In this document: positions 1 through 64,000 of the stretch, one piece after another
How the letters are laid out: each line of letters begins with the position of its first letter
Numbering within the stretch: position 1 is the first letter of the stretch
IMG/VR virus record: IMGVR_UViG_3300042868_003052
Coordinates: 10,492 to 74,491 of that record
Length of the DNA stretch: 64,000 nt
DNA from: a virus
Taxonomy: Duplodnaviria; Heunggongvirae; Uroviricota; Caudoviricetes
Direction: 5' to 3' (one strand)
The notes under the pieces: generated by a model
Database searches by the model: none
Seen by the model: the letters and a program-made list of their open reading frames with translations, nothing else
Told to the model about the DNA's origin: nothing
Translations under genes and position numbers: made by a program

Positions 1-1320
1 GCGAGACGTGGTGAGACAGTTATCGATGCCTACCTGACTAACGCAGCTTACGCTTTTGTGACTGATGAAAACGGTACTATCACTAGCTATGCTGGAACTG
101 GTACTCAAATCTCATGTTATGAAGGTAATAGTAAGATTGTCTATGACGGCGTTGGCGTGAATCCAGGTACTTGGCGTGTAACAGCGTCAGGTTCCAATAT
201 TACACCAGCTGCTTTGAACACCTTTACGGTTGTAGATAGTAACACTGCAAACATTCCTGTAGCTTCCAATATGGCTGCAGATACTGCAACAATCACTTTC
301 ACAATAACAGGTAAGTCAACTACAGGAACAGCTTTTACTCTCACAAAGACTCAGCAGTTCACAAAGAACAAGCAGGGTGTGACTGGTAAGAAATCAGCAG
401 TTGTCAATCTTTACGTGTGGTCTACAGCTACACCACCTACGCCTATTGGAAGTTCTGTGTTTACATGGAGCGGTCTTACAAATACTAACTACACAAGTTC
501 TGGCGAATCCACGCCGTGGTCGACGACTGTCCCAACAAACCCAGGTACGCCTCTTCTGAAGCTTTGGGTTGCTACAAAACGAATTGAGGCTGTAAATACA
601 GCTACAACGACTAGTGTATATTGGACATCATCATCTGTTGGAGCAATGTCTCAAAACGGTCAAGCTGGTGTTAACGTTGCAACTGCCACGATGTATAAAT
701 GGGCAATCACAATACCTTCGGCGCCGTCTGGAAGTAATACTTGGACATGGGCTTCAAACGATTTCGACAGCATTAACGCCTCGAATGCATCAGCAGGTTG
801 GTCTAAAGTAATACCAACACCGACAGCTGGTATGACGTTGTGGGCTGCAGAAGTTAAACTTATGGATTCAGCTGTAAATGCTACAACAGCTATAAATTGG
901 GTTGTAGCGAACATAGCTGCCAAATCATATGCCGGTACTAATGGTGCGACAGGCCAGCAAGGCGCATCTTATAGGACTGCATTTACAGCATCGCAAGTGC
1001 CAACAGCAACTTATCAAAACATTGTAACAGTAGGGGCGAGTAGCCTCCCTCCTGTTAGTAGTTTTGGATTGACGAATGCAACTTGGAGCGCAAATGCGCC
1101 AGCAATCAACGCTGGTGAATATTTGTGGCAATCTGATGGTATATATGACCCCGTGACTAACAATGTGACTTGGACAACGCCATATTGGTCATCTTTAAAA
1201 GTTGGAAATCTATCGGCAATATCTGCCAACATGGGGACTGTGACAGCAGGTATTCTTAGAAATTCCTCTGGCACGTTTGAGATTAACCTAGATGCAGGAA
1301 CGATAACAATCGCTGTCTAA
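1..1320 (+). CDS. tail fibre-like structural protein, C-terminal part (5' end lies outside window)
   Basis: Reading frame is open from nt 1 with no upstream stop. Thr/Ser/Asn/Gly-rich fibre-like composition with collagen-like stretch GTNGATGQQGAS. Stop overlaps next start (TAATG). Confidence 0.45.
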   Translation, partial: ARRGETVIDAYLTNAAYAFVTDENGTITSYAGTGTQISCYEGNSKIVYDGVGVNPGTWRVTASGSNITPAALNTFTVVDSNTANIPVASNMAADTATITFTITGKSTTGTAFTLTKTQQFTKNKQGVTGKKSAVVNLYVWSTATPPTPIGSSVFTWSGLTNTNYTSSGESTPWSTTVPTNPGTPLLKLWVATKRIEAVNTATTTSVYWTSSSVGAMSQNGQAGVNVATATMYKWAITIPSAPSGSNTWTWASNDFDSINASNASAGWSKVIPTPTAGMTLWAAEVKLMDSAVNATTAINWVVANIAAKSYAGTNGATGQQGASYRTAFTASQVPTATYQNIVTVGASSLPPVSSFGLTNATWSANAPAINAGEYLWQSDGIYDPVTNNVTWTTPYWSSLKVGNLSAISANMGTVTAGILRNSSGTFEINLDAGTITIAV

Positions 1321-1862
1321 TGGAATATAAATTTTTTGAAGAAAGGATTGGTAAGACATTTGATGTTATTGAGGGTGAACTGGTGGAAAGCCCTTCGGGG
1401 CTTTTTACAGTATCAACTGTATATTCGAAGAATTCGATATATTTGAACACAATGACAAAAAGTGTGGTACTAATACCTGAGACTGGGAGTTACATAGGGC
1501 AGCCATATAAGCTACGTACGTCAGATTGCACAACACTCTGGACACGCTGGCTTGATGCTGAATTCGGGACAGAGTACGCAGATGTTTATAAAAACCTATC
1601 GCATAGAGATTTTTTAGCTTGGCTAAAAGGTGGTATGTGTCTGTACTTCGAATCGCAGCCTTTCAAAAGGATATCTGACGGTAATTTACAGAAAGGTGAC
1701 TGCCTAGTGTATAGCTTTAACAACAGAATCGATAGCCATGTTGCTATATACTTAGGTAACGAACGTATATTGCATCACCTACCTAAAAAGCTATCATCTG
1801 AAGATACACTTGACCGCTCTAAGATTATAGGGGCTTATAGATATGTTGAGACGAAAGTTTAA
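1320..1862 (+). CDS. NlpC/P60-family cell-wall peptidase-like protein (tail-associated lysin candidate)
   Basis: Candidate Cys nucleophile in SDCTTLW and His pair in GDCLVYSF..HVAIYLGNERILHH resemble the NlpC/P60 Cys-His-His arrangement. Sits inside the tail fibre operon, translationally coupled. Confidence 0.4.
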   Translation: MEYKFFEERIGKTFDVIEGELVESPSGLFTVSTVYSKNSIYLNTMTKSVVLIPETGSYIGQPYKLRTSDCTTLWTRWLDAEFGTEYADVYKNLSHRDFLAWLKGGMCLYFESQPFKRISDGNLQKGDCLVYSFNNRIDSHVAIYLGNERILHHLPKKLSSEDTLDRSKIIGAYRYVETKV

Positions 1863-2373
1863 GCTTGACAGTCAAAGTGGTGTCATGGCTATCATGGATT
1901 ATGGTACAAATGATGCTGCACTGTCCGACCCCTTATCTTACTTACCACAGCTTTATTTTCATTCAGGTTTAAACTACTCGTCAATTGCCGCGAAAACAAG
2001 TTCCAATGGTATTGTCTTCAGTGCATTATCTCGTAATTACACTACTTGGGATGATGGCGATAAGTGTGGGTGTTTCATAACGACAGCCGCTGTTCAAAGC
2101 AATGAAGTAGACGATGGTGATTTCCTTAACACTCTGAGGTTTTTCAGGGATACGTACATGAAATCACCCGACAGGGTGTGGATGGTCGAGCGTTATTATC
2201 AGACGGCACCGCAACTGGTTGACAAGATACACAGAATGCATAACTCACGTGAGGTTTTCAAAAAGATCTTTCAAGAATATTTAAGCGTAGCTGTAGATTG
2301 CATTAAAAGAGGCAATATGGAAGCCGCCTTAACTATTTATGAAGATATGTACAATTATGTAAAGGATTTATAA
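1843..2373 (+). CDS. hypothetical structural protein
   Basis: 176-aa ORF, start overlaps upstream gene, within tail module. Confidence 0.4.
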   Translation: MLRRKFKLDSQSGVMAIMDYGTNDAALSDPLSYLPQLYFHSGLNYSSIAAKTSSNGIVFSALSRNYTTWDDGDKCGCFITTAAVQSNEVDDGDFLNTLRFFRDTYMKSPDRVWMVERYYQTAPQLVDKIHRMHNSREVFKKIFQEYLSVAVDCIKRGNMEAALTIYEDMYNYVKDL

Positions 2374-2639
2374 TGGGTATGGCATATTACCCCACACAAT
2401 CTGTGGAGACCATCTTAGTTGGCCAAGTGCCGATTACATCTGCCTCATTCCTATTGCTATCTATTGGTGGTGTACTCTATCCTAATGGCTATCGTGTTGA
2501 CTACGATAAAGGCTATCGGCTTTTTACACCTACACTAGATAGTAACGGTAATGTAGCTATAGTCTGTATCTCAATGGCTTATGGACAGGATCTTCCAAGT
2601 TTTGCTCTAAACAATGTGGAGGTCTTTCTAATTGTCTAA
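2373..2639 (+). CDS. hypothetical protein
   Basis: 88-aa ORF, ATGA/TAATG coupling with neighbours. Confidence 0.35.
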   Translation: MGMAYYPTQSVETILVGQVPITSASFLLLSIGGVLYPNGYRVDYDKGYRLFTPTLDSNGNVAIVCISMAYGQDLPSFALNNVEVFLIV

Positions 2640-3354
2640 TAAAACCATTTCAATAAGCCCCAATAGGATTCTTATACAGCATAAAGTAGACTTGTGGAAG
2701 CTTGGCAGTTATATGGCTACTAAGTTTGATACAGAGCTGGGCTATCTGATGACAGATACAGCCGGTAATTTGAAAGCAGGCGGCTACTCTAAGTGTCCAA
2801 CTTTTTATGGAAGAAGTTCTGACCCTAGTAGCGGCATAGGCGATAAAGACAACGGGTGGTGGCCTACCGACCTAGTCTCTGGTGCGTTTAACTATTCTGG
2901 GCAAGATATCTATCTAGATATCCCTAGATGGGATCAATACAAACAAGTTGTTCAGACTTCATCGGGCTTTTCTAGACAATACTTTAGCTCATATCAGACA
3001 ATATATATGGGTAATACACCTGTCGGTACCTTTCGATGGACTGCAGCATACGTACCTGTCGGCACTGATAGTGAAGGCGGTACATATTACAATATGGCAG
3101 TTTGGGTAACAAATGTAAGTCTGTGGTCAGGCGCGATATCAGGTGTGTTTAGGTTTCCGTATGTAAATATAGATGCTTGGACAGCGACCCTAGATTATGG
3201 TGATGGGCCGTTTGTAGCGACATTTGGTCAATACGAGAAATATCAAGATGAGGGTGGAGGTTACTTTTACAGATATCCATCCCCAGTCTTCAATAACTTC
3301 TGTTTGATGTTCTTAAAGAATTCTGTAACGCTATCGATATCGGTGACAAGATGA
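2632..3354 (+). CDS. hypothetical tail/baseplate-associated protein
   Basis: 240-aa ORF, Gly/Ser/Tyr-rich, coupled to neighbours in tail module. Confidence 0.4.
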   Translation: MSNKTISISPNRILIQHKVDLWKLGSYMATKFDTELGYLMTDTAGNLKAGGYSKCPTFYGRSSDPSSGIGDKDNGWWPTDLVSGAFNYSGQDIYLDIPRWDQYKQVVQTSSGFSRQYFSSYQTIYMGNTPVGTFRWTAAYVPVGTDSEGGTYYNMAVWVTNVSLWSGAISGVFRFPYVNIDAWTATLDYGDGPFVATFGQYEKYQDEGGGYFYRYPSPVFNNFCLMFLKNSVTLSISVTR

Positions 3355-3800
3355 GTTTAAAAATATCCCAAAATCAAATACTAGTGCAGCGCGCAGATGG
3401 ATCTGTCAAGTTCACAAGTGACAACAAACTGATCTACCAAAAGTTTTTCAAGTCTGCAACAATTACAGTAGCAAGTGCTACAGTTAAAGAATCTTTTCAA
3501 GCGATGGGTGAAAAGGATTTTTTGATAATTTCAGTAAATATTGTAAGCAGTAACGGCAATGTGAATGGCAATACAGGCATAGTAGGTAAAGCTATTCCTG
3601 CTAACGGCTCACTGCTTATTGATGTTTATGGGCGTGCTGAAGGCAATAGCGGCGCTTGCGATATTGAGTACTTAGGTATCAATGTGTGCGGCTCTGATCT
3701 CGTCTTCAACACAATACGGTTCAACGCCGACGGTGTAATGTCTAAAGGTCAAAAGACGACTCAACTGACATACACTGCCGCAATTTTTAGTTATTTATAA
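3351..3800 (+). CDS. hypothetical tail-associated protein
   Basis: 149-aa ORF overlapping neighbours (ATGA). Confidence 0.4.
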   Translation: MSLKISQNQILVQRADGSVKFTSDNKLIYQKFFKSATITVASATVKESFQAMGEKDFLIISVNIVSSNGNVNGNTGIVGKAIPANGSLLIDVYGRAEGNSGACDIEYLGINVCGSDLVFNTIRFNADGVMSKGQKTTQLTYTAAIFSYL

Positions 3801-4018
3801 TGAATCTGCAAAACAAGAATGTGACAATCGAGTCATTAAGTGTCAATAGCTATCCTCCGGAATCTACTGTGAAAGTTGCAGTCTCTGAGGAATTGCTACC
3901 AGGTGTCTTTAAAAACTTAGGTACATATACCTTAAAGTTTGAGATGGTTTTCAACAGCTTCAATGACCCAAATCTTTTGGCAGTTGTAGCTGATATGCTG
4001 GAACAATTACCTGATTAA
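3800..4018 (+). CDS. hypothetical protein
   Basis: 72-aa ORF, TAATG coupling to upstream gene, last gene before the lysis promoter. Confidence 0.35.
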   Translation: MNLQNKNVTIESLSVNSYPPESTVKVAVSEELLPGVFKNLGTYTLKFEMVFNSFNDPNLLAVVADMLEQLPD

Positions 4019-4021
4019 CGG

Positions 4022-4041
4022 AAGCCCGTTAACTTAACCCT
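4022..4041 (+). promoter_or_regulatory. phage-specific promoter-like element, copy 1 (aAGCCCGTTAACTTAACCCT)
   Basis: One of six near-identical 17-21-nt elements, all on the + strand and all in intergenic positions upstream of strongly expressed genes. Core TTAACCCT is shared with the T3 RNAP promoter. Confidence 0.55.
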
Positions 4042-4121
4042 AAAGACGCCCCTCCGAATTGTATCTAACTATAATCAGTTAGTTATGTATTCATCATAAA
4101 TCAATCAATCTAAGGATAACT

Positions 4122-4649
4122 ATGATTCCACTTCTTTTAGCCCCTCTGATATCCCAAGGGCTAACTCTCATTGGAAACGCTGTGATGGCGAAAGGGAAAG
4201 AATGGGTTGAAGAGAAAACTGGTGTAGATGTCTCTAAAGCTGTGTTGAGTCAAGATGACCTCTTGAAACTTAAACAGTATGAGATGGAGCACGAGGAAGA
4301 GCTTATGAAGCTTCGTATTGAAGATGATAAGCTGGATATTGAAGCTTTCAAAATTGAAGCCAAAGATCGAGATTCAGCCCGTGAGCGAGACTCTGAATTC
4401 ATTAAACATGGTGTTAAAAACAACCGTGCTAACGTGATGTTCTTCCTCGCTGTTGTGATGGTAGGTCTTCTTGTGTGGATTGTGTGGAAAGACCCAGGTA
4501 TCAACGAGTATGTGAAGGGTATCTTTACTCTGGTGCTCGGACGATTCCTTGGCTATCTTGACAACATTTACAACTTTGAGTTTGGCACTACTCGTGGTAG
4601 CCAGAACAAAGATGAGACCATCAAGCAACTTAGTGGAGGTTCGAAATGA
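4122..4649 (+). CDS. holin-like membrane protein
   Basis: First gene after the promoter element. Hydrophobic N-terminus and a transmembrane stretch FFLAVVMVGLLVWIVW. Stop overlaps start of the M15 endolysin gene. Confidence 0.45.
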   Translation: MIPLLLAPLISQGLTLIGNAVMAKGKEWVEEKTGVDVSKAVLSQDDLLKLKQYEMEHEEELMKLRIEDDKLDIEAFKIEAKDRDSARERDSEFIKHGVKNNRANVMFFLAVVMVGLLVWIVWKDPGINEYVKGIFTLVLGRFLGYLDNIYNFEFGTTRGSQNKDETIKQLSGGSK

Positions 4650-4972
4650 CTCTAGGCCAACACCAAGAAGCCTTCTCTCGTGATCTTGTTAAGTTGCTCT
4701 CCAAAGCCTTTGAACTAGGCTATGAGGTGCGTATCGGCGAAGTCGAGCGTACTGTGGAGCAACAACAGATCTACATCAAGACAGGTCGCTCTAAAACAAT
4801 GGATAGCCGCCATTTGAAGAAGTGTGCAGCTGATCTTCACTTCATTAAAGGTGGAGTATTGTGTTACCCGCAAGAGCTTGGTACATATTGGGAAACCTTG
4901 TCGCCACTTAACTCTTGGGGTGGTAACTGGAACTCATTTAAAGATAAACCTCACTTCGAACGTAAAGTCTAA
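4646..4972 (+). CDS. endolysin, peptidase M15-family (L-alanyl-D-glutamate peptidase-like)
   Basis: Candidate zinc-ligand pattern H..SRHL..AADLH and C-terminal DKPHFE resemble T5-type M15 endolysins. Confidence 0.65.
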   Translation: MTLGQHQEAFSRDLVKLLSKAFELGYEVRIGEVERTVEQQQIYIKTGRSKTMDSRHLKKCAADLHFIKGGVLCYPQELGTYWETLSPLNSWGGNWNSFKDKPHFERKV

Positions 4973-4980
4973 GTAGACAG

Positions 4981-5003
4981 ATACCCTACCTCGTGTAGGG
5001 TAT
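4981..5003 (+). terminator. stem-loop (ataccctac-ctcgt-gtagggtat) after endolysin gene
   Basis: Perfect 9-bp inverted repeat directly downstream of the stop. Not followed by a clear T-tract, so this may be a processing site rather than an intrinsic terminator. Confidence 0.35.
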
Positions 5004-5007
5004 TAAA

Positions 5008-5036
5008 TTGCGACAAAGACAGTATCTTATATGAAA
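5008..5036 (+). promoter_or_regulatory. early-promoter-like motif copy 1 (TTGCGa..GTATCTTATATGA)
   Basis: Three near-identical copies (5008, 5724, 25187) plus one degenerate copy (38010). Spacing of TTGCGg to TATGAT is 16-17 bp, sigma70-like. Confidence 0.4.
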
Positions 5037-5046
5037 AGGAGGTACT

Positions 5047-5547
5047 ATGCAGTACTTAATCTGTCTACTCTGTTTCTTGATGCCGACGTTGCTTGATAAA
5101 AGCGAAGTTGTGTATGATGAAGCCAAGAATAGAGAAATTATATGTGTCATCACTAACGCTTATCACGAAGCTAGAGGTGAAGGTACGTATGGGATGAAAT
5201 TAGTTTCCACAGTGGCTTACAATCGCGCCAAGCAAAAGGGCGAGTCACTCTGCAAAACAATTTACAAACCAAATCAATTCTCGTGGACTAGAGCTAAAAG
5301 GCTACCAAAAGTACCTGATAGCTTCATTTACAGTTTCTGGCAAACAGCTAGAGATGTCGTAGATGGTGTCCAAGTTGTAGACGATAAGCACAAGCAAGTC
5401 TTCTACTTCCATGCCAAGCGCGTTAAACCGTATTGGCGTTCAGCAGTGCAACAAATCGTTGTACATAACAATCATGTCTTTTATGGAGCCTCAAATGAAA
5501 TTCGCAGCAATCCTTCTCGCTATCGTCTCAACAACCGTCTTGGCTGA
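5047..5547 (+). CDS. SleB-like cell wall hydrolase (Hydrolase_2 family) with N-terminal signal/anchor
   Basis: Motifs ICVITNAYHEARGE..VAYNR..QFSWT are typical of the SleB/Hydrolase_2 family. Hydrophobic N-terminus MQYLICLLCFLMPTLL. RBS aaaggagg. Confidence 0.55.
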   Translation: MQYLICLLCFLMPTLLDKSEVVYDEAKNREIICVITNAYHEARGEGTYGMKLVSTVAYNRAKQKGESLCKTIYKPNQFSWTRAKRLPKVPDSFIYSFWQTARDVVDGVQVVDDKHKQVFYFHAKRVKPYWRSAVQQIVVHNNHVFYGASNEIRSNPSRYRLNNRLG

Positions 5548-5722
5548 ACAGCGTATTGTGCAAACAGATTCGATCGGTAACGGTCAATATCATAAGCCTC
5601 AATATGTTGTTCGAGATGGTAAGATCTACCAATCGGACAGTATTGGCAATCCTCAGTACCATAAAGGTAGTTTGACGGTTGTTAAGACTACACCGAAATC
5701 AACTAACACCGCAAAGAAATAA
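5495..5722 (+). CDS. small secreted protein with internal tandem repeat
   Basis: Signal peptide MKFAAILLAIVSTTVLA. Repeats QTDSIGNGQYHKPQYV / QSDSIGNPQYHKGSL. Start at internal ATG 5495 with RBS ggag. Overlaps end of the SleB-like gene. Confidence 0.4.
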   Translation: MKFAAILLAIVSTTVLAEQRIVQTDSIGNGQYHKPQYVVRDGKIYQSDSIGNPQYHKGSLTVVKTTPKSTNTAKK

Positions 5723-5723
5723 C

Positions 5724-5752
5724 TGCGGAAATTTTAGTATCTTATATGATAA
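5724..5752 (+). promoter_or_regulatory. early-promoter-like motif copy 2 (cTGCGG..GTATCTTATATGATAA)
   Basis: Same motif as 5008 and 25187. Preceded by hairpin ccgca..tgcgg. Confidence 0.4.
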
Positions 5753-5786
5753 CAAGAAGTTATCTAACTAACCACAAGGACTTTAA

Positions 5787-6008
5787 ATGTTTCTCTTGAT
5801 CAAAATCGCATGTATCGCTGTCATCATCGCAATGTCTTTGGCTGCTATCAGTTTTCTGTTTCGGCTATTTGGCAGTATTGTGGCCTTCCGGTTCTGGTTT
5901 AAGAACAAAGATAAGATAGATGAAGCTGTAAAAGAATCATCTAACTTCTTTAAGTTCTGGAGTCAGTTCGACGAAGTTAACATTGAGACGAAAGGAGAGT
6001 CAAAATGA
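5787..6008 (+). CDS. small membrane protein (early region)
   Basis: 73 aa with one N-terminal TM. Preceded by conserved 5' leader AACTAACCACAAGG. Confidence 0.45.
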   Translation: MFLLIKIACIAVIIAMSLAAISFLFRLFGSIVAFRFWFKNKDKIDEAVKESSNFFKFWSQFDEVNIETKGESK

Positions 6009-6178
6009 AAGGATCTATGCGCATCATCGTAGGATTTCTTATCACTTACGGCTCTGTAGGTGGCATTGAGACAGGCACAGCTTCTCTGATCCAAGGTATG
6101 CTACTCGCTGCCGTTGGTTTGGCGTTGCTGTACTCTGGCGCAGTGGCTGCTACAAAAGGACAACTGATGAGGCTTTAA
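6005..6178 (+). CDS. small membrane protein (57 aa)
   Basis: ATGA overlap with upstream gene. Two hydrophobic segments. Not in the ORF track because it is under 60 aa. Confidence 0.3.
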   Translation: MKGSMRIIVGFLITYGSVGGIETGTASLIQGMLLAAVGLALLYSGAVAATKGQLMRL

Positions 6179-6244
6179 TAGCCGAAACCTAGGGCACTCA
6201 CAAGGTGCCCAATGGTCTTGTTCAACTAACCACAAGGGTTTAAA

Positions 6245-6481
6245 ATGTTTCCTAAATTCATCTTCTCAGCTATCGGTGGCCTTCGCACAATGTGGGCTTT
6301 CATCGTAGTAGGCGCAATCATTGCGTTCTATACAGCACCCTCTTTTCTGGGTGTGGTGTTCATCACAGCATCTGTGATTGGTATTGTCAAAGTTGCAGCA
6401 CTGATTGGGTTCGCAGTAGGTACTCTGATTCGGTTTATGCTCCCTATTAAGGTAGCGTTTGCTGGAAAGGAGGAGCTATGA
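6245..6481 (+). CDS. small multi-TM membrane protein, paralog A
   Basis: 78 aa, clearly similar to 6478..6723. Same conserved 5' leader as gene 5787. Confidence 0.45.
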   Translation: MFPKFIFSAIGGLRTMWAFIVVGAIIAFYTAPSFLGVVFITASVIGIVKVAALIGFAVGTLIRFMLPIKVAFAGKEEL

Positions 6482-6723
6482 AAATACTTAGTTCAGTGCT
6501 ATTTGGCATTAAGACAGCGTTGATAGTGGCAATCATTGGAGGCGTTCTAGCCTTCCTTGGTGCACCTGTCTTCTTTGGCTTGGTGATAATTACGTCTTCA
6601 GTTATCATGACTGTATGTGCGTATGTGATCGCTAGTTTTGTGATTTCAGCGCTCCTCCATTACTATAACAAAGTGGTGGCAGAGCGTTCACAAAATGGCG
6701 ATTCCAAAGACAGTACTCATTGA
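6478..6723 (+). CDS. small multi-TM membrane protein, paralog B
   Basis: 81 aa. AIIGGVLAFLGAPVFFGLVIITSSVIM matches VVGAIIAFYTAPSFLGVVFITASVIG of the upstream gene. Confidence 0.45.
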   Translation: MKILSSVLFGIKTALIVAIIGGVLAFLGAPVFFGLVIITSSVIMTVCAYVIASFVISALLHYYNKVVAERSQNGDSKDSTH

Positions 6724-7027
6724 AGGTTATTACTTCGTCGGAGACGCTGTAAAGGATAAGGCCAAAGAAAAGCATGAGTATCCAGACTTGTCTAGAACAC
6801 TAGTATCTGATAAGTTGTTTAAATTCTCTGCTAGGAGATTTAAACTTGCTGATCTGCATGTCTTGCCATTACAGCGTCTTTATGGTTCTTTTGTTAATTC
6901 TAAAGAGGTTCAAGGTGTTATTGACACAACAGGGTCGCTTATCCCGTTCTTCATTGATAGACAAAAAGTAAAAAAGCTACAAGAGCTGATACTGACTTCG
7001 AGAGATTCAACTGACGTACACTTGTAG
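6695..7027 (+). CDS. hypothetical early protein
   Basis: 110-aa soluble ORF, followed by terminator. Confidence 0.35.
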   Translation: MAIPKTVLIEGYYFVGDAVKDKAKEKHEYPDLSRTLVSDKLFKFSARRFKLADLHVLPLQRLYGSFVNSKEVQGVIDTTGSLIPFFIDRQKVKKLQELILTSRDSTDVHL

Positions 7028-7092
7028 TGTCGTGGCCACGGGCATTCCTTAACGGGAGTGTTCGTGGCCGAATTTGTTTTTATTTTTTGTTT
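7028..7092 (+). terminator. intrinsic terminator-like hairpin plus T-tract before RNAP gene
   Basis: Palindromic cgtggccacg .. cgtggccg followed by aatttgtttttattttttgttt. Confidence 0.45.
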
Positions 7093-7297
7093 GAGGTTAT
7101 ATGACAAAAACAGATTCAAAAATCCTACACTACGTTTTGTTGGTTGCTATACTCTTTTTCTTTTCAAAACTTTCTTTAGATGCAGTACTATTAGGGGCAC
7201 TTGCTATTAAACTTTACCAAGATCGTTTTCATGGTTAAGTTTTTAGTCGGCCTTTATTTGATCACACTTGTTCCAAAAATCATGAGACTAATCGACT

Positions 7298-9538
7298 ATG
7301 AGAAAAAAGCTGATAGCTTCACTCAAGGAAAGACTAGACACTGAAGTTGGCGTACAAAACCCTGTTAAGTTCTTAAAGAACTACGAGGTTGAAACATACG
7401 TTGACACAGTGATTGCTGTCTTATATCTATACACCAGACCAAAGAAAGGACTAAACAAACAATCAATATATCTTGCAGAAATGATCTGTGCAATAGGTCA
7501 TGCTGTCAGGAATAAAGTTAAGGTGAAGCGAGATTCAGCCCTAGCCGCCAAATCAGGTGCGTTCATATTGTACACATTTGAACTGTTTGAAATTGTACAA
7601 GTTGTAATGGGTCAAGCTTCAAACGGACATGGTGGTTACGTAGTCCATGTTCTGAATGAAGATGCCATCTCTGCAATGTGGAATCAACTTGACCCTGAAA
7701 AGGTTGAGAAGCTTCCTTCTGAAACACCTTACGAACCCTGGACAACTGCAAAACACCCAACAGGTGCATTGTTGGTGAAAACAGGTAACAAAGATGTTAT
7801 CGATTCGTTGACAGTTGAGACTCATCCTATTGTGTTTAATTGCATAAATAAAGCACAAGCTGTAGGTTGGAATATCAATAAGGCTGTCTTTGATTTACAT
7901 AGCTGGGCACTTAGAAATAAGACTGATGCTTTTGCTGAGATTTGGGAGTTACAAAATGCTGAAGCTAGAACCACGAAGATGCGGGAAGCTAAGTCGATTG
8001 GTGATATTGCTAAACGTTTTCTTAACAAAACGTTCTATCACTTATACTACTACGATTTCCGTGGCAGGAAATACCCAGCTTCTGCGTATCTACATGAACA
8101 AGGGTCTGATCTTGCCAGAGGACTTCTCCTTCGATCAGATAAAAAGGCTATTGGAAAGGATGGTTTCTTTTGGCTTCTCGTTTCCATCGCCTCAAACTGG
8201 GCAGGGGATTCTGGTAGAGCTGACTCAGCCAAGACCGATAAAATTCCGCTTTCTGAAAGAGCCGCTTGGGTCTTAGATAACGAGGAAATCATCTTGTCCT
8301 ATGCTGAATCACCTAAGGTAAATCAAGGGTGGATGAAAGCTGACAAGCCTTGGCAGTTCATCGCTGCATGCTTTGAGCTGAGTAAGCTGCGTATCTGGCA
8401 ATTTGAGAATGGTGGAGACTTTGAAAACTATGACTATGAGTCTCATCTTGAGTGCTATATTGACGGTTCAAACAACGGTAGCCAGCATCTCTCAGCATTG
8501 ACTAAAGACGATATCACTGCACCTCACGTTAATCTTGTGCCATTACCTTTGCCAGGTGACCTGTACAAGTATGTCGGTGATCACGTCTGGGAGACACTTG
8601 CACAGCGTAGAGAGTCTTTGTCACCAGAAGATATCAAAGCCGCTGAAGTGTTTGTAGATACATTGATCGACTTTAAAAAGAAGATCCATGAGACACAACC
8701 TAGAAGTGAGCAGCGAAAAGAGTTGGTAGCTCAGATTCAAAGCTTTAAAGATAAGAACTCAAAAATTATCGATAAAGCAGCGATCATCTATTGGATGCGA
8801 ATCAAAGACGCGAAGCATCGTCGCAAGGTTGTCAAGAGGAATGTCATGACACTCCCCTATGGTGGTACTGCCTACGGGCTTGGTCAGCAGCAGATTGATG
8901 ATGCTAAAAAGCACGGCATTGACCTGCTGATGCATATGGAGCACAAGTGGGGTGCTTTCCTCGGGCGTGAGATATACGAGGACTGCAAGACATCCTTAAA
9001 GCGTCCAATGCAGCTACTTAGTGTGTTTGAGAGAGCAGGTCGTGAGGCTGAGGCTCGCGGTGAGTTCCTGCACTGGAATGTACCTGTTACAAACTTTCCA
9101 GTAGTTCAGAATTACACCGAAGGTAAGGTAAAGAAGATCTGGATTCAGTATGGTCCACCGATTGGTGAACGTCTTAATACAGGTTACTTTATCAACACAC
9201 TACAACTGTTTATTTGTCATATTGAAGATCCGATACCTTCAAAGGGTAAACAGGCTTCAGGTGCTAGTCCTAATGCTATACATAGTTTGGATGCAGCACA
9301 TTTGGCAATAACAGTAGACGCTTGTGACTTTCCTATCACAACGATTCACGATAGTTTCGGTTCACTACTAGCAGATATGCCAGTGTTGTTCAGAACAATT
9401 CGTGAGACTTTTGTTCAACTGTATGAGGCTGATCCATTGACATCTATGATAGCTGATATTAGAGGTGACATCTCTAATGTGCAATTTGGCAATCTAGATA
9501 TCAAACTAGTCCTTGAATCGGAGTATTGTTTCGCATGA
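7298..9538 (+). CDS. T7-like single-subunit DNA-dependent RNA polymerase (RNAP 1)
   Basis: Contains T7-type motifs: YDFRGRKYP (T/DxxGR), RKVVKRNVMTLPYGG (motif B), IHDSFGSLLADMP (motif C). C-terminus ...ESEYCFA resembles T7 ...DFAFA. Confidence 0.9.
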   Translation: MRKKLIASLKERLDTEVGVQNPVKFLKNYEVETYVDTVIAVLYLYTRPKKGLNKQSIYLAEMICAIGHAVRNKVKVKRDSALAAKSGAFILYTFELFEIVQVVMGQASNGHGGYVVHVLNEDAISAMWNQLDPEKVEKLPSETPYEPWTTAKHPTGALLVKTGNKDVIDSLTVETHPIVFNCINKAQAVGWNINKAVFDLHSWALRNKTDAFAEIWELQNAEARTTKMREAKSIGDIAKRFLNKTFYHLYYYDFRGRKYPASAYLHEQGSDLARGLLLRSDKKAIGKDGFFWLLVSIASNWAGDSGRADSAKTDKIPLSERAAWVLDNEEIILSYAESPKVNQGWMKADKPWQFIAACFELSKLRIWQFENGGDFENYDYESHLECYIDGSNNGSQHLSALTKDDITAPHVNLVPLPLPGDLYKYVGDHVWETLAQRRESLSPEDIKAAEVFVDTLIDFKKKIHETQPRSEQRKELVAQIQSFKDKNSKIIDKAAIIYWMRIKDAKHRRKVVKRNVMTLPYGGTAYGLGQQQIDDAKKHGIDLLMHMEHKWGAFLGREIYEDCKTSLKRPMQLLSVFERAGREAEARGEFLHWNVPVTNFPVVQNYTEGKVKKIWIQYGPPIGERLNTGYFINTLQLFICHIEDPIPSKGKQASGASPNAIHSLDAAHLAITVDACDFPITTIHDSFGSLLADMPVLFRTIRETFVQLYEADPLTSMIADIRGDISNVQFGNLDIKLVLESEYCFA

Positions 9539-10032
9539 AAACTTATAAAAACTTTAGAGAGCTATATACTGGCTGGCAAGCTGGTGGTGTACCTCTTTGT
9601 GTGCTACAAGAAATGGCCATAGCACAACTAGGGTTGATTGATATTGTAGTGCCGCAAGGTATTGCACCATCTGTATCTCAGATTGAAGCCATTTTAAAAG
9701 ACTCTACAGAACCTCAAGAGTTCATGTATGAGCTAGGGGGTGATGTACACATCTGTGAGAACGAAGAAGACCTCAAGCAAATTGAAGGTGTTGACTTCGA
9801 GTGGGCTAAACAGCACAATGATAAGTGGCCTAATGCTACAGATCAAGGTATGTCTTGGGACTGCTGTGACTATGTCCTAAGTTCACGAAGCACAGGATGG
9901 GTAATCTTCTTATTGTGTACCAACAATGCTGGTGGACATACCTACTATGTTCCAGAGGCTCTGTGGCCTGCAGCAAGAGTGCTAGAGCACACCCGAAGCT
10001 CTGACACACCGTGGGGACACGCCAGTGCATGA
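9526..10032 (+). CDS. hypothetical protein
   Basis: 168-aa ORF. Alternative start ATG at 9535 overlaps the RNAP stop. Confidence 0.35.
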   Translation: MFRMKTYKNFRELYTGWQAGGVPLCVLQEMAIAQLGLIDIVVPQGIAPSVSQIEAILKDSTEPQEFMYELGGDVHICENEEDLKQIEGVDFEWAKQHNDKWPNATDQGMSWDCCDYVLSSRSTGWVIFLLCTNNAGGHTYYVPEALWPAARVLEHTRSSDTPWGHASA

Positions 10033-10083
10033 TACTCGAAAACTTTAGTAGACATACTAAGTTATTCACGTTATTGCTTATTC

Positions 10084-10104
10084 AAGCCCGTTAATTTAAC
10101 CCTC
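10084..10104 (+). promoter_or_regulatory. phage-specific promoter-like element, copy 2 (AAGCCCGTTAATTTAACCCTCA)
   Basis: Conserved element upstream of the SSB gene. TTAACCCTCA is identical to 10 nt of the T3 promoter. Confidence 0.55.
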
Positions 10105-10146
10105 AAAATGAGGGCGTCATCTCTTTTTAAATCAAGGAAAATTCAA

Positions 10147-10710
10147 ATGGCTATCATCAAAGACTGTGAACTGTGGTTCGTTAAAGCTGACCCAAAGCGT
10201 CCAAGCAACAAGTTCAATAAAGAAAACCCAACTTGGGAAACTCAAATCCGTACGACTTCTAAAGAAGTTAAGAAGTACTGGGAATCTCTCGGTTTGGCAG
10301 CTAAGGCTGTTGTACCTGACGAAGGTGCTCCATACTTCCGTGTCAACCTTCGCAAGAAGTCCATCAAGAACGATGGCGAACGCGCATCACCTGTCAAGGT
10401 TGTGAACGGTCACTTGGAAGATATCGATCCTAATACGATCGGTAACGGCTCTATTGGTCATGTTCGCATCTTCCAATACGAGTATGAGAAAGCAACTGGT
10501 GGCAAGGGTATTGCCAACGTGCTCATGGGTATCCAAGTTACAAAGCATATTGTCTACACTGCAAAAGCACGAGATGACGATTTCGGTATGACCGACAGCG
10601 AGACTATCAATCCTGAAGACGATGGTGATGATGCTCTAGCTGCTGTTTCTACACCGGCTGTTAAGACGCCAGTTGTCGACGTTAACAAGCGTCCTGACTC
10701 TGACTTCTAA
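10147..10710 (+). CDS. single-stranded DNA-binding protein, T7 gp2.5-like
   Basis: Start at internal ATG with RBS caaggaaa. Acidic C-terminal tail ending DSDF, as in gp2.5 (terminal Phe). OB-fold-like body. Confidence 0.6.
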   Translation: MAIIKDCELWFVKADPKRPSNKFNKENPTWETQIRTTSKEVKKYWESLGLAAKAVVPDEGAPYFRVNLRKKSIKNDGERASPVKVVNGHLEDIDPNTIGNGSIGHVRIFQYEYEKATGGKGIANVLMGIQVTKHIVYTAKARDDDFGMTDSETINPEDDGDDALAAVSTPAVKTPVVDVNKRPDSDF

Positions 10711-10769
10711 TAACACGTAACCCTAGGGCTACTCTGAAAAGGGTAGCCCTAAAAATTGAAAGGTCTGAC

Positions 10770-11450
10770 ATGCGATTTTCTTACACAATATTCAAAGATG
10801 ACGGTACAACCGATCAACCTGTTCGTGTTAATTTGACAACACGACATGAAGAGATTTCAGCTGATGCTTACACGCATCCGTTCTACGTGGAGATTTCTGA
10901 CAACCTCTACACAGGCCGCCCTCCAACAATTATTAAGTCTGCCGATGATTGGGAAGGCTGGATTGTTGGTCGTGAGCGTGCAGAGGCTTGGAAGCCTTTT
11001 GAGGAGGCTGGTATTACGATTAAGTCTGATTACCGTCGCCCTCTTACGCAACCTATTGGCACGGTAGAGCTTAAGCCTGTTGATGGTAACTTGAAGACTC
11101 TTGCAGCACTTGGTAAACCAGGTATCTCTGCAGTACCGCCTATCGCATTCTTTGCAATGGGCGCTGCTATGCAAGATGGTGTCAATAAATACGAAAAGTA
11201 CAACTGGCGTGAAGCTGGTGCTACCGTTTCTGTGTTTGTAGACGCAATGGGTCGACATTTGCTTGCTTACTACGCTGGTGAAGACCATGCCTCAGATAGT
11301 AAACTGCACCATCTGGCGCACTTGATGGCTGGTTGTGCTATCTTGCTTGATGCAGAGCTACATGGTAAGCTGAATGATGATCGATTGGCTGGCAACATTG
11401 ACCCAGAGGTTATCAAACAATTCATGAAATTGATTAAGAAAGAGTCTTGA
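10770..11450 (+). CDS. protein with dATP/dGTP diphosphohydrolase N-terminal-like domain
   Basis: KYEKYNWREAG..VDAMGRHLLAYYAGEDHASDSKLHHLAHLMAGCAILL resembles the phage dGTP_diPhyd_N family, recalled from memory. Confidence 0.35.
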   Translation: MRFSYTIFKDDGTTDQPVRVNLTTRHEEISADAYTHPFYVEISDNLYTGRPPTIIKSADDWEGWIVGRERAEAWKPFEEAGITIKSDYRRPLTQPIGTVELKPVDGNLKTLAALGKPGISAVPPIAFFAMGAAMQDGVNKYEKYNWREAGATVSVFVDAMGRHLLAYYAGEDHASDSKLHHLAHLMAGCAILLDAELHGKLNDDRLAGNIDPEVIKQFMKLIKKES

Positions 11451-13405
11451 CAATGGCTGGCAAATTTGTGTTTGACATTGAGACTGACGGTCTACTCCAT
11501 CAGTGTACGCGTATGTGGATCATGACTGTGTATGATCTTGATACTGCAAAGAGCTACGAGTTTCTTGAAGGTGACTTAGGTTGGAAAGAGTTATTTGATA
11601 ATGCTGATGAAATCATCGGACATCACATCATTGGCTTTGACTTGCTTGTGTTGAAAAAATTGTTCGGCTACTCACTACCTACACGTGTAAAAGTCAAAGA
11701 CACTTTGATTATGTCACAAGTGACTGACTACAAGCGCTTTGGTAACGATGGTCACAGTTTAGACCGTTGGGGTCAATACCTCGGTATCAAGAAACCTGAG
11801 CATGAAGACTGGTCACAGTTCTCTGAAGGGATGCGTGTACGTAACCAACAAGACGTTGTAATTAACGTTGAAGTGTATCGTACTGTGCTTGAAGACTACT
11901 TCGCAATCTTTGATAAGAGTCCAAAAATCAAACACTACATGGCTGCTGAGCACGCTGCTGCAAAGTGGTGTGCTGAAGCTTGTCTACAGGGCTGGCCATT
12001 TGATCTGGAAGCTGCACGTAAGCTGTACGAAGACCTTGAAGCGCAAATGCAAACAGCATATGATGCCCTATCTGCAAGACTGGGTATGAAGTGTGTTGTT
12101 GAAGACCGCGTCAAAGGTATCGTAGAAGTCAAATCGCCCAAGTGGACAAAAGCAGGCTTTTATGCTGCTCATACTGCCAACTGGTTTGAGATAGACCCAT
12201 GCTCTGGGTTCCAAGGTGAGGAACGTCCAATCGTAGGTGACTTCTGTCGCGTGTCTTTCAAAGACCTGTCGCTGGATTCTGTTGCCGATGTGAAAATCTT
12301 CCTGTATCGTAACGGATGGGTTCCTACTGAGTACAACTACAAAGTAGACCCTGCTACTGGCAAGAAAGTACAAGGTGCTCCAAAGATCACTGAAGACAGT
12401 CTTGAATTCCTTGGTGGTGATGGTAAACTCTACACTGAGTTTCTGACATCTAAATCCCGACACGGTATCTTGAAGACTTGGGTTGAGAACACAGATGCTA
12501 ATGGTATGTTACACGGTGACTGCATGGTTATCGGTACACCGAGTATGCGTGCTCGACACAACATCATTGTCAATGTGCCTTCTGCTGATAGCAAGTGGGG
12601 TCCAGAAATGCGACGCCTGTTTACTTGTAAGCCTGGATGGAAGTTGATTGGTTGTGACTCTGCAGGTAATCAGGCTCGTGGTCTTGCTCACTATTTAGGT
12701 GACCCTGGCTTCATTGACACATTGCTTAATGGTGACATCCACAACTATAACGCAGATAAGTTGTCTGAAGTGCTAATTGGAATGCTTGTTCAGTTCCCTA
12801 AACTGATCGGGTTGTACAATGAGTACATGAAGGCCAACTATACAGACGAAGAGCGTAAGACGATCACACAACCTATCAAGGTAAAGCGTGGTCATGCTAA
12901 GCGTATTCTGTATGCGTTCTTGTTTGGTGCATCTGGTAGTAAACTTTGGAGCTATGTCTTTGGAAATCTAGATGATAAGCACGGCAAGGTACTGAAAGCT
13001 GGCTTCCTGAAAGCTGTCCCTGGATTTGCAGACTTGATCAAGAAGCTTGAGAACATTTATGGTAAGACCTCACAGAATGGAGACGGATATATCCCCTCTA
13101 TTGCAGGTAACCGAATCTACGTAGATTCATTCCATAAACTCTTGGTGTACTTGCTACAGTCCGCAGAGAAAGTAACTTGCTCAGCTGCACTTATGCTTGC
13201 TGCAGAGCGAATGACAGCTGCAGGAATTCCTTACATTCCTTGTATCTTCTATCACGATGAGATTGACTTTCAAGTGCCTGAAGAATTTGCAGAGCAAGCT
13301 GCTGCAATCGGTAAGCAAGCCTTCGTTGATGGTCCGAAACTATTCGGTATTGAAATCATGGATGGTGACGCTAAAATTGGTGTTAACTGGATGGAAGTCC
13401 ACTAA
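11447..13405 (+). CDS. family A DNA polymerase with 3'-5' exonuclease domain (T7 gp5-like)
   Basis: Exo I motif FVFDIETDG. Pol motif YHDEIDFQVPEE. 652 aa. Confidence 0.85.
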   Translation: MTMAGKFVFDIETDGLLHQCTRMWIMTVYDLDTAKSYEFLEGDLGWKELFDNADEIIGHHIIGFDLLVLKKLFGYSLPTRVKVKDTLIMSQVTDYKRFGNDGHSLDRWGQYLGIKKPEHEDWSQFSEGMRVRNQQDVVINVEVYRTVLEDYFAIFDKSPKIKHYMAAEHAAAKWCAEACLQGWPFDLEAARKLYEDLEAQMQTAYDALSARLGMKCVVEDRVKGIVEVKSPKWTKAGFYAAHTANWFEIDPCSGFQGEERPIVGDFCRVSFKDLSLDSVADVKIFLYRNGWVPTEYNYKVDPATGKKVQGAPKITEDSLEFLGGDGKLYTEFLTSKSRHGILKTWVENTDANGMLHGDCMVIGTPSMRARHNIIVNVPSADSKWGPEMRRLFTCKPGWKLIGCDSAGNQARGLAHYLGDPGFIDTLLNGDIHNYNADKLSEVLIGMLVQFPKLIGLYNEYMKANYTDEERKTITQPIKVKRGHAKRILYAFLFGASGSKLWSYVFGNLDDKHGKVLKAGFLKAVPGFADLIKKLENIYGKTSQNGDGYIPSIAGNRIYVDSFHKLLVYLLQSAEKVTCSAALMLAAERMTAAGIPYIPCIFYHDEIDFQVPEEFAEQAAAIGKQAFVDGPKLFGIEIMDGDAKIGVNWMEVH

Positions 13406-13417
13406 GAAAGGTCTGTT

Positions 13418-13627
13418 ATGTTTGGTATTAAAGTTTGTTTCAAAGAGCGCGGCTACTGGTCAAAAGCTTACACTTACAAGTCTGAGACTGCGATTGACAA
13501 AGGTGCTGTTGTAGTTGTACCGACCGGTGACTTCTACAGTATTGGTAAGGTTGTTGAGTCGATTGAGAATTACGACTTTACAGGCTCTATCAATTACAAG
13601 CCAATCCACTCAGTCGTTAAAGTCTAA
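13418..13627 (+). CDS. hypothetical protein
   Basis: 69-aa ORF after the DNAP gene. Confidence 0.3.
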   Translation: MFGIKVCFKERGYWSKAYTYKSETAIDKGAVVVVPTGDFYSIGKVVESIENYDFTGSINYKPIHSVVKV

Positions 13628-13658
13628 CAAGAAAGGAGACCGCCTTCGGGCGGTTACC

Positions 13659-13970
13659 ATGAACATTGTCCAATACCTATTTGTGTGTCTTTCCGAAGAG
13701 CTGGCTGAGGTCTCTCAAGAAATCGGTAAGTGTCAACGTTTCACACCACACCACAAACCTGACTGTTACGACACAACAAACATTGAACGAGTCCAACTCG
13801 AAATGGCTGATGTGTATGCAATCTCTCAGCTGCTTAGCGAGAACGGTATCTTCACAGGTATTATCATTCCACCTGAGCTGTCTGGCGCTATGCTGGCACG
13901 TATGGTTGAAAAGAAAGCACGAACCTTGCACTTCATGGGTATCTCAAAAGAGATGGGAGTACTTTCATGA
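13659..13970 (+). CDS. MazG-like nucleotide pyrophosphohydrolase (all-alpha NTP-PPase)
   Basis: LSEELAEVSQEIGK ... EMADVYAISQLL matches the MazG EExxE..D pattern. Start chosen at ATG 13659. RBS aaaggag is separated from the ATG by a UUCG-tetraloop hairpin. Confidence 0.45.
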   Translation: MNIVQYLFVCLSEELAEVSQEIGKCQRFTPHHKPDCYDTTNIERVQLEMADVYAISQLLSENGIFTGIIIPPELSGAMLARMVEKKARTLHFMGISKEMGVLS

Positions 13971-14785
13971 CACTGGCAATCATTGATGGTGACGTGTTGT
14001 GTTATCATGCTTGCAAACCTCGCTGGGAAAAGAAAGCGCGAATCAAAGATGATGTGTCTTTTGTAAGTCTTGACGACGATGGTAAGCGCATGGCTTTCGA
14101 ATATACACCAGAAGAAGATCAAGAGTACTTGATGGAAAGCTGGGAGAACTTGAAGAAAGACCTGCAAACGCTACTAGATACAGTCTATGCAACTGAATTC
14201 ATCATGGCTGTAAAAGGTCCGGATAATTTCAGGAATGCAATGTATCCAGAGTACAAGCTTAATCGACACGCAGACCCTACTAAGCAAAACTCCTTTGTGC
14301 CAACCTTGCGAAAGCTTGCTGTCAAAGAAGACCTTGCTATTGAGTCTGATGGTCGAGAGGCTGATGATCTAATCCGAATCTGGGCTGAACAAGCTAGAGA
14401 AGCTGGTGATGACTTTGTAATCTGTTCTGTCGACAAGGACTTGAAGTGCATCCCAGGTAAGCATTTTCTGATGCACAAAAAAGAGCTAATCATCGTTGAC
14501 GAAGCCTTGGCTACCCGCTTTTACTATGAACAACTTTTGAAAGGTGACCCAACGGATAATATCCCTGGTGTGCCTAGAGTAGGTGAAGTTAAGGCAACAA
14601 AATTGCTTGCTGACCTTACTACTGAAGAGGAGTTTCAAGAGGCTGTTGTTGCTGCATACATTGCGGCTTATGATGATGAATGGTATGAGTATCTACTGTC
14701 AAACGGTAAGATGATCTACCTTCAAAAGGATCCAAGTGATTATTTCAAAATATCTGACTGGCCTGTCGTAAAAAGCCTTTTGTGA
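13967..14785 (+). CDS. 5'-3' exonuclease / flap endonuclease (T7 gp6-like)
   Basis: N-terminal acidic cluster IIDGDVLCY and position between DNAP and primase-helicase, as in T7. Confidence 0.55.
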   Translation: MTLAIIDGDVLCYHACKPRWEKKARIKDDVSFVSLDDDGKRMAFEYTPEEDQEYLMESWENLKKDLQTLLDTVYATEFIMAVKGPDNFRNAMYPEYKLNRHADPTKQNSFVPTLRKLAVKEDLAIESDGREADDLIRIWAEQAREAGDDFVICSVDKDLKCIPGKHFLMHKKELIIVDEALATRFYYEQLLKGDPTDNIPGVPRVGEVKATKLLADLTTEEEFQEAVVAAYIAAYDDEWYEYLLSNGKMIYLQKDPSDYFKISDWPVVKSLL

Positions 14786-14827
14786 CTCAGTGATACGTGT
14801 TATCGTGAAGTCATTAAAAGGAGTGAT

Positions 14828-15313
14828 ATGAAATTTACAGGAATAATTCCTGCAGCACCGTCTATTGTCAAGTCCACAAAATTTGATAATGGTCACTGGT
14901 TGTTTCCAGAGCAGCTCGGTAATGGAGTAGGTTTCATCTACGTCATCCGTGATCTTGAACTTAAACGTTGTTACTTAGGTAAGAAGCAGTTTGTTGGTGC
15001 TGGAAAGCTTAACAAAGGTAAAGAGTCTAATTGGAAGAAATACACATCTTCCTCTAAGGTTCTTGCAGAACTTCTTAAGCAACGACCGAAAGAAGAGTTT
15101 GAGTTCATTGCTCTTGAGCAGTATCAAACTAAAGGTACCTTGTCTTATTCGGAGACTTGGTCTTTGTGCTTGGTAGAGGCACCTACCAGTAAGCTATGGT
15201 ATAACACGTTGATTGAGAAAGTCACGTGGAATGTCAGAGAACCAATTTCAGATCGACATAAAGAGCGACTTAATAAAGTCATCAATTGGGAGTCTTTTAA
15301 CGAGACTCTCTAA
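14828..15313 (+). CDS. putative GIY-YIG homing endonuclease
   Basis: GFIYVIRDLELKRCYLGKK resembles the GIY..YIG motif. Free-standing ORF inserted in the replication module. Confidence 0.45.
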   Translation: MKFTGIIPAAPSIVKSTKFDNGHWLFPEQLGNGVGFIYVIRDLELKRCYLGKKQFVGAGKLNKGKESNWKKYTSSSKVLAELLKQRPKEEFEFIALEQYQTKGTLSYSETWSLCLVEAPTSKLWYNTLIEKVTWNVREPISDRHKERLNKVINWESFNETL

Positions 15314-15322
15314 CTATAGGAG

Positions 15323-16963
15323 ATGTCTATGGCTAAATTGCTGAATGGCAAGTACGCCTGTAAAAATCCTGAATGTAAGTCTCATGATGCAAGACGTCTA
15401 TACGATGATGGGACTTCATTTTGTTTCTCATGTACTACATTTTTCCCAAAAGGCGAAGGAGATGAAATGCAAGCAGAATCTAAAGCACCAGACTTCTTTA
15501 AGCCTAAGGTGTCTGTAGATCAGATCAATAAATACCCTTCACGAGGTTTTAAAGATCGATCGATTACCAAGGATGTTGCTGAGTTCTTTGGTGTTAAAGT
15601 GTCGTATGGTGATGACGGTGAGATTGATACTCACTACTACCCCTACGATGCAGGTGCAGCTTATAAGGTGCGAAAGCTACCTAAAGAGTTTACTTGGGTT
15701 AATAAATCAGCTGGTCTCTTTGGTAAAGAGAAATTTGGTGGCGGTGGTAAGCGTCTGATCATCTGCGAGGGTGAGATTGATGCAATGAGTGTTGCACAAG
15801 CCTCAATGGATAAGTACAAGAAGATTTATCCTGTTGTTGCAATATCCTCGTCAGTGATGACTAAGTCTATTCTCGAAGATCGAGACTGGATCAGGTCTTT
15901 CAAAGAAGTCATTTTGTGCTTTGATGATGATGATGCCGGACATAAAGCTACCGAAGAAGCAATCAAGATCGTTGGTATTGATAAGGTAAAACTTATCAAG
16001 CTTCCTGAGAATGATGCTAACGATACGCTCCGCAAGCATGGCTCTCAGGTTCTTCTGAACTGTGTGTTTGATGCAGCTGCGTATGTACCTTCCGGCATTA
16101 TCACCAAAGAAGCTCTCTGGGACGCTCTTGTTGAGTACAACAATACACCTTCTGTACCTTACCCTAGCTGCATTGGTGGCTTGAACTCAAAGACTAAAGG
16201 TGCAAGACTAGGTGAGATTGCATTGTTTGTGTCTGGTACGTCTTGTGGTAAGTCCACCATCATGCGTGAAATCATGCTTCATATGGCAGAGAATACGCCT
16301 GACAGGGTTGGTGTAGTATCACTTGAAGAGGCACCAGCCGAGACTGCAAGAAAACTTTCTGGCATGGCACTTAACAAGAACCCTGCTGAAGTTGAAATAC
16401 CACTCGATGAATTGAAAGTTGGCTTCGATAAAGTCTTTGCATCAGATAAGTTTGTAGTGCTTGATCACCAAGGTAGTCTTAAAGATGAGACAATTCTTGA
16501 CAAGATTGAGTACATGGCACTCTCTGGTTGTAAGTACATCATCATTGACCACATCACCATTCTGGTATCAGAAGGCTCTGATGGTTTGACAGGCAATGAA
16601 GCTATTGACAAGATCATGAATGACTTGCTGCGCTTCGTTAAGCGTCACAATGTTTGGATTGGCCTTGTGTCTCACTTGCGAAAGACTACCACTGGTGGTA
16701 AAGCTTTTGAAGAGGGTAAAATGCCGAACCTTGATGACATCAAGGGTTCAGGTTCAATCAAACAAGTTTCATTTGATATTATTGCATTTGCGAGAAATCT
16801 GATGGAACCTGATGTCAAAAAGCGAAATACAATTGAGATGGCCGTATTGAAATGCCGTTACACCGGTCTTACAGGTGGCGTGTCTGGAGCTTACTATGAT
16901 TATTCCACTGGAAGATTCAAAGAAGCTGAAGACGCTGTGTCTGAAGATTTTGTTACTGTTTGA
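15323..16963 (+). CDS. primase-helicase (T7 gp4-like: Zn-ribbon, TOPRIM, DnaB-family helicase)
   Basis: Zn ribbon CKNPECKSH..CFSC. TOPRIM region LIICEGEIDAMS..DDDDAG. Walker A GTSCGKST. Walker B IIIDHI. Confidence 0.85.
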   Translation: MSMAKLLNGKYACKNPECKSHDARRLYDDGTSFCFSCTTFFPKGEGDEMQAESKAPDFFKPKVSVDQINKYPSRGFKDRSITKDVAEFFGVKVSYGDDGEIDTHYYPYDAGAAYKVRKLPKEFTWVNKSAGLFGKEKFGGGGKRLIICEGEIDAMSVAQASMDKYKKIYPVVAISSSVMTKSILEDRDWIRSFKEVILCFDDDDAGHKATEEAIKIVGIDKVKLIKLPENDANDTLRKHGSQVLLNCVFDAAAYVPSGIITKEALWDALVEYNNTPSVPYPSCIGGLNSKTKGARLGEIALFVSGTSCGKSTIMREIMLHMAENTPDRVGVVSLEEAPAETARKLSGMALNKNPAEVEIPLDELKVGFDKVFASDKFVVLDHQGSLKDETILDKIEYMALSGCKYIIIDHITILVSEGSDGLTGNEAIDKIMNDLLRFVKRHNVWIGLVSHLRKTTTGGKAFEEGKMPNLDDIKGSGSIKQVSFDIIAFARNLMEPDVKKRNTIEMAVLKCRYTGLTGGVSGAYYDYSTGRFKEAEDAVSEDFVTV

Positions 16964-16972
16964 AAGGTTTGA

Positions 16973-18748
16973 ATGATTAATAAGAATGCTGTCAAGGTTG
17001 ATTACTCTCGTGACTCTCTCTTTGATGAGATGGGTTTACGACGCCTCAACGATTCGTATATGCGAAAAGGCGAGAAGTCACCACAAGACCGTTTCTCATA
17101 TGTAGCTCGTGCGCTAGGTAGTAATGCAGAGCACGCTCAGCGTCTCTACGATTACGCAAGCAAGCACTGGTTGTCCTTTAGCACACCTATTCTCTCTTAC
17201 GGCACTAGTAAGCGTGGCCTCCCTATTTCCTGCTACTTGTCTTACATTGATGATTCAGCGGAAGGTCTGGTAGACACGTTGTCTGAAGTCTGCTGGCTGT
17301 CTATGCTTGGTGGCGGTGTTGGTATCGGTGTCGGTATCCGCAGTGAAGATGACAAGTCTGTTGGTGTGATGCCTCACTTGAAAGTCTACGAAACATCTTC
17401 TTTGGCGTATCGTCAAGGCAAGACACGTCGTGGTTCTTTTGCAGCTTACTTACCTATCAACCACCCGAACATTGTGCAGTTCATGGACATGCGAAAGCCT
17501 ACAGGTGACACCAACCAACGCTGCTTAGAGTTGCATCACGGTATCAACATCACAGATGATTTCATGGAAATTATCGAACGCTGTATGAAAGATGAAAACG
17601 CTGACGATAGCTGGCCACTCGTCGATCCACATAGCGGTGTGACGAAAGAAGTAGTCTCTGCACGACAGTTGTGGGAATCTATTCTTGAGACTCGCATGCG
17701 AACAGGTGAGCCTTACATCCACTTCATTGATGCAAGTAACCGTGGCCTACCAGAGTTCCAGAAGAAGCTTGGTCTGTCTGTAAAGCAGTCTAACATCTGT
17801 ACTGAGATTACTCTCGCTACTGATGCGCTGCGAACTGCTGTCTGTTGCTTGTCTTCACCCAACCTTGAATATTGGGATGAGTGGAAAGACAACTATCAGT
17901 TCTACAAAGATGTTGCTGAGTTACTTGACAACGCTCTTGAGCTGTTCATCAAGAAAGCCCCTAAGCAAGTCAAGCGTGCTGTGTACAGTGCAATGCGAGA
18001 GCGTGCTATCGGTATTGGTGCTCTTGGCTTCCACGCTTTGTTGCAGCAAAAAGGTATTCCATTTGAGTCAGCACTTGCAGTCTCTTTGAACAAACAAATC
18101 TTCAGCAAGTACGAGAAGTATTTGAAGAAGGTTAACAAAGAGCTTGCTAAAGAACGTGGTGAGTGCCCTGATGGTGAAGGTTATGGTGTCCGATTCAGTC
18201 ACATGATTTCGATTGCACCAAATGCGTCTTCATCAATCATCATGGGCAATACTTCACCTAGTATTGAACCTTTCCGTGGTAACGCCTATCGTCAAGATAC
18301 GTTGTCAGGCTCTTATCTGAACAAGAATAAGTACCTTGATCAGCTGTTGCGAAAGAAGGTTAAGTCAGAGAAGGAACTTGAGAAGATTTGGCATAGCATT
18401 ATTGCTAATGCTGGCTCTGTTCAACACCTCACTGTGCTTGACGACTATGAGAAAGACATCTTTAAGACGTTCTCTGAGATTGATCAAATTTGGATTGTTC
18501 AGCACGCAGCTGATCGTCAAAAGAATATTGATCAAGCCCAAAGCGTCAACCTTGCCTTTAAAGCTGATGCTAGTGTAGACTATCTGCACCATGTTCACTA
18601 TGAGGCTTGGAAGAAGGGTCTGAAGACTTTGTACTACTCCCGTTCAGATAAGCTTTATCATGGTGACTCCATGAACAAGAAGATTGAGCGCGTGAAGTAT
18701 GAGTTTGACAAAACTACCGAAGAAACTTGTGTTGCTTGTGAAGGATAA
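16973..18748 (+). CDS. nrdA: ribonucleotide reductase large subunit (class I, NrdA-like)
   Basis: RNR alpha-like core and C-terminal Cys pair CVACEG. Adjacent to nrdB. Confidence 0.75.
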   Translation: MINKNAVKVDYSRDSLFDEMGLRRLNDSYMRKGEKSPQDRFSYVARALGSNAEHAQRLYDYASKHWLSFSTPILSYGTSKRGLPISCYLSYIDDSAEGLVDTLSEVCWLSMLGGGVGIGVGIRSEDDKSVGVMPHLKVYETSSLAYRQGKTRRGSFAAYLPINHPNIVQFMDMRKPTGDTNQRCLELHHGINITDDFMEIIERCMKDENADDSWPLVDPHSGVTKEVVSARQLWESILETRMRTGEPYIHFIDASNRGLPEFQKKLGLSVKQSNICTEITLATDALRTAVCCLSSPNLEYWDEWKDNYQFYKDVAELLDNALELFIKKAPKQVKRAVYSAMRERAIGIGALGFHALLQQKGIPFESALAVSLNKQIFSKYEKYLKKVNKELAKERGECPDGEGYGVRFSHMISIAPNASSSIIMGNTSPSIEPFRGNAYRQDTLSGSYLNKNKYLDQLLRKKVKSEKELEKIWHSIIANAGSVQHLTVLDDYEKDIFKTFSEIDQIWIVQHAADRQKNIDQAQSVNLAFKADASVDYLHHVHYEAWKKGLKTLYYSRSDKLYHGDSMNKKIERVKYEFDKTTEETCVACEG

Positions 18749-18750
18749 TC

Positions 18751-18921
18751 ATGGATGATCGTATTGACATTGATGCTTTCATAGCGTCTGAGACAGAGCG
18801 TTTGCAACGCTTTAAAACTTTTTACGAGGCTCAAGCTGCCGCTGGTGTTGAGGGTTTTACATCCTTGAAATTAGCCGAAGGTGATTGGGTTGAGCAATAC
18901 AACATGTGGACTGAAGAATGA
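18751..18921 (+). CDS. small hypothetical protein (56 aa) between nrdA and nrdB
   Basis: ATG directly after the nrdA stop. Its stop overlaps the nrdB start (ATGA). Not in the track because it is under 60 aa. Confidence 0.25.
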   Translation: MDDRIDIDAFIASETERLQRFKTFYEAQAAAGVEGFTSLKLAEGDWVEQYNMWTEE

Positions 18922-19901
18922 CAAAAAACGTATTTGGCACAAGAGACACCTTTAAACCTTTCCACTACCCTTGGGCATATGATCTGTGGCTGTCACATGA
19001 GCAAATGCACTGGATTAGCCGAGAGGTGCCGTTGCATGAAGATGTGCGTGACTGGAACAACAAACTGACTGAGTCAGACCGTAACTTCCTGTCCAACGTG
19101 TTCTTGCTGTTCACACAGGGTGATATTGATGTGGCTAACGGTTACATCAAAGACTATCTCCCACACTTTGCACATCCTGAGATTCGCATGATGCTGCTTG
19201 GCTTTGCTGCACGTGAAGCTACACACATCGATGCCTATTCGTATCTGACAGAGACACTTGGTAAGCCTGACAGCTTCTATGGTGAATTCTTGAAGATTCC
19301 AATTATGAAAGAGAAGCATGACTTCTTCAACAAGGTGGTGAACACTGGCAAGAAGAAAGAATCGCTTCCGCTTCAGATTGCAGGTATCAGTGCATTCACT
19401 GAGGGTATGTTTTTGTTCTCATCTTTTGTGATGCTGCTGAACTATCCTCGAAATGGCATGATGAAAGGCATGGGTCAGATCGTTACTTGGTCTATTCTCG
19501 ATGAGCAAAAGCACGTAGAGGGTCTCACACATCTTTTCCGTACTGTCATCAACGAGAATAAAGCTTGGTGGACTGACGAGACAAAGGCTGAGATTTACTC
19601 TACAGCTGACATGATGACTGAGCTGGAGCTTGACTTTATTGACTATGCCTTCGCAGGTCAAGATGAGATTCATAAGCTTCGTAAAGAAGACTTGAAGCAA
19701 TACATCAAATATATTGTGGATCGTCGTCTGATTGCTCTCGGTATGAAGGGTATTCATAAGGCTAAAGAGAATCCACTGCCTTGGGTAGATGAGATGATTG
19801 CTAGCCAGAACCATGAGAACTTCTTCGAAAGTCGTGCAACTAGCTACGCTAAGGGTGCTCTGACAGGTACCTGGAGCAGCGTCTGGGGTAAATACAAGTG
19901 A
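18918..19901 (+). CDS. nrdB: ribonucleotide reductase small subunit (class I, NrdB-like, di-iron/tyrosyl radical)
   Basis: Ferritin-like iron-ligand pattern (EATH ... ExxH region). Position and length fit NrdB. Confidence 0.75.
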   Translation: MTKNVFGTRDTFKPFHYPWAYDLWLSHEQMHWISREVPLHEDVRDWNNKLTESDRNFLSNVFLLFTQGDIDVANGYIKDYLPHFAHPEIRMMLLGFAAREATHIDAYSYLTETLGKPDSFYGEFLKIPIMKEKHDFFNKVVNTGKKKESLPLQIAGISAFTEGMFLFSSFVMLLNYPRNGMMKGMGQIVTWSILDEQKHVEGLTHLFRTVINENKAWWTDETKAEIYSTADMMTELELDFIDYAFAGQDEIHKLRKEDLKQYIKYIVDRRLIALGMKGIHKAKENPLPWVDEMIASQNHENFFESRATSYAKGALTGTWSSVWGKYK

Positions 19902-20344
19902 TGTGTAATACGATGAAAAGGTGGGATACATATTTCCTTAACGTTGCAAGGTTGACGGCCAGCTTATCGTATTGCAAGAAGCTTCAGGTAGGTGCTGTCG
20001 CTGTGATGAACAGACGTATCATCTGTACTGGTTACAACGGTACGCTACCTGGCTCTGACAATTGCTGCGAAGACATAATCATTGTTGATGGTGTTGAAAC
20101 ACTCAAGACAAGGGATACTGTTGAGCATGCTGAACGTAACCTCATAAGCTTTGCTGCCAGATCAGGTATTGCTTTGGAAAGAGCAACGCTGTATATTACT
20201 CATAGTCCTTGTATGCAATGCGCAAAGGCTATTGCAAACGCTGGGTTCGTACGAGTGGTGTATGCTGAGCCTTTCAAGGCTGATAATGGCATTGAACTTT
20301 TGAAAAGCTTAAGGATTGAAACATGTCAGTTAGAGATTTCCTAG
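19898..20344 (+). CDS. dCMP deaminase
   Basis: Zinc-binding motifs HAERN and PCMQCAK of cytidine/deoxycytidylate deaminases. Confidence 0.7.
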   Translation: MMCNTMKRWDTYFLNVARLTASLSYCKKLQVGAVAVMNRRIICTGYNGTLPGSDNCCEDIIIVDGVETLKTRDTVEHAERNLISFAARSGIALERATLYITHSPCMQCAKAIANAGFVRVVYAEPFKADNGIELLKSLRIETCQLEIS

Positions 20345-20610
20345 CAAATCTTGGGAAGGTTGAGAAGGTAGAGCACGAGAAGTTCTTGGACTTTAAGTGT
20401 GAACATGTGATGCCTGATGGCAGGTTTGCTACAATCTATAAAAAGAAAGTAGTGCACATGGTTCGTGCCGAAGATCCTTCTGGCCTCATAGTTGCCGTTA
20501 AAATGGTAGCTCAACTAGTTCGTATGGACGATAAGCCGCTGAATGTTGATGATGTCCTCTCTTTGGATGTCGATGACTTTCTTCTTTTGTTAAACTTAGT
20601 CAATAAATGA
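20323..20610 (+). CDS. hypothetical protein
   Basis: 95-aa ORF. Confidence 0.3.
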   Translation: MSVRDFLANLGKVEKVEHEKFLDFKCEHVMPDGRFATIYKKKVVHMVRAEDPSGLIVAVKMVAQLVRMDDKPLNVDDVLSLDVDDFLLLLNLVNK

Positions 20611-20654
20611 CACTGGGAGTGCCTTCGGGTGCTCCCTTTAAATTGGAGATTCAA

Positions 20655-20861
20655 ATGCTGATTAATATCGGTGACAGTATCATTAACATGGATAATGTTG
20701 CAGAAGTAACATTTAATGGTGTTAATGAGGACTTAGCAAGTATTTCTTTCTTTGGTGCTGACGGTATTCAACTAAATACCTTTCAAGGTGACAAAGCAAA
20801 GATAGGTGAATTCTGGAACGAACTTTCAGAGTCTTGTAATAAACATTTGGAGTTGCCGTGA
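20655..20861 (+). CDS. hypothetical protein
   Basis: Start chosen at internal ATG (MLINIGDS), downstream of a UUCG hairpin. Confidence 0.3.
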   Translation: MLINIGDSIINMDNVAEVTFNGVNEDLASISFFGADGIQLNTFQGDKAKIGEFWNELSESCNKHLELP

Positions 20862-21160
20862 ATCCACTACACCAACAAGCTATTGTGCCTGATAGCGCTA
20901 TGCTGCAATTGATGATTAGCGATAATCGTTGTACAGGTAAGAGTACCGCAATTGCACTGGAGACTATTGCTAATGCAATCAAGCAACCATTTACGCCAAT
21001 AACAATCAGAGACCACTTTCCATCTACACAAGCTGATGAGCATTTGGCCCACATGATTGAGCAGATTGTTAGGAGACTAGAGTTGAAGATGATGACTTTT
21101 AAGCGTACTTTCGTACGTGGTCAGAAAGTCTTCACCATTCAATTTGGAGATAAACAGTAA
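20858..21160 (+). CDS. hypothetical protein (weak P-loop-like CTGKST)
   Basis: 100-aa ORF. Confidence 0.3.
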   Translation: MNPLHQQAIVPDSAMLQLMISDNRCTGKSTAIALETIANAIKQPFTPITIRDHFPSTQADEHLAHMIEQIVRRLELKMMTFKRTFVRGQKVFTIQFGDKQ

Positions 21161-21355
21161 TGTTTTCAATCTTCACATGCACTCACCCTCTAAAGTATCT
21201 AGCGGTTCAGAAAGAGAGTTCTGAAGTCAAGCTTGACGAAGTTTTTCAAAAGTTACACACCATTTACGTTGTACAAAATGTTCTAAAGATGTTTCGATCA
21301 GCTTTGCAAAGCTCAATGGTGGCGTTACAGAATTTTTAAACAGAGGCTTGCATAA

Positions 21356-22249
21356 ATGACATTTAAACCGCTATTAGCCCCTGGTGAAGACCCGATGTCT
21401 TTTCCAGACTACTTCAAGAAGATTCAGTACCCTCTATTGTGTTCACCGAAATACGATGGTATTCGAAACGTTGTGAAGCATGGACGTTGTCTATCTCGAA
21501 GTGGTAAGATGTTGCCCTCGTTCCAAGTCCAAGAAGAATTCAGCCACCTAGCTGATCTCGACGGTGAATTGATTGAAGGTAATCCTACTGATTTTGATGT
21601 CTACAACAGAACTCAAAGTCATGTGATGTCTGAAGACAAGCCTGGCGATCTCAAGTTCTTTGTGTTCGATAACACAGCTGAGCATATGCTTAATAAGCCG
21701 TTCTATGAGCGCTTTGAAAGTATTCTTATACCTGCAAATGCTACTAACATTGAAATTGTTATGCATGAGCTTGTTGAGAACTACGATGAACTGCTGGCAT
21801 TCGAAAACAGATGTCTTGAAGAGGGCTTTGAAGGCATCATGATGCGAAGCCCTGTAGGTCACTACAAGCAAGGTCGTGGGACATTCAGAGAAGGTATCAT
21901 CTACAAGCTTAAACGCTTTAGTGACGCTGAAGGTGTAATTGTAGACATCGTCGAACAGATGACTAATACAAATGCACTTGAATCTGATGAACTCGGTTAT
22001 GCCAAACGCTCTCAAGCAAAAGAAGGCCTAGTACCTGCTGGGACTACTGGTAGGTTTATTGTGGATTTCAACGGGATGCTTCTTGATATCGCGCCTGGTA
22101 ACTTCAACCATGATGCAAGAAAGCTTATCTGGAAGACAAAAGAGTCTCAGATAGGTAAATTGCTCAAATTCAGGTATTTTGCACATGGAGTCAAAGACAA
22201 GCCAAGATTCCCAAGAGCTATCGGCTTCAGGGACATCTCAGATACCTAA
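21356..22249 (+). CDS. ATP-dependent DNA ligase
   Basis: Adenylation motif I KYDGIR (KxDGxR). Size and context fit a T7 gp1.3-like ligase. Confidence 0.75.
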   Translation: MTFKPLLAPGEDPMSFPDYFKKIQYPLLCSPKYDGIRNVVKHGRCLSRSGKMLPSFQVQEEFSHLADLDGELIEGNPTDFDVYNRTQSHVMSEDKPGDLKFFVFDNTAEHMLNKPFYERFESILIPANATNIEIVMHELVENYDELLAFENRCLEEGFEGIMMRSPVGHYKQGRGTFREGIIYKLKRFSDAEGVIVDIVEQMTNTNALESDELGYAKRSQAKEGLVPAGTTGRFIVDFNGMLLDIAPGNFNHDARKLIWKTKESQIGKLLKFRYFAHGVKDKPRFPRAIGFRDISDT

Positions 22250-22403
22250 GTATTGTCCTGACTGTAACGGTACTGGCGCTGATGAGAAAGCTACGAAGGC
22301 TTATCGTAAAAGAGAACCTTCAAGTAGCGGACATATCAGATGCTGGAATTGTCTCGGTAACGGATTAAACCCAGCCTATTTCTTTAGATGGAGCACTAAA
22401 TGA
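22179..22403 (+). CDS. hypothetical Zn-finger protein
   Basis: CPDCNGTG ... CWNC. Overlaps the ligase 3' end in another frame, so uncertain. Confidence 0.25.
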   Translation: MHMESKTSQDSQELSASGTSQIPKYCPDCNGTGADEKATKAYRKREPSSSGHIRCWNCLGNGLNPAYFFRWSTK

Positions 22404-22636
22404 GTAACCAACCTAAACTGGTTGGAGGCCCACATGATGGAAAGTTAGTTGACTCAGGAAGACGAATCAATAACAGATTCTGGCCACCTGTCCTCTACTT
22501 TCCACACCCTCTAACTCTCGAAGAGCCACAAGCCCTAGATATTGACGGTACTGTTCGCTGGAAAGATCCAGAGGATGTGTATGAGCGCAAAGACGGTGAC
22601 TATGTGTTCAGAGAAACAATTCACTACAAACCATGA
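22400..22636 (+). CDS. hypothetical protein
   Basis: 78-aa ORF, ATGA-coupled. Confidence 0.3.
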   Translation: MSNQPKLVGGPHDGKLVDSGRRINNRFWPPVLYFPHPLTLEEPQALDIDGTVRWKDPEDVYERKDGDYVFRETIHYKP

Positions 22637-22800
22637 CAACTGACCTAACAACAGATGCGCTAGAAGCTCTTAAGAATGAATTGACGGCAAAGATTGAGTC
22701 GAATGATGGGCGTCTTACTGTTGAAAGCAGTCATGACCTCGACTACTGGCTTGATCAAAGAGAAGAAGTTGAAGCCGAACTAGCTAAACGCCAATTATGA
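22633..22800 (+). CDS. small acidic protein, paralog 1 (55 aa)
   Basis: MTTDLTTDALEALKNEL.. Similar N-terminus to the next ORF. ATGA-coupled. Under 60 aa, so not in the track. Confidence 0.3.
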   Translation: MTTDLTTDALEALKNELTAKIESNDGRLTVESSHDLDYWLDQREEVEAELAKRQL

Positions 22801-22976
22801 CAACTACCATAACAACAGACGACTTACAAGAGCTACTTGACCAAGAGGGTACAGGCCCGAGTGAGCTTATTTCTGATGAACACGACACGTTTGTGGAGCT
22901 TATTGAAACAGGCTCTGCAGCTATTACCGTAAACGGTACCGAACTTCTTTTAACTATTAACATCCAAAAGGTCTGA
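22797..22976 (+). CDS. small acidic protein, paralog 2 (59 aa)
   Basis: MTTTITTDDLQELLDQE.. Net charge strongly negative. Confidence 0.3.
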   Translation: MTTTITTDDLQELLDQEGTGPSELISDEHDTFVELIETGSAAITVNGTELLLTINIQKV

Positions 22977-22977
22977 T

Positions 22978-23955
22978 ATGATTAACACAGGTATGAAAGC
23001 TTCCACAATCAAGTTGGCTTTGAAGCGCAAGCTTGATGATTGGGTCTCAAGCATCGTTGATGAGTCTGTTAAGAAGCTTGTAAAAGCTAACACAATTGTT
23101 TCTGGTGGAGCTATTGCTTCCATGCTGTCTGGTGAAAAGGTTAATGACTATGATTTGTACTTCAAAGATAAAGCCACAGCGTTGGCTGTTGCTGGCTACT
23201 ATGTCGATCTGTTTAACGCTACTAATGGTAAGCTGTCAACCACAGCAATGTCCAGCGCCAACCCTTGTGTCAAAGTAGAACCACGAACTGATATCAAAGG
23301 TAAGACAGAAGACCGTGTAATTATTTACATGAAATCTGCTGGTGTTGCAGCTGAAGGTCAGACGACATATGAGTACTTTGAAAGTCTCGATGAGACAAGT
23401 GCAGATGCGTTCATGGATTCTTTGAATGCAGACCCTGTCCAAACAGCTGAAGAGTTAGTTACGATTGTCAAAGACAAGAAAACACCATACCGCCCTGTGT
23501 TCTTCTCAGAGAATGCAATCACGCTGTCCGATAAGGTTCAGTTGGTTGTGCGATTCTTTGGTCAACCTAGCGAGATTCATGAGAACTATGACTATGCGCA
23601 CGCAATGTGCTACTACGATTATGGTTCTGGCAAATTGGTGTTGCACCCTGAAGCATTGGAGGCCATTCTTTCAAAGACACTTATCTACAAAGGTAGTCTC
23701 TACCCGATTGCTTCTGTGTTCCGTGTCCGTAAGTTCATTCAACGTGGTTGGAGGATTACAGCTGGTCAACTGCTGAAGATCATTTGGCAGATTAACGAGA
23801 TTGACTTGAAAGACCCTAAAGTGTTGCGAGAACAGCTCCTTGGTGTTGATCAAGCCTATATGCATCAATTACTACGTGCTCTTGAAACAAAAGAGAGCAA
23901 TCAAAAAATTGATGCCACTTACATTGCAAAACTTGTTGATGAGATTTTCGAATGA
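22978..23955 (+). CDS. hypothetical protein (325 aa)
   Basis: Long ORF with good coding context. No motif I can name confidently. Confidence 0.4.
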   Translation: MINTGMKASTIKLALKRKLDDWVSSIVDESVKKLVKANTIVSGGAIASMLSGEKVNDYDLYFKDKATALAVAGYYVDLFNATNGKLSTTAMSSANPCVKVEPRTDIKGKTEDRVIIYMKSAGVAAEGQTTYEYFESLDETSADAFMDSLNADPVQTAEELVTIVKDKKTPYRPVFFSENAITLSDKVQLVVRFFGQPSEIHENYDYAHAMCYYDYGSGKLVLHPEALEAILSKTLIYKGSLYPIASVFRVRKFIQRGWRITAGQLLKIIWQINEIDLKDPKVLREQLLGVDQAYMHQLLRALETKESNQKIDATYIAKLVDEIFE

Positions 23956-24140
23956 AAACTGGAACCCGACATCAAACCAATTGTGGTCTGCCTGTTACCG
24001 TAATTGGTGGCACTTCAGACCCTGTGTATCCTGTGCTTGTGATTGATGAGACTGGCAAACTGCATAAATACACCGAAGACGGTAAGTATGTGGCTAATGG
24101 TACTCACAAGATGGATATCAAGGCTGAACATGCAAAATAA
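23952..24140 (+). CDS. hypothetical protein
   Basis: 62-aa ORF, ATGA-coupled. Confidence 0.3.
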   Translation: MKTGTRHQTNCGLPVTVIGGTSDPVYPVLVIDETGKLHKYTEDGKYVANGTHKMDIKAEHAK

Positions 24141-24981
24141 ACCATTAGTCATTTATCACAAAGATTGTGCAGATGGTATTGCAGCTGCATGGTGCTTCTG
24201 GAACATGTATGGTGACACATACGACTATCATGCTGGTGTCTATAACGAACCACCGCCTGATGTGTTTGACCGTGATGTGTATCTCGTAGACTTCTCTTAT
24301 AGCCGTGAGGTTGTTGAGGGTATTCTGCAATACGCAAACAAAGTAGTCTTGCTTGATCATCATAAATCAGCTCTAGACGCTTTGTGGGATTTGGGTGTGA
24401 AAGATAACTTCGATACATCATTCGCTACTATGAACAGTAGTGGTGCAATGATTGCTTGGAATTATCTGCAAGCGAAACACAAGCGAAACGACAAAGTTCC
24501 GTATGTGCTTCAACACATTCAAGATCGAGACCTCTGGAAGTTTGAAATGAAAGATACACGCCTAGTTATGATGGCTGTATTCTCTTACGAAATGACTTTC
24601 GAGGTCTATTCAAAGCTTATGTCTTTGAATAAGAGTGGCATCAAAGCTCTCGTCAAAGAGGGTATTGTGCTAGAGCGTAAATACAAGATGGATTTGTACA
24701 AGGCGATTGAGCACTCTAAGCGCTTTATCACAATTGGCAGTCATCTCGTACCTTGCGCTAATGTGGGCGGTATCTACTCTAGTGATGCAGGTAATACCAT
24801 GTCTATTGGTCAGCGATTCGCAGCAACTTACTACGATAGTGACAAACATCGTGTATTTAGCTTGCGATCTGCTACTGATGGTCTTGATGTGTCTGAAATT
24901 GCTAAAGAGTTTGGCGGTGGAGGACATGTCCATGCCGCTGGATTCAAAGTACCACGTAGCCATGAACTCGCTAAAGTGTAA
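24130..24981 (+). CDS. DHH/DHHA1-family phosphoesterase (NrnA-like)
   Basis: DHH motif VVLLDHHKS and DHHA1 motif GGGGHVHAAGF. Start chosen at internal ATG (MQNKPLVIYHKD). Confidence 0.6.
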   Translation: MQNKPLVIYHKDCADGIAAAWCFWNMYGDTYDYHAGVYNEPPPDVFDRDVYLVDFSYSREVVEGILQYANKVVLLDHHKSALDALWDLGVKDNFDTSFATMNSSGAMIAWNYLQAKHKRNDKVPYVLQHIQDRDLWKFEMKDTRLVMMAVFSYEMTFEVYSKLMSLNKSGIKALVKEGIVLERKYKMDLYKAIEHSKRFITIGSHLVPCANVGGIYSSDAGNTMSIGQRFAATYYDSDKHRVFSLRSATDGLDVSEIAKEFGGGGHVHAAGFKVPRSHELAKV

Positions 24982-25135
24982 TAAACAAACACTTTAAACG
25001 CGCGTTTCTAGCCACTCCGTCTCGCGCCATTAGCTGCCCCTCAGCTGGTTTCAAGTGTCGCGTAGCGGCCAAACCTGCTAGGTAGGCGAGACCCGCTGTA
25101 GGTCAGCCCGTTGGCGTTCAGTGAATTTTCGGGGC

Positions 25136-25155
25136 CAACCCGTTAAATTAACCCT
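25136..25155 (+). promoter_or_regulatory. phage-specific promoter-like element, copy 3 (AACCCGTTAAATTAACCCT)
   Basis: Conserved element. Followed 45 nt later by an early-promoter-like motif. Both precede gene 25266. Confidence 0.55.
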
Positions 25156-25186
25156 GATTCTTCATTGATAGAGGCACGCAAATCGC

Positions 25187-25216
25187 TTGCGGAAAAAGCG
25201 GTATCTTATATGATAA
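25187..25216 (+). promoter_or_regulatory. early-promoter-like motif copy 3 (TTGCGG..GTATCTTATATGATAA)
   Basis: See 5008 and 5724. Confidence 0.4.
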
Positions 25217-25265
25217 TCAATAATGGTTATCGTATTCATGTAAATCAACTGATTAGGAAATCAAA

Positions 25266-25820
25266 ATGACCGAACTTCGTCAAGTATTCACCACTCCCGA
25301 TGGCAAACAATTCGACACCAAAGCCGAAGCTATGGATTATCTGCGCAAGCCGAAAATCAAAGCTGCTATGTTGGCCGTTACTGGCAACAATGCTGAACTG
25401 GCTACATGGCTTGTCGATCACCAAGAAATGGTTGAGGTGGCATTCGAAACCGGCACTATCCGTCGTGTGACCAAGGTTGAGCATAACAAGCTGGTCAAGG
25501 CTGTTGAAGCTCTGAAAGAAATCCAAGGCAATCCGAAGATCGCGTTCCTGCAAGAAAATGCAGCCGCAATTGTGGACTCCTTCCGCTGGCCTTCGGTCAA
25601 GCGTATGGATGACGCTGAGAAGGCTACCGTTGCCAAGAACACCTTGGTTGGCGCTTCTGAAGGCAACGAAGAGTTGGCCGATTGGGTTCTGGCAAACAAA
25701 GATGCTGTGTTGGCTGCTTACGGCGCTGGCATTGAGAAGCGTCAAGTGAACCCCAAGGCTGCTGAAGCTCTGGCTGCTTACCGCGCCAAGAAAGCTGCTG
25801 AGAAAGCTGCTCAAGCTTAA
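25266..25820 (+). CDS. highly expressed small protein with internal duplication (function unknown)
   Basis: Strong RBS aggaaatcaaaATG, dual upstream promoter-like elements and tandem downstream terminators. Codon usage is G/C3-rich relative to neighbours. Repeats NAELATWLVDHQEMVEVAF / NEELADWVLANKDAVLAAY. The 189-aa minus-strand shadow ORF is rejected. Confidence 0.55.
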   Translation: MTELRQVFTTPDGKQFDTKAEAMDYLRKPKIKAAMLAVTGNNAELATWLVDHQEMVEVAFETGTIRRVTKVEHNKLVKAVEALKEIQGNPKIAFLQENAAAIVDSFRWPSVKRMDDAEKATVAKNTLVGASEGNEELADWVLANKDAVLAAYGAGIEKRQVNPKAAEALAAYRAKKAAEKAAQA

Positions 25821-25838
25821 TCAGTAAATTGTGTGAGG

Positions 25839-25874
25839 CAAGGAGACATTACTAGTAATAGGTGTATCTCCTTG
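25839..25874 (+). other. RNA stem-loop (caaggagaca ... tgtatctccttg)
   Basis: Inverted repeat about 10 bp, directly after the gene 25266 stop. Confidence 0.35.
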
Positions 25875-25906
25875 TCAGACTACAATTGAAAGGTCGCCAT
25901 CTACCT

Positions 25907-25973
25907 TAAAGATGGCATCCCCTAAGTATTCTCGCAAGAGAGTATTTAGGGGATAAAAATCGTTCGCTTTTAT
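25907..25973 (+). terminator. intrinsic terminator: 15-bp stem with GCAA tetraloop plus T-tract
   Basis: atcccctaagtattctc-gcaa-gagagtatttaggggat, then aaaaatcgttcgcttttatttttagtttt. Confidence 0.55.
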
Positions 25974-26030
25974 TTTTAGTTTTATCGGCTCACTCTCTGC
26001 CGTTCTAGAGAGCAATCAAAAGGAAATCAA

Positions 26031-26288
26031 ATGGAGTTACTTCGCTTCACAGCACCTTGGTGCGAACCTTGTAAAGCACTTGCAGCAAACCTTGCTACAG
26101 CTGATACAGGTTTGAAGACCACTGTCATCGACATTGAGACTGACCCTGTTAAAGGCGCTTCTCACAAAATTCGAGGCGTACCTACACTGATCTTGATGAA
26201 GGACGGTGTCGAGATGTCTCGTAAAGTCGGTGCAATGACTGTGAGTCAAATCAAAGAGTGGGTAGATGGTTATAATCGTCCCGTTTAA
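26031..26288 (+). CDS. thioredoxin (CEPC active site)
   Basis: FTAPWCEPCKAL thioredoxin-fold motif, 85 aa. RBS aaggaaatcaaATG. Confidence 0.7.
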   Translation: MELLRFTAPWCEPCKALAANLATADTGLKTTVIDIETDPVKGASHKIRGVPTLILMKDGVEMSRKVGAMTVSQIKEWVDGYNRPV

Positions 26289-26454
26289 GCGTCCACCTGC
26301 TAAAGAAGCATGTTGTTCATTTTGTGGAAAGCCTGAGTCTAAGGTCAAGAAATTGATTTCGAGTTCAACAGGTCACTATATTTGTGACACATGCATTCGA
26401 CATGCAAAGGAACGTTCAGATGAAACGCAAGTCGTACCCACTGAGACCAACTGA
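26266..26454 (+). CDS. ClpX-type C4 zinc-finger (ZBD) only protein
   Basis: CCSFCGKPESKVKKLISSSTGHYICDTCI matches ClpX N-domain CSFCGK..LI...YICDEC. Confidence 0.5.
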   Translation: MVIIVPFKRPPAKEACCSFCGKPESKVKKLISSSTGHYICDTCIRHAKERSDETQVVPTETN

Positions 26455-26629
26455 AACTTACGATGTGAAGTTCAGTTATCAAGACCCTGAAACTAAATTC
26501 TGGAAACGTGATTCTCAGATTGTTGCTATGTTCTCTAAAGGAAAGCATAAACAAGCTGAAGCAGTTGTGTTAAAAGAATATAGAAAGAAGGGTATTCCAA
26601 TTCAAATTATTTCGGTAACATACCAATGA
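26420..26629 (+). CDS. hypothetical protein
   Basis: Internal ATG (MKRKSYPL) chosen to avoid overlap. Weak. Confidence 0.25.
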   Translation: MKRKSYPLRPTETYDVKFSYQDPETKFWKRDSQIVAMFSKGKHKQAEAVVLKEYRKKGIPIQIISVTYQ

Positions 26630-27099
26630 ATAACAAGCTCTCCCTTGGCACTCTGCTTCGCCGGAAACTCAATCTCCCACATGGGTTCTTTGAGATTCCA
26701 GGCTATTCAGACTATTACTTCAGTCCTGCAGAGAATCGTGTGTTTAGTTTTAGAGCAAACCCAGAAGGTAAGCTTCTTGAGACTCAACATTATCAGCGCA
26801 ATCGTCAATTGCACCCTGGCGTAAAGCTTTTCAATGATCTTCAATCAATGGAAATGACCTACGACGATATTCGTGAAATCCTCAACTCAAAGAAAGACTC
26901 TCAAATGTACATTGTTGGCTCTATTTTGAAACGTAATGGCGCTTGGTCTGTCTCGGCACAACCGCACCAGCATGCGACAAAAGATCTTGCTGTGACTGAA
27001 GCTAAACGCTTGGCTAACCTTGAACCTACAAAGAAATTTGTTGTGCTCAAAGTTGAGGGCCATGCTGAGACCCAAGCTACTGTCTGGGTTGACGCTTAA
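26626..27099 (+). CDS. hypothetical protein with NUMOD4-like N-terminal motif
   Basis: IPGYSDYYFSPAENRVFSF resembles the NUMOD4 motif of homing endonucleases. No clear nuclease motif follows. Confidence 0.3.
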   Translation: MNNKLSLGTLLRRKLNLPHGFFEIPGYSDYYFSPAENRVFSFRANPEGKLLETQHYQRNRQLHPGVKLFNDLQSMEMTYDDIREILNSKKDSQMYIVGSILKRNGAWSVSAQPHQHATKDLAVTEAKRLANLEPTKKFVVLKVEGHAETQATVWVDA

Positions 27100-27287
27100 T
27101 GAACTCAAGGCGTTACAAAGTAACTGGTGAGAAAGACGGTGTACCTTGTGGTGCACTGTACAAATCATTAGCATCGGCAAAGAAGTTTGCTGATACACTT
27201 ACTAACTCAGAAGTGTACGACAGCTTCAGTGGAAAGTATCTGTATGGTACTTCCAAATTCATCAAAAATCTTTTAAAAGCAAAATAA
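27099..27287 (+). CDS. hypothetical protein
   Basis: 62-aa ORF. Confidence 0.25.
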   Translation: MNSRRYKVTGEKDGVPCGALYKSLASAKKFADTLTNSEVYDSFSGKYLYGTSKFIKNLLKAK

Positions 27288-27706
27288 TGAACAATATCAT
27301 TACCAAGAACGGTGTCCGTTACCTGATCTGTGAACCAGCATCTTTTCTTCGTGAGCGCTATCCAGTGTTCAATGGTACACTTGCAAACGGGCGCGCCTTT
27401 GCTGTGAATCTTGACACAAACAAGCTTGTCACGATCGTCGCAGAAGATGCCAAGACGAATGTATTGACTTACTCTCTTGTTGTCAATTATGTTAGTGGTA
27501 AACGCGCCACTAAGATTCTTGCAAAAGATTGGGATGTAGCTCGTGTTCAAATTGACGACTACCTGGGTGATGACACTGTGAAGAGTGCTGGGTTCACTAT
27601 CTCTGATGCCTCACGCGAAGCTGTGTATATTACTACACTTGAGCGTTGCAAGAATACGGCTGAGTTTTATCGTCAAGTGCGATACGCTTACGCGAATATT
27701 CGCTGA
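27287..27706 (+). CDS. hypothetical protein
   Basis: 139-aa ORF. Confidence 0.35.
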   Translation: MNNIITKNGVRYLICEPASFLRERYPVFNGTLANGRAFAVNLDTNKLVTIVAEDAKTNVLTYSLVVNYVSGKRATKILAKDWDVARVQIDDYLGDDTVKSAGFTISDASREAVYITTLERCKNTAEFYRQVRYAYANIR

Positions 27707-27752
27707 TGAGATTCCTCGACACAAACCACCCGACTAGTGTCGAGGAGCCATT

Positions 27753-27986
27753 ATGTACACAACGAACAAAGATCTGAATAAGTTTGTAAAAGAGCTTATA
27801 AAGATTGGCTGGACACCTGAAAGAAAAGGTAAAGGCCATTGGCAGATAAGGTCTCCAGGTGGTACTGTGCATACTATTGCATCATCTCCTGGGGACTTTA
27901 GAACAATAATCAAATTCAAAAGCGACATTCGCAGAACTCAGAGATCAGAAAATGAAAGTAAAAGACTTAATTCAACTGTTGAATAA
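27753..27986 (+). CDS. HicA/YcfA-like (dsRBD-fold mRNA-interferase family) protein
   Basis: VKELIKIGWTPERKGKGHWQIRSPGGTVHTIASSPGDFRTIIKFKSDI fits the HicA_toxin consensus including G[SK]H. Confidence 0.45.
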   Translation: MYTTNKDLNKFVKELIKIGWTPERKGKGHWQIRSPGGTVHTIASSPGDFRTIIKFKSDIRRTQRSENESKRLNSTVE

Positions 27987-28209
27987 CGTTGACCCAAACC
28001 TCGAAGTATTTATCAAAGGAGCTGAAGATGGTGCTGACAAAGCTAACACAACTGAAACAAAGGCTAGAAGTCTTATCAAGCGGTCGGATGAGGCTGCTAC
28101 AGAGACTTGGTTTAAAGGAGAGTACGCATTCGCTGAACTCCTCGATGAGCCAGAGCTTTCCCGTGGCGGTTTCAAAGGTGAAGCCTTCAGAGGCTTCTAC
28201 ATCGGATAG
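27952..28209 (+). CDS. hypothetical protein (possible partner of HicA-like gene)
   Basis: 85-aa ORF overlapping the 3' end of the HicA-like gene. No recognisable HicB motif. Confidence 0.3.
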   Translation: MKVKDLIQLLNNVDPNLEVFIKGAEDGADKANTTETKARSLIKRSDEAATETWFKGEYAFAELLDEPELSRGGFKGEAFRGFYIG

Positions 28210-28353
28210 TTACTCTAGGGAAGAATTTCGATTCTGCCACAGAGCACTAAGAAAGCTTTGGGCGTCCAAAACGCCAACAGAGTCTTTCGAAGCAAAGCAT
28301 GACCTTGAAAAAGTCAGGCGTTTATATCGTGATCTCAATCAAAGGAGTTAATA

Positions 28354-28583
28354 TGATCACTCAACTGAAGAACCTGCGTGTGCAACAAATGGTAGGTGAA
28401 AACATTACTGCGGTCTCTGCTGCATTGCGTAAGTCCGTGGAAACACTCGACTTCTCACCTGTGACTGTGATTGCCGAGAAAGAAGTCGTGGCGATCATCA
28501 AAGATTGGGCTAAGGCTCAAAACCTCAATGTTACATCTAACAAACAAGATGCGACAATCATCAACATTTCTCTGAAAGATTAA
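28354..28583 (+). CDS. hypothetical protein
   Basis: Start at internal ATG (MITQLKNL). Confidence 0.3.
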
Positions 28584-28584
28584 C

Positions 28585-29109
28585 ATGAAAACTACTGAGC
28601 AGTGGGTACATGAAATCAAGACGGTGCCTGGTAAACTGGAACACTGGTTGAAGCGTCAGTATGTTGGCGAAATGCTAGCCGCAAACCGTATTGCAGAGCT
28701 TGCCACTACACAAGTGGGAACACGTTCTGAGCACATATTAAACCGAATCGCTTCAGATGAGAAACGCCACTCAGAATGGATCAAGGGTTTGCTAGATGCT
28801 CGCAAAATACCACTCCCTACTGTCAGCATCGATGACACACGCTATTGGGAACCTATTCTTGGAAACCTCCATAGTTTTGAGGAAGTTGCAGGGGCTGGTC
28901 ACCACGCTGAGACAATGCGATTGGTTCGTATTGAGATGCTGGCTAACGATAAAGATATCGATGGTGATATTCGAAATATCTTTTCAGCCATACTTGTAGA
29001 TGAACAGTTTCACGCCAAAGCATTTAATGCCTTATCAACACCTGCGGCAATCGAAAAGACGCGTTTGTTGCACGCAGATGGTTTGAAACTTCTTGGCCTT
29101 GTAATTTAA
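28585..29109 (+). CDS. ferritin-like di-iron carboxylate superfamily protein
   Basis: Two ExxH motifs: EKRHSEW and DEQFHAK, plus upstream Glu residues. Family assignment uncertain. Confidence 0.35.
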   Translation: MKTTEQWVHEIKTVPGKLEHWLKRQYVGEMLAANRIAELATTQVGTRSEHILNRIASDEKRHSEWIKGLLDARKIPLPTVSIDDTRYWEPILGNLHSFEEVAGAGHHAETMRLVRIEMLANDKDIDGDIRNIFSAILVDEQFHAKAFNALSTPAAIEKTRLLHADGLKLLGLVI

Positions 29110-29117
29110 GGAACTTT

Positions 29118-29354
29118 ATGATCTATTTGCTCCCTGTTGTCGGCTGGTTGATTGGCTTTGTCATCACCTTCTTCCTTGCAATTCCGTTCTACTTCTTGTG
29201 GAATTATTGTGCACCGATCTATATGTACTGGTTGCCACCAGTCTACCAACAAATCCCATTTTGGGATTGCGTTTGGTTGGCTATGACAATCTCCATCACT
29301 AAGCTGGTTCTTCTGCCACGCTTCGGTACAACGGTTGAAAACAAGAAAGGTTGA
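29118..29354 (+). CDS. small membrane protein
   Basis: 78 aa with 2-3 TM segments. Confidence 0.35.
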   Translation: MIYLLPVVGWLIGFVITFFLAIPFYFLWNYCAPIYMYWLPPVYQQIPFWDCVWLAMTISITKLVLLPRFGTTVENKKG

Positions 29355-29653
29355 TCATGAACCACGACGTCACAAACCCTCCAGCACAGTTGCCAGTCAA
29401 AGTGAACATGACAGACATGATGGCTAAGATCAAAGACACAACCTACACGTTGCTGCCTAATGGTCGTACCACAATCTGTCAAATCACTCTTGAGAATGGT
29501 TTCACTGTTGAGGGTAGCTCTGCTTGTGTAACCAAGTCTGAATACAATCAGGCTCTCGGTGAGAAGTATTCTTTTGAAAAGGCAATCGATAACCTGTGGG
29601 AACTTGAAGGTTATTTGCTGGCACAAAAGCGCCATGAAGCAGGCTTGGTCTGA
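29351..29653 (+). CDS. Phage_gp49_66-family protein (N4 gp49 / Sf6 gp66-like)
   Basis: TICQITLENGFTVEGSSACV..NQALGEKYSFEKAIDNLWELEGYLL matches the family signature, recalled from memory. Confidence 0.4.
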   Translation: MIMNHDVTNPPAQLPVKVNMTDMMAKIKDTTYTLLPNGRTTICQITLENGFTVEGSSACVTKSEYNQALGEKYSFEKAIDNLWELEGYLLAQKRHEAGLV

Positions 29654-29781
29654 TATAGATCAAATAGAGACATCTCTTCGAGGAATCGAGGAGGTGTCTA
29701 AAAATCGCCCAAATGTTATAGCTCATTTGCAAGACATTTGGGATAATCTCGCAACCTTGAAACAAACTTTGAAAGATCAAA

Positions 29782-30267
29782 ATGACAGAACCAATCGTAC
29801 TGACGGAAGAGAATCGTGACATCATCGCAGCATGGTACACGAAAGATATTGAATCTCTGGATTCATTTATCAAAGAGTTGGACACAGCATATACGCATGA
29901 CTACGGCACTATTGTGCATGCCCATGCAGCTATCGCAGTCCAAGCTGCCCGACTGATGAACAAGCAGTCACAAGGCGGCATCACTGGCTTTCAAGCTGGT
30001 GCTGTTATGTGGGAATTCATGCGTAACTGGATGCATCTGGAAGGTCCATTGAAGTTGACAAACTTCAAAGATATGCTGTACCCACAGAATGAAGAAAAGT
30101 TCTCGAAGACTCTGTCTAAAGAGACTTGGGAGTATCTGCAAGCAGAAGCTAATAAGCTGATGTCGCAAGATATGAAACATGCAAACTTGATGGTTGCTGC
30201 TCATTGGCAACGCATCGCTAACGGGGAGGTGCCCTTTGGATACTCTGTTGAAGTTGAACAGTCTTAA
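29782..30267 (+). CDS. hypothetical protein
   Basis: 161-aa ORF. Confidence 0.35.
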   Translation: MTEPIVLTEENRDIIAAWYTKDIESLDSFIKELDTAYTHDYGTIVHAHAAIAVQAARLMNKQSQGGITGFQAGAVMWEFMRNWMHLEGPLKLTNFKDMLYPQNEEKFSKTLSKETWEYLQAEANKLMSQDMKHANLMVAAHWQRIANGEVPFGYSVEVEQS

Positions 30268-30472
30268 GCTCTTAGGAGCTTCTTGGGCTATTACACTGCT
30301 ATTCGGTGTAGTACTTGCATTGATTGGTGTGAGTCATCCGCTACTCTGGGGTGTGATTTGTACTGTCGGTGTATGTGGCGTTCTCAAAGAACGTAACGAA
30401 ATCAACACTCCTGAATTCTTCCTAATGGCAGTTGGAAGTGGTGTTGGTTATTGCTTGTTGGCATTCTCGTAA
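30194..30472 (+). CDS. hypothetical membrane protein
   Basis: 92-aa hydrophobic ORF. Overlaps the previous ORF, so start uncertain. Confidence 0.25.
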   Translation: MLLIGNASLTGRCPLDTLLKLNSLKLLGASWAITLLFGVVLALIGVSHPLLWGVICTVGVCGVLKERNEINTPEFFLMAVGSGVGYCLLAFS

Positions 30473-30681
30473 TGACAGAAGCTCTCAAAGGTTCAGGATC
30501 GGCAACTAAGCCCTTTGCCCGTCCTGTTAATTTTCATAACACAAAAGGTCACTACGCAGGTCTTGAGCTTAAGCCATTTTCGGCAAGAGCTGGCGCAAGT
30601 GACGCAAACAAAATCCCAAGCCGCTTTAACGATGTGTTGAAATATCGTGACGGTTCTGAAATCAAAAAGGAAATCAAATGA
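30451..30681 (+). CDS. hypothetical protein
   Basis: 76-aa ORF. Confidence 0.3.
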   Translation: MLVGILVMTEALKGSGSATKPFARPVNFHNTKGHYAGLELKPFSARAGASDANKIPSRFNDVLKYRDGSEIKKEIK

Positions 30682-31262
30682 GCTATCTGGACTCTTTTCG
30701 CAATGCAGCATTCACTGGCACAGGCATCCTCATGGAGAACGATTTTGCAATCGGCCTTCTGAATGAGCTTGGTTATGGTGAGACAAGCACCCCTGACCCA
30801 AAGCAAGACGTACCACCAAAGATGAGTGACCTTAGTCTTGAAGAGCTTCTGGACATCTTGTATGGTCTGCAACCAGCTAAACCAGGTTGCAAGTGCAAAA
30901 TCATTGATCCAAAGGACTACAACGAGTTGCAACTAGCTTTCATCAATCAGCTGCCAATGAAAGAAGGTGACTACGGTCACATCATCGTTGAGTCTGGTGA
31001 TCTCTGTGACAAGAAATGGGCAGCATTGGGCAAGCCTCATGCTTGGTATCTGTCTGAGAAAATTACGATTGATGAGGTTAAATACTTCTTGATCCGTGAT
31101 ATGGCTCATGGCAAGATTGCACTCATGGTGGGCAATGTGCTTGAGTTCAGTGGTTCTACAGATGCATTACCACATATGGTTACCAAAGATGGTCTGATGA
31201 TCATCGATGCGCCAGCTTCTGGCATGCCATCTCACTTTGTGAAAGCCTTGTCAGACGTATGA
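30678..31262 (+). CDS. hypothetical protein
   Basis: 194-aa ORF. Strong RBS aaaggaaatcaaATG. ATGA-coupled. Confidence 0.4.
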   Translation: MSYLDSFRNAAFTGTGILMENDFAIGLLNELGYGETSTPDPKQDVPPKMSDLSLEELLDILYGLQPAKPGCKCKIIDPKDYNELQLAFINQLPMKEGDYGHIIVESGDLCDKKWAALGKPHAWYLSEKITIDEVKYFLIRDMAHGKIALMVGNVLEFSGSTDALPHMVTKDGLMIIDAPASGMPSHFVKALSDV

Positions 31263-31699
31263 AGCCTCGCTTATTTCTGACAAACTACGATCAAGGCACA
31301 ATGTTTGGACGTGCCTTCGTCTTTGCGCACAGTACTTCTGAAGCTCTTGACATTCTTCGTCTACGTAACATGGATGAGGAAATCGTTCGAGAAGAAACAG
31401 AAGATATTCGTGTTGTGAATTGGCAATTCGTCAAGAATGGTTCTTTGCAGAAACAACTGCAATATTTGACTTGGCTGGCGTTTGCAGCAGTGCAATCCGG
31501 TCAATTTGAGTTTGCAGAAGTCTATGGTACAGTGGACTATCGCAACAGCTACAAGACAGGTTGGTTACATGACTACGTGTCATTGATCTGCTTACCTAAT
31601 CATGCCGTGTTGCGCCCCGCTGATGAGCTTGACGAAATCATTTATGATGTCGAACGAGTTCTTGGGTTGGATTATCTCCATGACCAACTTCCGAGTTGA
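31259..31699 (+). CDS. hypothetical protein
   Basis: 146-aa ORF. Confidence 0.35.
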   Translation: MKPRLFLTNYDQGTMFGRAFVFAHSTSEALDILRLRNMDEEIVREETEDIRVVNWQFVKNGSLQKQLQYLTWLAFAAVQSGQFEFAEVYGTVDYRNSYKTGWLHDYVSLICLPNHAVLRPADELDEIIYDVERVLGLDYLHDQLPS

Positions 31700-31952
31700 T
31701 GTAGTAGATTGTGTAATTAAGCAAGGTGTAATATCAGTCAACCCTGAAGACTATGTTACGCCTTGTGGTATGAACTCTCTGCTATATCTTGACAAGAAAG
31801 CACCACGCCAACGAGAGTTTGCAATTCGTGAAAACAAAGTTGCAATATACTCACAATGGCATGGACAAAGTCTGACGGGAGACTATAAACCGTATCGTGT
31901 TCAACTTTCTAGGAAATCAAATGAAAAACAAAATGAAACAATGGCGTCGTGA
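31680..31952 (+). CDS. hypothetical protein
   Basis: Start at internal ATG (MTNFRVDVVD) to minimise overlap. Confidence 0.3.
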   Translation: MTNFRVDVVDCVIKQGVISVNPEDYVTPCGMNSLLYLDKKAPRQREFAIRENKVAIYSQWHGQSLTGDYKPYRVQLSRKSNEKQNETMAS

Positions 31953-32124
31953 AGCTCGTAAGCACAACGAGGAGCGTTCTGAGCAGCTTGGTGAAAAGAT
32001 TCGTCATCAAGGTCGCAAGAACAAATCCACCATTGGTGAATCGTGGCGTGGTGCAATGTATCCTTTGTTGGAGACTTTGTTTGCTCGTGTCGGTTTGATT
32101 AATCGTAACGCTGCTCGCGTCTAA
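31897..32124 (+). CDS. small basic protein
   Basis: 75 aa, Lys/Arg-rich. Followed by terminator. Confidence 0.3.
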   Translation: MFNFLGNQMKNKMKQWRREARKHNEERSEQLGEKIRHQGRKNKSTIGESWRGAMYPLLETLFARVGLINRNAARV

Positions 32125-32138
32125 GTAAGCGAAAAGAG

Positions 32139-32160
32139 GCCCGTAGAAATACGGGCGTTT
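32139..32160 (+). terminator. intrinsic terminator-like hairpin (gcccgta-GAAA-tacgggc) plus gttt
   Basis: 7-bp GC-rich stem with GNRA loop, 15 nt after the stop. Short T-tract. Confidence 0.45.
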
Positions 32161-32221
32161 AGCAGAAGTTCAACAGACACTGTTGAACAAGAAATTCCTC
32201 AATTCATTTTGAAAGTGTTAA

Positions 32222-32779
32222 ATGATCATGAAAAATCTGTATAAAGTTCTCGCGGTAACTGTGGCTTTGTTGTTTGGCGTTGCACACGCTGAAGAGCAAA
32301 CCTCCAAGTCATATGTTGAAGTCGGGCATGTGCAGCTGGATGTGAAGAGTGTCAATCAAACAGGCACATTCACCTCAAGCCCACAAGCAGTCAGCTTGGC
32401 ATATGGCTACAAACTTCATAACAATTTGGCTGCTGAAGCTGTTGTTATGCAAGGTGTGAAGAATGACACACTCAATCGAAATGGTGGTGCTACAAATGTC
32501 GCTATGGAAGTTAACACTTCTTATGGTGTATTTCTGAAACCATCTATCGATTACGGTAAGACCACGTTCTTTGGCAAAGTAGGTTACATGGAGGGGAAGA
32601 TCACAAGCAAGACTTCTAGTGCGTCTTCTAGTGAATCTCGTGGCGGTCTTGCCTATGGTCTTGGTGTCAGTCATCTGATTACAGATAAAGTATCTGTTAA
32701 TGCAGGTTGGACTAGCTTCTACGACAAAGATGGTGTGACTTCGAAAGGTGTTACACTTGGACTTGGTTATAAGTTTTAA
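32222..32779 (+). CDS. outer-membrane beta-barrel protein (OmpA-N/OmpW-like), signal peptide
   Basis: Signal peptide MIMKNLYKVLAVTVALLFGVAHA. Alternating amphipathic strands. C-terminal LGLGYKF with terminal Phe typical of OMP barrels. Confidence 0.55.
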   Translation: MIMKNLYKVLAVTVALLFGVAHAEEQTSKSYVEVGHVQLDVKSVNQTGTFTSSPQAVSLAYGYKLHNNLAAEAVVMQGVKNDTLNRNGGATNVAMEVNTSYGVFLKPSIDYGKTTFFGKVGYMEGKITSKTSSASSSESRGGLAYGLGVSHLITDKVSVNAGWTSFYDKDGVTSKGVTLGLGYKF

Positions 32780-32784
32780 CCAAT

Positions 32785-33174
32785 TTGAGGTGGCGTAAGA
32801 CCATCTCGCACAAGCCTGCGACAGCAGTACCCAAAAACACTAAGCAGCAAGGAAAGCTGCAAACTGCAAATTGCAGACATTATGTGCAGCAATCGGCTGC
32901 TTGGTGTTTAGAGGGAGTTTTTGCTTTTGAAAAGGACTATATGAATCGCAAACAACGGCAAAAGAACAGGAAAACGTATTCAGCGCTGATGCAACACTTA
33001 CGTAAACTTGAAGAATCTAAGAGTATTTGCCCTGAGTGTGGTGTTAAAGGTGAGTACCATTGGGTACAGACTGAATTTACAACTCTCGAGCACATGATTA
33101 CAGGGCTACCTCCGAGTGGTTTCTGGATATGCCCTAAGTTTTACGATCCCACAACTGGAAGGAGAATTGATTGA
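32785..33174 (+). CDS. hypothetical basic Zn-ribbon protein
   Basis: CPECG motif. True start may be internal ATG near 32941 (MNRKQRQKNRK). Confidence 0.3.
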   Translation: MRWRKTISHKPATAVPKNTKQQGKLQTANCRHYVQQSAAWCLEGVFAFEKDYMNRKQRQKNRKTYSALMQHLRKLEESKSICPECGVKGEYHWVQTEFTTLEHMITGLPPSGFWICPKFYDPTTGRRID

Positions 33175-33422
33175 ACTCGCAAGACTCTAATATGGCCGCA
33201 AATGCAATTTGCCATGCCGCACAAATGGTCCAATATACATTGCAAGAAACAGCTTCAACATACGCGCTACCGCATGTGTTGTACAGGCCTCGACTGTCGA
33301 AAGATGGTAATCAATATTGTGCATTATTTGGCGCCGATCTGCAGACTGGTGTTTCAGGTTTCGGTGTAACACCTGCCGCAGCAATGGCAGACTTTGACGT
33401 AAATTGGCATAAAGCCGCGTAA
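33171..33422 (+). CDS. hypothetical protein
   Basis: 83-aa ORF. Confidence 0.3.
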   Translation: MNSQDSNMAANAICHAAQMVQYTLQETASTYALPHVLYRPRLSKDGNQYCALFGADLQTGVSGFGVTPAAAMADFDVNWHKAA

Positions 33423-33436
33423 CCGAGGAAACTTAA

Positions 33437-34522
33437 ATGTTCGATACTAAGTACACACTCTCGCTGACGAAAGACTACGTCAGTCATTGGGGTGTTGTTG
33501 AAGCCTGTCGGGAACTAATTCAGAATGTGATCGATAACCCTAAAGTGTTCGGTTACAATTTTGAAGAAGTCTTACCAGGCTCATTTCGCTTTACCTTGAC
33601 AAGTAAAGACACAACACTCAGCTCCAGCACACTTTTGTTAGGTAGCACATCAAAGAGTGGAGAGAATACCATTGGTCACTTTGGTGAAGGTTATAAGCTT
33701 GCTCTTCTAGTTCTCACAAGGAACAACAAAGATGTGATTATCTTAAATGGTAATCGTGCTTGGACACCGACATTTGAGTACTATAAGATCTATGGTGCAG
33801 AGTTGTTGGAAATCAAAGAGCGAAAGCTTTATGGCGATGCCGCAACAAATGATCTTTCTTTTGTTGTGGACAATCTGACAGCTGATGAAGTAGCTGCAAT
33901 CAAAGACTCTTGGCTTAACTTCCAAGATGATATTGGTAAACTACATCAAACAAGCTACGGTGACATTCTGCTTGACAAACCAGGGATGTTATACGTAGGT
34001 GGTCTGTTTGTGTGCAAGACTGAAATGAAGTATGGTTACAACATCAAACCACGCTTTGTCAAGCTTGAACGCGACAGACAAACAATCTCTAGCTGGGATT
34101 TGAAGTGGCACTCAAAAGAAATGTGGATGGAGACTGAACGTTTCGATGAGATTGCTGAAATGATGCGTGACGACATTCCTGATGTTGAATACGCTGAGTA
34201 CGGTTGCCCAGCTATGGTGAAGGATGCGTGCTATAGGCTGTTTACCAGTCAGAACCCAGGAAAGCTTGCTGCAAGGTCACAAACCGAACTGCAAAGCATG
34301 ATTGAACAAGGTCTCACAAAGACAGTGTATGTAGGTTCTACTTATGGTTACGCAATTCAATCTTCAAATCTCTATCGTGCAGATCTTCCAAAAACTGTAG
34401 CAAAGACTTCACCTGAAGCATACTTGCGCCAGTGGTTGAAAGATAACCGAAAAGAGATGCGAAGCAAAAGCATTGAGGCTTTCAAAACAGTCTTGGTGGA
34501 TTCTAAACATTGGAGGCAATAA
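33437..34522 (+). CDS. hypothetical protein, possible GHKL-type ATPase fold
   Basis: ACRELIQNVIDN resembles the N-box ELxxNxxDA. GHFGEGYK resembles the G2 box GxxGxG. Weak, from memory. Confidence 0.3.
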   Translation: MFDTKYTLSLTKDYVSHWGVVEACRELIQNVIDNPKVFGYNFEEVLPGSFRFTLTSKDTTLSSSTLLLGSTSKSGENTIGHFGEGYKLALLVLTRNNKDVIILNGNRAWTPTFEYYKIYGAELLEIKERKLYGDAATNDLSFVVDNLTADEVAAIKDSWLNFQDDIGKLHQTSYGDILLDKPGMLYVGGLFVCKTEMKYGYNIKPRFVKLERDRQTISSWDLKWHSKEMWMETERFDEIAEMMRDDIPDVEYAEYGCPAMVKDACYRLFTSQNPGKLAARSQTELQSMIEQGLTKTVYVGSTYGYAIQSSNLYRADLPKTVAKTSPEAYLRQWLKDNRKEMRSKSIEAFKTVLVDSKHWRQ

Positions 34523-34869
34523 TGGGAACGAATTACTATTTGAAGAGTGCTGAATGTCCACACTGCAAGAGAACTGAGCCTGATAGACATATCGGGAAGA
34601 GTTCAATAGGTTGGGCATTTTCGCTGCATGTTTACCCAAGTGAGGAGATCAACAATCTTTCTGACTGGCTGATCTTATTCACGACTGAGGGTGTCAGAAT
34701 CGAGAATGAGTACGGTGAGCTTGTAACTACCGAAGAGATGCAAAGAATCATCACTGCGAGAGATAAGTACAAGTGCAATGGGGTTCTGCAGCGACATGAT
34801 ATTGATGACCATCATTGCATAGGCCATGGTGCCGGTGCTTGGGATCACATCATTGGAGAGTTTAGCTGA
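34522..34869 (+). CDS. hypothetical Zn-binding protein
   Basis: CPHC ... HHCIGH. TAATG coupling. RBS tggagg. Confidence 0.35.
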   Translation: MGTNYYLKSAECPHCKRTEPDRHIGKSSIGWAFSLHVYPSEEINNLSDWLILFTTEGVRIENEYGELVTTEEMQRIITARDKYKCNGVLQRHDIDDHHCIGHGAGAWDHIIGEFS

Positions 34870-35123
34870 TGGGAGTGTATGACACCGTACGTGTACCATG
34901 TCCGTCATGTGGTGCAATTTACCATGCTCAATCAAAAGGTGGAGAGTGTGATCTAGTTACGTATGATCTTGATATTTGTCCAGCAGATGTCTTGTCGGAT
35001 GTTAACAGACATGCACCCTTCACTTGTGAGAGCTGGAACACCAAGTTTGATGTTGAATACACGTTAAGTGTATCATCGATCAAAGTCGTAGATATCAACA
35101 AGCGAGACTCTGAAGATGATTAA
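34869..35123 (+). CDS. hypothetical Zn-ribbon protein
   Basis: CPSCG ... CP..C. 84 aa. Confidence 0.35.
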   Translation: MGVYDTVRVPCPSCGAIYHAQSKGGECDLVTYDLDICPADVLSDVNRHAPFTCESWNTKFDVEYTLSVSSIKVVDINKRDSEDD

Positions 35124-35321
35124 AATTATTCTGGTGTATCTTGTATTTGAACTCATCCTAATTGGTTTGTTCTTTTACTTGAAACGCCTCAACAAAATGC
35201 AATGGGTACATCTGCTTAAGTGGATGTCCTTGCTATCCGGCACAGCACTTATTACAGCCATTGCGTTGTATTGTGTTACTGCTCTTTTCTAACCAACTCG
35301 ACTAACCTATTAAGGAAATCC

Positions 35322-36107
35322 ATGAACAACCTTAACTATCTAAAGAAGGCTAAAAGAAAGTTTCTTAATGAGCCTGGACTTGATGATCTCAACATTAGAA
35401 TTCGTGCTGAAGAATTTGCGTTCATGAAGCAAGCCACTAAGTTTACTTTGCCGTCTGGTGGGTTGTACATGGAAAATGATGATCTCCCATCAACCACTAA
35501 GTTACCATACGTAGATGTCCTGTTAGAGTTTGCAGTCGAGGATGACACCTTGAATCCAAACGCTACAGTCGGTATGATGGTTTATGCCAGCTCAGATGGC
35601 ACTCAACATATTGAAATAAAAACTTACTATGTAAACAGACGTGGTGAGTGGTCTGATTGTGGGTGCTATGGCTATATCCCTGAGATGCCTACAAATGAAA
35701 ATGATAACTTAGAGGACTTCTTAGAAGTTGTTGAGGTGTCAGCAGGAGTTGATGAAGAGGATAAGGAGTTATGCAGATATAGCACACGTTGCGTAATGAA
35801 TTTCCTTTTGTTTTTGGACATGAGCAATATCAATGTTGTAAAGAACGCCATTAAACCTGAAAAAGGTGATCGACTATCTGCACTTACATATGATACATAC
35901 CATGTACTGAAACTCAGGCATCATAAGACAGGTGTAGTCTCGGATCTAACCTGTGAAAGAGTCTCTAGAAGCCCACGTCAGCATCTCCGAAGAGGGCATC
36001 TTCGTCGTAAACGCTTTAGTGAGGATAAAATTTGGATTAACCCTGTGATCGTCAACAAAGGGTGGAAAGCTAAAGTTACAAAAGACTACGAACTGGTAGC
36101 AGCGTAA
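35322..36107 (+). CDS. hypothetical protein
   Basis: Internal ATG (MNNLNYLKK) with RBS taaggaaa chosen over the upstream GTG of the track ORF. Confidence 0.4.
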   Translation: MNNLNYLKKAKRKFLNEPGLDDLNIRIRAEEFAFMKQATKFTLPSGGLYMENDDLPSTTKLPYVDVLLEFAVEDDTLNPNATVGMMVYASSDGTQHIEIKTYYVNRRGEWSDCGCYGYIPEMPTNENDNLEDFLEVVEVSAGVDEEDKELCRYSTRCVMNFLLFLDMSNINVVKNAIKPEKGDRLSALTYDTYHVLKLRHHKTGVVSDLTCERVSRSPRQHLRRGHLRRKRFSEDKIWINPVIVNKGWKAKVTKDYELVAA

Positions 36108-36132
36108 TTGACACTTTACCACTAAATCAAAC

Positions 36133-36150
36133 CAACCCGTTAACTTAAAG
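36133..36150 (+). promoter_or_regulatory. phage-specific promoter-like element, copy 4 (variant AACCCGTTAACTTAAag)
   Basis: 14/17 core match. Directly upstream of gene 36158. Confidence 0.4.
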
Positions 36151-36157
36151 GAATTTC

Positions 36158-36385
36158 ATGTTTTCAAATTTCAAAGCAGCTCAACCTAAAACAGTTGAAT
36201 CCGTTCTGTCTCAATTCAATCAGGTCTGTAAAGATCTGGAAGAAATCCATGAACGTGAGATTGAAGTCAGTCGCCAAGCTGACGCTGAGATTGCACGTCT
36301 TGAGTCTCAGAAACAAGCAGCTGTAGAAGAAGCTAATCGTGCATTGCACACAGCTTCTAAAATTCGTTCCATGATCACTATGTAA
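36158..36385 (+). CDS. small coiled-coil protein
   Basis: 75 aa. RBS aaaggaatttcATG. Confidence 0.35.
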   Translation: MFSNFKAAQPKTVESVLSQFNQVCKDLEEIHEREIEVSRQADAEIARLESQKQAAVEEANRALHTASKIRSMITM

Positions 36386-36400
36386 GAAAGAACTTTCAAA

Positions 36401-37195
36401 ATGAAAAAGATTATCTCAATCATCACTCTCCTCGCCATCGGTCTGTTGACTGGCTGCACTCGTATTGAAACAGGTGAAGTCGGCGTTCGAATGAATGCTT
36501 CAAAAGAAATTGAAGGTAAAGAACTTCTACCAGGTAGCTGGGATCAAACCTTGATTGGCTCGGTTCTCGAATTCCCTGTGAAGGACATTACCGTCAGTCT
36601 TGAGAACAAAACACCCTTGACGGCAGATAACTCGGCTCTTGCTGACTTTGACATCACAGTTGTTTATGCAATCAATCCATCTAGTGTGGCTGAGTTGTAT
36701 AGCACTAAATCCCGAAGCTTCCACGCTGAAGGTAAAGAAGGTATCTTCTTGATGTACAACTACATGGCAACCTTGGTCAACAATGCAAGTTACAAGGTGG
36801 TTCGTGGTTACAAGTCACTTGAAGTTGCTGACAGCCGTGCAACGATTGAAGAGAAGATTCGTGACATTGTCAATGAACAATTGAAGATGGAAAAGCTTGA
36901 CACTTCAGTCTCGCTCACCGTTGTTCAAGTTCGTAACGTTCGACCTAATGCTGAGATTCTTCAGGCCGCCACTAAGTATGTTGCAGCTCAGAATGAATTG
37001 AAGATTAAGCAAACGGAAGTTGATATCGCTAAGAAAGAATCTGAGCGTATGTCAGCATTGGCAAACAATTCTTCAGCTTCAATTGCTTATATGCAAGCTC
37101 AGGCATCGTTGAACATCTCTGAGGGTATTAAGAACGGTCAGGTCAATACAATCATTGTCCCTGCCAACTTCAATGCCTTGATGATGAACAAGTGA
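36401..37195 (+). CDS. SPFH (band-7/prohibitin)-domain lipoprotein
   Basis: Lipobox LLTGC. GEVGVRMNASK..LLPG SPFH-like N-terminal region. C-terminal coiled-coil. Confidence 0.45.
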   Translation: MKKIISIITLLAIGLLTGCTRIETGEVGVRMNASKEIEGKELLPGSWDQTLIGSVLEFPVKDITVSLENKTPLTADNSALADFDITVVYAINPSSVAELYSTKSRSFHAEGKEGIFLMYNYMATLVNNASYKVVRGYKSLEVADSRATIEEKIRDIVNEQLKMEKLDTSVSLTVVQVRNVRPNAEILQAATKYVAAQNELKIKQTEVDIAKKESERMSALANNSSASIAYMQAQASLNISEGIKNGQVNTIIVPANFNALMMNK

Positions 37196-37416
37196 TGCCT
37201 ATCTTTGCTATAAAAGGTGAAACTCGTCATGAATGCCTAGTTGCTGGCCATACGTTAGATAACCGTATAATGGTGTTTACAGAATACCATAGAGCTCGTG
37301 GCAGTCAGATGCGTGTGTTTGTCGGCGATAAACCTGGTGATACTTATACGCATCTTGAAGACGATAGCGGCAACGTAATCTCTATTGAAGAGCTAAAAGC
37401 AATGCGTAAGCATTAA
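37192..37416 (+). CDS. hypothetical protein
   Basis: 74-aa ORF, ATGA-coupled. Confidence 0.3.
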   Translation: MMPIFAIKGETRHECLVAGHTLDNRIMVFTEYHRARGSQMRVFVGDKPGDTYTHLEDDSGNVISIEELKAMRKH

Positions 37417-37423
37417 CAATCAG

Positions 37424-37497
37424 ACCCTCCTTGTGAGTTCTGCATTACCTTCGGGTAGTGTGGAGCTTACAGGGAGGATTCCCTTTATTTTTTTTTC
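37424..37497 (+). terminator. strong intrinsic terminator (long hairpin with UUCG loop plus T13 tract)
   Basis: cagaccctcc...cattacc-ttcg-ggtagtg...gggagga followed by tttatttttttttt. Confidence 0.6.
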
Positions 37498-37507
37498 GGT
37501 TTTGGTT

Positions 37508-37852
37508 ATGAAAATCAAAGAATGGTTATCAGTTAAGAATCAGATGTCTCAAATAGGTAGACACCATTGGGACGTCTCAAGGTTAATCCAACTCTCAAAA
37601 GATCTACCTGTATTTGAAGCTCAATTAGACTGCATCAATGTCTGGAAGAAATATGATGTATCTATGCGCGAAATGGTGATGCATATGAAAGCAATTTTAG
37701 ATGCTGACCTTAAATATCCAATCATCCTTGACGAAGATGGTGAAATCATGGATGGTCGTCATAGAATAATGAAAGCAATGCCCCTAGGTCTTAACACAAT
37801 TAAGGCTGTACGCTTTCAAGAGAACCCTCCACCTTGTAAGATTAGCGATTAA
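37508..37852 (+). CDS. ParB-like nuclease domain protein
   Basis: ILDEDGEIMDGRHRIMKAM resembles the ParB/Srx motif (DG.HR). Start at internal ATG (MKIKEW). Confidence 0.35.
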   Translation: MKIKEWLSVKNQMSQIGRHHWDVSRLIQLSKDLPVFEAQLDCINVWKKYDVSMREMVMHMKAILDADLKYPIILDEDGEIMDGRHRIMKAMPLGLNTIKAVRFQENPPPCKISD

Positions 37853-37898
37853 CAGGTAGCCGCTAATATAATTAAAATAATTCAAGTGGCATTACCAT

Positions 37899-37918
37899 AA
37901 GCCCGTTAACTTAACCCT
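37899..37918 (+). promoter_or_regulatory. phage-specific promoter-like element, copy 5 (AAGCCCGTTAACTTAACCCT)
   Basis: Perfect consensus copy upstream of the terS/terL operon. Confidence 0.55.
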
Positions 37919-37939
37919 AGGACGTTCCTCCCTAGATTA

Positions 37940-38150
37940 TTACCCTTTAAGGATGTCTTTAGACGTTCATGTGGTTAGTATGTATCCTTAATAGATAATT
38001 AAGATATTATATCACTATATGATCATTAGTAGATAGTTAGTAATTAATCTTACTAATTAAGAATCTATTAATATCCTTAAATGAACCCTTAATAAGCGGT
38101 GAAGTACGATCGGGTGGACAGTGGGTCGTAGTGGGTGGGTCACGCTAAGT
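37940..38150. other. AT-rich repeat region with G-rich tandem repeats (candidate pac site / genome terminus)
   Basis: About 25% GC between 37960 and 38090, with repeated ttagta/attaat words and a degenerate copy of the early motif at about 38010. Followed by gtgggtcgtagtgggtgggtcac. Directly upstream of terS. Confidence 0.3.
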
Positions 38151-38195
38151 TGTTGATCCGTAACGAAATTTTTGAAAGCATTTGGAAGAGAAAAT

Positions 38196-38645
38196 ATGAC
38201 TGACAACATTGAACAGCCTCCACTGAGAGGCGGTAGACCTGCCGGAATCCCTCAGTTCCAAGCTGGTGGAAAGAAATCAGTAAATCGCTTAGCTCAGTTA
38301 CAATATGACCCTATTGGTGAATTGGTAGCAAACTACCGTAAACTAGAGCTAGAAATAGAACGCCAAGAGAAAATCAGAGATGGTGTTATTGTGGAGCTGA
38401 CTGCTCAGGGTAAACCTCGGGCTTATCGTGCTGAAGTACACCATGCACTATTCGATAAGATGATTGCTATTGGTGATAAACTGCTTCGGTATGGCTATGG
38501 TCGTGTACCTGAAACCACAATCGTTGAAGAACGTAAACCTCAACCACTTATTGTGAACCTCACCAAGAAAGGTGATGTGTATATAGCCAATGATGTGCAA
38601 CCTGATGGTGTAATGTCTGACGAGGACTTTAACGATGACGATTAA
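38196..38645 (+). CDS. terS: terminase small subunit (candidate)
   Basis: Position immediately upstream of, and overlapping, terL. About 150 aa with an acidic C-terminus. No motif proof. Confidence 0.4.
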   Translation: MTDNIEQPPLRGGRPAGIPQFQAGGKKSVNRLAQLQYDPIGELVANYRKLELEIERQEKIRDGVIVELTAQGKPRAYRAEVHHALFDKMIAIGDKLLRYGYGRVPETTIVEERKPQPLIVNLTKKGDVYIANDVQPDGVMSDEDFNDDD

Positions 38646-39981
38646 TCTTCATGCTGGACAATCAGAGGTTTATGAAGACCTCTTTGTGCATCAAGCTTGT
38701 AGATTCTCTGTGGTTAATTGCTCGCGCGGCTGGGGTAAATCATATATGGCAGGTACTGCAGCAGTAACAGCAGTATTTGAACTCCTTGAGTTAGCAGTTA
38801 ATGTACCTAACAAAACAGTGTATGTGATTGCCCCTACATACGATCAGGTTACAGACATCTACTACCCATTGATTAACTACGATCTTGGCATGGAACACTA
38901 TGCTTTAAGATCTTCACGTGACCTTGGTAGGTTTATCTTTCCTAACAACGTAGAACTCAGATTGCTCTCTTATGAAGCAGTTGAGCGTATGCGCGGTAAG
39001 GGTGCTTATTTTGTTGTGTGGGATGAGGTATCATCTTGCAAGAAGGGTATTAACCCTAAAGAGGCTTGGGAAGGTGTTATTCAACCGTGTATCATTACGC
39101 GTTGGAGTAATAAACGTGCCTTGTCTTATGGTGCAAGAGCCCCTGGAAGGGCTTTAATCATTAGCACACCTAAAGGTTATAACTACTTCCATGAGATGTA
39201 CAACTACCAAGAACAAGATAAGAATTGGAAGTCCTATCATTATGATTACACAGAATCTCCATTCTTGGATCGTTCAGAAATTGAACGTATCAAGCATAAT
39301 TTGGATCCTATTCAGTTCGCATCTGAATACTTGGCTTCTTTTGCAGAATCTGGAAACAATGTGTTTTACTGTTTTGACAGAAAGAAACATGTTACTAGTG
39401 AAATCCCTGACTTCACGCCTCCGTCTGATGGTGCAAAAGGTGAAGATGTTCACATCAACATTGACTTTAACGTAGGTATTCAAGCTTCTTCTGCTATGGC
39501 AGTGAGAGGTAAGCAAATCCACATTCTTGATGAGTTCAAAGGTCATCCTGATACTGAGACTCTTGCTATCGCTATTAAGACTAAGTATGCAGGTCATCGT
39601 ATCTTCGCATATCCTGATCCTTCTGGTAGGGCACGGAAGTCTTCAGCACCAGTAGGTAGAACTGACTTTTCTATTCTTGAATCTCATGGTATCAGGTGTC
39701 TTGCTCATTCAAAGGCACCACCAATCATTGACTCTGTAGCTGCTGTGAATAAGAAGCTTATGTCTGCCGCTGGCGATGTAGACTTATATGTTCACCCTCG
39801 CTGTACAGGTGTCATCGCATCATTAGAGCGCACTAAATGGGTTGATAAAAACCCAGATACAGCCACGATTGATAAATCAGAAGGCATAGAACACTTTTCA
39901 GATGGTCTTCGTTATGGTGTAGAGTACTTGTTCCCGATTAATCAAGGCACCAAGAGAACATCTAGAGGGTTTAACTTTTAA
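38635..39981 (+). CDS. terL: terminase large subunit
   Basis: Walker A CSRGWGKS, Walker B FVVWDE, C-terminal nuclease-like acidic residues. 448 aa. Confidence 0.8.
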   Translation: MTINLHAGQSEVYEDLFVHQACRFSVVNCSRGWGKSYMAGTAAVTAVFELLELAVNVPNKTVYVIAPTYDQVTDIYYPLINYDLGMEHYALRSSRDLGRFIFPNNVELRLLSYEAVERMRGKGAYFVVWDEVSSCKKGINPKEAWEGVIQPCIITRWSNKRALSYGARAPGRALIISTPKGYNYFHEMYNYQEQDKNWKSYHYDYTESPFLDRSEIERIKHNLDPIQFASEYLASFAESGNNVFYCFDRKKHVTSEIPDFTPPSDGAKGEDVHINIDFNVGIQASSAMAVRGKQIHILDEFKGHPDTETLAIAIKTKYAGHRIFAYPDPSGRARKSSAPVGRTDFSILESHGIRCLAHSKAPPIIDSVAAVNKKLMSAAGDVDLYVHPRCTGVIASLERTKWVDKNPDTATIDKSEGIEHFSDGLRYGVEYLFPINQGTKRTSRGFNF

Positions 39982-39990
39982 CAATAAAAC

Positions 39991-40377
39991 ATGGAATCTG
40001 ATATGGCTGAACCCTTATCTACTAGCAGTGCAGCTGCTACTACAGGTCTCATGGCGCTTCTAATCGGTTGGCTTGGTCCAGTTGGTGGTGATGTCATGAT
40101 GGTCTTTCTCAGTTCTATCTGTGGTTGCTTTATTGCAATTAGCGGACTTCGAACTACATTCTTGCAAGCATTAGGCTTGTTAGGTCTTGGCTCATTTATG
40201 TCTCTTCTGACATCGTGGGCTATCGCTTCATTTGCTGCATCACAAATGCCAGCACTGAGTGGCCCTTACTTGCCTAGCATGATTGCAATTCTCATTGGTT
40301 TCTCTTCAAATCGTCTACCTAAAATTCTTAAGGCTCTGACAGAGCGTGTTGAAAATAAGGTAGGAGTCAAGGAATGA
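39991..40377 (+). CDS. membrane protein
   Basis: 128 aa with 3-4 TM segments. Confidence 0.4.
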   Translation: MESDMAEPLSTSSAAATTGLMALLIGWLGPVGGDVMMVFLSSICGCFIAISGLRTTFLQALGLLGLGSFMSLLTSWAIASFAASQMPALSGPYLPSMIAILIGFSSNRLPKILKALTERVENKVGVKE

Positions 40378-40655
40378 TTGAATTAATGTTCTTGCTGACA
40401 TGCCTCGCTATCATAGTAGTAGGCTTTGGATGCACTGTAGCTTTGTGTGGTGAACGCCCTCTATGGGTCAGGCTTGTCGTGCTGAGTCCAGCGTTTGCCT
40501 CAATGTTTGCCGTTTATGGTGTATCTACGTGTTCGTATGTCCCATATCCACACGATGTGGTTTTTCAAATGGCTTTACTAGCCTTGTATGCTCTAGTGGC
40601 ATCACGTTTCACTAAGCACCCCTGGCTGGATATCAAAAAGGTATCACATGGCTGA
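40374..40655 (+). CDS. membrane protein
   Basis: 93 aa with 2-3 TM segments. ATGA-coupled. Confidence 0.4.
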   Translation: MIELMFLLTCLAIIVVGFGCTVALCGERPLWVRLVVLSPAFASMFAVYGVSTCSYVPYPHDVVFQMALLALYALVASRFTKHPWLDIKKVSHG

Positions 40656-43110
40656 TGCAACCACAAATCTACCCATTAATTGGACAATTCAAATTAATGA
40701 CGGTACCACGCTTGTAGCTCAAAATCGATCTACTGGCGCTATCTTTGAAGGCACACCAGAAGCTTTCAATCAGATGATCCTTAACCTTGGTAGTAGCGAG
40801 ACACTCCCTGAGGGTTTTGCACAAAATATTGTTAATAAATTTCGAGAGTCTTTTGAAACATATTCGCCGAATGTTGATGGAGTATGGCTTGAGACTAAGG
40901 CACCTGGTGACATCATCACAGTTGATGGTAACGCCATTGGTGCTTCTTATCTCGTAATTTCTAAAGACCCTCTTTCACTAAATACACTTAGTGAGCTGAA
41001 TTCTGAAGCACGCTTTGCAATGCCATTAGAGTTTGCCTTTGGGCTTTCAATGTCACAGCGGACACATGGTCAAGAGTTTGCAGTGGAGGTTGTTGAGGAT
41101 GGTAACGTAGGTGCAACCCGTTCCACGTTAGTTATCTCTCAGATCGTGCACGGTGTAAACACACTGACTGTCACTACAAGCACACCTCATGGTCTTGTTG
41201 CCGGTAAACGTGTTGCAGTGTCAGGTATGGCAGATAGCCGCCTGAACTATAGTTCGCTTACTGTGTCGTCAGTCCCATCACCGACTACTTTCATCTCTAC
41301 AGCAAAAGCAACAGGTAACGTGCAGAACATTTCGGGTACCTTTAGTGGACCTGGAGTTTTGACAATCAAACCTGCTATTACAAACGCCACTGACGGTGTG
41401 TCGCTGTTGTTTGAAAACACTGTAGCAACTAATGCTAGCTTCTTTATCAAAGGTAGCAATGGTGACTCACTGCCGTCAGGTACTGCTACAGGTAGCCACT
41501 CTCTCACAATCGGTAGTACTGCCCCTGTTCAGGGTGTGAACGCTGTAGGTACTTACGCCTTCCAGCCAACTACTGAATATCGTCTATCGCTACAGGCTGA
41601 CCGACTGCAGCTGATGGACATGGCGGTTGACACAACAGCGGCGCTAGTCAACCGCGCCAACCGCACTCAGGTTATTCCCGCTAATGATAAGAAGTACAAA
41701 GTTCGTATCAAGGCTCTCAATGAAGTGTCTATGACGGCGCCTGTTGGTAAGATTGTGTCTATTGCAAAGTCAGGCACAACTACCGCAACTGTAACATTTG
41801 ATGCCCCACACGGTCTAACTGTAAATGACTACATCAACGTCTTTGGTGTCAGAGATCAGGTTAACTTTGCAAACTTAACAACAGCAACTATTGTGACCTC
41901 TGTAGTTAGCTCTACGGTTATTACAGTAGTCCTTGGCGCGGCTGTTACAGCAACAAGCTACGGCGGTACTGTATACAAGATAGCTGGCGATCAAGTGGCA
42001 AGCTCTATGGGTGCAATTGCACAGTCTGCTCAAACAGCACAAGTATCGACTTTAGGTGATGGCGTAAAAGTCCTTACCCTTGTCGGTAGTGGTAATTGGA
42101 CTGGTGTTCTCATTGGTGACTATGTAAACCTTTATGGTAGCACTCTATCTACTGGTGCAGCTTCAGGATATGATGGTGTCTATAAGGTGCGAAATATCAG
42201 CACGACATCTATTGACTTGGTAGCTGTAACTGGCAACTTAAGCCTTGCAGATATTGGTGCTACTAATATCGGTGGGTGCTTGATACGCAGGACTGATTTA
42301 CGTATAAGCTTCATTCGAATGTTTGATTACGGTCGTCTTCGTGTGGAAACACTAGCACGCCCTGCGTCCGAAGCTTTGTCTGCTATGCCTGTTGTTGTGA
42401 ATAACACACCGGCTGTGACTGTCTCCAGCGGTACTGTGACAAACTCCCAAACTGGTATGCCTGTTCGTATCGCAGATGTAGCTTCTACTGCAATCACTAG
42501 CACTACCACAACTGCCGCGATTACACCTACCTTTGGATGTTCGTACTCTGTTAATATTCCAGTAACAGCTGTTACAGGTACAAACCCGACAATGGATGTG
42601 CGTATTGAAGAGTCTGATGATGACGGTACTAACTGGTATACAGTATTTGAGTTCCCTCGAATTACTGCCACTGGCATGTATCGCTCACCCAAATTACCTC
42701 TTTATGGCAATCGAATCCGATATGTGCAAACATTGACAGGTACGACACCCTCTTTTACAAGATCAGTTAACCGTATCCAGTACTCTGACTTCTGTGACCC
42801 AATTCGACAAATCATTGATCGCTCAATCGTATTGAACACTTTGAATTCTGCGACACCGTCTCTGGATGTGCAGAATTGCCGTAATATCCAAGTCGTTACT
42901 GACCTAGGTACCGTAGGTACACTACCTGTAGTTGCCTTGCAAGGTAGTGATAACGGCACAAGTTGGTACGATATCGCCACTCTTACACTTGTCGCAAGTA
43001 CTGTCAACCGCCAATCTTTTGCAAACACGCAAGCACGTTTTACACGCGTGATTGTCAAAACTGCAGGTGCAACAGCTGTACTTAATAGTCTAACCTTGAA
43101 AGGGTTTTAA
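40648..43110 (+). CDS. large structural protein (tail fibre / tailspike candidate)
   Basis: 820 aa, Thr/Ser/Val/Ala/Gly-rich, low charge. Heads a fibre-gene cluster. Confidence 0.4.
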   Translation: MADATTNLPINWTIQINDGTTLVAQNRSTGAIFEGTPEAFNQMILNLGSSETLPEGFAQNIVNKFRESFETYSPNVDGVWLETKAPGDIITVDGNAIGASYLVISKDPLSLNTLSELNSEARFAMPLEFAFGLSMSQRTHGQEFAVEVVEDGNVGATRSTLVISQIVHGVNTLTVTTSTPHGLVAGKRVAVSGMADSRLNYSSLTVSSVPSPTTFISTAKATGNVQNISGTFSGPGVLTIKPAITNATDGVSLLFENTVATNASFFIKGSNGDSLPSGTATGSHSLTIGSTAPVQGVNAVGTYAFQPTTEYRLSLQADRLQLMDMAVDTTAALVNRANRTQVIPANDKKYKVRIKALNEVSMTAPVGKIVSIAKSGTTTATVTFDAPHGLTVNDYINVFGVRDQVNFANLTTATIVTSVVSSTVITVVLGAAVTATSYGGTVYKIAGDQVASSMGAIAQSAQTAQVSTLGDGVKVLTLVGSGNWTGVLIGDYVNLYGSTLSTGAASGYDGVYKVRNISTTSIDLVAVTGNLSLADIGATNIGGCLIRRTDLRISFIRMFDYGRLRVETLARPASEALSAMPVVVNNTPAVTVSSGTVTNSQTGMPVRIADVASTAITSTTTTAAITPTFGCSYSVNIPVTAVTGTNPTMDVRIEESDDDGTNWYTVFEFPRITATGMYRSPKLPLYGNRIRYVQTLTGTTPSFTRSVNRIQYSDFCDPIRQIIDRSIVLNTLNSATPSLDVQNCRNIQVVTDLGTVGTLPVVALQGSDNGTSWYDIATLTLVASTVNRQSFANTQARFTRVIVKTAGATAVLNSLTLKGF

Positions 43111-43701
43111 ATGGCACGATCTAGAATAACCGCAACTTCTGATGATTTAGTTTCGGATTCTGGGTCTGTTCTGTGGTCTTTTGTGTTAGGTGAGCAGCTT
43201 GAATTCCCCTTAGTTCTTAACTTTGTGGAAGACGCAACTGCTGGCTATACATATGAGGCTGTCGTAATTGAGGCTGATAACATTCAAGACTCTGACGACA
43301 CACCAGTATCTGTTAAGATAGGTGGTGTACAGACACGACTCAATGTCCGAATCCCTGAAAACCGAGGTAATTGGGATGCTCCACAAGCTTACAACCGTGA
43401 AGATGTAGTAAAGCATAATTTGAAGTATTACAAACTACTTCGTGGTGTTGCACGAACAAGTGCTACTACACCTGATCTTGACCCTTTGTGGGAAGAGACT
43501 ACTCTCGGCACAATCTATTTACAGTTTCCAAAGACACTAGGTCTTGATTGGGGTGTGACACCTTCTGTGACAGCCCCTGTATACGGTTTCTTTGAACTGC
43601 GTGTAACTGAGCCTAATGACTCAATCTTTCAGCGTACATGGAAGCCGATTAGAGGTATGGTGCAAATCCTCTTCAGTCCTACTGAGCTTGTTTCAGATTA
43701 A
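43111..43701 (+). CDS. hypothetical structural protein
   Basis: 196-aa ORF, TAAATG-coupled. Confidence 0.35.
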   Translation: MARSRITATSDDLVSDSGSVLWSFVLGEQLEFPLVLNFVEDATAGYTYEAVVIEADNIQDSDDTPVSVKIGGVQTRLNVRIPENRGNWDAPQAYNREDVVKHNLKYYKLLRGVARTSATTPDLDPLWEETTLGTIYLQFPKTLGLDWGVTPSVTAPVYGFFELRVTEPNDSIFQRTWKPIRGMVQILFSPTELVSD

Positions 43702-43709
43702 GGAGTAAC

Positions 43710-45749
43710 ATGGCTACCAATAAAACTATCACAGCTACTTACAAAGTACCGCCTGTGAAGGCTTCTTCAGTTACTAAGGTAGCCAACTCTTCTGAAAAGA
43801 AGCTTAATGTAAACCTTAGTGGCTATGGAGAAGAGTGGATTCCAGAGGGTACGCTGTTCAAGTACATAGGTGAGAAGCCTGCAAGGGCTGTAGACTCTTT
43901 GCTGATCGCGTACTCTAAAGGCTTCATAGACTCTGGTCAACTGACAGATGCTTTACGTTTTGTTGCAAACAAGGGTGAACATGAGGCTTTAATCGTTGCA
44001 GAGAGTCTCTCAAAAGCTCTTTCAACTACATTGTCGAGTGAGACATCTACAGTAAGCGATGTTGCTTCTAAAGCACCTGCTAAGCTCGTAACAGAATTGC
44101 TAAATGCTGTTGAAATGCTGTTGTTTGTTACCTCAAAAGGTATTTCAGATAATAGCGTTGTCACCGAACAACTTGCAGGTTCTGTAAGTAAAGTTTTAGC
44201 AGATACAGGTGTCAGCACCGACAGTGTAGGCCTTGCCACTGCTAAACAAGCTGCTAATGAGACATCTTCAACTAGTGACGTTGCTTTGCGAAATGTTGGC
44301 AAAGCATTATCTGAGCTTGGAACAGTGTCTGAAATTTTCAAGCTTAGTGTAGGTATTACTGCACAAGACAGTGCTACCTATTCGGATGTGTCCTTTAGGA
44401 GTCTTGCCAAACTCTTCCCAGAAACTCTAGCAGTCAGCGAAGTCTTATCGACAATTGTTGACTACCAACGACAGCTCCTCGAAGATAAATATGCTGAAGA
44501 GTATTTCAGTCAAGATTATGTGCGTGCTGGTTTATCTGTTACGGACACTGTAGCTGCAGCTCTCAGCAAGGCACCCTTTATTGAGAACTCAAGTGTTGTT
44601 GACTCTTTCGCTGTCACGCTGACATTGTTGGCAAACGACAATGTGACGACAGCGGATGCAATGACCAATCTGCTAACTTTTGGCAGGGCATTGCAAGACA
44701 GTATCACAATGTCTGATGATTTCCTTGGTGCTGCAAACACGGATGATGATCAAACGGCTGCTGTTCAGAAGGTATTGTTAGACGCCCCAATTGTTCTAGA
44801 AGCTTTGGCTGCGTCTCTAGCTACCGCTAAATCTGAAATTGCGTACGGTAATGACTCTGTGAGCCTGTCGCCTACAAAAGCAATTACAGATAATTCTGTG
44901 CTTTCAGATAACTTAGTCAACGATACCACTAAGGGTGCAGTTGATAATACAAATCTTTCTGAGGTTATTAGCTTTCTACTTACTCTTGCTAGAGCTTTCG
45001 AAGATACTTCTGTACTCTCTGACGTAGCATCGTTTGGTGTACTCACAAGCGCAAGTGATATTACTTATCGCTCAGATACGCGTCTGCTATCTGTTAGCGT
45101 TGAAGTCATACCTGAACTGTATTTTGCTTCTGACTATGTATCAGGTAGCTATGCCGTCTCAGAACTTCATGTTTCAGACTCTCAAGAATTGAGTTCTTCA
45201 AAGTCACTAAATGAGCTATCAACTACAAGTGAAGGTTATCTAATTGCAATAGGGAAAGAGCAGGTCGAAACACTTGCAGCAACTGACCCCGTTGATTTAA
45301 AGATAACAACTCCAAAATCAGACCAATTGGTTTCAAATGACACAATGGTTAAAGATTACGCTCTTGTTGAATGTAGTAGTCTTTACTTTCTAGGGGATTA
45401 TGCCACACCTGGCTATATTGCAGCTGACGTTCAGCTCAACGACTTGATCCTTACTGAGAGTACGATTATTCGTAGTACGACTGAGAGTAACACGCTTACA
45501 GATACTGTTAACTTGCACACTGGGCGTTCAATAACAAGATTTGCAGTAGTGATGGATCGAAAGGTCTTAAACCCTACTAAAGGTATTGTTGAGAACTGTA
45601 CAATAACAGAGTCTTATGTAAGATCCATTGGTGTTATCAAAGATGATACAGCTAATATGGCTGAAAGCTTTCTTGCAAACAACCAGAACTACATGGCTAG
45701 CAGTTATACTGCACCAGGCTATGTAGGTTCAAACACAATAGGAAATTAA
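43710..45749 (+). CDS. fibrous structural protein (Ser/Thr/Ala/Val-rich)
   Basis: 679 aa, very low complexity, fibre-like. Confidence 0.4.
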   Translation: MATNKTITATYKVPPVKASSVTKVANSSEKKLNVNLSGYGEEWIPEGTLFKYIGEKPARAVDSLLIAYSKGFIDSGQLTDALRFVANKGEHEALIVAESLSKALSTTLSSETSTVSDVASKAPAKLVTELLNAVEMLLFVTSKGISDNSVVTEQLAGSVSKVLADTGVSTDSVGLATAKQAANETSSTSDVALRNVGKALSELGTVSEIFKLSVGITAQDSATYSDVSFRSLAKLFPETLAVSEVLSTIVDYQRQLLEDKYAEEYFSQDYVRAGLSVTDTVAAALSKAPFIENSSVVDSFAVTLTLLANDNVTTADAMTNLLTFGRALQDSITMSDDFLGAANTDDDQTAAVQKVLLDAPIVLEALAASLATAKSEIAYGNDSVSLSPTKAITDNSVLSDNLVNDTTKGAVDNTNLSEVISFLLTLARAFEDTSVLSDVASFGVLTSASDITYRSDTRLLSVSVEVIPELYFASDYVSGSYAVSELHVSDSQELSSSKSLNELSTTSEGYLIAIGKEQVETLAATDPVDLKITTPKSDQLVSNDTMVKDYALVECSSLYFLGDYATPGYIAADVQLNDLILTESTIIRSTTESNTLTDTVNLHTGRSITRFAVVMDRKVLNPTKGIVENCTITESYVRSIGVIKDDTANMAESFLANNQNYMASSYTAPGYVGSNTIGN

Positions 45750-46202
45750 ATGATTAACGAAAACGTTAAAGCTCGCGGTGTTGTCGCCTTCACTCTGGTG
45801 GACGAAAATGGCAACACTAAAGAGTCAGGCACCCATAATTTGGTAGTGGATGCTGGTCTTGCATTTATTGCAAGCCGCATGAAAGATGCTACTGCCGCTG
45901 TGATGTCTCACATGGCTGTTGGTACTGGCACTACTGCCGCTTCTGATGCACAAACAGCGCTTGTTACCGAAGCTGCTCGTGTTGCGTTGACTTCCACGAC
46001 TCAAGTCACTACTACTGTTACTAACGATAGTATCCAGTATGTGGCTACTTTCAACCCTGGTACGGGTACTGGCGCCTTGACTGAAGCGGGTTTGTTCAAC
46101 AATGCTGCAGGTGGTAGCATGCTTGCTCGTACTGTGTTCCCTGTGATTAACAAGGGCGCACTTGACACCTTGTCTATCACTTGGAAAGTGACTGTCGCCT
46201 AA
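45750..46202 (+). CDS. tail-collar fibre protein N-terminal domain (DUF3751-like)
   Basis: ALVTEAARVAL..ALTEAGLFNNAAGGSMLARTVFPVINKG matches the tail-collar fibre N-domain pattern (..tEaGLf..). Confidence 0.45.
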   Translation: MINENVKARGVVAFTLVDENGNTKESGTHNLVVDAGLAFIASRMKDATAAVMSHMAVGTGTTAASDAQTALVTEAARVALTSTTQVTTTVTNDSIQYVATFNPGTGTGALTEAGLFNNAAGGSMLARTVFPVINKGALDTLSITWKVTVA

Positions 46203-46216
46203 TCTAAGGAGCGTTT

Positions 46217-46795
46217 ATGACGATTACATATCGTGAGTTAAACCCTCTGGGTGTTAACATCAAAAACGCTCCGCTAACCAACGCCGAACTCGACGAAAAC
46301 TTCTTTACTCTTGAGGGTACGAAGCAAAATAGTCTTGATGATGGCGTTGGTGACTTCTCTATTGGTTTTGTGAAAACAATCAATGGACAGTCGATTGCGG
46401 GGCAGGGGAATATTGCAGCCTCTAGTGCACCAGTAGGTAGTATCGTCTGGATGCACCCCTCTGCCTCAATTCCAGCTGGTTTCCTTGTGTGCGATGGCTC
46501 ATACTATAATCAGGGTGATTATCCAAACCTTGCAAGCGTTATTGGCGGTAACTATATACCAGACCTAATTGGTAAATTCATTATCGGCACACAGGTAGGG
46601 TCTCAGCAAGATAGCCCACCAACATCTTCCGTCTATCTTAACATTGACGTCCAAACTTTATCAGAAACAGGGATGGTAGATAGTCCTTATGGCGGACGTT
46701 ATAGCACTTGGGTCACTGGTATTATGACTGGAATGTCTTATCTAGATACTGGCTCTATCCCTCAATACGGCCTCGTGCCTTGCATAAAGGTTTAA
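46217..46795 (+). CDS. tail fibre protein with phage Tail_Collar domain
   Basis: IVWMHPSASIPAGFLVCDGSYYNQGDYPNLASVIGGNY matches the Collar domain (iP.GwllCdG...YP.Lf..iG). Confidence 0.55.
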   Translation: MTITYRELNPLGVNIKNAPLTNAELDENFFTLEGTKQNSLDDGVGDFSIGFVKTINGQSIAGQGNIAASSAPVGSIVWMHPSASIPAGFLVCDGSYYNQGDYPNLASVIGGNYIPDLIGKFIIGTQVGSQQDSPPTSSVYLNIDVQTLSETGMVDSPYGGRYSTWVTGIMTGMSYLDTGSIPQYGLVPCIKV

Positions 46796-46796
46796 T

Positions 46797-47399
46797 ATGA
46801 ACGTCACATATCTATGGGATAAAAACTGGGTGTATATTGGTTATCGCCCCTTGCAACCCCGTCCAGATACAGAAGGGGAGTTCTTAGGTCCACCTATTAA
46901 TGGTTGTCTTGATGCACCACCTGAAATTCCCGAAAACTTTGTAGCAGTGCGTGTTGAAGATAAGTGGGTCTTAAAGACAAACTTTGTCGGGAAGACATAC
47001 TACACAAGTACTAGTGATTCTGTAAAGGTTACTGAGATTGGTGAGAGTATTCCTGACGGCGCTTCATGGGATGCACCACCGTCTCCTTATCACACTCTTG
47101 TAAATGGTAATTGGGTTCTTAAGTCTGAAGATGCAGCTCGACAGAAAGAAGACGAACGTATTGCGGCAATTCCTGCCAGCATTACAATGTCTCAATTTCG
47201 TCAACAACTTCTGAAGATTGGAAAACTATCTACTGTCAAGCAGTCTATGGACAAGGCTTCTGAAGAAGTGCAAATCAAGTGGGAGTTTGATACTGAAGTT
47301 CAGTTCCGAAGCTCTCTTAGCACGTATGCAAAAGATATTTGTAACGCAGCTAACTTGGATTGGGACAACTTCTTTACTAACGCAGGACTGATCAAATGA
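46797..47399 (+). CDS. tail fibre assembly protein (Tfa-like) candidate
   Basis: Position immediately after a collar-domain fibre gene. TAATATG coupling. About 200 aa. Confidence 0.35.
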   Translation: MNVTYLWDKNWVYIGYRPLQPRPDTEGEFLGPPINGCLDAPPEIPENFVAVRVEDKWVLKTNFVGKTYYTSTSDSVKVTEIGESIPDGASWDAPPSPYHTLVNGNWVLKSEDAARQKEDERIAAIPASITMSQFRQQLLKIGKLSTVKQSMDKASEEVQIKWEFDTEVQFRSSLSTYAKDICNAANLDWDNFFTNAGLIK

Positions 47400-47818
47400 A
47401 ATGGCCCTTCACGTTCTACAAAGACTCTCTGGTTTCAGAGGGTGCTGCAGGATGTGCAAGGGGCTTTCTAATCTTTATCCGTGAAAAATATAAAGATGAT
47501 GAAGGTCTCTACGCACACGAATTCAATCACGTAAAGCAATATTTAGCATTTGCACTATTGGGTCTTGCTATCTTTGCAATCCAATTCCAAAATCAGATTG
47601 ACCCTAATCTGAATTATGTAGCGATGGTTGTAGCCTCGTTGCATCCGCTGCTGTATAAGTTTGTACCTAGCTATAGGTTATGGGCTGAAGTACAGTGTTA
47701 CAAAATTCAAAACAGTTATTGTGAAACTGATCGCTCAGAGCTATTTGCAAAGTTCATTGCTGAAAGTTACGATCTAGATATCACACAAGCTGAAGCATTG
47801 AGAAAGATGAGAGAATGA
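47396..47818 (+). CDS. hypothetical protein with HExxH (HEFNH) motif and TM segment
   Basis: YAHEFNHVKQY followed by hydrophobic helix LAFALLGLAIFAI. Confidence 0.3.
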   Translation: MKWPFTFYKDSLVSEGAAGCARGFLIFIREKYKDDEGLYAHEFNHVKQYLAFALLGLAIFAIQFQNQIDPNLNYVAMVVASLHPLLYKFVPSYRLWAEVQCYKIQNSYCETDRSELFAKFIAESYDLDITQAEALRKMRE

Positions 47819-48216
47819 GTAAAACTCCAACACCAAAGGCACCTCAAGTGAAGCCTGTCGAACACATTGCAGATCAAACTATTGTGCCAGAAACTCAGCT
47901 GCCTCTTGATGGTGTGCCACCTGCTGAAGATGCTAACCCTCCTGCAGAACAAACACCGCCTATTGTTGACACACCTCCCGCTGATACTCCGCCTGCTCCA
48001 AACCCAGATCAGGGTACTCTTGATTTGGCTGACAGTATCAAGCCTAAAGATGAAGTGAAGCCTGTCGAAGTTACTGGTAAGAATCCTGCTGATTCTGTGC
48101 CTTCTTTGTGGACTATCTCGCCTCTTGAAGGGGATCAGATTGAAGGCTACAACTCAACGTCTCGTAGTCGTTTCACTGGCACTATTGCAGAATTCAACTC
48201 TATGTTGAGGAGCTAA
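47815..48216 (+). CDS. proline-rich low-complexity protein
   Basis: PPAEDANPPAEQTPPIVDTPPADTPPAPNPD. Immediately upstream of portal. Confidence 0.35.
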   Translation: MSKTPTPKAPQVKPVEHIADQTIVPETQLPLDGVPPAEDANPPAEQTPPIVDTPPADTPPAPNPDQGTLDLADSIKPKDEVKPVEVTGKNPADSVPSLWTISPLEGDQIEGYNSTSRSRFTGTIAEFNSMLRS

Positions 48217-48217
48217 G

Positions 48218-49798
48218 ATGGCTGTAAACGCTGCCCAATCTTCTGTTAAAACTGTAGCAGATCCGAATGGTGCGTATGACTCGATGAAGCCGCTTTGGAA
48301 CAAGAGCAGAGCAGTCTGTAGCGGGGAGCGTTTCGTTAAAGAATTTGATGGTGTCATTGATATCGTCCAGTTCCGTAACTTGCTCATCCCGTTCTCACCA
48401 TCGATGACGCAACCTCAATACAACTTCTATAAAGCTGAAGCTGAACTGCCTGGCATTACTGCCCAGTTTAGCAAGATGCTTGTAGGTGGTTTGCTACGTA
48501 AGCAACCTGTGTTGAGCTTGCCAGATACTGTGCCAAAAGAGGCTAGTGACTGGATTATGAATACCTTTGGTAAGGATGATTCACCACTAGCTGCCTTTCT
48601 TGACCAAGCTCTTTGGGAGGAAGTTCAAACATCACGGGCCTGGGTCTTCATTGACTACCCTGAGATTAAGAACCCTAACAGCTTGACTAAAGAAGATCTT
48701 GCTAAGTACAAACCCTACCCTGTGTTGCATAATGCAGAGTCTATCATCAACTGGCGTGTTCGTCAAGATGCATATGGTAAGACTGTACTTGACCGAGTGA
48801 TTATTCGTGGTATGGTAGAAGAATTCAAAGAAAACGAATTCCATGCTACCTACACTGACACTTGCTGGGTGCATGAATTGGATGAGGCTGGCTATTATCA
48901 GATACGTGTGTTTAAACGTGAAGATAAGACCACTAATATTCCAGTCATCGCAGGTCAACAACAGACAAAACACGGTACTGAAAAGTTTGTGTTCAAGGAA
49001 GTTGAAGTCATTACCAACATACTCGCCAATGATCAGCGTTTAACTGAAATTCCTGCTTGGCCTTTGAATGGCTCTATTGAACTTGTTGAACCAATGCTCT
49101 CACCTATTATTGATAAGGAAGTAGCACTGTATAACAAGATCAGTCGTCGAAATCACTTGCTGTATGGTGCTTCTACCTATACACCTGTAATTATCTCTGA
49201 CATGGGTGACGATGATTTTGATGAGATTGTGGCGGGTGGTCTTGGTACTTGGATTCGTCTACGTCAAGGTGATGATGCCAAGGTTCTTGAAACACCTACA
49301 GCTGCACTTCAAGATATGGATAGAGCTATTGCTGCTTCTGTTGAAGAGATGGCCAAGCTCGGCATCCGTATGCTGTCGCCTGAGGCTGCTCAGTCTGGTG
49401 TAGCTTTGGAAATCAGGAATGCTGCTCAGACAGCTCAACTTGGAACATTGAACAGTAAGATTAGTAACGTGATGAGTCAAATCATTGTGTTCATGATCAA
49501 CTGGCGCTATGATCTTGAGTTGAAAGTGTCTGATATTGATTTCTCACTGTCTGCTGACTTCAACCCAACACCTCTTGGTGCTGATTGGTTGCGTCTTGCT
49601 ACAGAGTGGTATCAAGCAGGCCTAATCCCACGTACTGTGTGGTTGCAAGTGCTTAAGCAAAACGACATTATCCCTCCTGACTATGACGATGAAACAGGTA
49701 AGCAAGAAATTAATAGCGATGAGCTTCTGAACAAACCAGCTGATACCGGTAACGGCGATTATGCTGGAAAGATGAAAGAGTTGCTAGATCGCAGCTGA
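48218..49798 (+). CDS. portal protein
   Basis: 526 aa. Position upstream of MuF-like, scaffold and capsid genes. Typical portal size and charged C-terminal tail. Confidence 0.55.
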   Translation: MAVNAAQSSVKTVADPNGAYDSMKPLWNKSRAVCSGERFVKEFDGVIDIVQFRNLLIPFSPSMTQPQYNFYKAEAELPGITAQFSKMLVGGLLRKQPVLSLPDTVPKEASDWIMNTFGKDDSPLAAFLDQALWEEVQTSRAWVFIDYPEIKNPNSLTKEDLAKYKPYPVLHNAESIINWRVRQDAYGKTVLDRVIIRGMVEEFKENEFHATYTDTCWVHELDEAGYYQIRVFKREDKTTNIPVIAGQQQTKHGTEKFVFKEVEVITNILANDQRLTEIPAWPLNGSIELVEPMLSPIIDKEVALYNKISRRNHLLYGASTYTPVIISDMGDDDFDEIVAGGLGTWIRLRQGDDAKVLETPTAALQDMDRAIAASVEEMAKLGIRMLSPEAAQSGVALEIRNAAQTAQLGTLNSKISNVMSQIIVFMINWRYDLELKVSDIDFSLSADFNPTPLGADWLRLATEWYQAGLIPRTVWLQVLKQNDIIPPDYDDETGKQEINSDELLNKPADTGNGDYAGKMKELLDRS

Positions 49799-49816
49799 TA
49801 ACAAAGAAAGTAAACC

Positions 49817-50326
49817 ATGTTTAATTTAACGATTTACTCCAATTTAATTTCGGTGCTTGAGTACAATCCAGATACCGGAATCTTCAATTGGCTGATAAGC
49901 CCTAAAAGAGGCATTCCTGCTGGCTCTGTAGCTGGCTTCTTGAATAATGGTTATATCCAGATTTCGTATAAGCGAAAACATTACAACGCTCACACACTCG
50001 CGTGGCTTTACTGTAATAAAAACTTACCATCTGGTATTTTAGATCACATTGACTGTAACAAGTCTAACAACCGAATCAGTAATTTACGAATTGTTGATCA
50101 CACTTTGAATCGCATAAATACGTTAACTCGCCACGATAATACTTCTGGATACAAGGGTGTGTCTTACGACAAGAAGTCGAAAAAATGGCGTGCTCAAATC
50201 AACCATGACAAGCAGCGTATTTATCTAGGTGTATACGAGTCACCAGAAGAAGCTTTTGAAGCCTACTGCGAAATAGGTAAAGAGCTCTATGGTGAACATT
50301 TCAACAATGGTGAAAAGAATGATTAA
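49817..50326 (+). CDS. HNH_3 + AP2-domain homing endonuclease
   Basis: LDHIDCNKSNNRISNLR (HNH_3) and GYKGVSYDKKSKKWRAQI..RIYLGVYESPEEAFEAY (AP2 domain). Confidence 0.7.
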   Translation: MFNLTIYSNLISVLEYNPDTGIFNWLISPKRGIPAGSVAGFLNNGYIQISYKRKHYNAHTLAWLYCNKNLPSGILDHIDCNKSNNRISNLRIVDHTLNRINTLTRHDNTSGYKGVSYDKKSKKWRAQINHDKQRIYLGVYESPEEAFEAYCEIGKELYGEHFNNGEKND

Positions 50327-53300
50327 TTCAAATACACAGATTTTTGATAAGGCACTAGATCGCGCAGCCATGGTGCGTTTGTACGAAAGACGCGTCAACG
50401 GTAAAGTGGAACTTGTCATTGACGGTCATACCGTTAGGGTCGATAAGTTAATTCGAGAAGCCAATCTGTCTCAGAAAGGCTTTGAGAAACTCCGTGATGC
50501 GATTGATCTAGAGCTTCAATCAACATACAAAGAGGTGTTCAACACTTCAAAGAGATCTTTGCTAGATCTTGTCAACGATCAAATAAGTTTTACTTATCAG
50601 AACATTGAGTCTGCTATAGGTAAGATTTGGAAACCAAGCACACCGCAAAGGCGTGTTTCAGATGAGATTGTACTAGAGCGTCCACTTGCTGGTGATAAGA
50701 CTCTAGCTGCAGGTTGGGCTGGTGTCAGCGCCAACGAGAAAACTAGACTTGAGAGTGTGATTCGAAAAGGAATTGCAGAAGGTTCTACAGTAGAGCAAAT
50801 TGCCTTAGAGGTGCGTCGTGGTAATGTACATACGATAACACGCTCACAAAGCAAAGCATTGGTCGTTACTGCAATTACTAGTGTAACAGCACAAGCTGAT
50901 CACGAAGTCTACCGCGCCAACGAGAAGGCAATTCAGGGGTGGCAGTATGTGGCCGTCTTGGATGCCAGAACCACGCCCTTGTGCTCGCACCGAGACGGGC
51001 ATATCTACCCCATAAGGGACACGGCGCACTTGCCTCCGGCCCACTTTAACTGTCGCTCTACAACAGTTCCCGTGTTTAAATCCTGGGAGGACATTGGTAA
51101 GCTAGAGGGTGTTGCTCAAGTTAGACGTAGAAACCTTCAAAACCTAAGTAAGAAGCAGATTGCCTTTTATGATGGTCAGACACCACTACGTGAGACTTAC
51201 AATGACTGGCTTGCTCGCCAGACAACAGATGTGCAGCTAAGACACCTTGGCGAATACTCTAAAGTTGAGTTGTTTAGATCAGGTCAACTGACTGTTGATA
51301 AGTTCACTAATCCTGACGGTAATTCGTTAGGTATTCGTGAGCTGAGAGCCATGACAGACTCTGGCTATGACTTGCCAAATGACACAAAGAAGTTTGCATC
51401 TGCAAAAGCTAAGCTTGATGCTATGCAACTTGGAGCAGCCTCACCTGATGATTTCTTGTCAGATGAGAAGCTTAAGAAAACTTTGGTAGATTACTACTTG
51501 CTTCAGTCAGGCGAACTTGACGGTACGCTCTCGATGACTAACTATCGAGGTACTCTGTTACATGCAAAGAAGGCTGCTAAGACTAGAGTATTGTCGTCTC
51601 CACCTAGAGAAGATCAACTCAAGTTTAACCCAGTCACTGGAAGATATGAAGACATCCGTCTGTATCAACCGAATATTGGTGTACATAGTAATAACCGTCG
51701 TTTGCTTGAACAATCTGAAGTATTGAAACAAGCTGACAAAGACTTTATCATGTCTATTGATGCATCTCTTGAAAACAAGATGAGCATTAACGAACGTGCT
51801 GTTGTACTTGATAACCTACGTATTGTGTTTACACGATATCGTAATAATCCAGAACCTTGGGTTAACTTTAAGGCTGTTGTTCAAGCACAGATTAAGTTTG
51901 ATGTGATGAACGTATCTGATGCCATTGAAACACAACTCCGAAAAGACAGTGACCCGCTGAAACGTCTACTGCAAGATAACTATATTGATCCAGTGCTCGG
52001 TCCTGTACAGCTTGATGATTTACACAATAACTTCATCAAGAACATTACGGCTAAGAACCGATGGGAAGATAGTACTGCACCGAAGATTGCAAAAGAATTG
52101 CGAGATACTTTTGATGCAGTGATTCTTGAGAAGAACCCGTTTATTTGGAAACGAATTGATGGTCGTGACATGCAGCAGTTTTATCTGCGCTTTGCACATC
52201 GTTTGAGCTTAGCTGACAGCCCTGATCGTGATCAATTTGCTGTGGCTCTGGGTCGTGACCTTTACAATCTTGCCAACTTCAACGGTGATCGTAGAAAGTG
52301 GTATGATTTAGGCATGGCAATCTTGGATGATACCAAGGTTAACAAGCTATTCAAGATTGAGACTTTTGGTGTACAAAAACGACGAATGAAGAGCCGCCTT
52401 AGTGGTTCTTACTTTGGCCCTTATTATGACACACTTGCTTACAACATCCGTGTTACAGACCCTCGAATTCAAGAGTACGCTCAACTGACTCGTAAGGTTG
52501 ACTTAGGTCTGCGAGTAGCTGTCTTGAATGATTCAAACAAACTTGTGTTTAGAGAAGGCTTCAAAACCTACTTCGTAGATCGTGGAATCCTCGGTTTAGA
52601 AGACACTCGTATACCAATCACATCGACATCAAGCTTTAGTGATTTCCCAGAAGAGTTTGTAGATAAAAACATGGTGGATGCGCTTAATTGGGCATCAGAG
52701 ACAAAATACAAAGTGGATGAGGACTATTTTGACTTCATCAAGAAGCTGCTGTATTTTGAGGATGATAAAGGTAAAGCACAATACTACAATGAGTTGAATG
52801 AGTATCGTAAATTCATCTCAGCTCGTGGTGATGCATATGAACGTTTCAAAGCAATGGAATGGTTACGTGCAAAACGTGCAGCATTCAGTAATCATCCTTT
52901 TATCGATCACCGTGCTCGTATCTATGACAGAGGCTTAATTAGTCCACAGTCTGGTGAGACATTCCGTCCATTCTTGAATACCGCTGTTGAGCGTGACTTC
53001 AGCAAAGATGGCTATGACAACTTGCAAGATCAAATTGGTGCTTTTCTTGGTGGTCACAGTGATAAGCTTGAAGGTGCCTTTAACTCATTGACAATCACAG
53101 GTCGTCAGAAGATTGCTAGAAAGTATCGTGATGAGATGGTCAAGCTTGGCTATCACATGCGTAGGGCTAAGCCTGGTGATGTTCGTGCTGTACTTGAGTC
53201 TGAACTGACTGGCATGATTGATGGTGAAGAGCAAGGTAAATTCTTTCGATTTGCCATTGAGATGTCAAAGATTGATGAGTTCTTGGAGGGTAACTACTCT

Positions 53301-53569
53301 GCAAGAAACCTCGAACGACTGTCAAACTACAAGATAGCACTAGCACTAGAACAGGATGCTTCGTCCTCTGGTGCACAGATTATTGCACTGACTACTCGAA
53401 ACAAAGAGCTTGCTGAGCTTAGTAATGTAGTACCTACTACACAAAAGCGAAGGCTTTATGACGAGATTGCAGCGTCAACATACAATGACCCTGAATTTCG
53501 AAAGCTCAACCTGAAGCTAGGTCTGAACGAAAAAGACTTGCGTAAAGCTGCTAAAGCGCAGAACATGGT
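50289..53569 (+). CDS. MuF-domain / T7-like RNA polymerase fusion (RNAP 2), exon 1
   Basis: N-terminal 270 aa carry the Phage_Mu_F motif (WQYVAVLDARTTPLCSHRDG..PPAHFNCRST). Downstream carries RNAP motif A DASSSGAQI (T7 DGSCSGIQH) and the first half of motif B RKAAKAQNMV. Confidence 0.75.
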
Positions 53570-54431
53570 AGAATGTTGCCATGTATAAACCTCGTGAATT
53601 CAGGGAAAATCCCAAAGGGACAATCCTGAGCCAAGCTTAGACAGTAATGTCTTTGAAGGTGCAACGACTAAGACAAACGGTCCATATCGGATTATGAAGT
53701 CTGTAGAAATCATGCCGATTTCGAAGCGCGGGGACGTACTATTCCTTAGGGATGCAGACGTAAAAGATAGTCTAATCTATACAGTAATGTATAGCAGGAG
53801 TTAGCGTGAATTACGAAAAGCACTATATAGCTTTAATTGAAAAATACGGCACTACTAGTAGACCGTTTAAGGGTTATCATGAACGTCACCATGTCCTTCC
53901 TAAATGCATGGGTGGTAAAGATGTTTACGATAACCTGGTGTACTTAACGGCGAGATGTCACTTATTGGCTCATTGGCTGTTGATGAAAGCTTTTCCAGAA
54001 GTAAAAGGTTTAAAAATTGCTTATGCAACAATGTGTACGCGTGATGGTATAAAGCTGTCGCCCGTGATGTATCAAATTGCAAAAGATGCAGTTAGCGGCG
54101 ATAACTCTATGCTTGCGAGGGCTGTTGTGACACCTTTAGGTTCATTTCCTACAGTGGCTGCAGCGGCGATAGCGCACGGTGTATCAAAAGCCACTATTTC
54201 AAAGAAGGCAGGGAGCACTAGTGTACTTCATAAAGGCTATCACTGGGTAGACCATATAGTAAAGGGTGATGTAGCGGATGGTCGAAACGCGCATCACTTG
54301 AGGAAAGGTGTTAGAACACCTTTTGGAAATTTCGAATCGACACGTGAAGCTGGTAGAGTGCTTGGCATTAATCACTCTACAATCACAAAGCGCATAAAGC
54401 GTGGTGATGACGGCTACTCCTATATGAAATG
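53570..54431 (+). mobile_element. group I intron (about 862 nt) containing an HNH homing-endonuclease ORF
   Basis: Exon 1 ends in U (53569), intron ends in G (54431). P1: exon ACAUGGU (53563-69) pairs with intron GCCAUGU (53578-84) including a U.G pair at the splice site. P10: intron GAAUGU (53571-76) pairs with exon 2 ACAUUC (54433-38). Splicing restores RKAAKAQNMV-TFYG, equivalent to T7 motif B RSVTKRSVMTLAYG. Confidence 0.7.
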
Positions 54432-54432
54432 A
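53806..54432 (+). CDS. HNH homing endonuclease with C-terminal NUMOD-like DNA-binding repeats (intron-encoded)
   Basis: GTG start with SD aggag. HNH motif YHERHHVLPKCMGGKDVYDNLVYLTARCHLLAHW. HTH-like repeats GVSKATISKK / LGINHSTITKRI. Confidence 0.75.
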   Translation: MNYEKHYIALIEKYGTTSRPFKGYHERHHVLPKCMGGKDVYDNLVYLTARCHLLAHWLLMKAFPEVKGLKIAYATMCTRDGIKLSPVMYQIAKDAVSGDNSMLARAVVTPLGSFPTVAAAAIAHGVSKATISKKAGSTSVLHKGYHWVDHIVKGDVADGRNAHHLRKGVRTPFGNFESTREAGRVLGINHSTITKRIKRGDDGYSYMK

Positions 54433-55815
54433 ACATTCTACGGTGCTGGTGAACGAACTGGCATCATGAACGTAGAAGGTAAGCTGGCTAAAGCTCTTGG
54501 AAAAGATGGTAACACACTTGTTGTCAAAGCTGCAGATCGAGATGTCGTACTGAATGAAATCAGTGCAAGGGCAGCTAGGTATGAAAGGTTTGACCCAGAG
54601 ACAGCCGCTGAACTGAAGCAGTTACGTCAGGATGTTCGTGATGTGTTTAACAAAGGTATTGACCCTGGTGATGACATACTTGAACAGCTTTACTTTCTTG
54701 AACCTAAGACAAAAGAGTTGGTTGAGAAACTATCTCATTCTTATGATCGAGTTGTGACACCTGATGACTTCAAGCAGATTGCTCAGATTATGAGTGAGAA
54801 GCTTAGAGAGCAAGTACCTATCCTTAAAGACTTCACAAAGTTCTTTGGTCGCCTTGCAGAAGATTATCTTGCTTCGGCAAAACCTTCTAACAGCATGTTT
54901 GATTGGAAGACAATTGCAAAGTTAACACTACGTGGTAGCAAGAAGAAAGGCTACCGACTTCCAGACTATGTGAGTGAGATGCTCGGTCTGAAAGCTGGAG
55001 AGCCTGTCTCTGAAAAGCTACTGAAGCGGTTATCATTTTGGAAACCTGACAGTACACTAGCAGACTTGTTGTTTGGTGTTAAATCACCTGATAACAGACG
55101 TACTGGTGCAAAATTCTTGAAATTTGATATTGCACAAGTTAAGGATGTTTATGAGCTAGAGATTTTCTACGCTAATAAATTACCTAAGAGCTGGACGAAT
55201 GTACCTTGGGTTAACTTTGATGGTAAGACCATTGAGCAAAACTTTACACAAGCTTTTGAAGAGCGTTTAGTGTATAAGAATGCTGATGGTGAGTGGACTA
55301 CCAACATTTTGCAAGTACCTCAGAAGACTGAGGCTACGTGGTGGGAACAAGTGATTAATAAATCTGGGAAGATTAATGACATCGCTGATGCATCGAAGGC
55401 TAGGACAGCTTTTGCTGTTAACGGTAACCATTCAAATGATGCTGTTATTGTTAAGAAGTTTCACTTGTGGGGTAGAGCCTCTGGCACACCTACATCTACC
55501 ATTCATGATGCGTTCTTTGCCAATGCTGCTGACATGCTTAAAGCTAGAGATGCCCTCCGTGGTATCTATGCTGAGACTCTGAGTAAGAACGTCATTTTGA
55601 TGACACTTGAAGAGATGAAAGCACGAGGCTTGCCTAAAGAGCTTTACGACAAATATTTAAATGAGGCTATTGAAACAGGTCTAATACCTATCCCTGGGCG
55701 CTCTAGGGTGGGTGGTAAACTTCTAAAGGATTCAGATATTCTGACACCGTCTGATATTCTTAAGAAAGTACCAAAAGGTTTTAATGAAGATTACGGTTGG
55801 TACGGCGTTGGCTAA
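54432..55815 (+). CDS. T7-like RNA polymerase (RNAP 2), exon 2
   Basis: In-frame continuation TFYGAGERTG.. has no start codon of its own. Contains NGNHSNDAV (T7 FVHSQDGS) and motif C IHDAFFANAADMLKARDALRGIYAE (T7 IHDSFGTIPADAANLFKAVRETMVDTY). Confidence 0.75.
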
Positions 55816-55847
55816 AGTTAAGGGAGTCTGCGAAGATTCCTTTAACT

Positions 55848-55867
55848 AAGCCCGTTAACTTAACCCA
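55848..55867 (+). promoter_or_regulatory. phage-specific promoter-like element, copy 6 (AAGCCCGTTAACTTAACCCa)
   Basis: Upstream of the scaffold and capsid genes. Confidence 0.55.
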
Positions 55868-55973
55868 GGTGTGAAATCGATTTAGATTATATCTTGTCGG
55901 TTGATTTAATTTAATTCTAGCAAGTAGACAGATAGTATCTCCTACTTCTGAGTTGTACTCAAAAGGAATGAAA

Positions 55974-56657
55974 ATGGCTGATAACCAAAACCAAAACGAA
56001 AACACTGACCCTAACAACGCCAATGGTGGTGAGGGTGGTGAAGACAAGAACAAGCAACAGCAGAACAGCAATGTCCCTGACATCGAGAAGCTGGTTCAAG
56101 AGAAACTGGATGAGTCCTTGAAGGACATCAAAGGTAAACTTGACAAGGCTTATGGTGCTCGTGACGAGGCTCTCAAGAAGGTTGCTGAGTTCGAACAGGC
56201 TAAGCGCGAAGCTGAATTGAAGCGACTGCAAGACGAAGGCAAACACAAAGAAGCCTATGAAATGCAGCTTGCTGAAGAACGTGCAAAACGTGAAGCACTT
56301 GAGAAACGCAATGTCGAACTGACTCGCGATATCAGTGTGCGCAACGCTCTTGCATCTCACCCTTTCCGTAATGATAACGCCTCTGAGATGGCTTATCGTG
56401 AAATCGTGGGTAACCTTGTCCAAAATGAAAAGGGCGAGTGGGTTCACAAAACTGGAGTCTCTGTAAAGGACTTCATCAAAGCTTTCGCTGAGAATGATGA
56501 GAACGCATTCTTGTTTAAACCAAAGATGTCTTCTGGCTCTGGTTCTCAAGGTACTCAAAAGAACTCTGACAATTCAGCTGGCAAGTCTATCTTCCAACTG
56601 TCTCAAGATGAAGTTCTCAAACGCGCTCGTGAAGGTACGCTTCGCGGCACAAAATGA
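55974..56657 (+). CDS. scaffolding protein
   Basis: Highly charged coiled-coil (KREAELKRLQDEGKHKEAYEMQLAEERAKREALEKR). Immediately upstream of the capsid gene. Confidence 0.55.
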   Translation: MADNQNQNENTDPNNANGGEGGEDKNKQQQNSNVPDIEKLVQEKLDESLKDIKGKLDKAYGARDEALKKVAEFEQAKREAELKRLQDEGKHKEAYEMQLAEERAKREALEKRNVELTRDISVRNALASHPFRNDNASEMAYREIVGNLVQNEKGEWVHKTGVSVKDFIKAFAENDENAFLFKPKMSSGSGSQGTQKNSDNSAGKSIFQLSQDEVLKRAREGTLRGTK

Positions 56658-56671
56658 AACAAGGAAATTAA

Positions 56672-57859
56672 ATGACTGCACGTTCTAACGTTGCTGGTGC
56701 TGACCAGTATGTCTTGCAAGAAGCCATTAGTGCTTACTCTGACGAGGCTTACACCAACGCCAAGAAACTGACTGGTACCGGTATTGTGGGTTCTAACCCT
56801 AATATCGATACTGGCACTGAGACTTTTATTGGCCAAGTTCGTTGGATGAAACCTCTGAACCCTACGGTCAACGTAGCCTCTCTCACTGACGCGACTGATG
56901 GTCAAAAGACTAATTTCGCTTCTGAATTCCTCAACTATGTCAAGACCGTTCGTACGCATGGCGCTGAAAAAGTCAACATGCAACAAGTGGTCACTCAACA
57001 AGACGGTCTGGCTAAGATTGGTCGTGACTTCGCTGAAACTCGTTCGCAAGACGAACACAATGCGCTGTTGGCTGTCCTCAAGGGTGTTGCCATTTCTGAA
57101 GCTCTGTATGGTGCAGCTGCAGCTTCTGGTTCTGCAGGTCTTGGTGGCCAAACCTTCGACAACGATCCTACTAGCAAGCGTTATGGCTTCTATGTGGATC
57201 TTGGTGCAAGCAAGCCTGTTACCGCTGCTACCACCGCAGTGCAGGGTGCAGCCCGTGCTGAAAGCTTCTTGAATGCCTTCGGTATGGCTTACAAGGACTA
57301 TGAGCCTGAGTACGCTTACCTTGTGACTTCTCCTGAAGTTATGGCTTCTTTGCGTTCTGCCAACTTGGTTGATGAGACCAAGGTTACTGATGGTATGGTT
57401 GAATTTAGCACCATCTTTAACGGCAAGTTCCGTCTGATTCAGACTCGCGCTGCTCAAGGCTTGACTACTGCTGAACTGGCTAAGATCAACACTGGTGGCG
57501 GTGTGGATATTGTCGGTAACAAGACTTCGTTCATTGTGCTCCCTGGTGCTTTAGCAATGCAGCAACTGGCTGTCCCTGATACTGTGGAAATTACCCGTAA
57601 CGGTAATGCCTACAAGGGTGGCGGTTCTACCTCTGTGTGGTACCGTTGGGGCTATGTGTTGGCTCCTGCTGGCTATGATTGGAAAGGCACTCAAGACGCA
57701 TTCCCGTCTGATGCTGACTACATGAAGGTTGTGGCTGCTAACGGCACTACCAGCGCACTGTCGGCTTCTGCTGATGGCCTGTCTGGTTTCCAAGGTACTT
57801 GGGGTCGTAAGTTCAGCTCTGCTTTGAGCTTGGGCATCTTGCCTGTGTTCCACTCTTAA
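56672..57859 (+). CDS. major capsid protein
   Basis: 395 aa after the scaffold gene. Strong RBS aaggaaattaaATG. Ala/Gly/Thr-rich composition typical of an HK97-fold MCP. The internal minus-strand 284-aa ORF is rejected. Confidence 0.6.
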   Translation: MTARSNVAGADQYVLQEAISAYSDEAYTNAKKLTGTGIVGSNPNIDTGTETFIGQVRWMKPLNPTVNVASLTDATDGQKTNFASEFLNYVKTVRTHGAEKVNMQQVVTQQDGLAKIGRDFAETRSQDEHNALLAVLKGVAISEALYGAAAASGSAGLGGQTFDNDPTSKRYGFYVDLGASKPVTAATTAVQGAARAESFLNAFGMAYKDYEPEYAYLVTSPEVMASLRSANLVDETKVTDGMVEFSTIFNGKFRLIQTRAAQGLTTAELAKINTGGGVDIVGNKTSFIVLPGALAMQQLAVPDTVEITRNGNAYKGGGSTSVWYRWGYVLAPAGYDWKGTQDAFPSDADYMKVVAANGTTSALSASADGLSGFQGTWGRKFSSALSLGILPVFHS

Positions 57860-57872
57860 TCTGGAGTGAATC

Positions 57873-58367
57873 ATGGCACTTGAAAAAGATGTTAACTCAT
57901 TCGTAACCCTAGCAGATGCTCAAGCGTATTTTGAAAATCGCTTGGATGTTGATGCATGGACAAGTGCTACTGAATCGCAAAAGAATCAGGCGTTGATTAC
58001 AGCGACTGATATGATGTGTGAAATGCCTTGGACTGGCTATGTGGATGATGAAAATCAAAAGCTAGCCTTTCCAAGGACTGGCAGTTACTTCGATCCAAAG
58101 CTAGGTCGTGAGGTATTGCTTAATTCAACACCTGCACTTACACGCCTATACACAGCAACTTTTGAATTAGCATATCACTTGCTTAACAATGACGGTCTCT
58201 TGGATGACTCAGGTCTTGTTGATGATCTAAAGATTGGAAACATCCAACTCTCTAAGATTTCAAACCCAAATAAAGTACCTGGAATTGTTAAGACAAAGCT
58301 AAAGCCAATGTGGGGACGTGGTATTACAAGCACAGGAGCAAGCAGGTCTTGGTGGAGGGCTAATTAA
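57873..58367 (+). CDS. head-tail connector/adaptor protein (gp6/gp15-like)
   Basis: N-terminus FVTLADAQAYFENRLDVDAW resembles the Phage_connect_1 signature. Confidence 0.5.
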   Translation: MALEKDVNSFVTLADAQAYFENRLDVDAWTSATESQKNQALITATDMMCEMPWTGYVDDENQKLAFPRTGSYFDPKLGREVLLNSTPALTRLYTATFELAYHLLNNDGLLDDSGLVDDLKIGNIQLSKISNPNKVPGIVKTKLKPMWGRGITSTGASRSWWRAN

Positions 58368-58720
58368 TGAGTTACACAAAACTTATTGATAAACAGCTCA
58401 CGCTAGCCTTTAACAAGGTAAAAGATCTTGCTGTGAATGCTATTGTGCTGAAGCGTACTAACGGTGAGTTTAACTTTGCTACTGGCTTGATTGCTAGTGG
58501 TGCAACGACTCAAATCCACGTTAAAGCGATTGTCGTAGATCAGGAAAAGTCATCGAAAGATGTTAACACTGAAGTACGCCAAGTGATGTTCAAAACACAA
58601 GAGGTGACTGAGATTACTCTCCTTGATAAGATTGTTATCAATGATGTAACCTGGGCTTTTAGCAACATGCTTAAGTCTAACGGTTACGTCACTGTAGCAG
58701 AAATTTCAAAGGAGAAGTGA
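58367..58720 (+). CDS. head completion / neck protein candidate
   Basis: 117 aa, TAATG-coupled, between adaptor and tail tube genes. Confidence 0.35.
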   Translation: MSYTKLIDKQLTLAFNKVKDLAVNAIVLKRTNGEFNFATGLIASGATTQIHVKAIVVDQEKSSKDVNTEVRQVMFKTQEVTEITLLDKIVINDVTWAFSNMLKSNGYVTVAEISKEK

Positions 58721-59124
58721 TGGGTAAATTTGTTGCAACTGAAACAGCAATCTTCGCAATGATTGAGCAATTAAAACCTGCTCTTCAAGGTGCGAAGGTA
58801 TACCCCGCGAACTACCTAGCTGCAAATCCTGGTACTCTATTTCTCAAAGTAGCTGTTCTGCCGAATGGTACAGGTGTAAACTTAAAGTCTACATCTGGTG
58901 TAGTTCTTGTAGATATTTATTCACCTGCAGGTGAAGGTCCACGAATGACTTCGCTTATTGCAGATGGTGTTGACGCTTATTTGGTTGGTAAAACACTAAA
59001 TACAACTGGTGGTGTGGTTCAATTTAACAACAGTTCACTCAGTATGGGTGCTGTAGATAAAGATTCACCATCACTGTGGCGATCAACATACTCAATTCCC
59101 TTTAACTTTTATGGAGCAACGTAA
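58717..59124 (+). CDS. tail completion / terminator protein candidate
   Basis: 135 aa, ATGA-coupled. Confidence 0.35.
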   Translation: MMGKFVATETAIFAMIEQLKPALQGAKVYPANYLAANPGTLFLKVAVLPNGTGVNLKSTSGVVLVDIYSPAGEGPRMTSLIADGVDAYLVGKTLNTTGGVVQFNNSSLSMGAVDKDSPSLWRSTYSIPFNFYGAT

Positions 59125-59714
59125 TGTCTCACATTACTTCTATTGGCGCTGGTATGTTCTCGGACATGTCGGTTGCCCTGCCTGCAACTCAACTGACTGC
59201 AGCTCAACTGGCCGCTATTGACACCGCTGCTGAATTTCAAGCCCTTTTCGGCAATGAGATTGAGTCGATTGGTGGCACTAAGGCTTCCAGCACTTTCGTT
59301 CGTATCAAGAACGTTCGTGAGTTCCCTTCTATGGGTACGCCGCCTAACATTGTCAACGTGCCTGTCTATGGCTCGAAGACTTCTCAGCAAATTCAAGGTC
59401 AAGCCGATGCTCCTTCTGTGGAACTGACGCTGAACTATGTGCCTGCTGATTGGGCTGCTGGTACGCTGTTGGGCGATGCTGTTGGTGACGGTAAGCAACA
59501 CGTGTTCCGCTTCGTGATGATGAACGCTGAACCTGTAGCCTACAAGTCTGATTCCAGCACTCCTGCTGATGGTATTGGTTCTGTGCAGAACAGCCAGTAC
59601 TACTGGATCGGCAAGATCGAAGCTATTCAGGTGAATCCTCAGTTGACCGATGCAAACACTGCAACTGTCACCATCTCGATTCAATCTGAGTTCTTCGGTG
59701 CTTTCACTGAGTAA
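59124..59714 (+). CDS. major tail tube protein
   Basis: 196 aa. Position before the chaperone pair and the tape measure gene. Codon usage is GC-rich and resembles that of highly expressed genes. Confidence 0.5.
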   Translation: MSHITSIGAGMFSDMSVALPATQLTAAQLAAIDTAAEFQALFGNEIESIGGTKASSTFVRIKNVREFPSMGTPPNIVNVPVYGSKTSQQIQGQADAPSVELTLNYVPADWAAGTLLGDAVGDGKQHVFRFVMMNAEPVAYKSDSSTPADGIGSVQNSQYYWIGKIEAIQVNPQLTDANTATVTISIQSEFFGAFTE

Positions 59715-59731
59715 TCAGTAACCCTGTTGGG

Positions 59732-60046
59732 GTGTATTTGGCTGCTCACTTACTTAAATACACGGCTGCGACAGTGTGGCCCCAACAATCATTTAGAGAT
59801 ATCATGGATAATCCAGAAAATCAAGTCAAACCGTTTAGTATGTCTTACGTGTTGCGTACGACTGCTAAGCACATGCGTAAGAGTATTGACATCAGTATTC
59901 GAAAGACTTTTGAACGTGTTAGCGAATTCGCCGATGATCAAAAGAAATCCGAAGAGGTGTTTAAGACTCTTTCATTCCTGCATACTATGCGGAAACAACT
60001 CGACGACTTTCAAGAAGCTAATTCTGAGAGTTTCAAGAGTAATTAA
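59732..60046 (+). CDS. hypothetical protein
   Basis: 104-aa ORF. A Cys/Arg-rich alternative frame also exists, so uncertain. Confidence 0.25.
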   Translation: MYLAAHLLKYTAATVWPQQSFRDIMDNPENQVKPFSMSYVLRTTAKHMRKSIDISIRKTFERVSEFADDQKKSEEVFKTLSFLHTMRKQLDDFQEANSESFKSN

Positions 60047-60065
60047 GTAAATCGGAAGTTAACAA

Positions 60066-60413
60066 ATGTCAGCTTCAATTCAAATCCCCAAAGGAAAACA
60101 AATGTCGGATGAAAAAGGTATCAAGGGTCTCGTTGGTCGTAAGATGACTAAAGAAGTGGCCTTCATGGGCGATAAAGTCAAGATCGCTAAGCTTAGCGTT
60201 TCAGAAGTTCTGGGAATCCAAGAACGCGCTAAGGATCTGGAAAAGAATGACCAAGAGGGATTCGCAGTCCTGAAGACGGTTGTTCGTGCATCTGTTGAAG
60301 GTGCTAAAGATCTGTCTGATGAAGATTTCAACAATTTCCCGTTGGATGAGTTGTCGAAGCTCAGTAACGAGATCATGAAGTTCTCTGGTATCGGCCAAGA
60401 CTCGGGAAAATAA
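60066..60413 (+). CDS. tail assembly chaperone (gpG-like)
   Basis: Acidic, about 115 aa. Ends at the slippery heptamer G_GGA_AAA followed by TAA. Confidence 0.55.
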   Translation: MSASIQIPKGKQMSDEKGIKGLVGRKMTKEVAFMGDKVKIAKLSVSEVLGIQERAKDLEKNDQEGFAVLKTVVRASVEGAKDLSDEDFNNFPLDELSKLSNEIMKFSGIGQDSGK

Positions 60414-60748
60414 ATCTTTCAGATGAAGAGTTATCTATTTACGAGATTGCTTTTCATCTGAAGATTCCGGTGTACAAGCTTGCTGAAGAGATGCCTTATG
60501 AAGAGTTACTAGCTTGGATAAACTACTTTGAGCGCCGTCCTGTTGATTGGCGTGCAGATGACAGAGCTTATAAGATATTGCAGACTCAAGGTGTAAAAGA
60601 AAAGCCTTGGGCAATATTCCAGTCTTTAGGCGCAATCTACAATTCCAAGAAACCCAACGATGGTACATTGAATGTAGCTAGCCTAAAAGGTTCTACGCTG
60701 TTCTCGCGTATGTTGTCAGCAAAAGGTGGAGATAAACTTGAGCTATGA
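60404..60748 (+). CDS. tail assembly chaperone gpT-like segment, expressed by -1 frameshift as G-T fusion
   Basis: The -1 frame after GGGAAAA (60404-60410) is open and continues into ELLAWINYFERRPVDWRADDRAYKI, a lambda gpT-family motif. Confidence 0.55.
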   Translation, partial: GKINLSDEELSIYEIAFHLKIPVYKLAEEMPYEELLAWINYFERRPVDWRADDRAYKILQTQGVKEKPWAIFQSLGAIYNSKKPNDGTLNVASLKGSTLFSRMLSAKGGDKLEL

Positions 60749-61053
60749 TTCGAATTAAAGGTATTGAAAGTACAATTTCTAGTGTGAAGCAAAAAGTAGC
60801 ACAGAAATTGGAGGCTGAGCGAAGAGCCAAAATGGAAAAACTAATTTTAGACTTGAAGGCTGCAACACCTGTAGATACTGGTGAAGCACGTGATGGTTGG
60901 AAAATAGAAGGAAATTCTGTCGTAAACAGAGTGGATCATATTGGTGTTCTGAACTCAGGTTCGTCAAAGCAAGCCCCGTTACATTTTGTAGAACGGACAG
61001 TACTCGCACAAGAAGGTTTGATACCTAATGGCGTTATTGTGAAAACTACATGA
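60745..61053 (+). CDS. hypothetical tail protein (HK97 gp10-like DTGEARDGW motif)
   Basis: 102 aa, ATGA-coupled. Confidence 0.3.
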   Translation: MIRIKGIESTISSVKQKVAQKLEAERRAKMEKLILDLKAATPVDTGEARDGWKIEGNSVVNRVDHIGVLNSGSSKQAPLHFVERTVLAQEGLIPNGVIVKTT

Positions 61054-61113
61054 ACATACCCACTGGTAGATATAAATCTGCTGGTGGGTTTTATTTTGAT
61101 AAATGGAGCTCTT

Positions 61114-64000
61114 ATGTCTGGTGTACAGATAGATGTCGACGTAAGGTCTTCTAAAGCAGATAGAGACCTTGAAGGGATTAATCAGTCCCTTCGTAATATT
61201 GAAAAGACTACAAATACTACTTCTGCAGCCTTGACTAATATGTTTAAGGGTTTGGCTTTGACTGCAGCCTCTGCTGTGTCGCTGAACTCAATCAGAAACA
61301 TCTCAAGTGAATTTACAGAACTTTCCAACAAGATTGCAACAGTTACAGGCCGTACTAAAGAACTTGCAGGCGCACAAGATCGCTTGTTTAAGATTGCAGA
61401 AGAGACACGTGGTTCTCTGCAAAGTACCGTAACTACATTCTCTAGCTTCGGTCGTGCATTGAAGCAGACTGGTGCCTCTACTGAGCGTATCCTCAATGCT
61501 ACCAAAGCTGTGCAAGAGGCCATGGCATTGTCCGGCTCTAGTGCTGAGTCAGCTAATGCAGCTATCACCCAATTGGGTCAAGGTTTGTCGTCAGGTGTCC
61601 TCCGTGGTGAAGAACTTAATTCCGTATTAGAACAAGGCTCACGTCTCGGTAAGGCTATTGCTGATGAGATGGGTGTCACTACAGGTCAATTGCGTTTAAT
61701 GGCAGCTGACGGTAAGCTGACAAGTGGTGTAGTGTTTAACGCTATTCTGCGTCAGTCTCAAGCAATCAATAAAGAATTCAAAGATCTTGCGCCTACATTG
61801 TCGCAAGGTACAAGTCAGCTTAACGATGCTGTTAAGATCTACGTAAACGAACTTGATAAAGGGTTGGGTGTATCTGCTGCACTCGGCTTGTCAACGTTTA
61901 GTATGTCTAAGAGTATCAGACAAGCTGCTGAGAATGCTTTTGATCTTGGTGCACAAATCAATTTAGTCTACAATCGAGTTAGTAAGAACGTAACATCGAT
62001 TGCTGCGCCTATTGGCAACATTGCTCTTGCACTTGGTAAACAGTTCGCTAAAGTGCTTCCACAAGGCTTCCTGAGTAGAACTCTGAGTGGTGATGTCAAT
62101 GATGCACTACGTACTTTTGATGATGCAACTGGCAATTGGGTACAGAAGTACAAACAATTCAAGCTTATTGACTTAGTGTCGTGGGATAGCGACATTGAGA
62201 TTGCAATCAAGAAACTTAAGCGTCTGAGCCCTACATATTGGGCTGGAGCTGGTTTCGATGTACCTACGCTTAAGCGTTTCTTTAGCACAAAGAACATCAT
62301 GGCTTATGGTCAGGCGTTCCAAGAGCTTGCTGTGGCTATTGCTGGTAACGGTAACAGTATCACAGATACTCTGGCTGAGTTCGCTTCAGATACTCGCGCT
62401 AGTACGTTAGCTAGCCTGCGCTATTTTGGTTTCCTGCAAGACACACTCATCAACATTCGTCCTGGCCAGTTCCAAACAATCTTCAAGAGTCTCTCTGAGA
62501 TTGTCCGGGGATTTTCTGGTGCATCGATCAAGATTTATGAGTTCGGCAAGATCATTCAAACTTTCACAGATGATTATGTCATTGTCTTTGGTGTAGCTGT
62601 TAAGGATGCTTTTGTTAAGTCACTTGGTTTCATTAGTGCATTTGCCAAGGGTGCAGTTAAAGCTGTATCTTGGGCTTTTGGTGCTATCATCAATCTCTTG
62701 GATGAACTGAAACCAGTAAGCTCTGCTATTGATGAGTTCTTAGCGGCAGACGAGTACGACATGATGGCCGATGCTGTTGTAAGTAGTCTTCGTAAGATGA
62801 CTAATGCAATTGAGGCTGTCCCTGCTAAGTTGAACAAGGCTTACCAATCGATTAAAGATTTCTCAAAGAAAGTCATTCACGAATTCTTTGTGATCTATGA
62901 TGATGTTATTGCTCACTCATGGTGGACTGATACGATTGAATCTGTTGTAGATACCTCTAACAACTTATGGAATCGTGTTAGTAGTGGTTTGCAGAAGTTT
63001 GCTTCTAACACAATCAATCTGTTCAAGAGAGTGTTTGACAAGAGCAACGGTCTTTCGTTAGATTGGTCTAGCATCAAGTCTGTAGATTTCTCGTTCACTA
63101 GTTTGAAACTCCCAAAGATTGATACAGGTAGTCTGGCTGAGTCCTTTGTAACAACACTAGATTCATTGAAGAAGAATGTAACTGCATTCTTTGACGCTTT
63201 TCCTTCAATTGCAAAAGCTACTCTGGTTGGTCTTGGTGGTGTTATTATCGCCTTGATGTTCCCTGCTGGTGCAATTAAGACAGCGTTGCTGACGGCTGTA
63301 CTTACTAGTCTTGTCACTAGTGGTACATTGATTGCTGAACAATTTGGCTCTGCCTTGACTGGTGGCAGCTTTGTCTCTGAGCTAGGCTACAATATTGGTA
63401 AGGCTGCTGGTTACTTTACAGCTACCATTATCCAAGAGCTTCCAAAGCTTGTTAATGCTATTACTGGTGTGGCTTCGGCATTCACACGAGGTTTCTTAGA
63501 AGAATTGCCGCTGATTGGTACAGCATTTAAAGCTATCTTCACAGCAGCTGATGGTGCTGGTGTGAGTGGGCCTCTTGGCTTGCTTGGCACAATTGTGTTT
63601 GGAGCAGGTATTGCAAGACTGCTGATGTCACTTGATATTGCTAAGAAACCTATTGAGGGTATCTTTGACATGTTCAAGAGTATCTCAACGGTTGTCTTTG
63701 GCGGTGCTGGCGGTAAGCGAGACGGTGTCCTGTCTACATACTTCTTTGGCACGCTTGGCCCCACTCGCGCCCTGAGTTTGATCGGGGTGGCTCTGCAGTA
63801 CTTCGGTGCTTTCGACTCCCTCTTCGCCCACTCTGAATTGCTTTCTTATGCAACTAGTGGCGGTCTAATGTATCTGGCACTCGCTGGAGACCAAGGCTTG
63901 AACAAGATCACTGATATCATTGGATCTAAGGTTGTAAAACCTGTGGCTGATGCTGTTAAATCTATGGGCAAGAATGTCATGTCTGGTAATAAGACACTGT
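61114..64000 (+). CDS. tail tape measure protein (5' part; ORF runs past window end)
   Basis: RBS ggag. Open frame of more than 960 codons to the window end. Ala/Gly/Ser-rich helical N-terminal TMP-like region, C-terminal Gly/Ala-rich hydrophobic repeats. Confidence 0.65.
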   Translation, partial: MSGVQIDVDVRSSKADRDLEGINQSLRNIEKTTNTTSAALTNMFKGLALTAASAVSLNSIRNISSEFTELSNKIATVTGRTKELAGAQDRLFKIAEETRGSLQSTVTTFSSFGRALKQTGASTERILNATKAVQEAMALSGSSAESANAAITQLGQGLSSGVLRGEELNSVLEQGSRLGKAIADEMGVTTGQLRLMAADGKLTSGVVFNAILRQSQAINKEFKDLAPTLSQGTSQLNDAVKIYVNELDKGLGVSAALGLSTFSMSKSIRQAAENAFDLGAQINLVYNRVSKNVTSIAAPIGNIALALGKQFAKVLPQGFLSRTLSGDVNDALRTFDDATGNWVQKYKQFKLIDLVSWDSDIEIAIKKLKRLSPTYWAGAGFDVPTLKRFFSTKNIMAYGQAFQELAVAIAGNGNSITDTLAEFASDTRASTLASLRYFGFLQDTLINIRPGQFQTIFKSLSEIVRGFSGASIKIYEFGKIIQTFTDDYVIVFGVAVKDAFVKSLGFISAFAKGAVKAVSWAFGAIINLLDELKPVSSAIDEFLAADEYDMMADAVVSSLRKMTNAIEAVPAKLNKAYQSIKDFSKKVIHEFFVIYDDVIAHSWWTDTIESVVDTSNNLWNRVSSGLQKFASNTINLFKRVFDKSNGLSLDWSSIKSVDFSFTSLKLPKIDTGSLAESFVTTLDSLKKNVTAFFDAFPSIAKATLVGLGGVIIALMFPAGAIKTALLTAVLTSLVTSGTLIAEQFGSALTGGSFVSELGYNIGKAAGYFTATIIQELPKLVNAITGVASAFTRGFLEELPLIGTAFKAIFTAADGAGVSGPLGLLGTIVFGAGIARLLMSLDIAKKPIEGIFDMFKSISTVVFGGAGGKRDGVLSTYFFGTLGPTRALSLIGVALQYFGAFDSLFAHSELLSYATSGGLMYLALAGDQGLNKITDIIGSKVVKPVADAVKSMGKNVMSGNKTL

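Follow-up and report, generated by a model that had tools for sequence, protein, structure and literature searches.

A candidate promoter motif for a T7-like RNA polymerase in a family of siphovirus-like metagenomic phages

The window, a 64,000-nucleotide stretch of viral DNA (IMG/VR record IMGVR_UViG_3300042868_003052, positions 10,492 to 74,491), carries a repeated 20-base motif, M1, that also stands at the heads of the same gene blocks in related metagenomic phages. Our preferred reading, to which we give a probability of about 0.65, is that M1 is the middle/late promoter of a 746-aa T7-like single-subunit RNA polymerase (RNAP746) encoded in the same genome, with transcription starting at the A(A) of its second TTAA. 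We infer its promoter activity, its enzyme and its start site from sequence comparison: M1 is strictly co-oriented with the genes, lies at the non-coding heads of the same orthologous blocks and has variants that track the RNAP746 specificity loop, as a promoter of a single-subunit polymerase would.

M1 in the window and in related phages

The M1 consensus, (A)A(G/A)CCCGTTAA-N-TTAACCC(T/A), can also be written (G/A)-A-N-CCCGTTAA-N-TTAACCC-(T/A). Six + strand, intergenic copies had been predicted, and the scan bears this out with five full copies and one partial, all of them non-coding and within gaps of the + strand gene map, at coordinates correct to within one base:

4022..4041, + strand: M1 copy 1, aAG CCCGTTAACTTAACCC T, in gap 4019-4121
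10084..10103, + strand: M1 copy 2, aAG CCCGTTAATTTAACCC T, in gap 10033-10107
25136..25155, + strand: M1 copy 3, cAA CCCGTTAAATTAACCC T, in gap 24982-25265
36133..36148, + strand: M1 copy 4, partial, cAA CCCGTTAACTTAA, AGGA replacing CCC, in gap 36108-36157
37899..37918, + strand: M1 copy 5, aAG CCCGTTAACTTAACCC T, in gap 37853-38171
55848..55867, + strand: M1 copy 6, aAG CCCGTTAACTTAACCC A, in gap 55816-55952
45285..45300, + strand: weak M1-like site, GAC CCCGTTGATTTAA, inside ORF 43710-45749

With up to three mismatches allowed, AGCCCGTTAACTTAACCCT has exactly five matches in the window (at 4023, 10085, 25137, 37900 and 55849), all on the + strand and with 0–2 mismatches; 100 dinucleotide-preserving shuffles of the window gave a mean of 0.00 and a maximum of 0. 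The partial copy, AACCCGTTAACTTAAagga at 36134, came from a PWM scan, in which it scored 15.8 against 29–33 for the others, and the - strand of the window held nothing comparable (best score 10.5). The left 13-mer of M1, CCCGTTAANTTAA, occurs exactly six times in the window, always on the + strand, and among 12-mers with one wildcard, CCCGTTAANTTA is repeated most often in the entire window. Copies inside ORFs or on the minus strand did not appear at a similar frequency; the weak site listed above may be a chance match (about 0.3 expected) or an internal promoter.

The genes originally predicted to follow M1 were correct wherever annotation was possible (endolysin, SSB, terS-like/terL, scaffold/major head protein). 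Copy 1, for which we propose a start at A4036/A4037, lies 81 nt upstream of g4122 (a TM protein), which is followed by g4646 (a Peptidase_M15_4 endolysin), while copy 2 precedes a gp2.5-like SSB gene (10153-10710) and the replication block. Copy 3 stands in tandem with a copy of a second motif, M2, both upstream of g25266 (no family). Copy 4 is 10 nt ahead of the ATG of a 75-aa ORF (36158-36385), with an SPFH protein gene also downstream. Copy 5 opens a 250-nt leader, after which come terS-like/terL, the portal gene and the gene for a virion RNAP, and copy 6 begins 33 nt past the stop of that virion RNAP gene, with the genes for scaffold (55953) and major head protein (56672) downstream.

Among related metagenomic phages, M1 occurs in more than 150 distinct sites, always pointing with the genes. 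A scan of IMG/VR with CCCGTTAANTTAACCC found at least 120 stretches, and many of those listed share contigs with RNAP746 relatives. In 1.57 Mb of relatives' loci, fetched via their proteins and not via the motif, there were 104 distinct M1 sites on the + strand (64 exact) versus nine on the - strand, eight of which have three mismatches. No same-strand ORF runs over 151 of 160 distinct sites, and the first ORF downstream is often the orthologue of a window gene: scaffold at 41 sites, SSB at 39, g25266 at 14, terS-like at 13 and g4122 at 11. In some relatives two copies, about 110 nt apart, precede the scaffold leader. The conserved block has sharp edges and spans ~20 nt, which matches the size of known single-subunit RNAP promoters, and an A at -2 that was not part of the query is present in 153 of 157 sites. 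As predicted from the window, sequence past CCCT is not conserved, and across the 157 related sites there is almost no information to the right of CCC(T/A).

Being strand-specific, long and present in few copies, in a family rich in homing endonucleases and introns, M1 might be imagined as a DNA feature unrelated to transcription: nicks, such as the site-specific ones described for T5- and phiKMV-type phages, or homing or recombination junctions of mobile cassettes. We find this scarcely credible, as M1 keeps to the same orthologous operon heads in very divergent genomes and covaries with the RNAP (below), and nothing ties its sites to insertion boundaries.

The two polymerases and a second motif

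Two single-subunit polymerases are encoded in the window, which also holds three copies of M2 (TGCGGAAAAAnnGGTATCTTATATGA), a motif conserved across relatives alongside M1 and absent from the original prediction:

5006..5037, + strand: M2 copy 1, TTGCGACAAAGACAGTATCTTATATGAAAA, directly behind a hairpin, with the SD/ATG of a Hydrolase_2 gene 10 nt further on
5721..5752, + strand: M2 copy 2, CTGCGGAAATTTTAGTATCTTATATGATAA, the closest conserved motif upstream of the RNAP746 gene
7033..7070, + strand: strong terminator-like hairpin with T-run, between the small genes behind M2 and the RNAP746 gene
7298..9538, + strand: RNAP746, 746-aa T7-like single-subunit RNAP with the catalytic motifs and, at residues ~615-645, a specificity loop of T7 type
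25185..25216, + strand: M2 copy 3, TTGCGGAAAAAGCGGTATCTTATATGATAA, 46 nt downstream of M1 copy 3
50289..53569, + strand: virion RNAP gene exon 1, with an N-terminal MuF head-morphogenesis domain and RNAP palm/fingers, ending ...KAAKAQNMV
53570..54432, + strand: group I intron, with Rfam core 53560-53794 and an HNH/NUMOD1 homing-endonuclease ORF 53806-54432
54433..55815, + strand: virion RNAP gene exon 2, from TFYGAGERTGIMNVEGKL... to ...DYGWYGVG, Pfam RNA_pol above cut-off

RNAP746 matches Pfam RNA_pol (E = 6.5e-63) and phrog_414 (E = 4.7e-114). Aligned to T7 RNAP, with an identity of about 25–30% and an N-terminus about 140 aa shorter, it shows motifs A, B and C together with the C-terminal ...CFA, and its specificity loop can be aligned as well, R625 corresponding to T7 R746, N627 to N748 and Q636 to Q758. 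The left end of M1 (CCCG) varies by genome and tracks substitutions in this loop, while the TTAA core is fixed. CCCG is kept in 30 of 34 distinct variants of the canonical loop, (S/N/K)(T/S)GY(Y/F/H), but in none of seven non-canonical loops, whose genomes have GCTG, CTGG or CCCTG instead or lack M1 (Fisher p = 1.5e-5, uncorrected for phylogeny). These variants repeat within a genome: contig 3300048839_001082 has GCTG at three sites, L124 at two. Genomes with a divergent RNAP746 may have a divergent virion RNAP as well, and few genomes give both enzymes.

The original prediction left the choice between the two polymerases open; we provisionally assign M1 to the 746-aa enzyme. The reverse pairing, in which M1 would be the promoter of the MuF-fused virion RNAP (50289-55815, split by the intron within polymerase motif B) and M2 that of RNAP746, strikes us as unlikely. 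It draws on the virion RNAP being likewise single-subunit, by the Pfam match on exon 2 and phrog_414 matches to both exons, on residues near its motif C that change in some variant-M1 genomes (for example L218, L215, L264) and on the ...TATATGA end of M2, which is at least as T7-like as M1. However, an injected enzyme reading M1 would from the outset express the genes for capsid, terminase and lysis, and RNAP746 reading M2 would have about three sites only and depend on its own promoter for its synthesis. Moreover, one genome (L200) has a variant M1 (AACTG) with a virion-RNAP segment before motif C identical to that of the window, and M2 is unchanged in two genomes (L171, L173) whose RNAP746 is 40–45% identical with an altered specificity loop.

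The gene arrangement around RNAP746 favours M2 as the earlier signal. In 37 of 37 related loci the closest motif upstream of the RNAP746 gene is M2, never M1, and M1 stands directly after that gene, before SSB. M1 copy 1 also lies upstream of the RNAP746 gene, at a distance of 3.3 kb, so that read-through from it into this gene may occur. Judging from these sequences, M2 is probably an early promoter read by the injected MuF-fused virion polymerase, and we provisionally regard it as a better candidate than M1 for that enzyme's promoter.

Symmetry, hairpins and the start site

The GTTAA-N-TTAAC core of M1 is formally palindromic over 11 bp, its central base being free, and inverted copies of the left half (TTAACGG/CCGTTAA) occur near copy 1 and in some relatives. 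Such symmetry would suit an operator or activator site for a dimeric phage protein steering another polymerase, but several features make that reading very unlikely. First, conservation of the palindrome is lopsided, with 10 and 12 deviations at A6 and A7 against 0 and 1 at their partners T10 and T9, and the flanks are asymmetric as well, with A-N-CCC to the left and CCC-T to the right. Second, orientation is strictly with the genes (the 104 versus nine sites above), and the left-end variants follow the RNAP746 loop. Finally, the window has no excess of sigma-70-like sites (32 versus 38 expected; 26 versus 22 expected). M1 itself was considered as a bacterial sigma-70 promoter and rejected, as it has no -35 TTGACA and -10 TATAAT hexamers at 16–18 bp spacing.

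No hairpin is conserved in either M1 or M2. When folded as DNA, the six M1 copies have none in common, and in four of them the fold is no better than in shuffles; an N4-type early promoter for a virion RNAP, a hairpin with a 5–7 bp stem and a 3-nt loop, was discarded on this ground. A scan of the window with Rfam 15 at gathering score left M1 unmatched, its sole hit being the group I intron (53560-53794). One class of sites does pair with downstream sequence:

10100..10114, + strand: small hairpin CCCTC-aaaat-GAGGG, with the 3' end of M1 copy 2 as its 5' arm

This hairpin recurs, with compensatory changes, at the SSB-class sites of relatives: 20 of 38 sites have a short hairpin with CCC(TC) as its 5' arm (arms from index 12–13), and nine have an exact 5-mer complement, against 0.2 in shuffles.

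That pairing, and an M1 start that often falls 1–30 nt past the stop codon of the preceding gene, would fit an RNA-level signal in read-through transcripts, whether for RNase processing, as a stabiliser, or for pausing or termination of a phage RNAP between operons; T7 RNAP has a sequence-specific (class II) termination signal. Yet no structure is conserved across copies and no Rfam family matches, covariation with the DNA-reading loop of a polymerase would be hard to explain, and tandem copies ahead of the most highly expressed structural genes better suit promoters, leaving this role highly improbable.

If M1 is a promoter of RNAP746, as we prefer, the same hairpins suggest that CCC is transcribed. 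Right-end variants remain intact through TTAA and then diverge (TTAATGA in L150, L151 and L159; TTAAAGGA in window copy 4), a pattern that would follow from CCC being the initially transcribed sequence. For enzymes of the T7-like class, initiating at an A with CCC next to it would be unusual, and the start could alternatively lie 4–8 nt downstream of CCC, in unconserved sequence, by analogy with T3 (AATTAACCCT at -17..-8) or Kolga's AAATTAACCTATAGGA.

Known systems and a transcription scheme

M1 had been described as a T3-like promoter of a phage single-subunit RNAP, of which the promoter part now has strong comparative support; membership of the T3 group is not supported, the likeness to T3 being superficial. 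Like the class II/III promoters of the T7 group (T7/T3/SP6/K11), M1 is a ~20 bp block with a T7-like RNAP in the same genome, has several co-directional intergenic copies at operon heads, and shows genome-specific changes where the specificity loop would face. The predicted identity of TTAACCCTCA in copy 2 to T3 consensus positions -15..-6 is confirmed, and 10–12 nt (AATTAACCCTCA) are common to the T3 consensus, copy 2 and many relatives. The hallmark of the T7 group is a conserved TATA-like -4..-1 plus a G-rich +1..+6. M1, in contrast, has an AT-rich, palindromic core and a block that ends in TTAACCC(T/A) with nothing conserved beyond; the (C)ACTA(T/A)A melting block at -7..-1 and the G-rich +1..+6 (CACTA(A/T)A-GGGAGA in T3/T7) are absent, only AATTAACCCT(CA) matches T3, and the conserved block reaches 7–10 nt further upstream than the T3 register. 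In addition, the polymerase is only about 25–30% identical to T7-group enzymes, and the host genome of M1 is a 65–80 kb siphovirus-like one and not of the Autographiviridae.

The N4 cascade uses a virion RNAP for early genes and RNAPII for middle genes. Coliphage N4 and the window phage both have two single-subunit-type RNAPs, one apparently in the virion, and two promoter classes, with the gene of the second polymerase in a unit headed by the other class. They differ in that early promoters in N4 are DNA hairpins, its virion RNAP has about 3500 aa without MuF whereas that of the window is fused to a MuF domain, its RNAPII is a heterodimer needing cofactors whereas the second enzyme here is a full-length T7-like protein, and its late genes use host RNAP whereas M1 precedes structural genes.

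A further comparison is with the roseophages DSS3_VP1 and DSS3_PM1 (Naomviridae) and EBPR siphovirus 1, which have the gene order and polymerase pair of the window. In DSS3_VP1 the MuF-RNAP is 1463 aa long and the second polymerase is a T7-like RNAP, both only about 30% identical to those of the window. Operon heads on the + strand of DSS3_VP1 carry ATAGG(G)TnCGTTAAAG(A/C)GGGG, in 14 copies; this motif has only CGTTAAA in common with M1, a G-run replacing TTAACCC. Its M2-like GGCATCTATAATGA opens the unit holding the RNAP gene, the same layout as in the window relatives, and EBPR siphovirus 1 has (T/A)CCGTTnnnTTAACCC at three orthologous places. The published description of the DSS3_VP1/DSS3_PM1 phages leaves out polymerases and promoters (PMC8323127). 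We found no publication describing M1 or M2, and no published transcription strategy for the abundant dU-DNA Naomviridae, relatives of the window phage.

In the scheme we propose, RNAP746 would read M1 directly as duplex DNA, its specificity loop contacting the left end (CCCG and neighbours) and the AT-rich TTAA-N-TTA serving as the melting region; a start at the TTAA|CCC junction would make CCC(T) the preferred first transcribed sequence. From the six M1 sites it would transcribe the holin-like gene and endolysin pair, the SSB/replication block, g25266, the small block at 36.1 kb, the genes from packaging to the virion RNAP, and scaffold/capsid/tail. The RNAP746 gene itself ends a unit headed by M2, not M1. 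M2 would come into use first, its simplest reader being the MuF-fused RNAP that the virion brings in, and the result would be a two-polymerase cascade.

If correct, this would make M1 the promoter for a branch of T7-like RNA polymerases not characterised before, with natural specificity variants (CCCG, GCTG, CTGG) paired with loop changes. Such polymerase/promoter pairs are sought as orthogonal transcription parts, and the variants would form a natural experiment on how a specificity loop reads DNA. With M1, M2 and the MuF-fused polymerase taken together, transcription in a large group of environmental phages could be mapped in a testable way, and the two motifs would offer a simple means of delimiting operons and assigning temporal classes on metagenomic contigs by the hundred. 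The window phage family, known from metagenomes, is large and widespread and carries two phage RNA polymerases; it is related to the dU-containing Naomviridae, and M1 and the promoter-like M2 are conserved across it. Tentatively, and at somewhat less than even odds, we suggest that this uncultivated 65–80 kb siphovirus-like family transcribes its whole genome without host RNAP, using two single-subunit RNAPs in series, MuF-RNAP on the almost invariant M2, so expressing the T7-like RNAP, and then T7-like RNAP on M1 with an unusual A-CCC start. Such a strategy, if true, would resemble that of N4 with other components, and would provide two new orthogonal polymerase/promoter pairs.

M1 copies and the two polymerase genes

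The window encodes two single-subunit RNA polymerases, the T7-like RNAP746 and a MuF-fused putative virion RNAP (MuF-RNAP), and carries two promoter-like motifs, M1 and M2.

Features of the window
4023, 10085, 25137, 37900, 55849, + strand: M1, full copies 1, 2, 3, 5 and 6
36134, + strand: M1, partial copy 4
5006-5037, 5721-5752, 25185-25216: M2, three exact core copies (repeat finder)
7298-9538, + strand: RNAP746, 746 aa (Pfam RNA_pol, E = 6.5e-63)
50289-53588, + strand: putative virion RNAP, first part, a MuF head-morphogenesis domain fused to RNAP
53570-54432: group I intron (Rfam RF00028 match at 53560-53794)
53806-54432: HNH/NUMOD1 homing-endonuclease ORF in the intron
54466-55815, + strand: putative virion RNAP, continuation, a 449-aa ORF (Pfam RNA_pol above cut-off)

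A search of the window for AGCCCGTTAACTTAACCCT, allowing up to three mismatches, returned the five full copies of M1, all on the + strand, while 100 dinucleotide-preserving shuffles returned none. A weight matrix built from these five added the partial copy (AACCCGTTAACTTAA followed by AGGA) and gave no comparable site on the minus strand. The left 13-mer CCCGTTAANTTAA occurs exactly six times in the window, and CCCGTTAANTTA is its most repeated 12-mer in a de novo count; another 12-mer repeat, AGTAGACAGATA (4972, 55923), was dismissed as being at chance level. Every copy of M1 falls in a gap of the gene map, and neither ORFs nor the minus strand hold the motif at a like frequency. The searches and the gene map thus bear out the coordinates, strand, intergenic position and gene neighbours given to M1 by the original prediction.

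Several smaller features accompany these copies. An M1-like site (GAC CCCGTTGATTTAA-AGA, 45285-45300) inside the ORF at 43710-45749 lacks the CCC end, as copy 4 does; it may be an internal promoter or may have arisen by chance, with about 0.3 such sites expected. The left half of copy 1 forms a 7-bp inverted repeat with the adjacent upstream sequence (TTAACGG aagc CCGTTAA, 4015-4032), and in some relatives (loci L011, L025, L081, L112) a palindrome, ACCGTTAACGGGT, lies about 35 nt upstream of M1. The lysis-cassette and terS copies of M1 are each followed, some 10 nt on, by a C-rich box (GACGCCCCTCC, GACGTTCCTCCC; 4042-4060, 37919-37940), which is strongly conserved (..cCCCC..) at the relatives' sites ahead of g4122, the gene at 4122; G-runs occupy the matching position in EBPR siphovirus 1 and DSS3_VP1. 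The 250-nt terS leader also contains a G-rich stretch (38113-38145) that could pair with its C-rich box.

The alignment of RNAP746 with T7 RNAP takes in motifs A, B and C as well as the specificity loop and the C-terminal CFA. Relatives of RNAP746 in a search of 5.8 billion proteins were metagenomic only, at no more than 72% identity. One NCBI relative (P0033; 71% identity, partial) from a binned metagenome contig is labelled Flavobacterium sp., a weak hint of the host. In about ten relatives (L152, L154, L155, L156, L159, L160, L163, L166, L168, L169) the match spans 2.9-3.3 kb, not 2.2 kb, suggesting insertions there (introns or inteins with homing endonucleases). As judged from sequence, the two virion-RNAP pieces are one gene (50289-55815) split by the group I intron: intron-less relatives read ...KAQNMV/TFYGAGERTGI..., and the two halves of this sequence stand unchanged in the window, at 53569 and 54433. 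The insertion lies inside polymerase motif B (NMV/TFYGAG). The MuF-RNAP of DSS3_VP1 is uninterrupted (1463 aa).

All real genes of the window are on the + strand, and five minus-strand ORFs at 61.2-63.8 kb are probably spurious, as they lie under a long tape-measure-like + strand ORF that starts at about 61115. That ORF runs off the window end (64000), so about 10-15 kb of tail genes are missing from the window. No tRNAs were found in the window, and neither M1 nor M2 there has an Rfam match.

M1 in related loci and its likely reader

A scan with CCCGTTAANTTAACCC matched at least 120 IMG/VR stretches, many sharing contigs with the 70 loci that encode RNAP746 relatives. Pooling the window and related loci gave 160 distinct M1 sites with at most one mismatch. 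No same-strand ORF covers 151 of them, the other nine being marginal ORF calls, and the first ORF downstream is repeatedly the orthologue of the same window genes: scaffold (41 sites), SSB (39), g25266 (14), a terS-like gene (13) and g4122 (11). Loci fetched through their proteins, and hence unbiased for M1, were also counted: oriented with their genes, these 1.57 Mb hold 104 distinct + strand sites (64 exact) and nine on the minus strand, eight of these with three mismatches. The family consensus is (G/A)-A-(A/C)-CCCGTTAA-N-TTAACCC-(T/A); the A two bases ahead of CCCG, which lay outside the search pattern, is present in 153 of 157 sites, and across the 157 the positions past the closing T/A are not generally conserved. 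EBPR siphovirus 1 (55% G+C) has (T/A)CCGTTnnnTTAACCC at three orthologous places.

In many relatives (L001, L004, L012, L016, L017, L020, L039 and others) two copies about 110 nt apart precede the scaffold leader, often with an additional small gene inserted between the virion RNAP gene and the pair; the doubled motifs resemble tandem promoters serving the capsid block. The scaffold leader itself has a hairpin (TGAG-ttgta-CTCA) directly ahead of the Shine-Dalgarno (55949-55961; also 55883-55894). It is kept in L194-L264, where the stems change in a compensatory manner around a (T/C)TGT(A/G) loop and a second such hairpin (agaTTGTAtct) often comes before it. The scaffold-leader hairpin may be a translational operator or processing site. 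Hairpins with YTGTR loops are conserved only in this leader and are not enriched across the window (two on the + strand vs six on the minus).

Three other structural readings of M1 were weighed. First, the core is formally palindromic, as an operator might be. Its conservation is asymmetric, with 10 and 12 deviations at A6/A7 vs 0 and 1 at their symmetry partners, and the flanking C-runs are both on the same strand, which argues against a symmetric dimeric binder; the operator reading was rejected. Second, an N4-type hairpin promoter was rejected, as no hairpin is common to the copies. Third, a bottom-strand promoter starting at GGGTTAA... was rejected because all genes are on the + strand and its would-be upstream sequence is unconserved.

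Covariation with the polymerase points to the reader of M1. The RNAP746 segment equivalent to T7 residues 744-758 was aligned for 41 distinct variants. Of the 34 with a canonical loop, (S/N/K)(T/S)GY(Y/F/H), 30 keep CCCG and the other four are one base off; none of the seven with non-canonical loops (STGHY, STGRY, STNYF, PCNHY, KSNHY, SNNYY, ASGYS) does so, their M1 having GCTG, CTGG or CCCTG, or being unrecognisable (Fisher p = 1.5e-5 over the 41 variants, uncorrected for phylogeny). The varying residues come immediately after the one that corresponds to T7 N748, which reads promoter positions -11/-10 according to established T7/T3 work. The RNAP746 changes G629N and Y630H occur in L161 and L124. 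The left end is also the most variable part of M1, and its variants are genome-specific: GCTG is found at all three sites seen on contig 3300048839_001082 and at both on L124. For the virion RNAP, exon 2 matched no RNAP chain among solved structures, whether as a single sequence or as an 18-sequence profile, and the control covariation test therefore used a manual alignment adjoining motif C.

The right end behaves as an initiation region would. Several relatives, as well as copy 4, keep M1 intact through TTAA and have TGA or AGG in place of CCC. At SSB-class sites CCC(TC) forms the 5' arm of a short hairpin (20 of 38 by folding), whose arms vary with compensation (CCCTC/GAGGG, CCCG/CGGG, CCCAT/ATGGG, AACCC/GGGTT) and begin at index 12-13, hardly ever before it; nine such sites have an exact 5-mer complement, vs 0.2 in shuffles. 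T7 late mRNAs carry a comparable 5'-terminal stem-loop, and such a structure here implies that CCC is transcribed. Taken together, these observations lead us to infer that transcription starts at the A(A) in the second TTAA, which would be A4036/4037 in copy 1 and A10098/10099 in copy 2. Such a start would place CCCG at about -12..-9 and make TTAA-N-TTA the melting region. A start 4-8 nt past CCC, as the T3 register or Kolga's AAATTAACCTATAGGA would have it, is possible. The T3 register proper, with its start 8 nt past CCCT, is not favoured: CCCG, which co-varies, would then lie at about -24..-21 with no conserved melting block after it.

The original prediction of a promoter is thus well supported by comparison, and we put the probability that M1 is a phage-RNAP promoter at about 0.8. 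Its 'T3-like' label was superficial, only AATTAACCCT(CA) being shared. The choice between the two polymerases, which it had left open, can provisionally be made for RNAP746, which we consider, somewhat less firmly, the probable reader.

M2 and a proposed order of transcription

More than 100 copies of M2 were found in relatives, with the consensus aaa.TGCGGAAAAAnnGGTATCTTATATGA(a/t)a over 87 distinct related sites. The motif is typically found after an intrinsic-terminator-like hairpin, with a Shine-Dalgarno/start 15-50 nt further on; 74 of 84 first ORFs downstream have no homologue in the window. L171 and L173 retain an exact M2; in these two loci RNAP746 is only 40-45% identical, its loop is altered and M1 is lost. 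Kolga has a MuF protein without the polymerase part, and no M2. Sigma-70 promoters were not enriched over shuffles in scans of 1-20 kb and 24.9-38.2 kb; Kolga's early region, also scanned, is AT-rich DNA.

M1 and M2 stand in tandem only at g25266 (25136-26030), an arrangement kept in L043, L044, L076, L109 and L114. This 184-aa product has no family match, an internal repeat and an Ala/Lys-rich tail, and several strong hairpins after the gene suggest that its expression may be very high or constitutive. A hairpin with a 17-bp stem and a T-run (7033-7070) separates the RNAP746 gene from the small membrane-protein genes that M2 would drive, and is likely an attenuating terminator setting the polymerase level.

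Upstream of the RNAP746 gene, the first conserved motif met is M2, 0.7-5 kb off, and never M1, in all 37 related loci whose upstream sequence is long enough; in related loci M1 directly follows that gene, ahead of SSB. DSS3_VP1 shares this plan. The simplest scheme is therefore that M2 acts before RNAP746 exists. Its reader would be the injected MuF-RNAP or, with lower likelihood, host RNAP helped by a phage factor. M1 would come next, read by RNAP746, whose transcripts would cover the endolysin pair, the replication block and g25266, the packaging block with the virion RNAP gene in it, and the capsid/tail block. The opposite assignment is less simple: capsid and lysis genes would be transcribed immediately by the injected enzyme, and RNAP746 would depend on its own promoter.

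Comparison with known phages

None of 50,697 phage records matched 25 kb of the window by megablast, and hence there is no close cultured relative. Among deposited phages, those nearest are EBPR siphovirus 1 (MuF-RNAP 60% identical), the roseophages DSS3_VP1/PM1 (both polymerases about 30%) and the Pelagibacter phages Kolga/Aegir. In function the system looks like a T7-type promoter/polymerase pair inside an N4-like two-polymerase cascade. M1 is no member of the T7/T3/SP6 sequence family, as the melting and G-rich start blocks of the T7 group are absent and RNAP746 is distant; it is also unlike N4 promoters, being without a hairpin, and the virion enzyme here, a MuF fusion, is built differently. 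In DSS3_VP1, ATAGG(G)TnCGTTAAAG(A/C)GGGG stands at operon heads in 14 copies, all on the + strand. The M2-like GAGAAAACTAAGGCATCTATAATGA of this phage occurs twice, directly after the tape-measure terminator, and heads the unit in which the RNAP gene lies together with a cell-wall hydrolase and small genes; the M2 analogue GGCATCTATAATGA is at the syntenic place. A literature search, incomplete in coverage and so absence of evidence only, found nothing on the M1/M2 motifs, Naomviridae polymerases or transcription, or MuF-RNAP fusions.

If the cascade holds in DSS3_VP1, M2-like starts should appear first and be rifampicin-resistant, followed by ATAGGGTGCGTTAAAG-type starts. The practical value of M1 lies in its natural specificity variants, and its biological value in the host-independent transcription it would imply for a large uncultivated phage group.

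Follow-up and report, generated by a model that had tools for sequence, protein, structure and literature searches.

A predicted T7-type RNA polymerase fused to a MuF head-morphogenesis module, probably brought into the host cell by a siphovirus-type phage

The phage represented by the window (the whole 64,000-nucleotide stretch of DNA analysed) probably delivers a transcription enzyme of its own to the host cell, by analogy with other MuF proteins, in the form of an RNA polymerase (RNAP) fused to a MuF module. In the scheme here proposed, for which we give a probability of about 0.65, this MuF-RNAP would be packaged, injected and used to read the early genes, with a conventional 746-aa T7-like RNAP taking over later. 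The first-pass annotation had described two ORFs, of 1099 and 449 aa, after the portal gene, and both were found where it had placed them. Features of this locus are as follows.

48218-49798, + strand: portal gene, presumed docking partner of the MuF module (Pfam DUF4055, 1.4e-10)
49817-50326, + strand: free-standing HNH_3 + AP2 homing endonuclease (Pfam AP2 1.8e-11, HNH_3 4.3e-10)
50289-53569, + strand: MuF-RNAP exon 1, with the MuF module, polymerase N-terminal region, T/DxxGR, motif A and first half of motif B
50319-51353, + strand: MuF / SPP1-gp7 head-morphogenesis module, about aa 11-355
53570-54431, + strand: group I intron of 862 nt, catalytic core 53570-53794, terminal G 54431
53806-54432, + strand: intron-encoded HNH + NUMOD1 homing endonuclease, 208 aa (Pfam HNH 1.9e-5, NUMOD1 9.6e-6)
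54432-55815, + strand: exon 2, with the second half of motif B, fingers insertion, specificity-loop-like region, NGNHSND and motif C
55953-56657, + strand: scaffold gene (phrog_206, 9.3e-11)
56672-57859, + strand: major capsid protein gene (phrog_247, 5.9e-18)

A group I intron fills the gap between both ORFs (Rfam RF00028 at 53560-53794, 66.3 bits relative to a gathering score of 50, E 1.5e-15); it contains the endonuclease ORF in its 3' part and splits the codons of polymerase motif B. As read from the sequence, exon 1 ends at T53569, after base 2 of codon V1094, with P1 pairing ACAUGGU with GCCAUGU via a U.G pair, while the splice model sets the intron end at G54431 and the start of exon 2 at 54432, yielding a single frame of 1554 aa (product of ~1550 aa). 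The resulting junction, ...AAKAQNMV-TFYGAGERTG..., is identical, letter for letter, to uninterrupted homologues. The Rfam intron, the restored frame and this matching junction uphold the earlier view of the two ORFs as one spliced gene, and the MuF-RNAP protein is accordingly predicted to be made only after removal of a self-splicing intron. The same intron occupies the same site in EBPR siphovirus 1, whose homologue of the intron endonuclease is gp48, annotated as an HNH endonuclease, and it is present in 5/80 IMG/VR relatives, the site being always identical. Comparison with homologues points to ATG 50319 (MINSNTQIFDK...) as the likely start codon, a small correction that moves it 30 nt inside the listed ORF; as read in the sequence, it is overlapped by the stop codon of the HNH_3 + AP2 gene, which lies between the portal and MuF-RNAP genes.

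Pfam Phage_Mu_F (PF04233) matches aa 154-259 of the product (50748-51065; E 1.8e-14, 54.8 bits, Pfam cut-off 29.6 bits), TIGR01641 also matches the module at 1.7e-18, and phrog_241 covers residues 1-345 at 1e-66, all of them supporting the SPP1 gp7-like MuF identity previously given to the N-terminus. The C...H..CRS signature of the module is invariant, and stand-alone head morphogenesis proteins align by tblastn only up to ~aa 360. No solved structural counterpart was found for the module, whose AF2 model has a pLDDT of 87.9 and is floppy at model residues 349-355.

The four polymerase motifs formerly noticed, namely DASSSG (aa 1023-1028), RKAAKAQNMV-TFYG (aa 1085-1098, divided between both ORFs), NGNHSND and IHDAFFA (aa 1451-1457), were all located in the spliced product, and align with T7 RNAP as listed.

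52905-52925, + strand: T/DxxGR motif DHRARIY, aa 873-879, aligned with T7 RNAP D421-Y427 (DWRGRVY)
53349-53378, + strand: motif A EQDASSSGAQ, aa 1021-1030, catalytic Asp D1023 aligned with T7 D537
53541-53569, + strand: first half of motif B, RKAAKAQNMV, K1089 aligned with T7 K631
55420-55440, + strand: NGNHSND, aa 1424-1430, H1427 aligned with T7 H784
55498-55518, + strand: motif C TIHDAFF, D1453 aligned with T7 D812

The second half of motif B, TFYGAG, lies in exon 2, its Y1097 aligning with T7 Y639. In an alignment of 70 sequences, with identities of 31-78%, residues D873, R875, R877, Y879, D1023, K1089, Y1097, G1098, H1427 and D1453 are invariant. Pfam RNA_pol is matched by the 449-aa ORF alone at E 3.2e-5 and by the spliced product at E 1.5e-10 (41 bits, cut-off 22 bits), the HMM searches for both Phage_Mu_F and RNA_pol returning matches above the Pfam cut-offs. 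The family profile aligns with T7 RNAP at 1.3e-7, with collinear blocks at DxRGRVY, motif A, the specificity-loop region, H784 and D812. Structure prediction of the region after the MuF domain gave a confident AF2 model (pLDDT 83.7, pTM 0.80), for which the best 50 Foldseek matches were all T7 or mitochondrial RNAPs (E ~1e-18), so that, according to the model, the polymerase part has a T7-type single-subunit RNAP fold, as the earlier reading required. Single-sequence PDB searches produced no match, BLASTP against the 746-aa enzyme aligned motifs A and C alone, the hhalign probability was 15.6%, and some relatives are left without any Pfam RNA_pol call.

T7/mitochondrial RNAPs (PF00940) are thus the best structural and profile matches to MuF-RNAP, sharing with it T/DxxGR, motifs A, B and C, the Y639 and H784 equivalents and a region aligned with the specificity loop, with just 12-17% of residues identical. 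Whereas T7 RNAP, of 883 aa, is made early in the cell as a free enzyme, MuF-RNAP is expressed from the head-assembly module, bears a 355-aa head-protein module in front followed by ~500 aa before the palm, and carries a helical insertion of ~170 aa in the fingers.

The searches yielded 402 and 199 protein clusters, and PF00940 and PF04233 occur together in nearly all of the clusters listed. Even at 24-29% identity, the six full-length relatives that are farthest away begin with Phage_Mu_F, and the matches listed from 1.84 billion representatives searched included no full-length member of this polymerase clade standing alone. Bacterial genomes essentially lack the family: of 185,579 species, just one MAG had it, on a single phage contig. 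The fusion is common among aquatic phages. Since the scaffold and capsid genes follow directly downstream, the fusion gene lies within the head-assembly module, and the order portal, MuF-RNAP, scaffold, capsid is common to L003, EBPR siphovirus 1 and DSS3_VP1. No prohead protease gene was seen from the portal to the capsid genes. A tape-measure gene indicates a long tail, in agreement with the siphovirus-type phage formerly proposed; the relatives available as isolates, DSS3_VP1/PM1, are placed in Naomviridae.

The conventional polymerase, also claimed in the first-pass annotation, was borne out by its Pfam and PDB matches (T7 RNAP at 3.7e-46) and further matches phrog_414 at 4.7e-114. Four long IMG/VR contigs, as well as DSS3_VP1, encode it together with MuF-RNAP, and it is proposed as the second polymerase of a two-polymerase programme, to which two classes of promoter-like motifs relate.

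7298-9538, + strand: conventional T7-like RNAP, 746 aa (Pfam RNA_pol, 6.5e-63)
55848-55866, + strand: class 1 promoter-like motif AAGCCCGTTAACTTAACCC, just past the MuF-RNAP stop codon and ahead of the scaffold/capsid genes
5006-5037, + strand: class 2 promoter-like motif, consensus tGCGgaAAaannGGTATCTTATATGAa, candidate early promoter

Other class 1 copies lie at 4022, 10084, 25136 and 37899 (5 observed against 0.02 expected by chance); as proposed promoters they read CCCGTTAAnTTAACCC, and the genes that follow them are those for replication, the terminase and scaffold/capsid. Most loci of the 80 relatives carry CCGTTANNTTAACCC immediately downstream of the MuF-RNAP gene, with 146 matches on the + strand and 0 on the - strand. 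Other class 2 copies are at 5721-5752 and 25185-25216. In relatives, 29 loci contain the exact class 2 13-mer upstream of the conventional RNAP gene, at a distance of 1-2 kb, some of them with an RNAP protein only 40-45% identical to that of the window; the 13-mer is absent from the relatives' structural loci and from the - strand. Both classes are linear motifs of ~26 nt confined to the coding strand, and their syntenic positions in relatives support the two-polymerase programme formerly suggested. Class 2 contains a TATGAT/TATGAA element preceded, at 16 nt, by a weak TTGCGG element, so that a host polymerase may recognize it. The copy at 5006-5037 (position 5022) precedes a cell-wall hydrolase gene with no obvious early function, and a strong terminator-like hairpin separates the copy at 5721-5752 (position 5737) from the RNAP gene. 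In the early region, sigma-70-like promoters show no enrichment (12 versus 14.9 expected).

The MuF module and the gene position suggest packaging and injection of MuF-RNAP. SPP1 gp7 is a portal-binding protein, of which each capsid contains 1-2 copies (PMC5576092); by analogy, the N-terminal ~355 aa would dock on the portal at procapsid assembly, leaving few copies of the protein inside each head. The C-terminal ~1170 aa would be an active single-subunit, T7/mitochondrial-type DNA-dependent RNAP, exiting the capsid with the DNA via the long tail at infection. Once in the cell, it would transcribe the early genes from phage-specific promoters, for which class 2 is proposed, and these genes would include that of the conventional RNAP, which is unable to transcribe its own gene at the onset of infection and has class 2 motifs upstream. 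The 746-aa enzyme would then read the class 1 promoters before the replication and structural modules, the late-expressed MuF-RNAP gene being itself among its targets. With two phage polymerases in relay, there would be little or no need for host RNA polymerase. The assignment of class 2 to MuF-RNAP and of class 1 to the 746-aa enzyme could be made from gene order only, and could be reversed. A folded 170-kDa polymerase must unfold or thread through a siphovirus tail, which speaks against the scheme.

It is unlikely that the polymerase acts solely in the producing cell, for example on late or middle genes, with none delivered to the next host and with the MuF part serving in ordinary head assembly or the halves being parted by proteolysis. 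The gene does lie in the late module and is presumably expressed late, class 1 motifs precede late genes, and the low-confidence residues 349-355 could be a cleavage site. Nonetheless, a polymerase made with the head proteins would come too late for most of the programme, the task of driving it is already filled by the 746-aa enzyme, and the gene of the latter needs another enzyme to transcribe it first. Moreover, a fusion kept down to 24% identity, with no full-length stand-alone copy among the matches listed, is hard to explain if the halves act separately, and no prohead protease gene accompanies it.

Rather improbable is that MuF-RNAP is packaged and injected mainly for genome entry by transcription or for making replication RNA primers, instead of for promoter-specific transcription. 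T7 genome entry is coupled to transcription, and T7 and mitochondrial RNAPs, the structural neighbours of MuF-RNAP, make replication primers at origins. The catalytic site is intact, the MuF tether would place the enzyme at the portal-proximal DNA end, and SPP1 gp7 affects DNA delivery (PMC5576092). However, the two polymerases are matched by two separate and sharply conserved classes of promoter-like motifs, the phage encodes its own primase-helicase, and such roles are compatible with early transcription.

A reading of the polymerase-like region as a relic without catalytic activity, now an internal head or DNA-binding protein, is very improbable despite its great distance from ordinary T7-like RNAPs and the missing RNA_pol calls, since all 70 sequences keep both catalytic Asp, the motif B Lys/Tyr/Gly, the H784-equivalent His and DxRxRxY, the fold is confidently predicted in full, and motif B is targeted by a homing intron, which usually selects essential conserved sites.

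The particle-borne polymerase and host-independent early transcription of the preferred packaged-and-injected reading recall the virion RNAPs of the dU-DNA and jumbo phages AR9/PBS1 and phiKZ and of crAss-like phages, which bring early transcription into the cell without the host enzyme. These enzymes, either multisubunit or of the two-barrel kind, have no relation to the T7 fold and are not known to be fused to MuF. dU-substituted DNA is common to AR9/PBS1 and the relatives DSS3_VP1/PM1 (PMC12697855). N4-like vRNAPs are confined to N4-like phages, and N4 gp50, of ~3500 aa, has a central polymerase, flanked on one side by an N-terminal part that contains a metallopeptidase and on the other by an encapsidation region (PMC5512222), whereas the protein here has ~1550 aa and an N-terminal MuF/gp7 module. 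The candidate promoters appear to be linear, no N4-type hairpin having been identified in their sequence, and the genes indicate a long tail with tape measure, in contrast to the short tail of N4-type phages.

As in SPP1 gp7, Mu gpF and MuF-effector fusions such as MuF polymorphic toxins and polyvalent proteins, the Phage_Mu_F module is N-terminal and the gene adjoins the portal gene; as in the latter fusions, MuF precedes an enzymatic cargo and is the proposed packaging/delivery handle (PMC5576092, PMC5512222), MuF-enzyme fusions being thought to enter the host by delivery (PMC5512222). The cargos described for such fusions are either toxins or enzymes that modify the host (ADP-ribosyltransferase, RelA/SpoT, RNases, PRTase), mainly in temperate phages and prophages and with immunity genes, while here the cargo would be a transcription enzyme for the phage's own use; a polymerase cargo is mentioned in neither PMC5576092 nor PMC5512222. 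No description of a MuF-RNAP fusion was found in the searchable literature, in line with the earlier claim, nor was a virion proteome found for any member of the family, and the DSS3_VP1 paper mentions neither polymerase nor MuF. The same gene is already present in the published genomes of EBPR siphovirus 1 and DSS3_VP1/PM1, a point on which the first-pass annotation was silent, and is there mis-annotated as a head protein.

The fusion of a MuF head module to a T7-type RNA polymerase (MuF-RNAP) is spread over two open reading frames of the window, arranged with their neighbours as follows.

Genes around the MuF-RNAP fusion
48218-49798, plus strand: portal gene (DUF4055)
49817-50326, plus strand: free-standing HNH_3/AP2 endonuclease ORF, between the portal and MuF-RNAP genes
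50289-53588, plus strand: 1099-aa ORF, with Pfam Phage_Mu_F at residues 154-259 (E 1.8e-14)
53806-54432, plus strand: 208-aa HNH+NUMOD1 ORF, inside the intron
54466-55815, plus strand: 449-aa ORF, with Pfam RNA_pol (E 3.2e-5, exceeding the gathering score)
55953-56657, plus strand: scaffold gene
56672-57859, plus strand: major capsid gene

The Rfam covariance model for group I introns, RF00028, matches 53560-53794 end to end with 66.3 bits (gathering score 50 bits; E 1.5e-15). As read from the sequence, exon 1 ends at T53569, where 5'-ACAUGGU pairs with the internal guide GCCAUGU and forms the usual U.G pair, while the 3' end of the intron is G54431, within the stop codon of the HNH ORF. With 50289-53569 joined to 54432-55815, a single open frame of 1554 aa results; its junction, ...RKAAKAQNMV-TFYGAGERTG..., is exactly that of the uninterrupted homologues P0004, P0028 and P0047, and on this predicted spliced product the Pfam RNA_pol match (41 bits against a cut-off of 22; E 1.5e-10) is higher than on the unspliced one. 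The interruption is, on these grounds, a predicted group I self-splicing intron with a homing endonuclease. The proposal of the first-pass annotation that both ORFs jointly carry a polymerase is borne out by the predicted splice, and every motif quoted there was located in the window sequence. In the published genome of EBPR siphovirus 1, a homologous intron and HNH gene occupy the identical position, and an insertion of ~890-900 nt occurs at the same site in 5 of 80 related IMG/VR loci, at least 62 of the 80 being uninterrupted. Such presence in few relatives, always at one site, points to a sporadic mobile element targeting the codons of polymerase motif B.

An intein was considered and rejected, since an intron accounts for the Rfam match, for splice sites that restore the frame and for a junction identical to that of intron-less homologues. 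The same intron match, restored frame and junction identity argue against two separate genes, and an assembly or gene-calling artefact is dismissed because the same uninterrupted ORF recurs in two cultured phages and on hundreds of independent contigs. Since homologues begin M..N.NTQ.YDK, the true start is probably ATG 50319, giving 1544 aa; residues are nonetheless numbered throughout in the 1554-aa frame. No match to the region turned up by megablast among 50,697 phage records, relatives being detectable only at the protein level.

Residues 11-383 match PF04233 (54.8 bits, cut-off 29.6), TIGR01641, the SPP1 gp7 family (67 bits, cut-off 39.65; E 1.7e-18), and phrog_241 "head morphogenesis" (1e-66 across residues 1-345), the first two above curated thresholds, in agreement with the SPP1 gp7-like MuF N-terminus initially claimed. 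More than 1000 stand-alone head morphogenesis proteins from phage genomes align by tblastn to residues ~5-360 only, and a C...H..CRS signature is invariant in this module. The AlphaFold model of residues 11-424 has a pLDDT of 87.9 and a disordered stretch at model residues 349-355, suggesting a linker; a Foldseek search of the PDB found no solved structure resembling the module (best E 0.54). Save for one homing endonuclease ORF, the fusion gene adjoins the portal gene, with scaffold and capsid genes then downstream, and this portal, fusion and head-gene arrangement is the same in relatives. SPP1 gp7 binds the portal and enters the capsid in few copies (PMC5576092). A virion proteome was looked for and none was found for any member of the fusion family.

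The AlphaFold model of residues 384-1554 (pLDDT 83.7, pTM 0.80) retrieved only T7 and mitochondrial RNA polymerases among the top 50 Foldseek matches in the PDB, with E ~1e-18 and alignments spanning almost the whole T7 chain. Further structural comparison placed its right-hand polymerase fold nearer to RNA polymerases than to family A DNA polymerases.

Structural comparison list for the modelled polymerase region
Yeast mitochondrial RNAP: 17.3
T7 RNAP: 16.0
Human mitochondrial RNAP: 14.7
N4 RNAPII: 11.3
N4 mini-vRNAP: 11.2 (9.3 for 9pnq)
Family A DNA polymerases: 6.0-6.7

The catalytic positions were examined in an alignment of 70 family members, 31-78% identical to the window protein, in which all residues listed here are invariant.

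Invariant polymerase residues of MuF-RNAP and their T7 equivalents
T/DxxGR motif: D873, R875, R877 and Y879 (T7 D421-Y427)
Motif A: D1023 (aligns with T7 D537)
Motif B: K1089, Y1097 and G1098 (T7 K631, Y639 and G640, mapped by spacing)
NGNHSND stretch: H1427 (aligns with T7 H784)
Motif C: D1453 (aligns with T7 D812)

In T7 RNAP, Y639 and H784 govern ribonucleotide selection, and their equivalents Y1097 and H1427 are among these invariant residues. No conservation is seen where T7 R627 aligns; K1086, next to it, is kept in at least 90% of the sequences. The comparison list together with the conserved residues indicates that MuF-RNAP is, as modelled, a single-subunit RNA polymerase, complete and with its active site intact, of the T7/mitochondrial rather than the N4 vRNAP type. 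The T7-like core put forward by the first-pass annotation is thus upheld by a predicted fold nearer to T7 and mitochondrial RNAPs than to N4 mini-vRNAP, as well as by the profile match on the spliced product, and promoter-specific, DNA-dependent RNA synthesis is predicted for the enzyme, the indirect evidence for it being two conserved classes of strand-specific promoter-like motif (see below).

The relationship to T7 RNAP is a distant one in sequence. The family profile built from the 70-sequence alignment matches T7 RNAP at 1.3e-7 in collinear blocks that cover T7 D421-Y427, D537, H784, D812 and the specificity-loop region, and N4 RNAPII at 0.021, N4 mini-vRNAP being out of its reach; additionally, homologue P0028 matches phrog_414 'RNA polymerase' at 1.1e-18. 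The profile was needed, as a phmmer search of PDB sequences with the spliced protein matched no polymerase and gave only a spurious match at 0.028. NCBIfam has no model for either polymerase of the window. Against the window's own 746-aa RNAP, BLASTP aligns motifs A and C only (E 0.002 and 0.027), and hhalign of the family profile with that single sequence reaches only 15.6% probability; neither result is counted as evidence either way. A single-sequence search of 1.84 billion representatives retrieved only 163 proteins, of which those listed resemble family members or fragments, none being like an ordinary stand-alone T7-like RNAP. The polymerase forms a deep, separate clade. Some homologues have added domains within the polymerase: P0015 has a ~100-aa ParB/Srx-like insertion immediately ahead of motif A, P0095 a ~230-aa insertion soon after motif B. 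About a dozen of the homologues listed have 1620-1800 aa.

Protein searches (5.8 billion) returned 402 clusters with the window query and 199 with that of the roseophage DSS3_VP1. Among the clusters listed, most proteins have 1450-1600 aa, nearly all carry precomputed PF00940 and PF04233, contigs reach 90 kb, and the names are "SPP1 gp7 family head morphogenesis protein" or "minor capsid protein". Phage_Mu_F also stands first in the six most divergent full-length relatives (24-29% identity), two of which have a far clearer Pfam RNA_pol match (1e-25). Cultured members are the roseophages DSS3_VP1 and DSS3_PM1 (Naomviridae), whose uninterrupted 1463-aa protein, accession YP_010105321, is annotated "head morphogenesis". 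Hundreds of proteins labelled "head morphogenesis" or "minor capsid" would accordingly be polymerases, correcting a widespread annotation. A survey of 185,579 bacterial and archaeal species genomes found the gene on one phage contig only, binned in one MAG, and hence the family is not prophage-borne. The Naomviridae papers covered mention neither an RNA polymerase nor MuF, and no account of a MuF-RNAP was found in the literature searched, which includes few subscription-journal papers, in line with the novelty first suggested.

Two known systems come close. N4 is functionally the closest, with an injected vRNAP followed by a T7-like RNAPII. Nonetheless, its gp50 is a polyprotein of ~3500 aa, as against 1554 aa here, and fuses a central polymerase to a metallopeptidase, in the family architecture defined in PMC5512222, whereas the only Pfam domains of the fusion protein are Phage_Mu_F and RNA_pol. 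Membership of the N4 vRNAP family was rejected on size, on the absence of a metallopeptidase fusion and on the fold. MuF-cargo fusions (polyvalent proteins and MuF toxins) resemble the window protein in architecture, but they carry toxins or host-modifying enzymes in temperate elements, whereas its C-terminal part is an RNA polymerase; MuF toxins are followed by an immunity gene, the fusion gene by scaffold and capsid genes. On these differences, and on the single MAG contig, membership of the MuF polymorphic toxins was rejected as well. Polymerase cargo goes unmentioned in the MuF-fusion papers PMC5512222 and PMC5576092. We regard the MuF-RNAP fusion as a variant of two kinds already known, virion-delivered phage RNAPs and MuF-cargo fusions.

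The second polymerase claimed at 7298 is confirmed: 7298-9538 encodes a bona fide T7-like RNAP of 746 aa (T7 RNAP match 3.7e-46), in a window that also holds a T7-style replication module with PolA, 5'-3' exonuclease, primase-helicase, RNR and ligase. This layout is shared by DSS3_VP1, which likewise encodes a separate RNAP, of 732 aa, and both polymerase genes occur together on four long IMG/VR contigs. In eleven loci of IMG/VR relatives (L116, L118-L120, L123-L125, L127, L131, L133 and L134) the conventional RNAP match spans 2.75-3.3 kb, compared with 2.24 kb, and this gene, too, apparently contains introns or other insertions in some genomes. Some 220 nt upstream of this gene in the window, a 17-bp G+C-rich hairpin and T-run (7033-7080) is followed by a ~230-nt non-coding stretch and could be a terminator or attenuator of polymerase expression.

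Two classes of promoter-like motif, whose sequences are also written tGCGGAAAAnnnGGTATCTTATATGAA and ACCCCGTTAAATTAACCCT, were found in the window.

Promoter-like motifs in the window (class 1 consensus gAcCCCGTTAAATTAACCCt, plus strand only; class 2 consensus tGCGgaAAaannGGTATCTTATATGAa)
4022-4040, plus strand: class 1, preceding ORF 4122
10084-10102, plus strand: class 1, preceding the replication module
25136-25154, plus strand: class 1, preceding ORF 25266
37899-37917, plus strand: class 1, preceding the terminase region
55848-55866, plus strand: class 1, preceding the scaffold/capsid genes
5006-5037: class 2, copy at 5022
5721-5752: class 2, copy at 5737
25185-25216: class 2, copy at 25201, 65 nt downstream of a class 1 copy

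Sharply conserved motifs of ~20-26 nt are typical of single-subunit RNAP promoters. Class 1, as AAGCCCGTTAACTTAACCC, has 5 copies in the window against 0.02 expected by chance and is kept at syntenic positions in most related loci; in relatives, CCGTTANNTTAACCC stands immediately past the MuF-RNAP stop codon and 0.3-1.3 kb past the conventional RNAP gene; its 146 matches there all lie on the coding strand, the opposite strand having none. One of the two phage RNAPs probably uses class 1 as its promoter. In 29 relatives' loci, some of them encoding an RNAP protein just 40-45% identical to that of the window, the exact class 2 13-mer precedes the conventional RNAP gene by 1-2 kb; in relatives it is absent from structural loci and from the minus strand. 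Class 2 conservation ends sharply after ...ATGA(A/T)A, the pattern that a nearby transcription start would give. A direct-repeat search in DSS3_VP1 (L004) detected (A/G)ATAGGnnnCGTTAAAGnGGG at 3796, 20326, 29498, 33596 and 48393, a candidate promoter in this cultured relative; the CGTTAAA core of the repeat is reminiscent of class 1 in the window.

Considering that (i) two motif classes match two polymerases and (ii) when infection begins, the conventional RNAP is not yet there to transcribe its own gene, a two-polymerase programme is proposed as the simplest model. MuF-RNAP would be made late, packaged via the portal and brought into the cell along with the phage DNA; it would then read class 2 promoters, the 746-aa enzyme subsequently reading class 1 promoters. 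From just the MuF fusion and the gene order, we infer carriage in the virion and injection for early transcription; the pairing of polymerases with motif classes is likewise deduced and could be reversed. Alternatively, class 2 motifs might be recognised by the host polymerase; a sigma-70 promoter scan of 3300-10200 showed no enrichment, with 12 sites against 14.9 expected, which is weak evidence. The observation of the first-pass annotation is confirmed and its interpretation supported as far as computation goes, packaging and injection being predictions. Overall, we consider it somewhat better than an even bet (probability ~0.55) that a so far unrecognised, large lineage of long-tailed aquatic phages, including the ocean-abundant Naomviridae with dU-DNA, delivers a MuF-fused T7-type RNAP and runs its whole programme on two phage polymerases and two promoter classes, independently of host RNAP.

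To our knowledge, injected single-subunit RNAPs are known essentially from N4-like podoviruses only. If true, the proposed programme would represent a second, independent origin of such an enzyme with a different packaging handle, the first MuF delivery handle bearing a polymerase for the phage's own use instead of a toxin, and a concrete mechanism by which a MuF module delivers large cargo. In Naomviridae, recently reported to be abundant in seawater (PMC12669031), dU replaces dT in the DNA, and the programme would explain how they begin transcription on non-canonical DNA. DSS3_VP1 and DSS3_PM1 being cultured on Ruegeria pomeroyi, the prediction is directly testable. The comparative data also sharply define two new candidate polymerase-promoter pairs, possible orthogonal transcription tools.

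Further features of the window, itself a section of a metagenomic contig of 74,491 nt, concern nucleotide metabolism, mobile elements and map organization. The ORF at 10770-11450, ending at the PolA start codon, has a MazZ-like dATP/dGTP diphosphohydrolase N-terminal domain (1.2e-23), 19898-20344 is a dCMP/cytidine-deaminase-family ORF downstream of the RNR genes, and no thymidylate synthase was seen among the ORFs scanned. By analogy with its relatives DSS3_VP1 and DSS3_PM1, whose DNA is dU-substituted, the window phage may remodel its nucleotide pool or possibly carry a non-canonical base. A free-standing SegE-type GIY-YIG gene (14828-15313) separates the 5'-3' exonuclease gene from the primase-helicase gene, making, with 49817-50326, two free-standing homing endonuclease genes besides the intron HNH in a genome rich in selfish elements. 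Finally, a tape-measure-type open frame of more than 982 aa (61054-64000) continues past the window end, so that the tail genes carry on outside the window. On a permuted map, the opposite end of this structural module may lie at the start of the window, in 58-3800, where an NlpC/P60 protein is encoded.

Follow-up and report, generated by a model that had tools for sequence, protein, structure and literature searches.

A probable mobile phage IA-type group I intron in motif B of a MuF-fused, T7-like RNA polymerase gene

Background

The td, nrdB and nrdD (sunY) introns of phage T4 belong to subgroup IA2 of the group I introns and to the family described by Rfam RF00028; in sunY the open reading frame lies 3' of the catalytic core, and the ribosome-binding site of T4 intron endonucleases is sequestered in RNA structure. 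The introns of the Bacillus phages SPO1, SP82 and Bastille lie at a catalytic motif of a family-A-type polymerase gene, encode an HNH enzyme with C-terminal DNA-binding modules, and are distributed patchily among related phages. These group I introns and their HNH endonucleases (I-HmuI, I-HmuII and I-BasI), which reside in DNA polymerase genes, are among the systems cited in PMC11620839. The same paper concerns gp210 of the jumbo phage PhiPA3, an HNH endonuclease encoded in a putative group I intron of an RNA polymerase beta-subunit gene, which attacks the homologous site of a co-infecting relative (PMC11620839).

For the gene described here, a close counterpart is the virion RNA polymerase of coliphage N4, in which a T7-like polymerase is likewise combined with a capsid-targeting module, is encoded among head genes, and is accompanied by a second phage RNA polymerase; the N4 enzyme, in contrast, is about 3500 amino acids long and is not MuF-fused. 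N4-like virion polymerases are described only from N4-like phages, and the MuF-effector fusions ('polyvalent proteins') that have been compiled include no listed fusion of MuF to an RNA polymerase (PMC5512222). Literature searches returned nothing specific on such a fusion or on T7-like phage RNA polymerase genes that contain a group I intron, and the Naomviridae paper makes no mention of an RNA polymerase.

Here we describe a 862-nucleotide insert at positions 53570-54431 of the window (the whole 64,000-nucleotide stretch of phage DNA that was analysed), which is best explained, with a probability of about 0.88, as a mobile phage IA type group I intron that interrupts the gene of a MuF-fused single-subunit RNA polymerase at codon Val1094, within motif B. 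It shares with the SPO1, SP82 and Bastille introns a catalytic-motif site in a family-A-type polymerase gene, an HNH-family endonuclease with C-terminal DNA-binding modules, and patchiness, but its host gene encodes an RNA polymerase rather than a DNA polymerase, and I-HmuI gave no sequence-level match to the endonuclease in a PDB search. With PhiPA3 it has in common an intron-encoded HNH endonuclease beside catalytic residues of a phage RNA polymerase gene, although the polymerase there is multisubunit, whereas the one here is single-subunit, T7-like and fused to a MuF capsid domain. An IA-type core with P7.1 and P7.2 between P7 and the 3' strand of P3, and the apparent use of P10 in 3' splice-site choice, are common to this element and the T4 introns, from which it differs in the absence of P2, in encoding an HNH rather than a GIY-YIG enzyme, and in host gene and phage lineage; the likeness to sunY and other T4 introns may extend to an open reading frame 3' of the core and a sequestered ribosome-binding site.

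The interrupted polymerase gene

The insert separates two coding segments, as follows.

50289-53569, + strand: exon 1, encoding a MuF head-morphogenesis domain (residues 154-259) and the N-terminal polymerase half, including D1023 of motif A and, from the first half of motif B, R1085, K1089 and M1093
53586-53588, + strand: in-frame UAA within the conserved AUAAA that joins P1 to P3; without splicing, translation of exon 1 stops here, six codons into the intron (ECCHV)
54432-55815, + strand: exon 2, which supplies the third base of Val1094 and then encodes TFYGAG (with the motif B residues Y1097 and G1098), motif C (IHDAFF) and the polymerase C-terminus

The open reading frame of exon 1 (50289-53588) runs through AQNMV into ECCHV and the stop, TAA at 53586-53588, and TFYGAGERTG begins at 54433, immediately 3' of the TGA (54430-54432) that ends the HNH reading frame, with no start codon. 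In all seven introns at this site, translation from exon 1 stops 1-5 codons inside the intron. The first-pass annotation had described this arrangement correctly, and had further proposed that joining U53569 to A54432 restores a Val codon and the T7 motif B spacing R-x3-K-x3-M-x3-Y-G, suggesting a comparison with related phages that lack the insertion. Both proposals were borne out: G53568-U53569 and A54432 together form GUA (Val), KAAKAQNMV is thereby joined to TFYGAGERTG, and the spliced protein carries the motif B spacing from R1085 to G1098, with the break falling between K1089/M1093 and Y1097/G1098. The predicted spliced reading of the ligated exons is ...KAQNMVTFYGAG..., with an RNA junction of ...CAGAACAUGGU joined to AACAUUCUACGG... 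(24-mer for the predicted junction, CAGAACATGGTAACATTCTACGGT) and with AQNMVTFYGAGER spanning the junction in the predicted protein. When 22 uninterrupted homologues were printed across the junction, DLRKAAKAQNMVTFYGAGERTGI was found to be identical in 15, and the others, including roseophage DSS3_VP1, were continuous with 1-6 substitutions; intron-less alleles, such as L004 and L021, carry sequence around ...AAAGCTCAAAAYATGGTWACWTTCTAYGG....

Profile comparisons assigned the two segments to one gene. Exon 1 matches Pfam Phage_Mu_F (E 1.8e-14) and the PHROG head morphogenesis family (E 2e-66), and its residues 840-1064 match the RNA polymerase profile phrog_414; that profile is divided between the exons, with positions 359-552 in exon 1 and 655-787 in exon 2. 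Pfam RNA_pol (PF00940), which is carried by most homologues, was matched by exon 2 at 23.3 bits (cut-off 22) and by exon 1 at 14.4 bits, under the cut-off. While a PDB search using the single spliced polymerase sequence gave nothing relevant, a profile of the spliced family matched T7 RNA polymerase (E 2e-5), the alignment taking in the DxRGR motif and motifs A and C. An AlphaFold model of the spliced product, computed from an alignment that left out the DSS3_VP1 row, has a pLDDT of 76.9 and a helix (207-222) that is continuous across the junction, and the top 50 Foldseek matches to it are T7 or mitochondrial RNA polymerases, all at probability 1.00 and a TM of about 0.45. In this model the spliced product appears as one T7-like RNA polymerase, with the junction in the helix that ends at the Tyr-Gly of motif B, in agreement with the original placement of the insertion in that motif.

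The phage also encodes a conventional T7-like RNA polymerase (7298-9538), which is distinct from the MuF-fused enzyme and has the same motif B spacing (RRKVVKRNVMTLPYGG). The MuF-RNA polymerase gene lies in the head-assembly module, and its product is probably a second, virion-packaged RNA polymerase of the phage, to which, by analogy, the N4 logic of a packaged early polymerase may apply.

Splice sites and the ribozyme core

The elements that define the two predicted splice sites are the following.

53563-53584, + strand: P1 hairpin, exon strand ACAUGGU (53563-53569) paired with internal guide GCCAUGU (53578-53584)
53571-53577, + strand: 5' strand of P10, formed by the P1 loop GAAUGUU
54431-54438, + strand: omega-G (G54431), 3' splice site (54431/54432) and 3' strand of P10, AACAUUC (54432-54438)

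The 5' splice site follows U53569, which forms a wobble pair with G53578. The 7-bp P1 containing that pair and the terminal G at 54431 had both been read from the sequence in the first-pass annotation and are present as described; the 6-bp P10 (GAAUGU/ACAUUC) that it had drawn from the P1 loop stands in its pairing and position, and was found to be one pair longer, reaching 7 bp through U53577-A54432. Across six distinct relatives, P1 and P10 together are 95.2% paired, versus 42-60% in slid controls, and 7 of 14 pairs show compensatory changes; among relatives, five of the seven P10 pairs are changed on both sides. P10 was seen to covary with the exon 2 Thr/Phe codons, appearing as GAAAGUU/AACUUUU in L027, GAGAGUU/AACUUUC in L032 and AAGUGAG/CUCUCUU in L068. 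The U•G pair is invariant in all six distinct introns at this site and holds too for introns at both neighbouring sites, and the preceding U and the terminal G are present in 11/11 related introns. Counting against the preferred explanation, P1 of L001 and L027 contains a U-U mismatch.

A search of the region with Rfam group I models, which had been suggested as a way to locate a P3-P9 core, matched RF00028 at 66.3 bits (gathering cut-off 50; E 2.8e-16) over 53560-53794, covering model positions 1-253 of 253; in a search of the whole window (E 1.3e-14) this was the sole Rfam match in 64 kb. The ribozyme core lies entirely 5' of the endonuclease reading frame, a placement that had gone unnoticed in the first-pass annotation, and comprises these helices.

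53590-53794, + strand: ribozyme core (RF00028), with nested helices recovered in the minimum-free-energy (MFE) fold and supported by covariation
53590-96 with 53727-33: P3
53600-05 with 53624-29: P4
53610-13 with 53617-20: P5
53630-32 with 53658-60: P6
53639-43 with 53648-52: P6a, GUAA loop
53666-70 with 53768-72: P7, forming a pseudoknot with P3
53671-74 with 53699-702: P7.1
53679-83 with 53689-93: P7.1a
53706-11 with 53717-22: P7.2
53734-37 with 53758-61: P8
53741-45 with 53749-53: P8a
53777-83 with 53788-94: P9, GUAA loop

Covariation in P3-P9 was assessed with a manual structure, 11 related introns and slid controls. The core pairs were maintained in 90.3% of cells (controls, 32-44%) and were changed on both sides in 40 of 68 cases (controls, 7-15). 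P3 and P7 are each 100% paired, with compensatory changes in five of seven and two of five pairs, respectively. Subgroup IA2, the phage-type subgroup, is defined by the additional helices P7.1 and P7.2, which follow P7 and precede the 3' strand of P3; these are present here at 53671-53722, with compensatory changes and with P7.1 96-100%, P7.1a 96% and P7.2 77% paired. P2 is absent, as P1 and P3 are separated solely by AUAAA (53585-53589) and the P2 columns of the Rfam model are deleted, and for that reason the intron is filed as 'IA-like' rather than as strict IA2. An ORF-deleted mini-intron folds with z = -3.26, and none of 200 shuffles folds as well.

The endonuclease reading frame

Three features describe the remainder of the intron.

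53806-54432, + strand: homing endonuclease ORF, 208 amino acids, GTG start, with an HNH domain (residues 19-55) and a NUMOD1/HTH DNA-binding module (residues 174-199)
53796-53805, + strand: 5' strand of a P9.1-like helix (AGGAGU-U-AGC), which includes the Shine-Dalgarno sequence AGGAG (53796-53800)
54413-54421, + strand: 3' strand of the P9.1-like helix (GCU-ACUCCU), within the final endonuclease codons (G-Y-S-Y)

The GTG at 53806 lies 5 nt after AGGAG, the TGA at the other end overlaps the 3' splice site, and the frame differs from that of exon 1 and equals that of exon 2. An HNH frame with a GTG start, its own Shine-Dalgarno sequence and a frame other than that of exon 1 had been recognised at the outset, and Pfam now places both domains: HNH (PF01844) at 25.1 bits, narrowly above its cut-off of 21.4, and NUMOD1 at 26.1 bits (cut-off 22.8). 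The protein matches phrog_655, 'homing endonuclease' (E 3.6e-30). A PDB search with the single endonuclease sequence gave weak HNH matches only, in which the HNH core, including the motif ERHHVLPKCMGGKDVYDNLVYLTARCH, aligned with the HNH domain of a group II intron maturase. Separately, a free-standing HNH gene is located just upstream, at 49817-50326.

The earlier picture of the intron is amended by the position of this frame, which lies 3' of P9, in the loop of the P9.1-like helix and outside the core. The 3' splice site is 637 nt from P9, a distance that makes its choice dependent on the P9.1-like helix, whose 3' strand would return the 3' end of the intron to the core. In seven introns anchored by eye, the helix is 94.6% paired versus 39-62% in slid controls, with three pairs changed on both sides, and it forms in the MFE fold of the mini-intron. 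For this pairing of the ribosome-binding site with the 3' end, RNAduplex comparisons of single sequences with shuffles were not significant (p 0.02-0.47), and support for the helix comes from the comparative count. In L068, whose intron is ORF-less, a short CGGAG...CUCCG hairpin occupies the same place.

Related introns

Megablast of 52800-55300 against 50,697 phage records returned no match, and the phage is therefore absent from that collection. EBPR siphovirus 1 and five IMG/VR contigs carry this intron and endonuclease at the same position, which in L068 is occupied by a version without the reading frame. Motif B of the relatives is a hot-spot for introns; its three insertion sites fall within 19 nt, and some introns stand in tandem with a 17-nt mini-exon. 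The distribution is patchy, the closest exon relatives being without the intron. Identity is 71-84% (nucleotides) in the intron core, 77-83% (amino acids) in the endonuclease and 62-72% (nucleotides) in the flanking exons, so that core and endonuclease are at least as conserved as the exons around them. Patchiness and conservation of this kind are indirect evidence that the endonuclease attacks the intron-less allele.

Further insertions in relatives, about 90 amino acids upstream (320-410 nt) and about 25 amino acids downstream (about 700 nt), were considered as additional introns and rejected; because they are open in frame and match neither Rfam nor R1, they are protein insertions.

Proposed mechanism and alternative readings

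Interpretation of the insert as a group I intron, first made by eye, is supported by the core, by covariation among related introns, by endonuclease homology, by the exon junction and by the polymerase model; splicing and homing are predicted from sequence. A mechanism can be built on this anatomy and on established group I chemistry. The 225-nt core (53570-53794) would fold first in the late transcript, with the end of exon 1 and the internal guide forming P1, and exogenous guanosine bound in P7 would attack after U53569. The guide loop would then pair with the start of exon 2 (P10), the long-range P9.1-like helix looping out the 627-nt reading frame and offering G54431 to the G-site, and exon ligation would restore a single 1554-residue polymerase of about 175 kDa; unspliced RNA would give solely the 1099-residue product. 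The HNH/NUMOD1 endonuclease would be translated from its own Shine-Dalgarno sequence and GTG, and formation of the P9.1-like stem would sequester that ribosome-binding site. The endonuclease would presumably cut or nick intron-less motif B alleles of co-infecting relatives, with repair copying the intron in; since intron-less relatives are many, an attack on co-infecting phages of the kind described for PhiPA3 is plausible.

The intron might instead be spliced in vivo but not autonomously, if it depends on a protein cofactor such as a host chaperone or its own encoded protein in a maturase role. Such a need could follow from the missing P2 and from the 637 nt that separate P9 from omega-G, and support for the P9.1-like helix is modest; ORF-less cores of 257-260 nt nevertheless persist at the same and neighbouring sites (L068 and L079), which indicates that they are maintained without the encoded protein, and self-splicing in vitro is known for phage IA introns, among them those of T4 and Twort. 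We regard this reading as improbable.

A slightly smaller chance still is assigned to a dead intron in a split polymerase, the halves of which (1099 residues ending in ECCHV, and 449 residues from an ATG at 54466) would be made separately and would either assemble in trans or leave a MuF protein without polymerase activity. Gene callers do use that in-frame ATG in this phage, the source record annotates three separate proteins, and many database homologues are exon-2-only gene calls. The break, however, falls inside the motif B helix, and the start codon is not conserved: with five of the seven introns at this site, exon 2 lacks any in-frame ATG throughout its first 50 codons. Pairing in the core, P1 and P10 has been kept by compensatory changes, some of which track synonymous exon codons, a pattern expected only under selection for splicing.

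Homing endonucleases are encoded in inteins and by free-standing genes too, and a free-standing HNH gene lies just upstream, but both such readings are refuted, the intein (already excluded in the first-pass annotation) because a stop six codons into the insert and a reading frame differing from that of exon 1 leave no continuous polypeptide in frame with both flanks, and the free-standing gene because a full, covarying group I core precedes the reading frame and the flanks are two halves of one polymerase.

Implications

The group I intron described here is a selfish element of a well-known kind, in a host gene and phage lineage previously without such annotation. What the source record and GenBank (EBPR siphovirus 1 gp47, gp48 and gp49) list as a 'head protein', an HNH endonuclease and a hypothetical protein are really one 1554-residue MuF-RNA polymerase and its intron, and dozens of database 'proteins' are exon-2-only artefacts. 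A single-subunit phage RNA polymerase is added to the polymerases whose genes have been invaded by homing introns at a catalytic motif, and the related introns provide natural covariation data for a compact, P2-less IA-type ribozyme.

A wider reading, which we offer tentatively and consider rather doubtful as a whole, is that the gene represents an unrecognised class of virion-delivered RNA polymerase, in which a MuF capsid-targeting domain is joined to a deeply divergent T7-like polymerase. If so, genes of this class would lie between those for portal and scaffold, in phages that have a conventional T7-like polymerase as well, and would be widespread among environmental phages; these include Naomviridae, in which the annotation reads only 'head morphogenesis'. 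Motif B would be a battleground, with group I introns inserted at three or more distinct sites within 19 nt, and their endonucleases could act in interference competition between co-infecting relatives, as for PhiPA3; how much truncated MuF protein enters the capsid relative to full-length polymerase could be set by the rate of splicing. If the members of this widespread group of uncultured phages do, as is probable, carry a second RNA polymerase in the capsid, the view of their early transcription would change.

Splice junctions and guide pairings

The sequence interrupting the MuF-fused, T7-like RNA polymerase gene of this phage is, judged from its sequence, very probably a group I intron that is spliced out (a probability that we place close to nine in ten), and that reading, put forward in the first-pass annotation, is borne out by a match to the Rfam group I model RF00028, by covariation among related introns, and by an intact junction in relatives. 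The interrupted gene comprises:

50289-53588, +, exon 1 open reading frame, ending ...KAAKAQNMV-ECCHV and then TAA
53570-54431, intron, 862 nt
53806 (GTG) to 54430-54432 (TGA), endonuclease ORF, 208 aa, preceded by AGGAG at 53796-53800
54432-55815, +, exon 2

The end of exon 1 (AQNMV, ECCHV and a stop) agrees with the initial reading, as do the start of TFYGAGERTG... directly behind the HNH stop codon, in the frame of the HNH ORF and without a start codon, and the restoration of GUA (Val) when G53568-U53569 is joined to A54432. P1 pairs ACAUGGU (53563-53569) with GCCAUGU (53578-53584), placing U53569•G53578 at the junction, and G54431 is the final base of the insert. The proposed P10 pairing likewise exists, between loop GAAUGUU (53571-53577) and AACAUUC (54432-54438); its length is 7 bp, one more than had been counted. 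An A common to the starts of the intron and of exon 2 is the sole ambiguity in junction placement, and 53569/54432 was chosen because group I rules call for U before the 5' splice site and G as the last intron base.

Relatives are mostly uninterrupted at the junction. The comparison with such relatives, suggested as a check in the first-pass annotation, covered 22 of them: 15 read identically to the predicted ligated product, DLRKAAKAQNMVTFYGAGERTGI, and the remainder, among them the cultured roseophage DSS3_VP1 (Naomviridae; 6 substitutions), are continuous with 1-6 substitutions.

Ribozyme core and covariation

RF00028 matches 53560-53794 over its full model length (66.3 bits, E 2.8e-16, against a curated threshold of 50 bits), which locates the P3-P9 core that had been expected from such a search; no other Rfam family was found in the whole 64-kb window. 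The Rfam match and the minimum-free-energy fold assign the helices as follows:

53590-96 / 53727-33, P3
P4, P5 and P6/P6a, with a GUAA loop on P6/P6a
53666-70 / 53768-72, P7
53671-53722, P7.1/P7.1a/P7.2 extension, between P7 and the 3' strand of P3
P8/P8a, present in the core
53777-83 / 53788-94, P9, with a GUAA loop

By the same match and fold P2 is absent, the P1-P3 spacer consisting of AUAAA only; the architecture is otherwise that of phage subgroup IA introns. A construct deleted for the ORF folds with z = -3.26, equalled by 0 of 200 shuffles, and its fold contains the core helices as well as P10 and the long-range 3' helix.

With exon 2 and the endonuclease as queries, scans of IMG/VR produced 85 related loci. 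Five more distinct contigs (L027, L032, L063/64, L081, L083) carry an ORF-bearing intron at the window's nucleotide position, and L068 carries a 260-nt ORF-less intron there; related introns occupy two neighbouring positions, one 11 nt upstream (in L046 and L079/80) and the other 8 nt downstream (in L084-86 and L079/80). Across an alignment of 11 introns, a structure drawn by hand was 90.3% paired, against 32-44% for controls in which 3' partners were slid by 1-3 columns; changes on both sides affected 40 of 68 pairs (7-15 in the slid controls), and the covariation score was reached by 0 of 500 shuffles. The P3 and P7 pseudoknot is 100% paired, with P7 changing from GACUA/UAGUC to GAUCA/UGAUC in L084, and in all 11 introns U precedes and G terminates the element. 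A covariance model built from this alignment finds 19 copies in the related loci and one in the window, the intron itself.

When the six distinct introns that share the window's site are counted, P1 and P10 are 95.2% paired (42-60% in slid controls); compensatory changes mark 7 of 14 pairs, and the U•G never varies. Synonymous changes in exon 2 codons are matched by changes in the intron guide, a tracking that would be difficult to account for unless P10 is used.

P10 strands in introns at the window's site: guide (5' strand), exon 2 (3' strand)
Window: GAAUGUU, AACAUUC
L027: GAAAGUU, AACUUUU
L032: GAGAGUU, AACUUUC
L068: AAGUGAG, CUCUCUU

Among phage records, Vibrio phages (qdvp001 and others) and about 39 Pseudomonas PaoP5/K8-like phages contain unannotated stretches that resemble the P3-P6 part of the core (53579-53705), with 73-81% identity over 90-115 nt; presumably these stretches belong to related group I introns that interrupt other genes.

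The endonuclease and a proposed P9.1-like helix

The ORF, which lies entirely 3' of the catalytic core, was correctly recognized as an HNH homing endonuclease: it scores 25.1 bits for the HNH motif (PF01844, threshold 21.4) and 26.1 bits for a NUMOD1/HTH module (threshold 22.8), and its match to PHROG 655 'homing endonuclease' is strong (E 3.6e-30). The segment that holds its Shine-Dalgarno sequence, AGGAGU-U-AGC (53796-53805), is complementary to GCU-ACUCCU (54413-54421) in the last ORF codons, 10 nt ahead of the terminal G. Pairing is preserved through changes in both strands in relatives (AGGAAU/AUUCCU) and in a downstream-site intron (AGGAAA/UUUCCU), and in L068, where the ORF is missing, that position is taken by a short hairpin, CGGAG...CUCCG. 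The helix is 94.6% paired, against 39-62% in slid controls, over seven sequences in which Shine-Dalgarno function and coding also constrain both strands; single-sequence duplex energies were not significant. Support is modest for a P9.1-like stem whose loop holds the ORF, an arrangement that would bring core and 3' splice site together and hide the ribosome-binding site in folded RNA.

Host gene and insertion site

The insertion site is assigned to motif B, as in the first-pass annotation, because of domain, profile, model and motif evidence. In exon 1 a Phage_Mu_F domain (E 1.8e-14) is accompanied by a weak Pfam RNA_pol match, and exon 2 scores 23.3 bits for RNA_pol (threshold 22); the PHROG RNA polymerase profile continues from positions 359-552 in exon 1 to 655-787 in exon 2, and PF00940 is found on most homologues in a large protein collection. 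A spliced-family profile matches T7 RNA polymerase (E 2e-5), aligning DxRGRxY...PQ, motif A (EQDASSSGAQ with T7 FDGSCSGIQ) and motif C (IHDAFF with IHDSFG). When the 680-aa polymerase region was modelled in spliced form with AlphaFold (mean pLDDT 76.9, pTM 0.70), helix 207-222 spanned the junction and terminated at Tyr-Gly; a Foldseek search of the PDB gave T7 or mitochondrial RNA polymerases as all of its best 50 matches (probability 1.00). The motif B spacing noted at the outset is present in the spliced 1554-aa protein (R1085-x3-K1089-x3-M1093-V1094-x2-Y1097-G1098, the V1094 codon being the one split), and is the same in the phage's conventional polymerase (RRKVVKRNVMTLPYGG).

The 1463-aa 'head morphogenesis' protein of DSS3_VP1 (L002 1247-5638; NC_055826, 21242-25633) is an uninterrupted homologue at 34% identity that includes the polymerase part, DLAKGAKAANMVTFYGAG; RNA polymerase is not mentioned in the paper describing that phage. 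The polymerases of many relatives (L074 5302-6000, L016 5317-5724 and about 25 other loci) hold in-frame insertions, one kind of about 233 aa located 25 aa behind the junction (as in L074) and one of about 136 aa located 90 aa ahead of it (as in L016), and the window has neither; an open frame and the lack of an Rfam match rule them out as introns and identify them as protein insertions.

The window is phage DNA from a 74,491-bp contig; in window coordinates, the gene's neighbours and a second polymerase are:

7298-9538, +, conventional T7-like RNA polymerase, 746 aa (phrog_414, E 5e-114)
48218-49798, portal, upstream of the interrupted gene
49817-50326, +, free-standing HNH endonuclease, between the portal and MuF-RNA polymerase genes (phrog_99, E 1e-63)
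55953-56657, scaffold, downstream
56672-57859, major head protein, beyond the scaffold

The end of the free-standing HNH gene overlaps the start of the polymerase ORF (50289) by 38 nt. The conventional and the MuF-fused enzymes, which are only remotely similar (hhalign E 0.0013), give the phage two single-subunit RNA polymerases. Its fusion to MuF and its place among the head genes suggest that the MuF-fused enzyme may be packaged in the manner of coliphage N4. No paper describing a MuF-RNA polymerase fusion was found in the literature searched; one paper gives many MuF-effector fusions, and confines virion polymerases to N4-like phages (PMC5512222).

Annotation of the split gene

The intron is unannotated in public records: the source records list exon 1 as 'SPP1 gp7 family putative phage head morphogenesis protein' and the other two ORFs as hypothetical. 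EBPR siphovirus 1 (JF412302) carries a stretch 68% DNA-identical to the intron and its ORF, with splice junctions identical in position, and its GenBank annotation likewise lists gp47, gp48 and gp49 separately, with no intron. There (L001, 25771-31144), gp47 'head protein' corresponds to exon 1, gp48 'HNH endonuclease' to the intron ORF, and gp49 'hypothetical protein' to exon 2.

In every copy at the window's site the reading frame meets a stop 1-5 codons after entering the intron, and exon 2 has no conserved start codon: five of the seven introns at this site lack ATG 54466, the start chosen by gene callers, and in those five the first 50 codons of exon 2 are free of in-frame ATGs. About 70 of the best 120 database homologues are 400-490-aa gene calls that start in or just after motif B (P0014-P0120, beginning MVTFYGAG..., MQNMVT..., or after YGAG), which argues that interruption of motif B is common and systematically mis-annotated as a separate gene.

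Probable mobility and recurrent insertion at motif B

The distribution of the intron is patchy. The nearest exon relatives (L003-L009, 75-78% aa identity) are without it, and the exons of carriers are no closer (62-72% nt identity); carriers show 71-84% identity in the intron core and 77-83% in the endonuclease. Distribution and identities together fit horizontal spread by homing, short of proof.

Introns with endonuclease ORFs at neighbouring sites include L046 1545-2416 (11 nt upstream, after KAAKA) and L084-L086 at about 2748-3648 (8 nt downstream, within a Phe codon), so that, with the window's own, three insertion sites fall within 19 nt of motif B. In L079 630-1161 (L080 is identical), tandem ORF-less group I introns of 258 and 257 nt flank a 17-nt mini-exon, CAAAATATGGTCACCTT, and removal of both leaves KA|QNMVTF|YGAG in frame. 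L068 has three group I introns in one polymerase gene (1-255, 657-1610, 1853-2112): the first before RPFLNT, after the PQSGETF motif; the second, with its own HNH ORF, in motif A directly behind the catalytic Asp (EQDA|SASGAQ); and the third, ORF-less, at the window's motif B site.

It is classical for group I introns carrying HNH endonucleases to sit at the catalytic motifs of polymerase genes in phages; examples, in DNA polymerase genes, are those of SPO1, SP82 and Bastille. A putative group I intron in PhiPA3 interrupts the gene of a multisubunit RNA polymerase, and its endonuclease interferes with a competing phage (PMC11620839). For single-subunit phage RNA polymerase genes, no report of a group I intron was found in an incomplete literature collection. 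More attention than the intron itself may be due to the biology around it: a second polymerase fused to MuF, and a motif B that is an intron hot-spot with several insertion sites and tandem introns.
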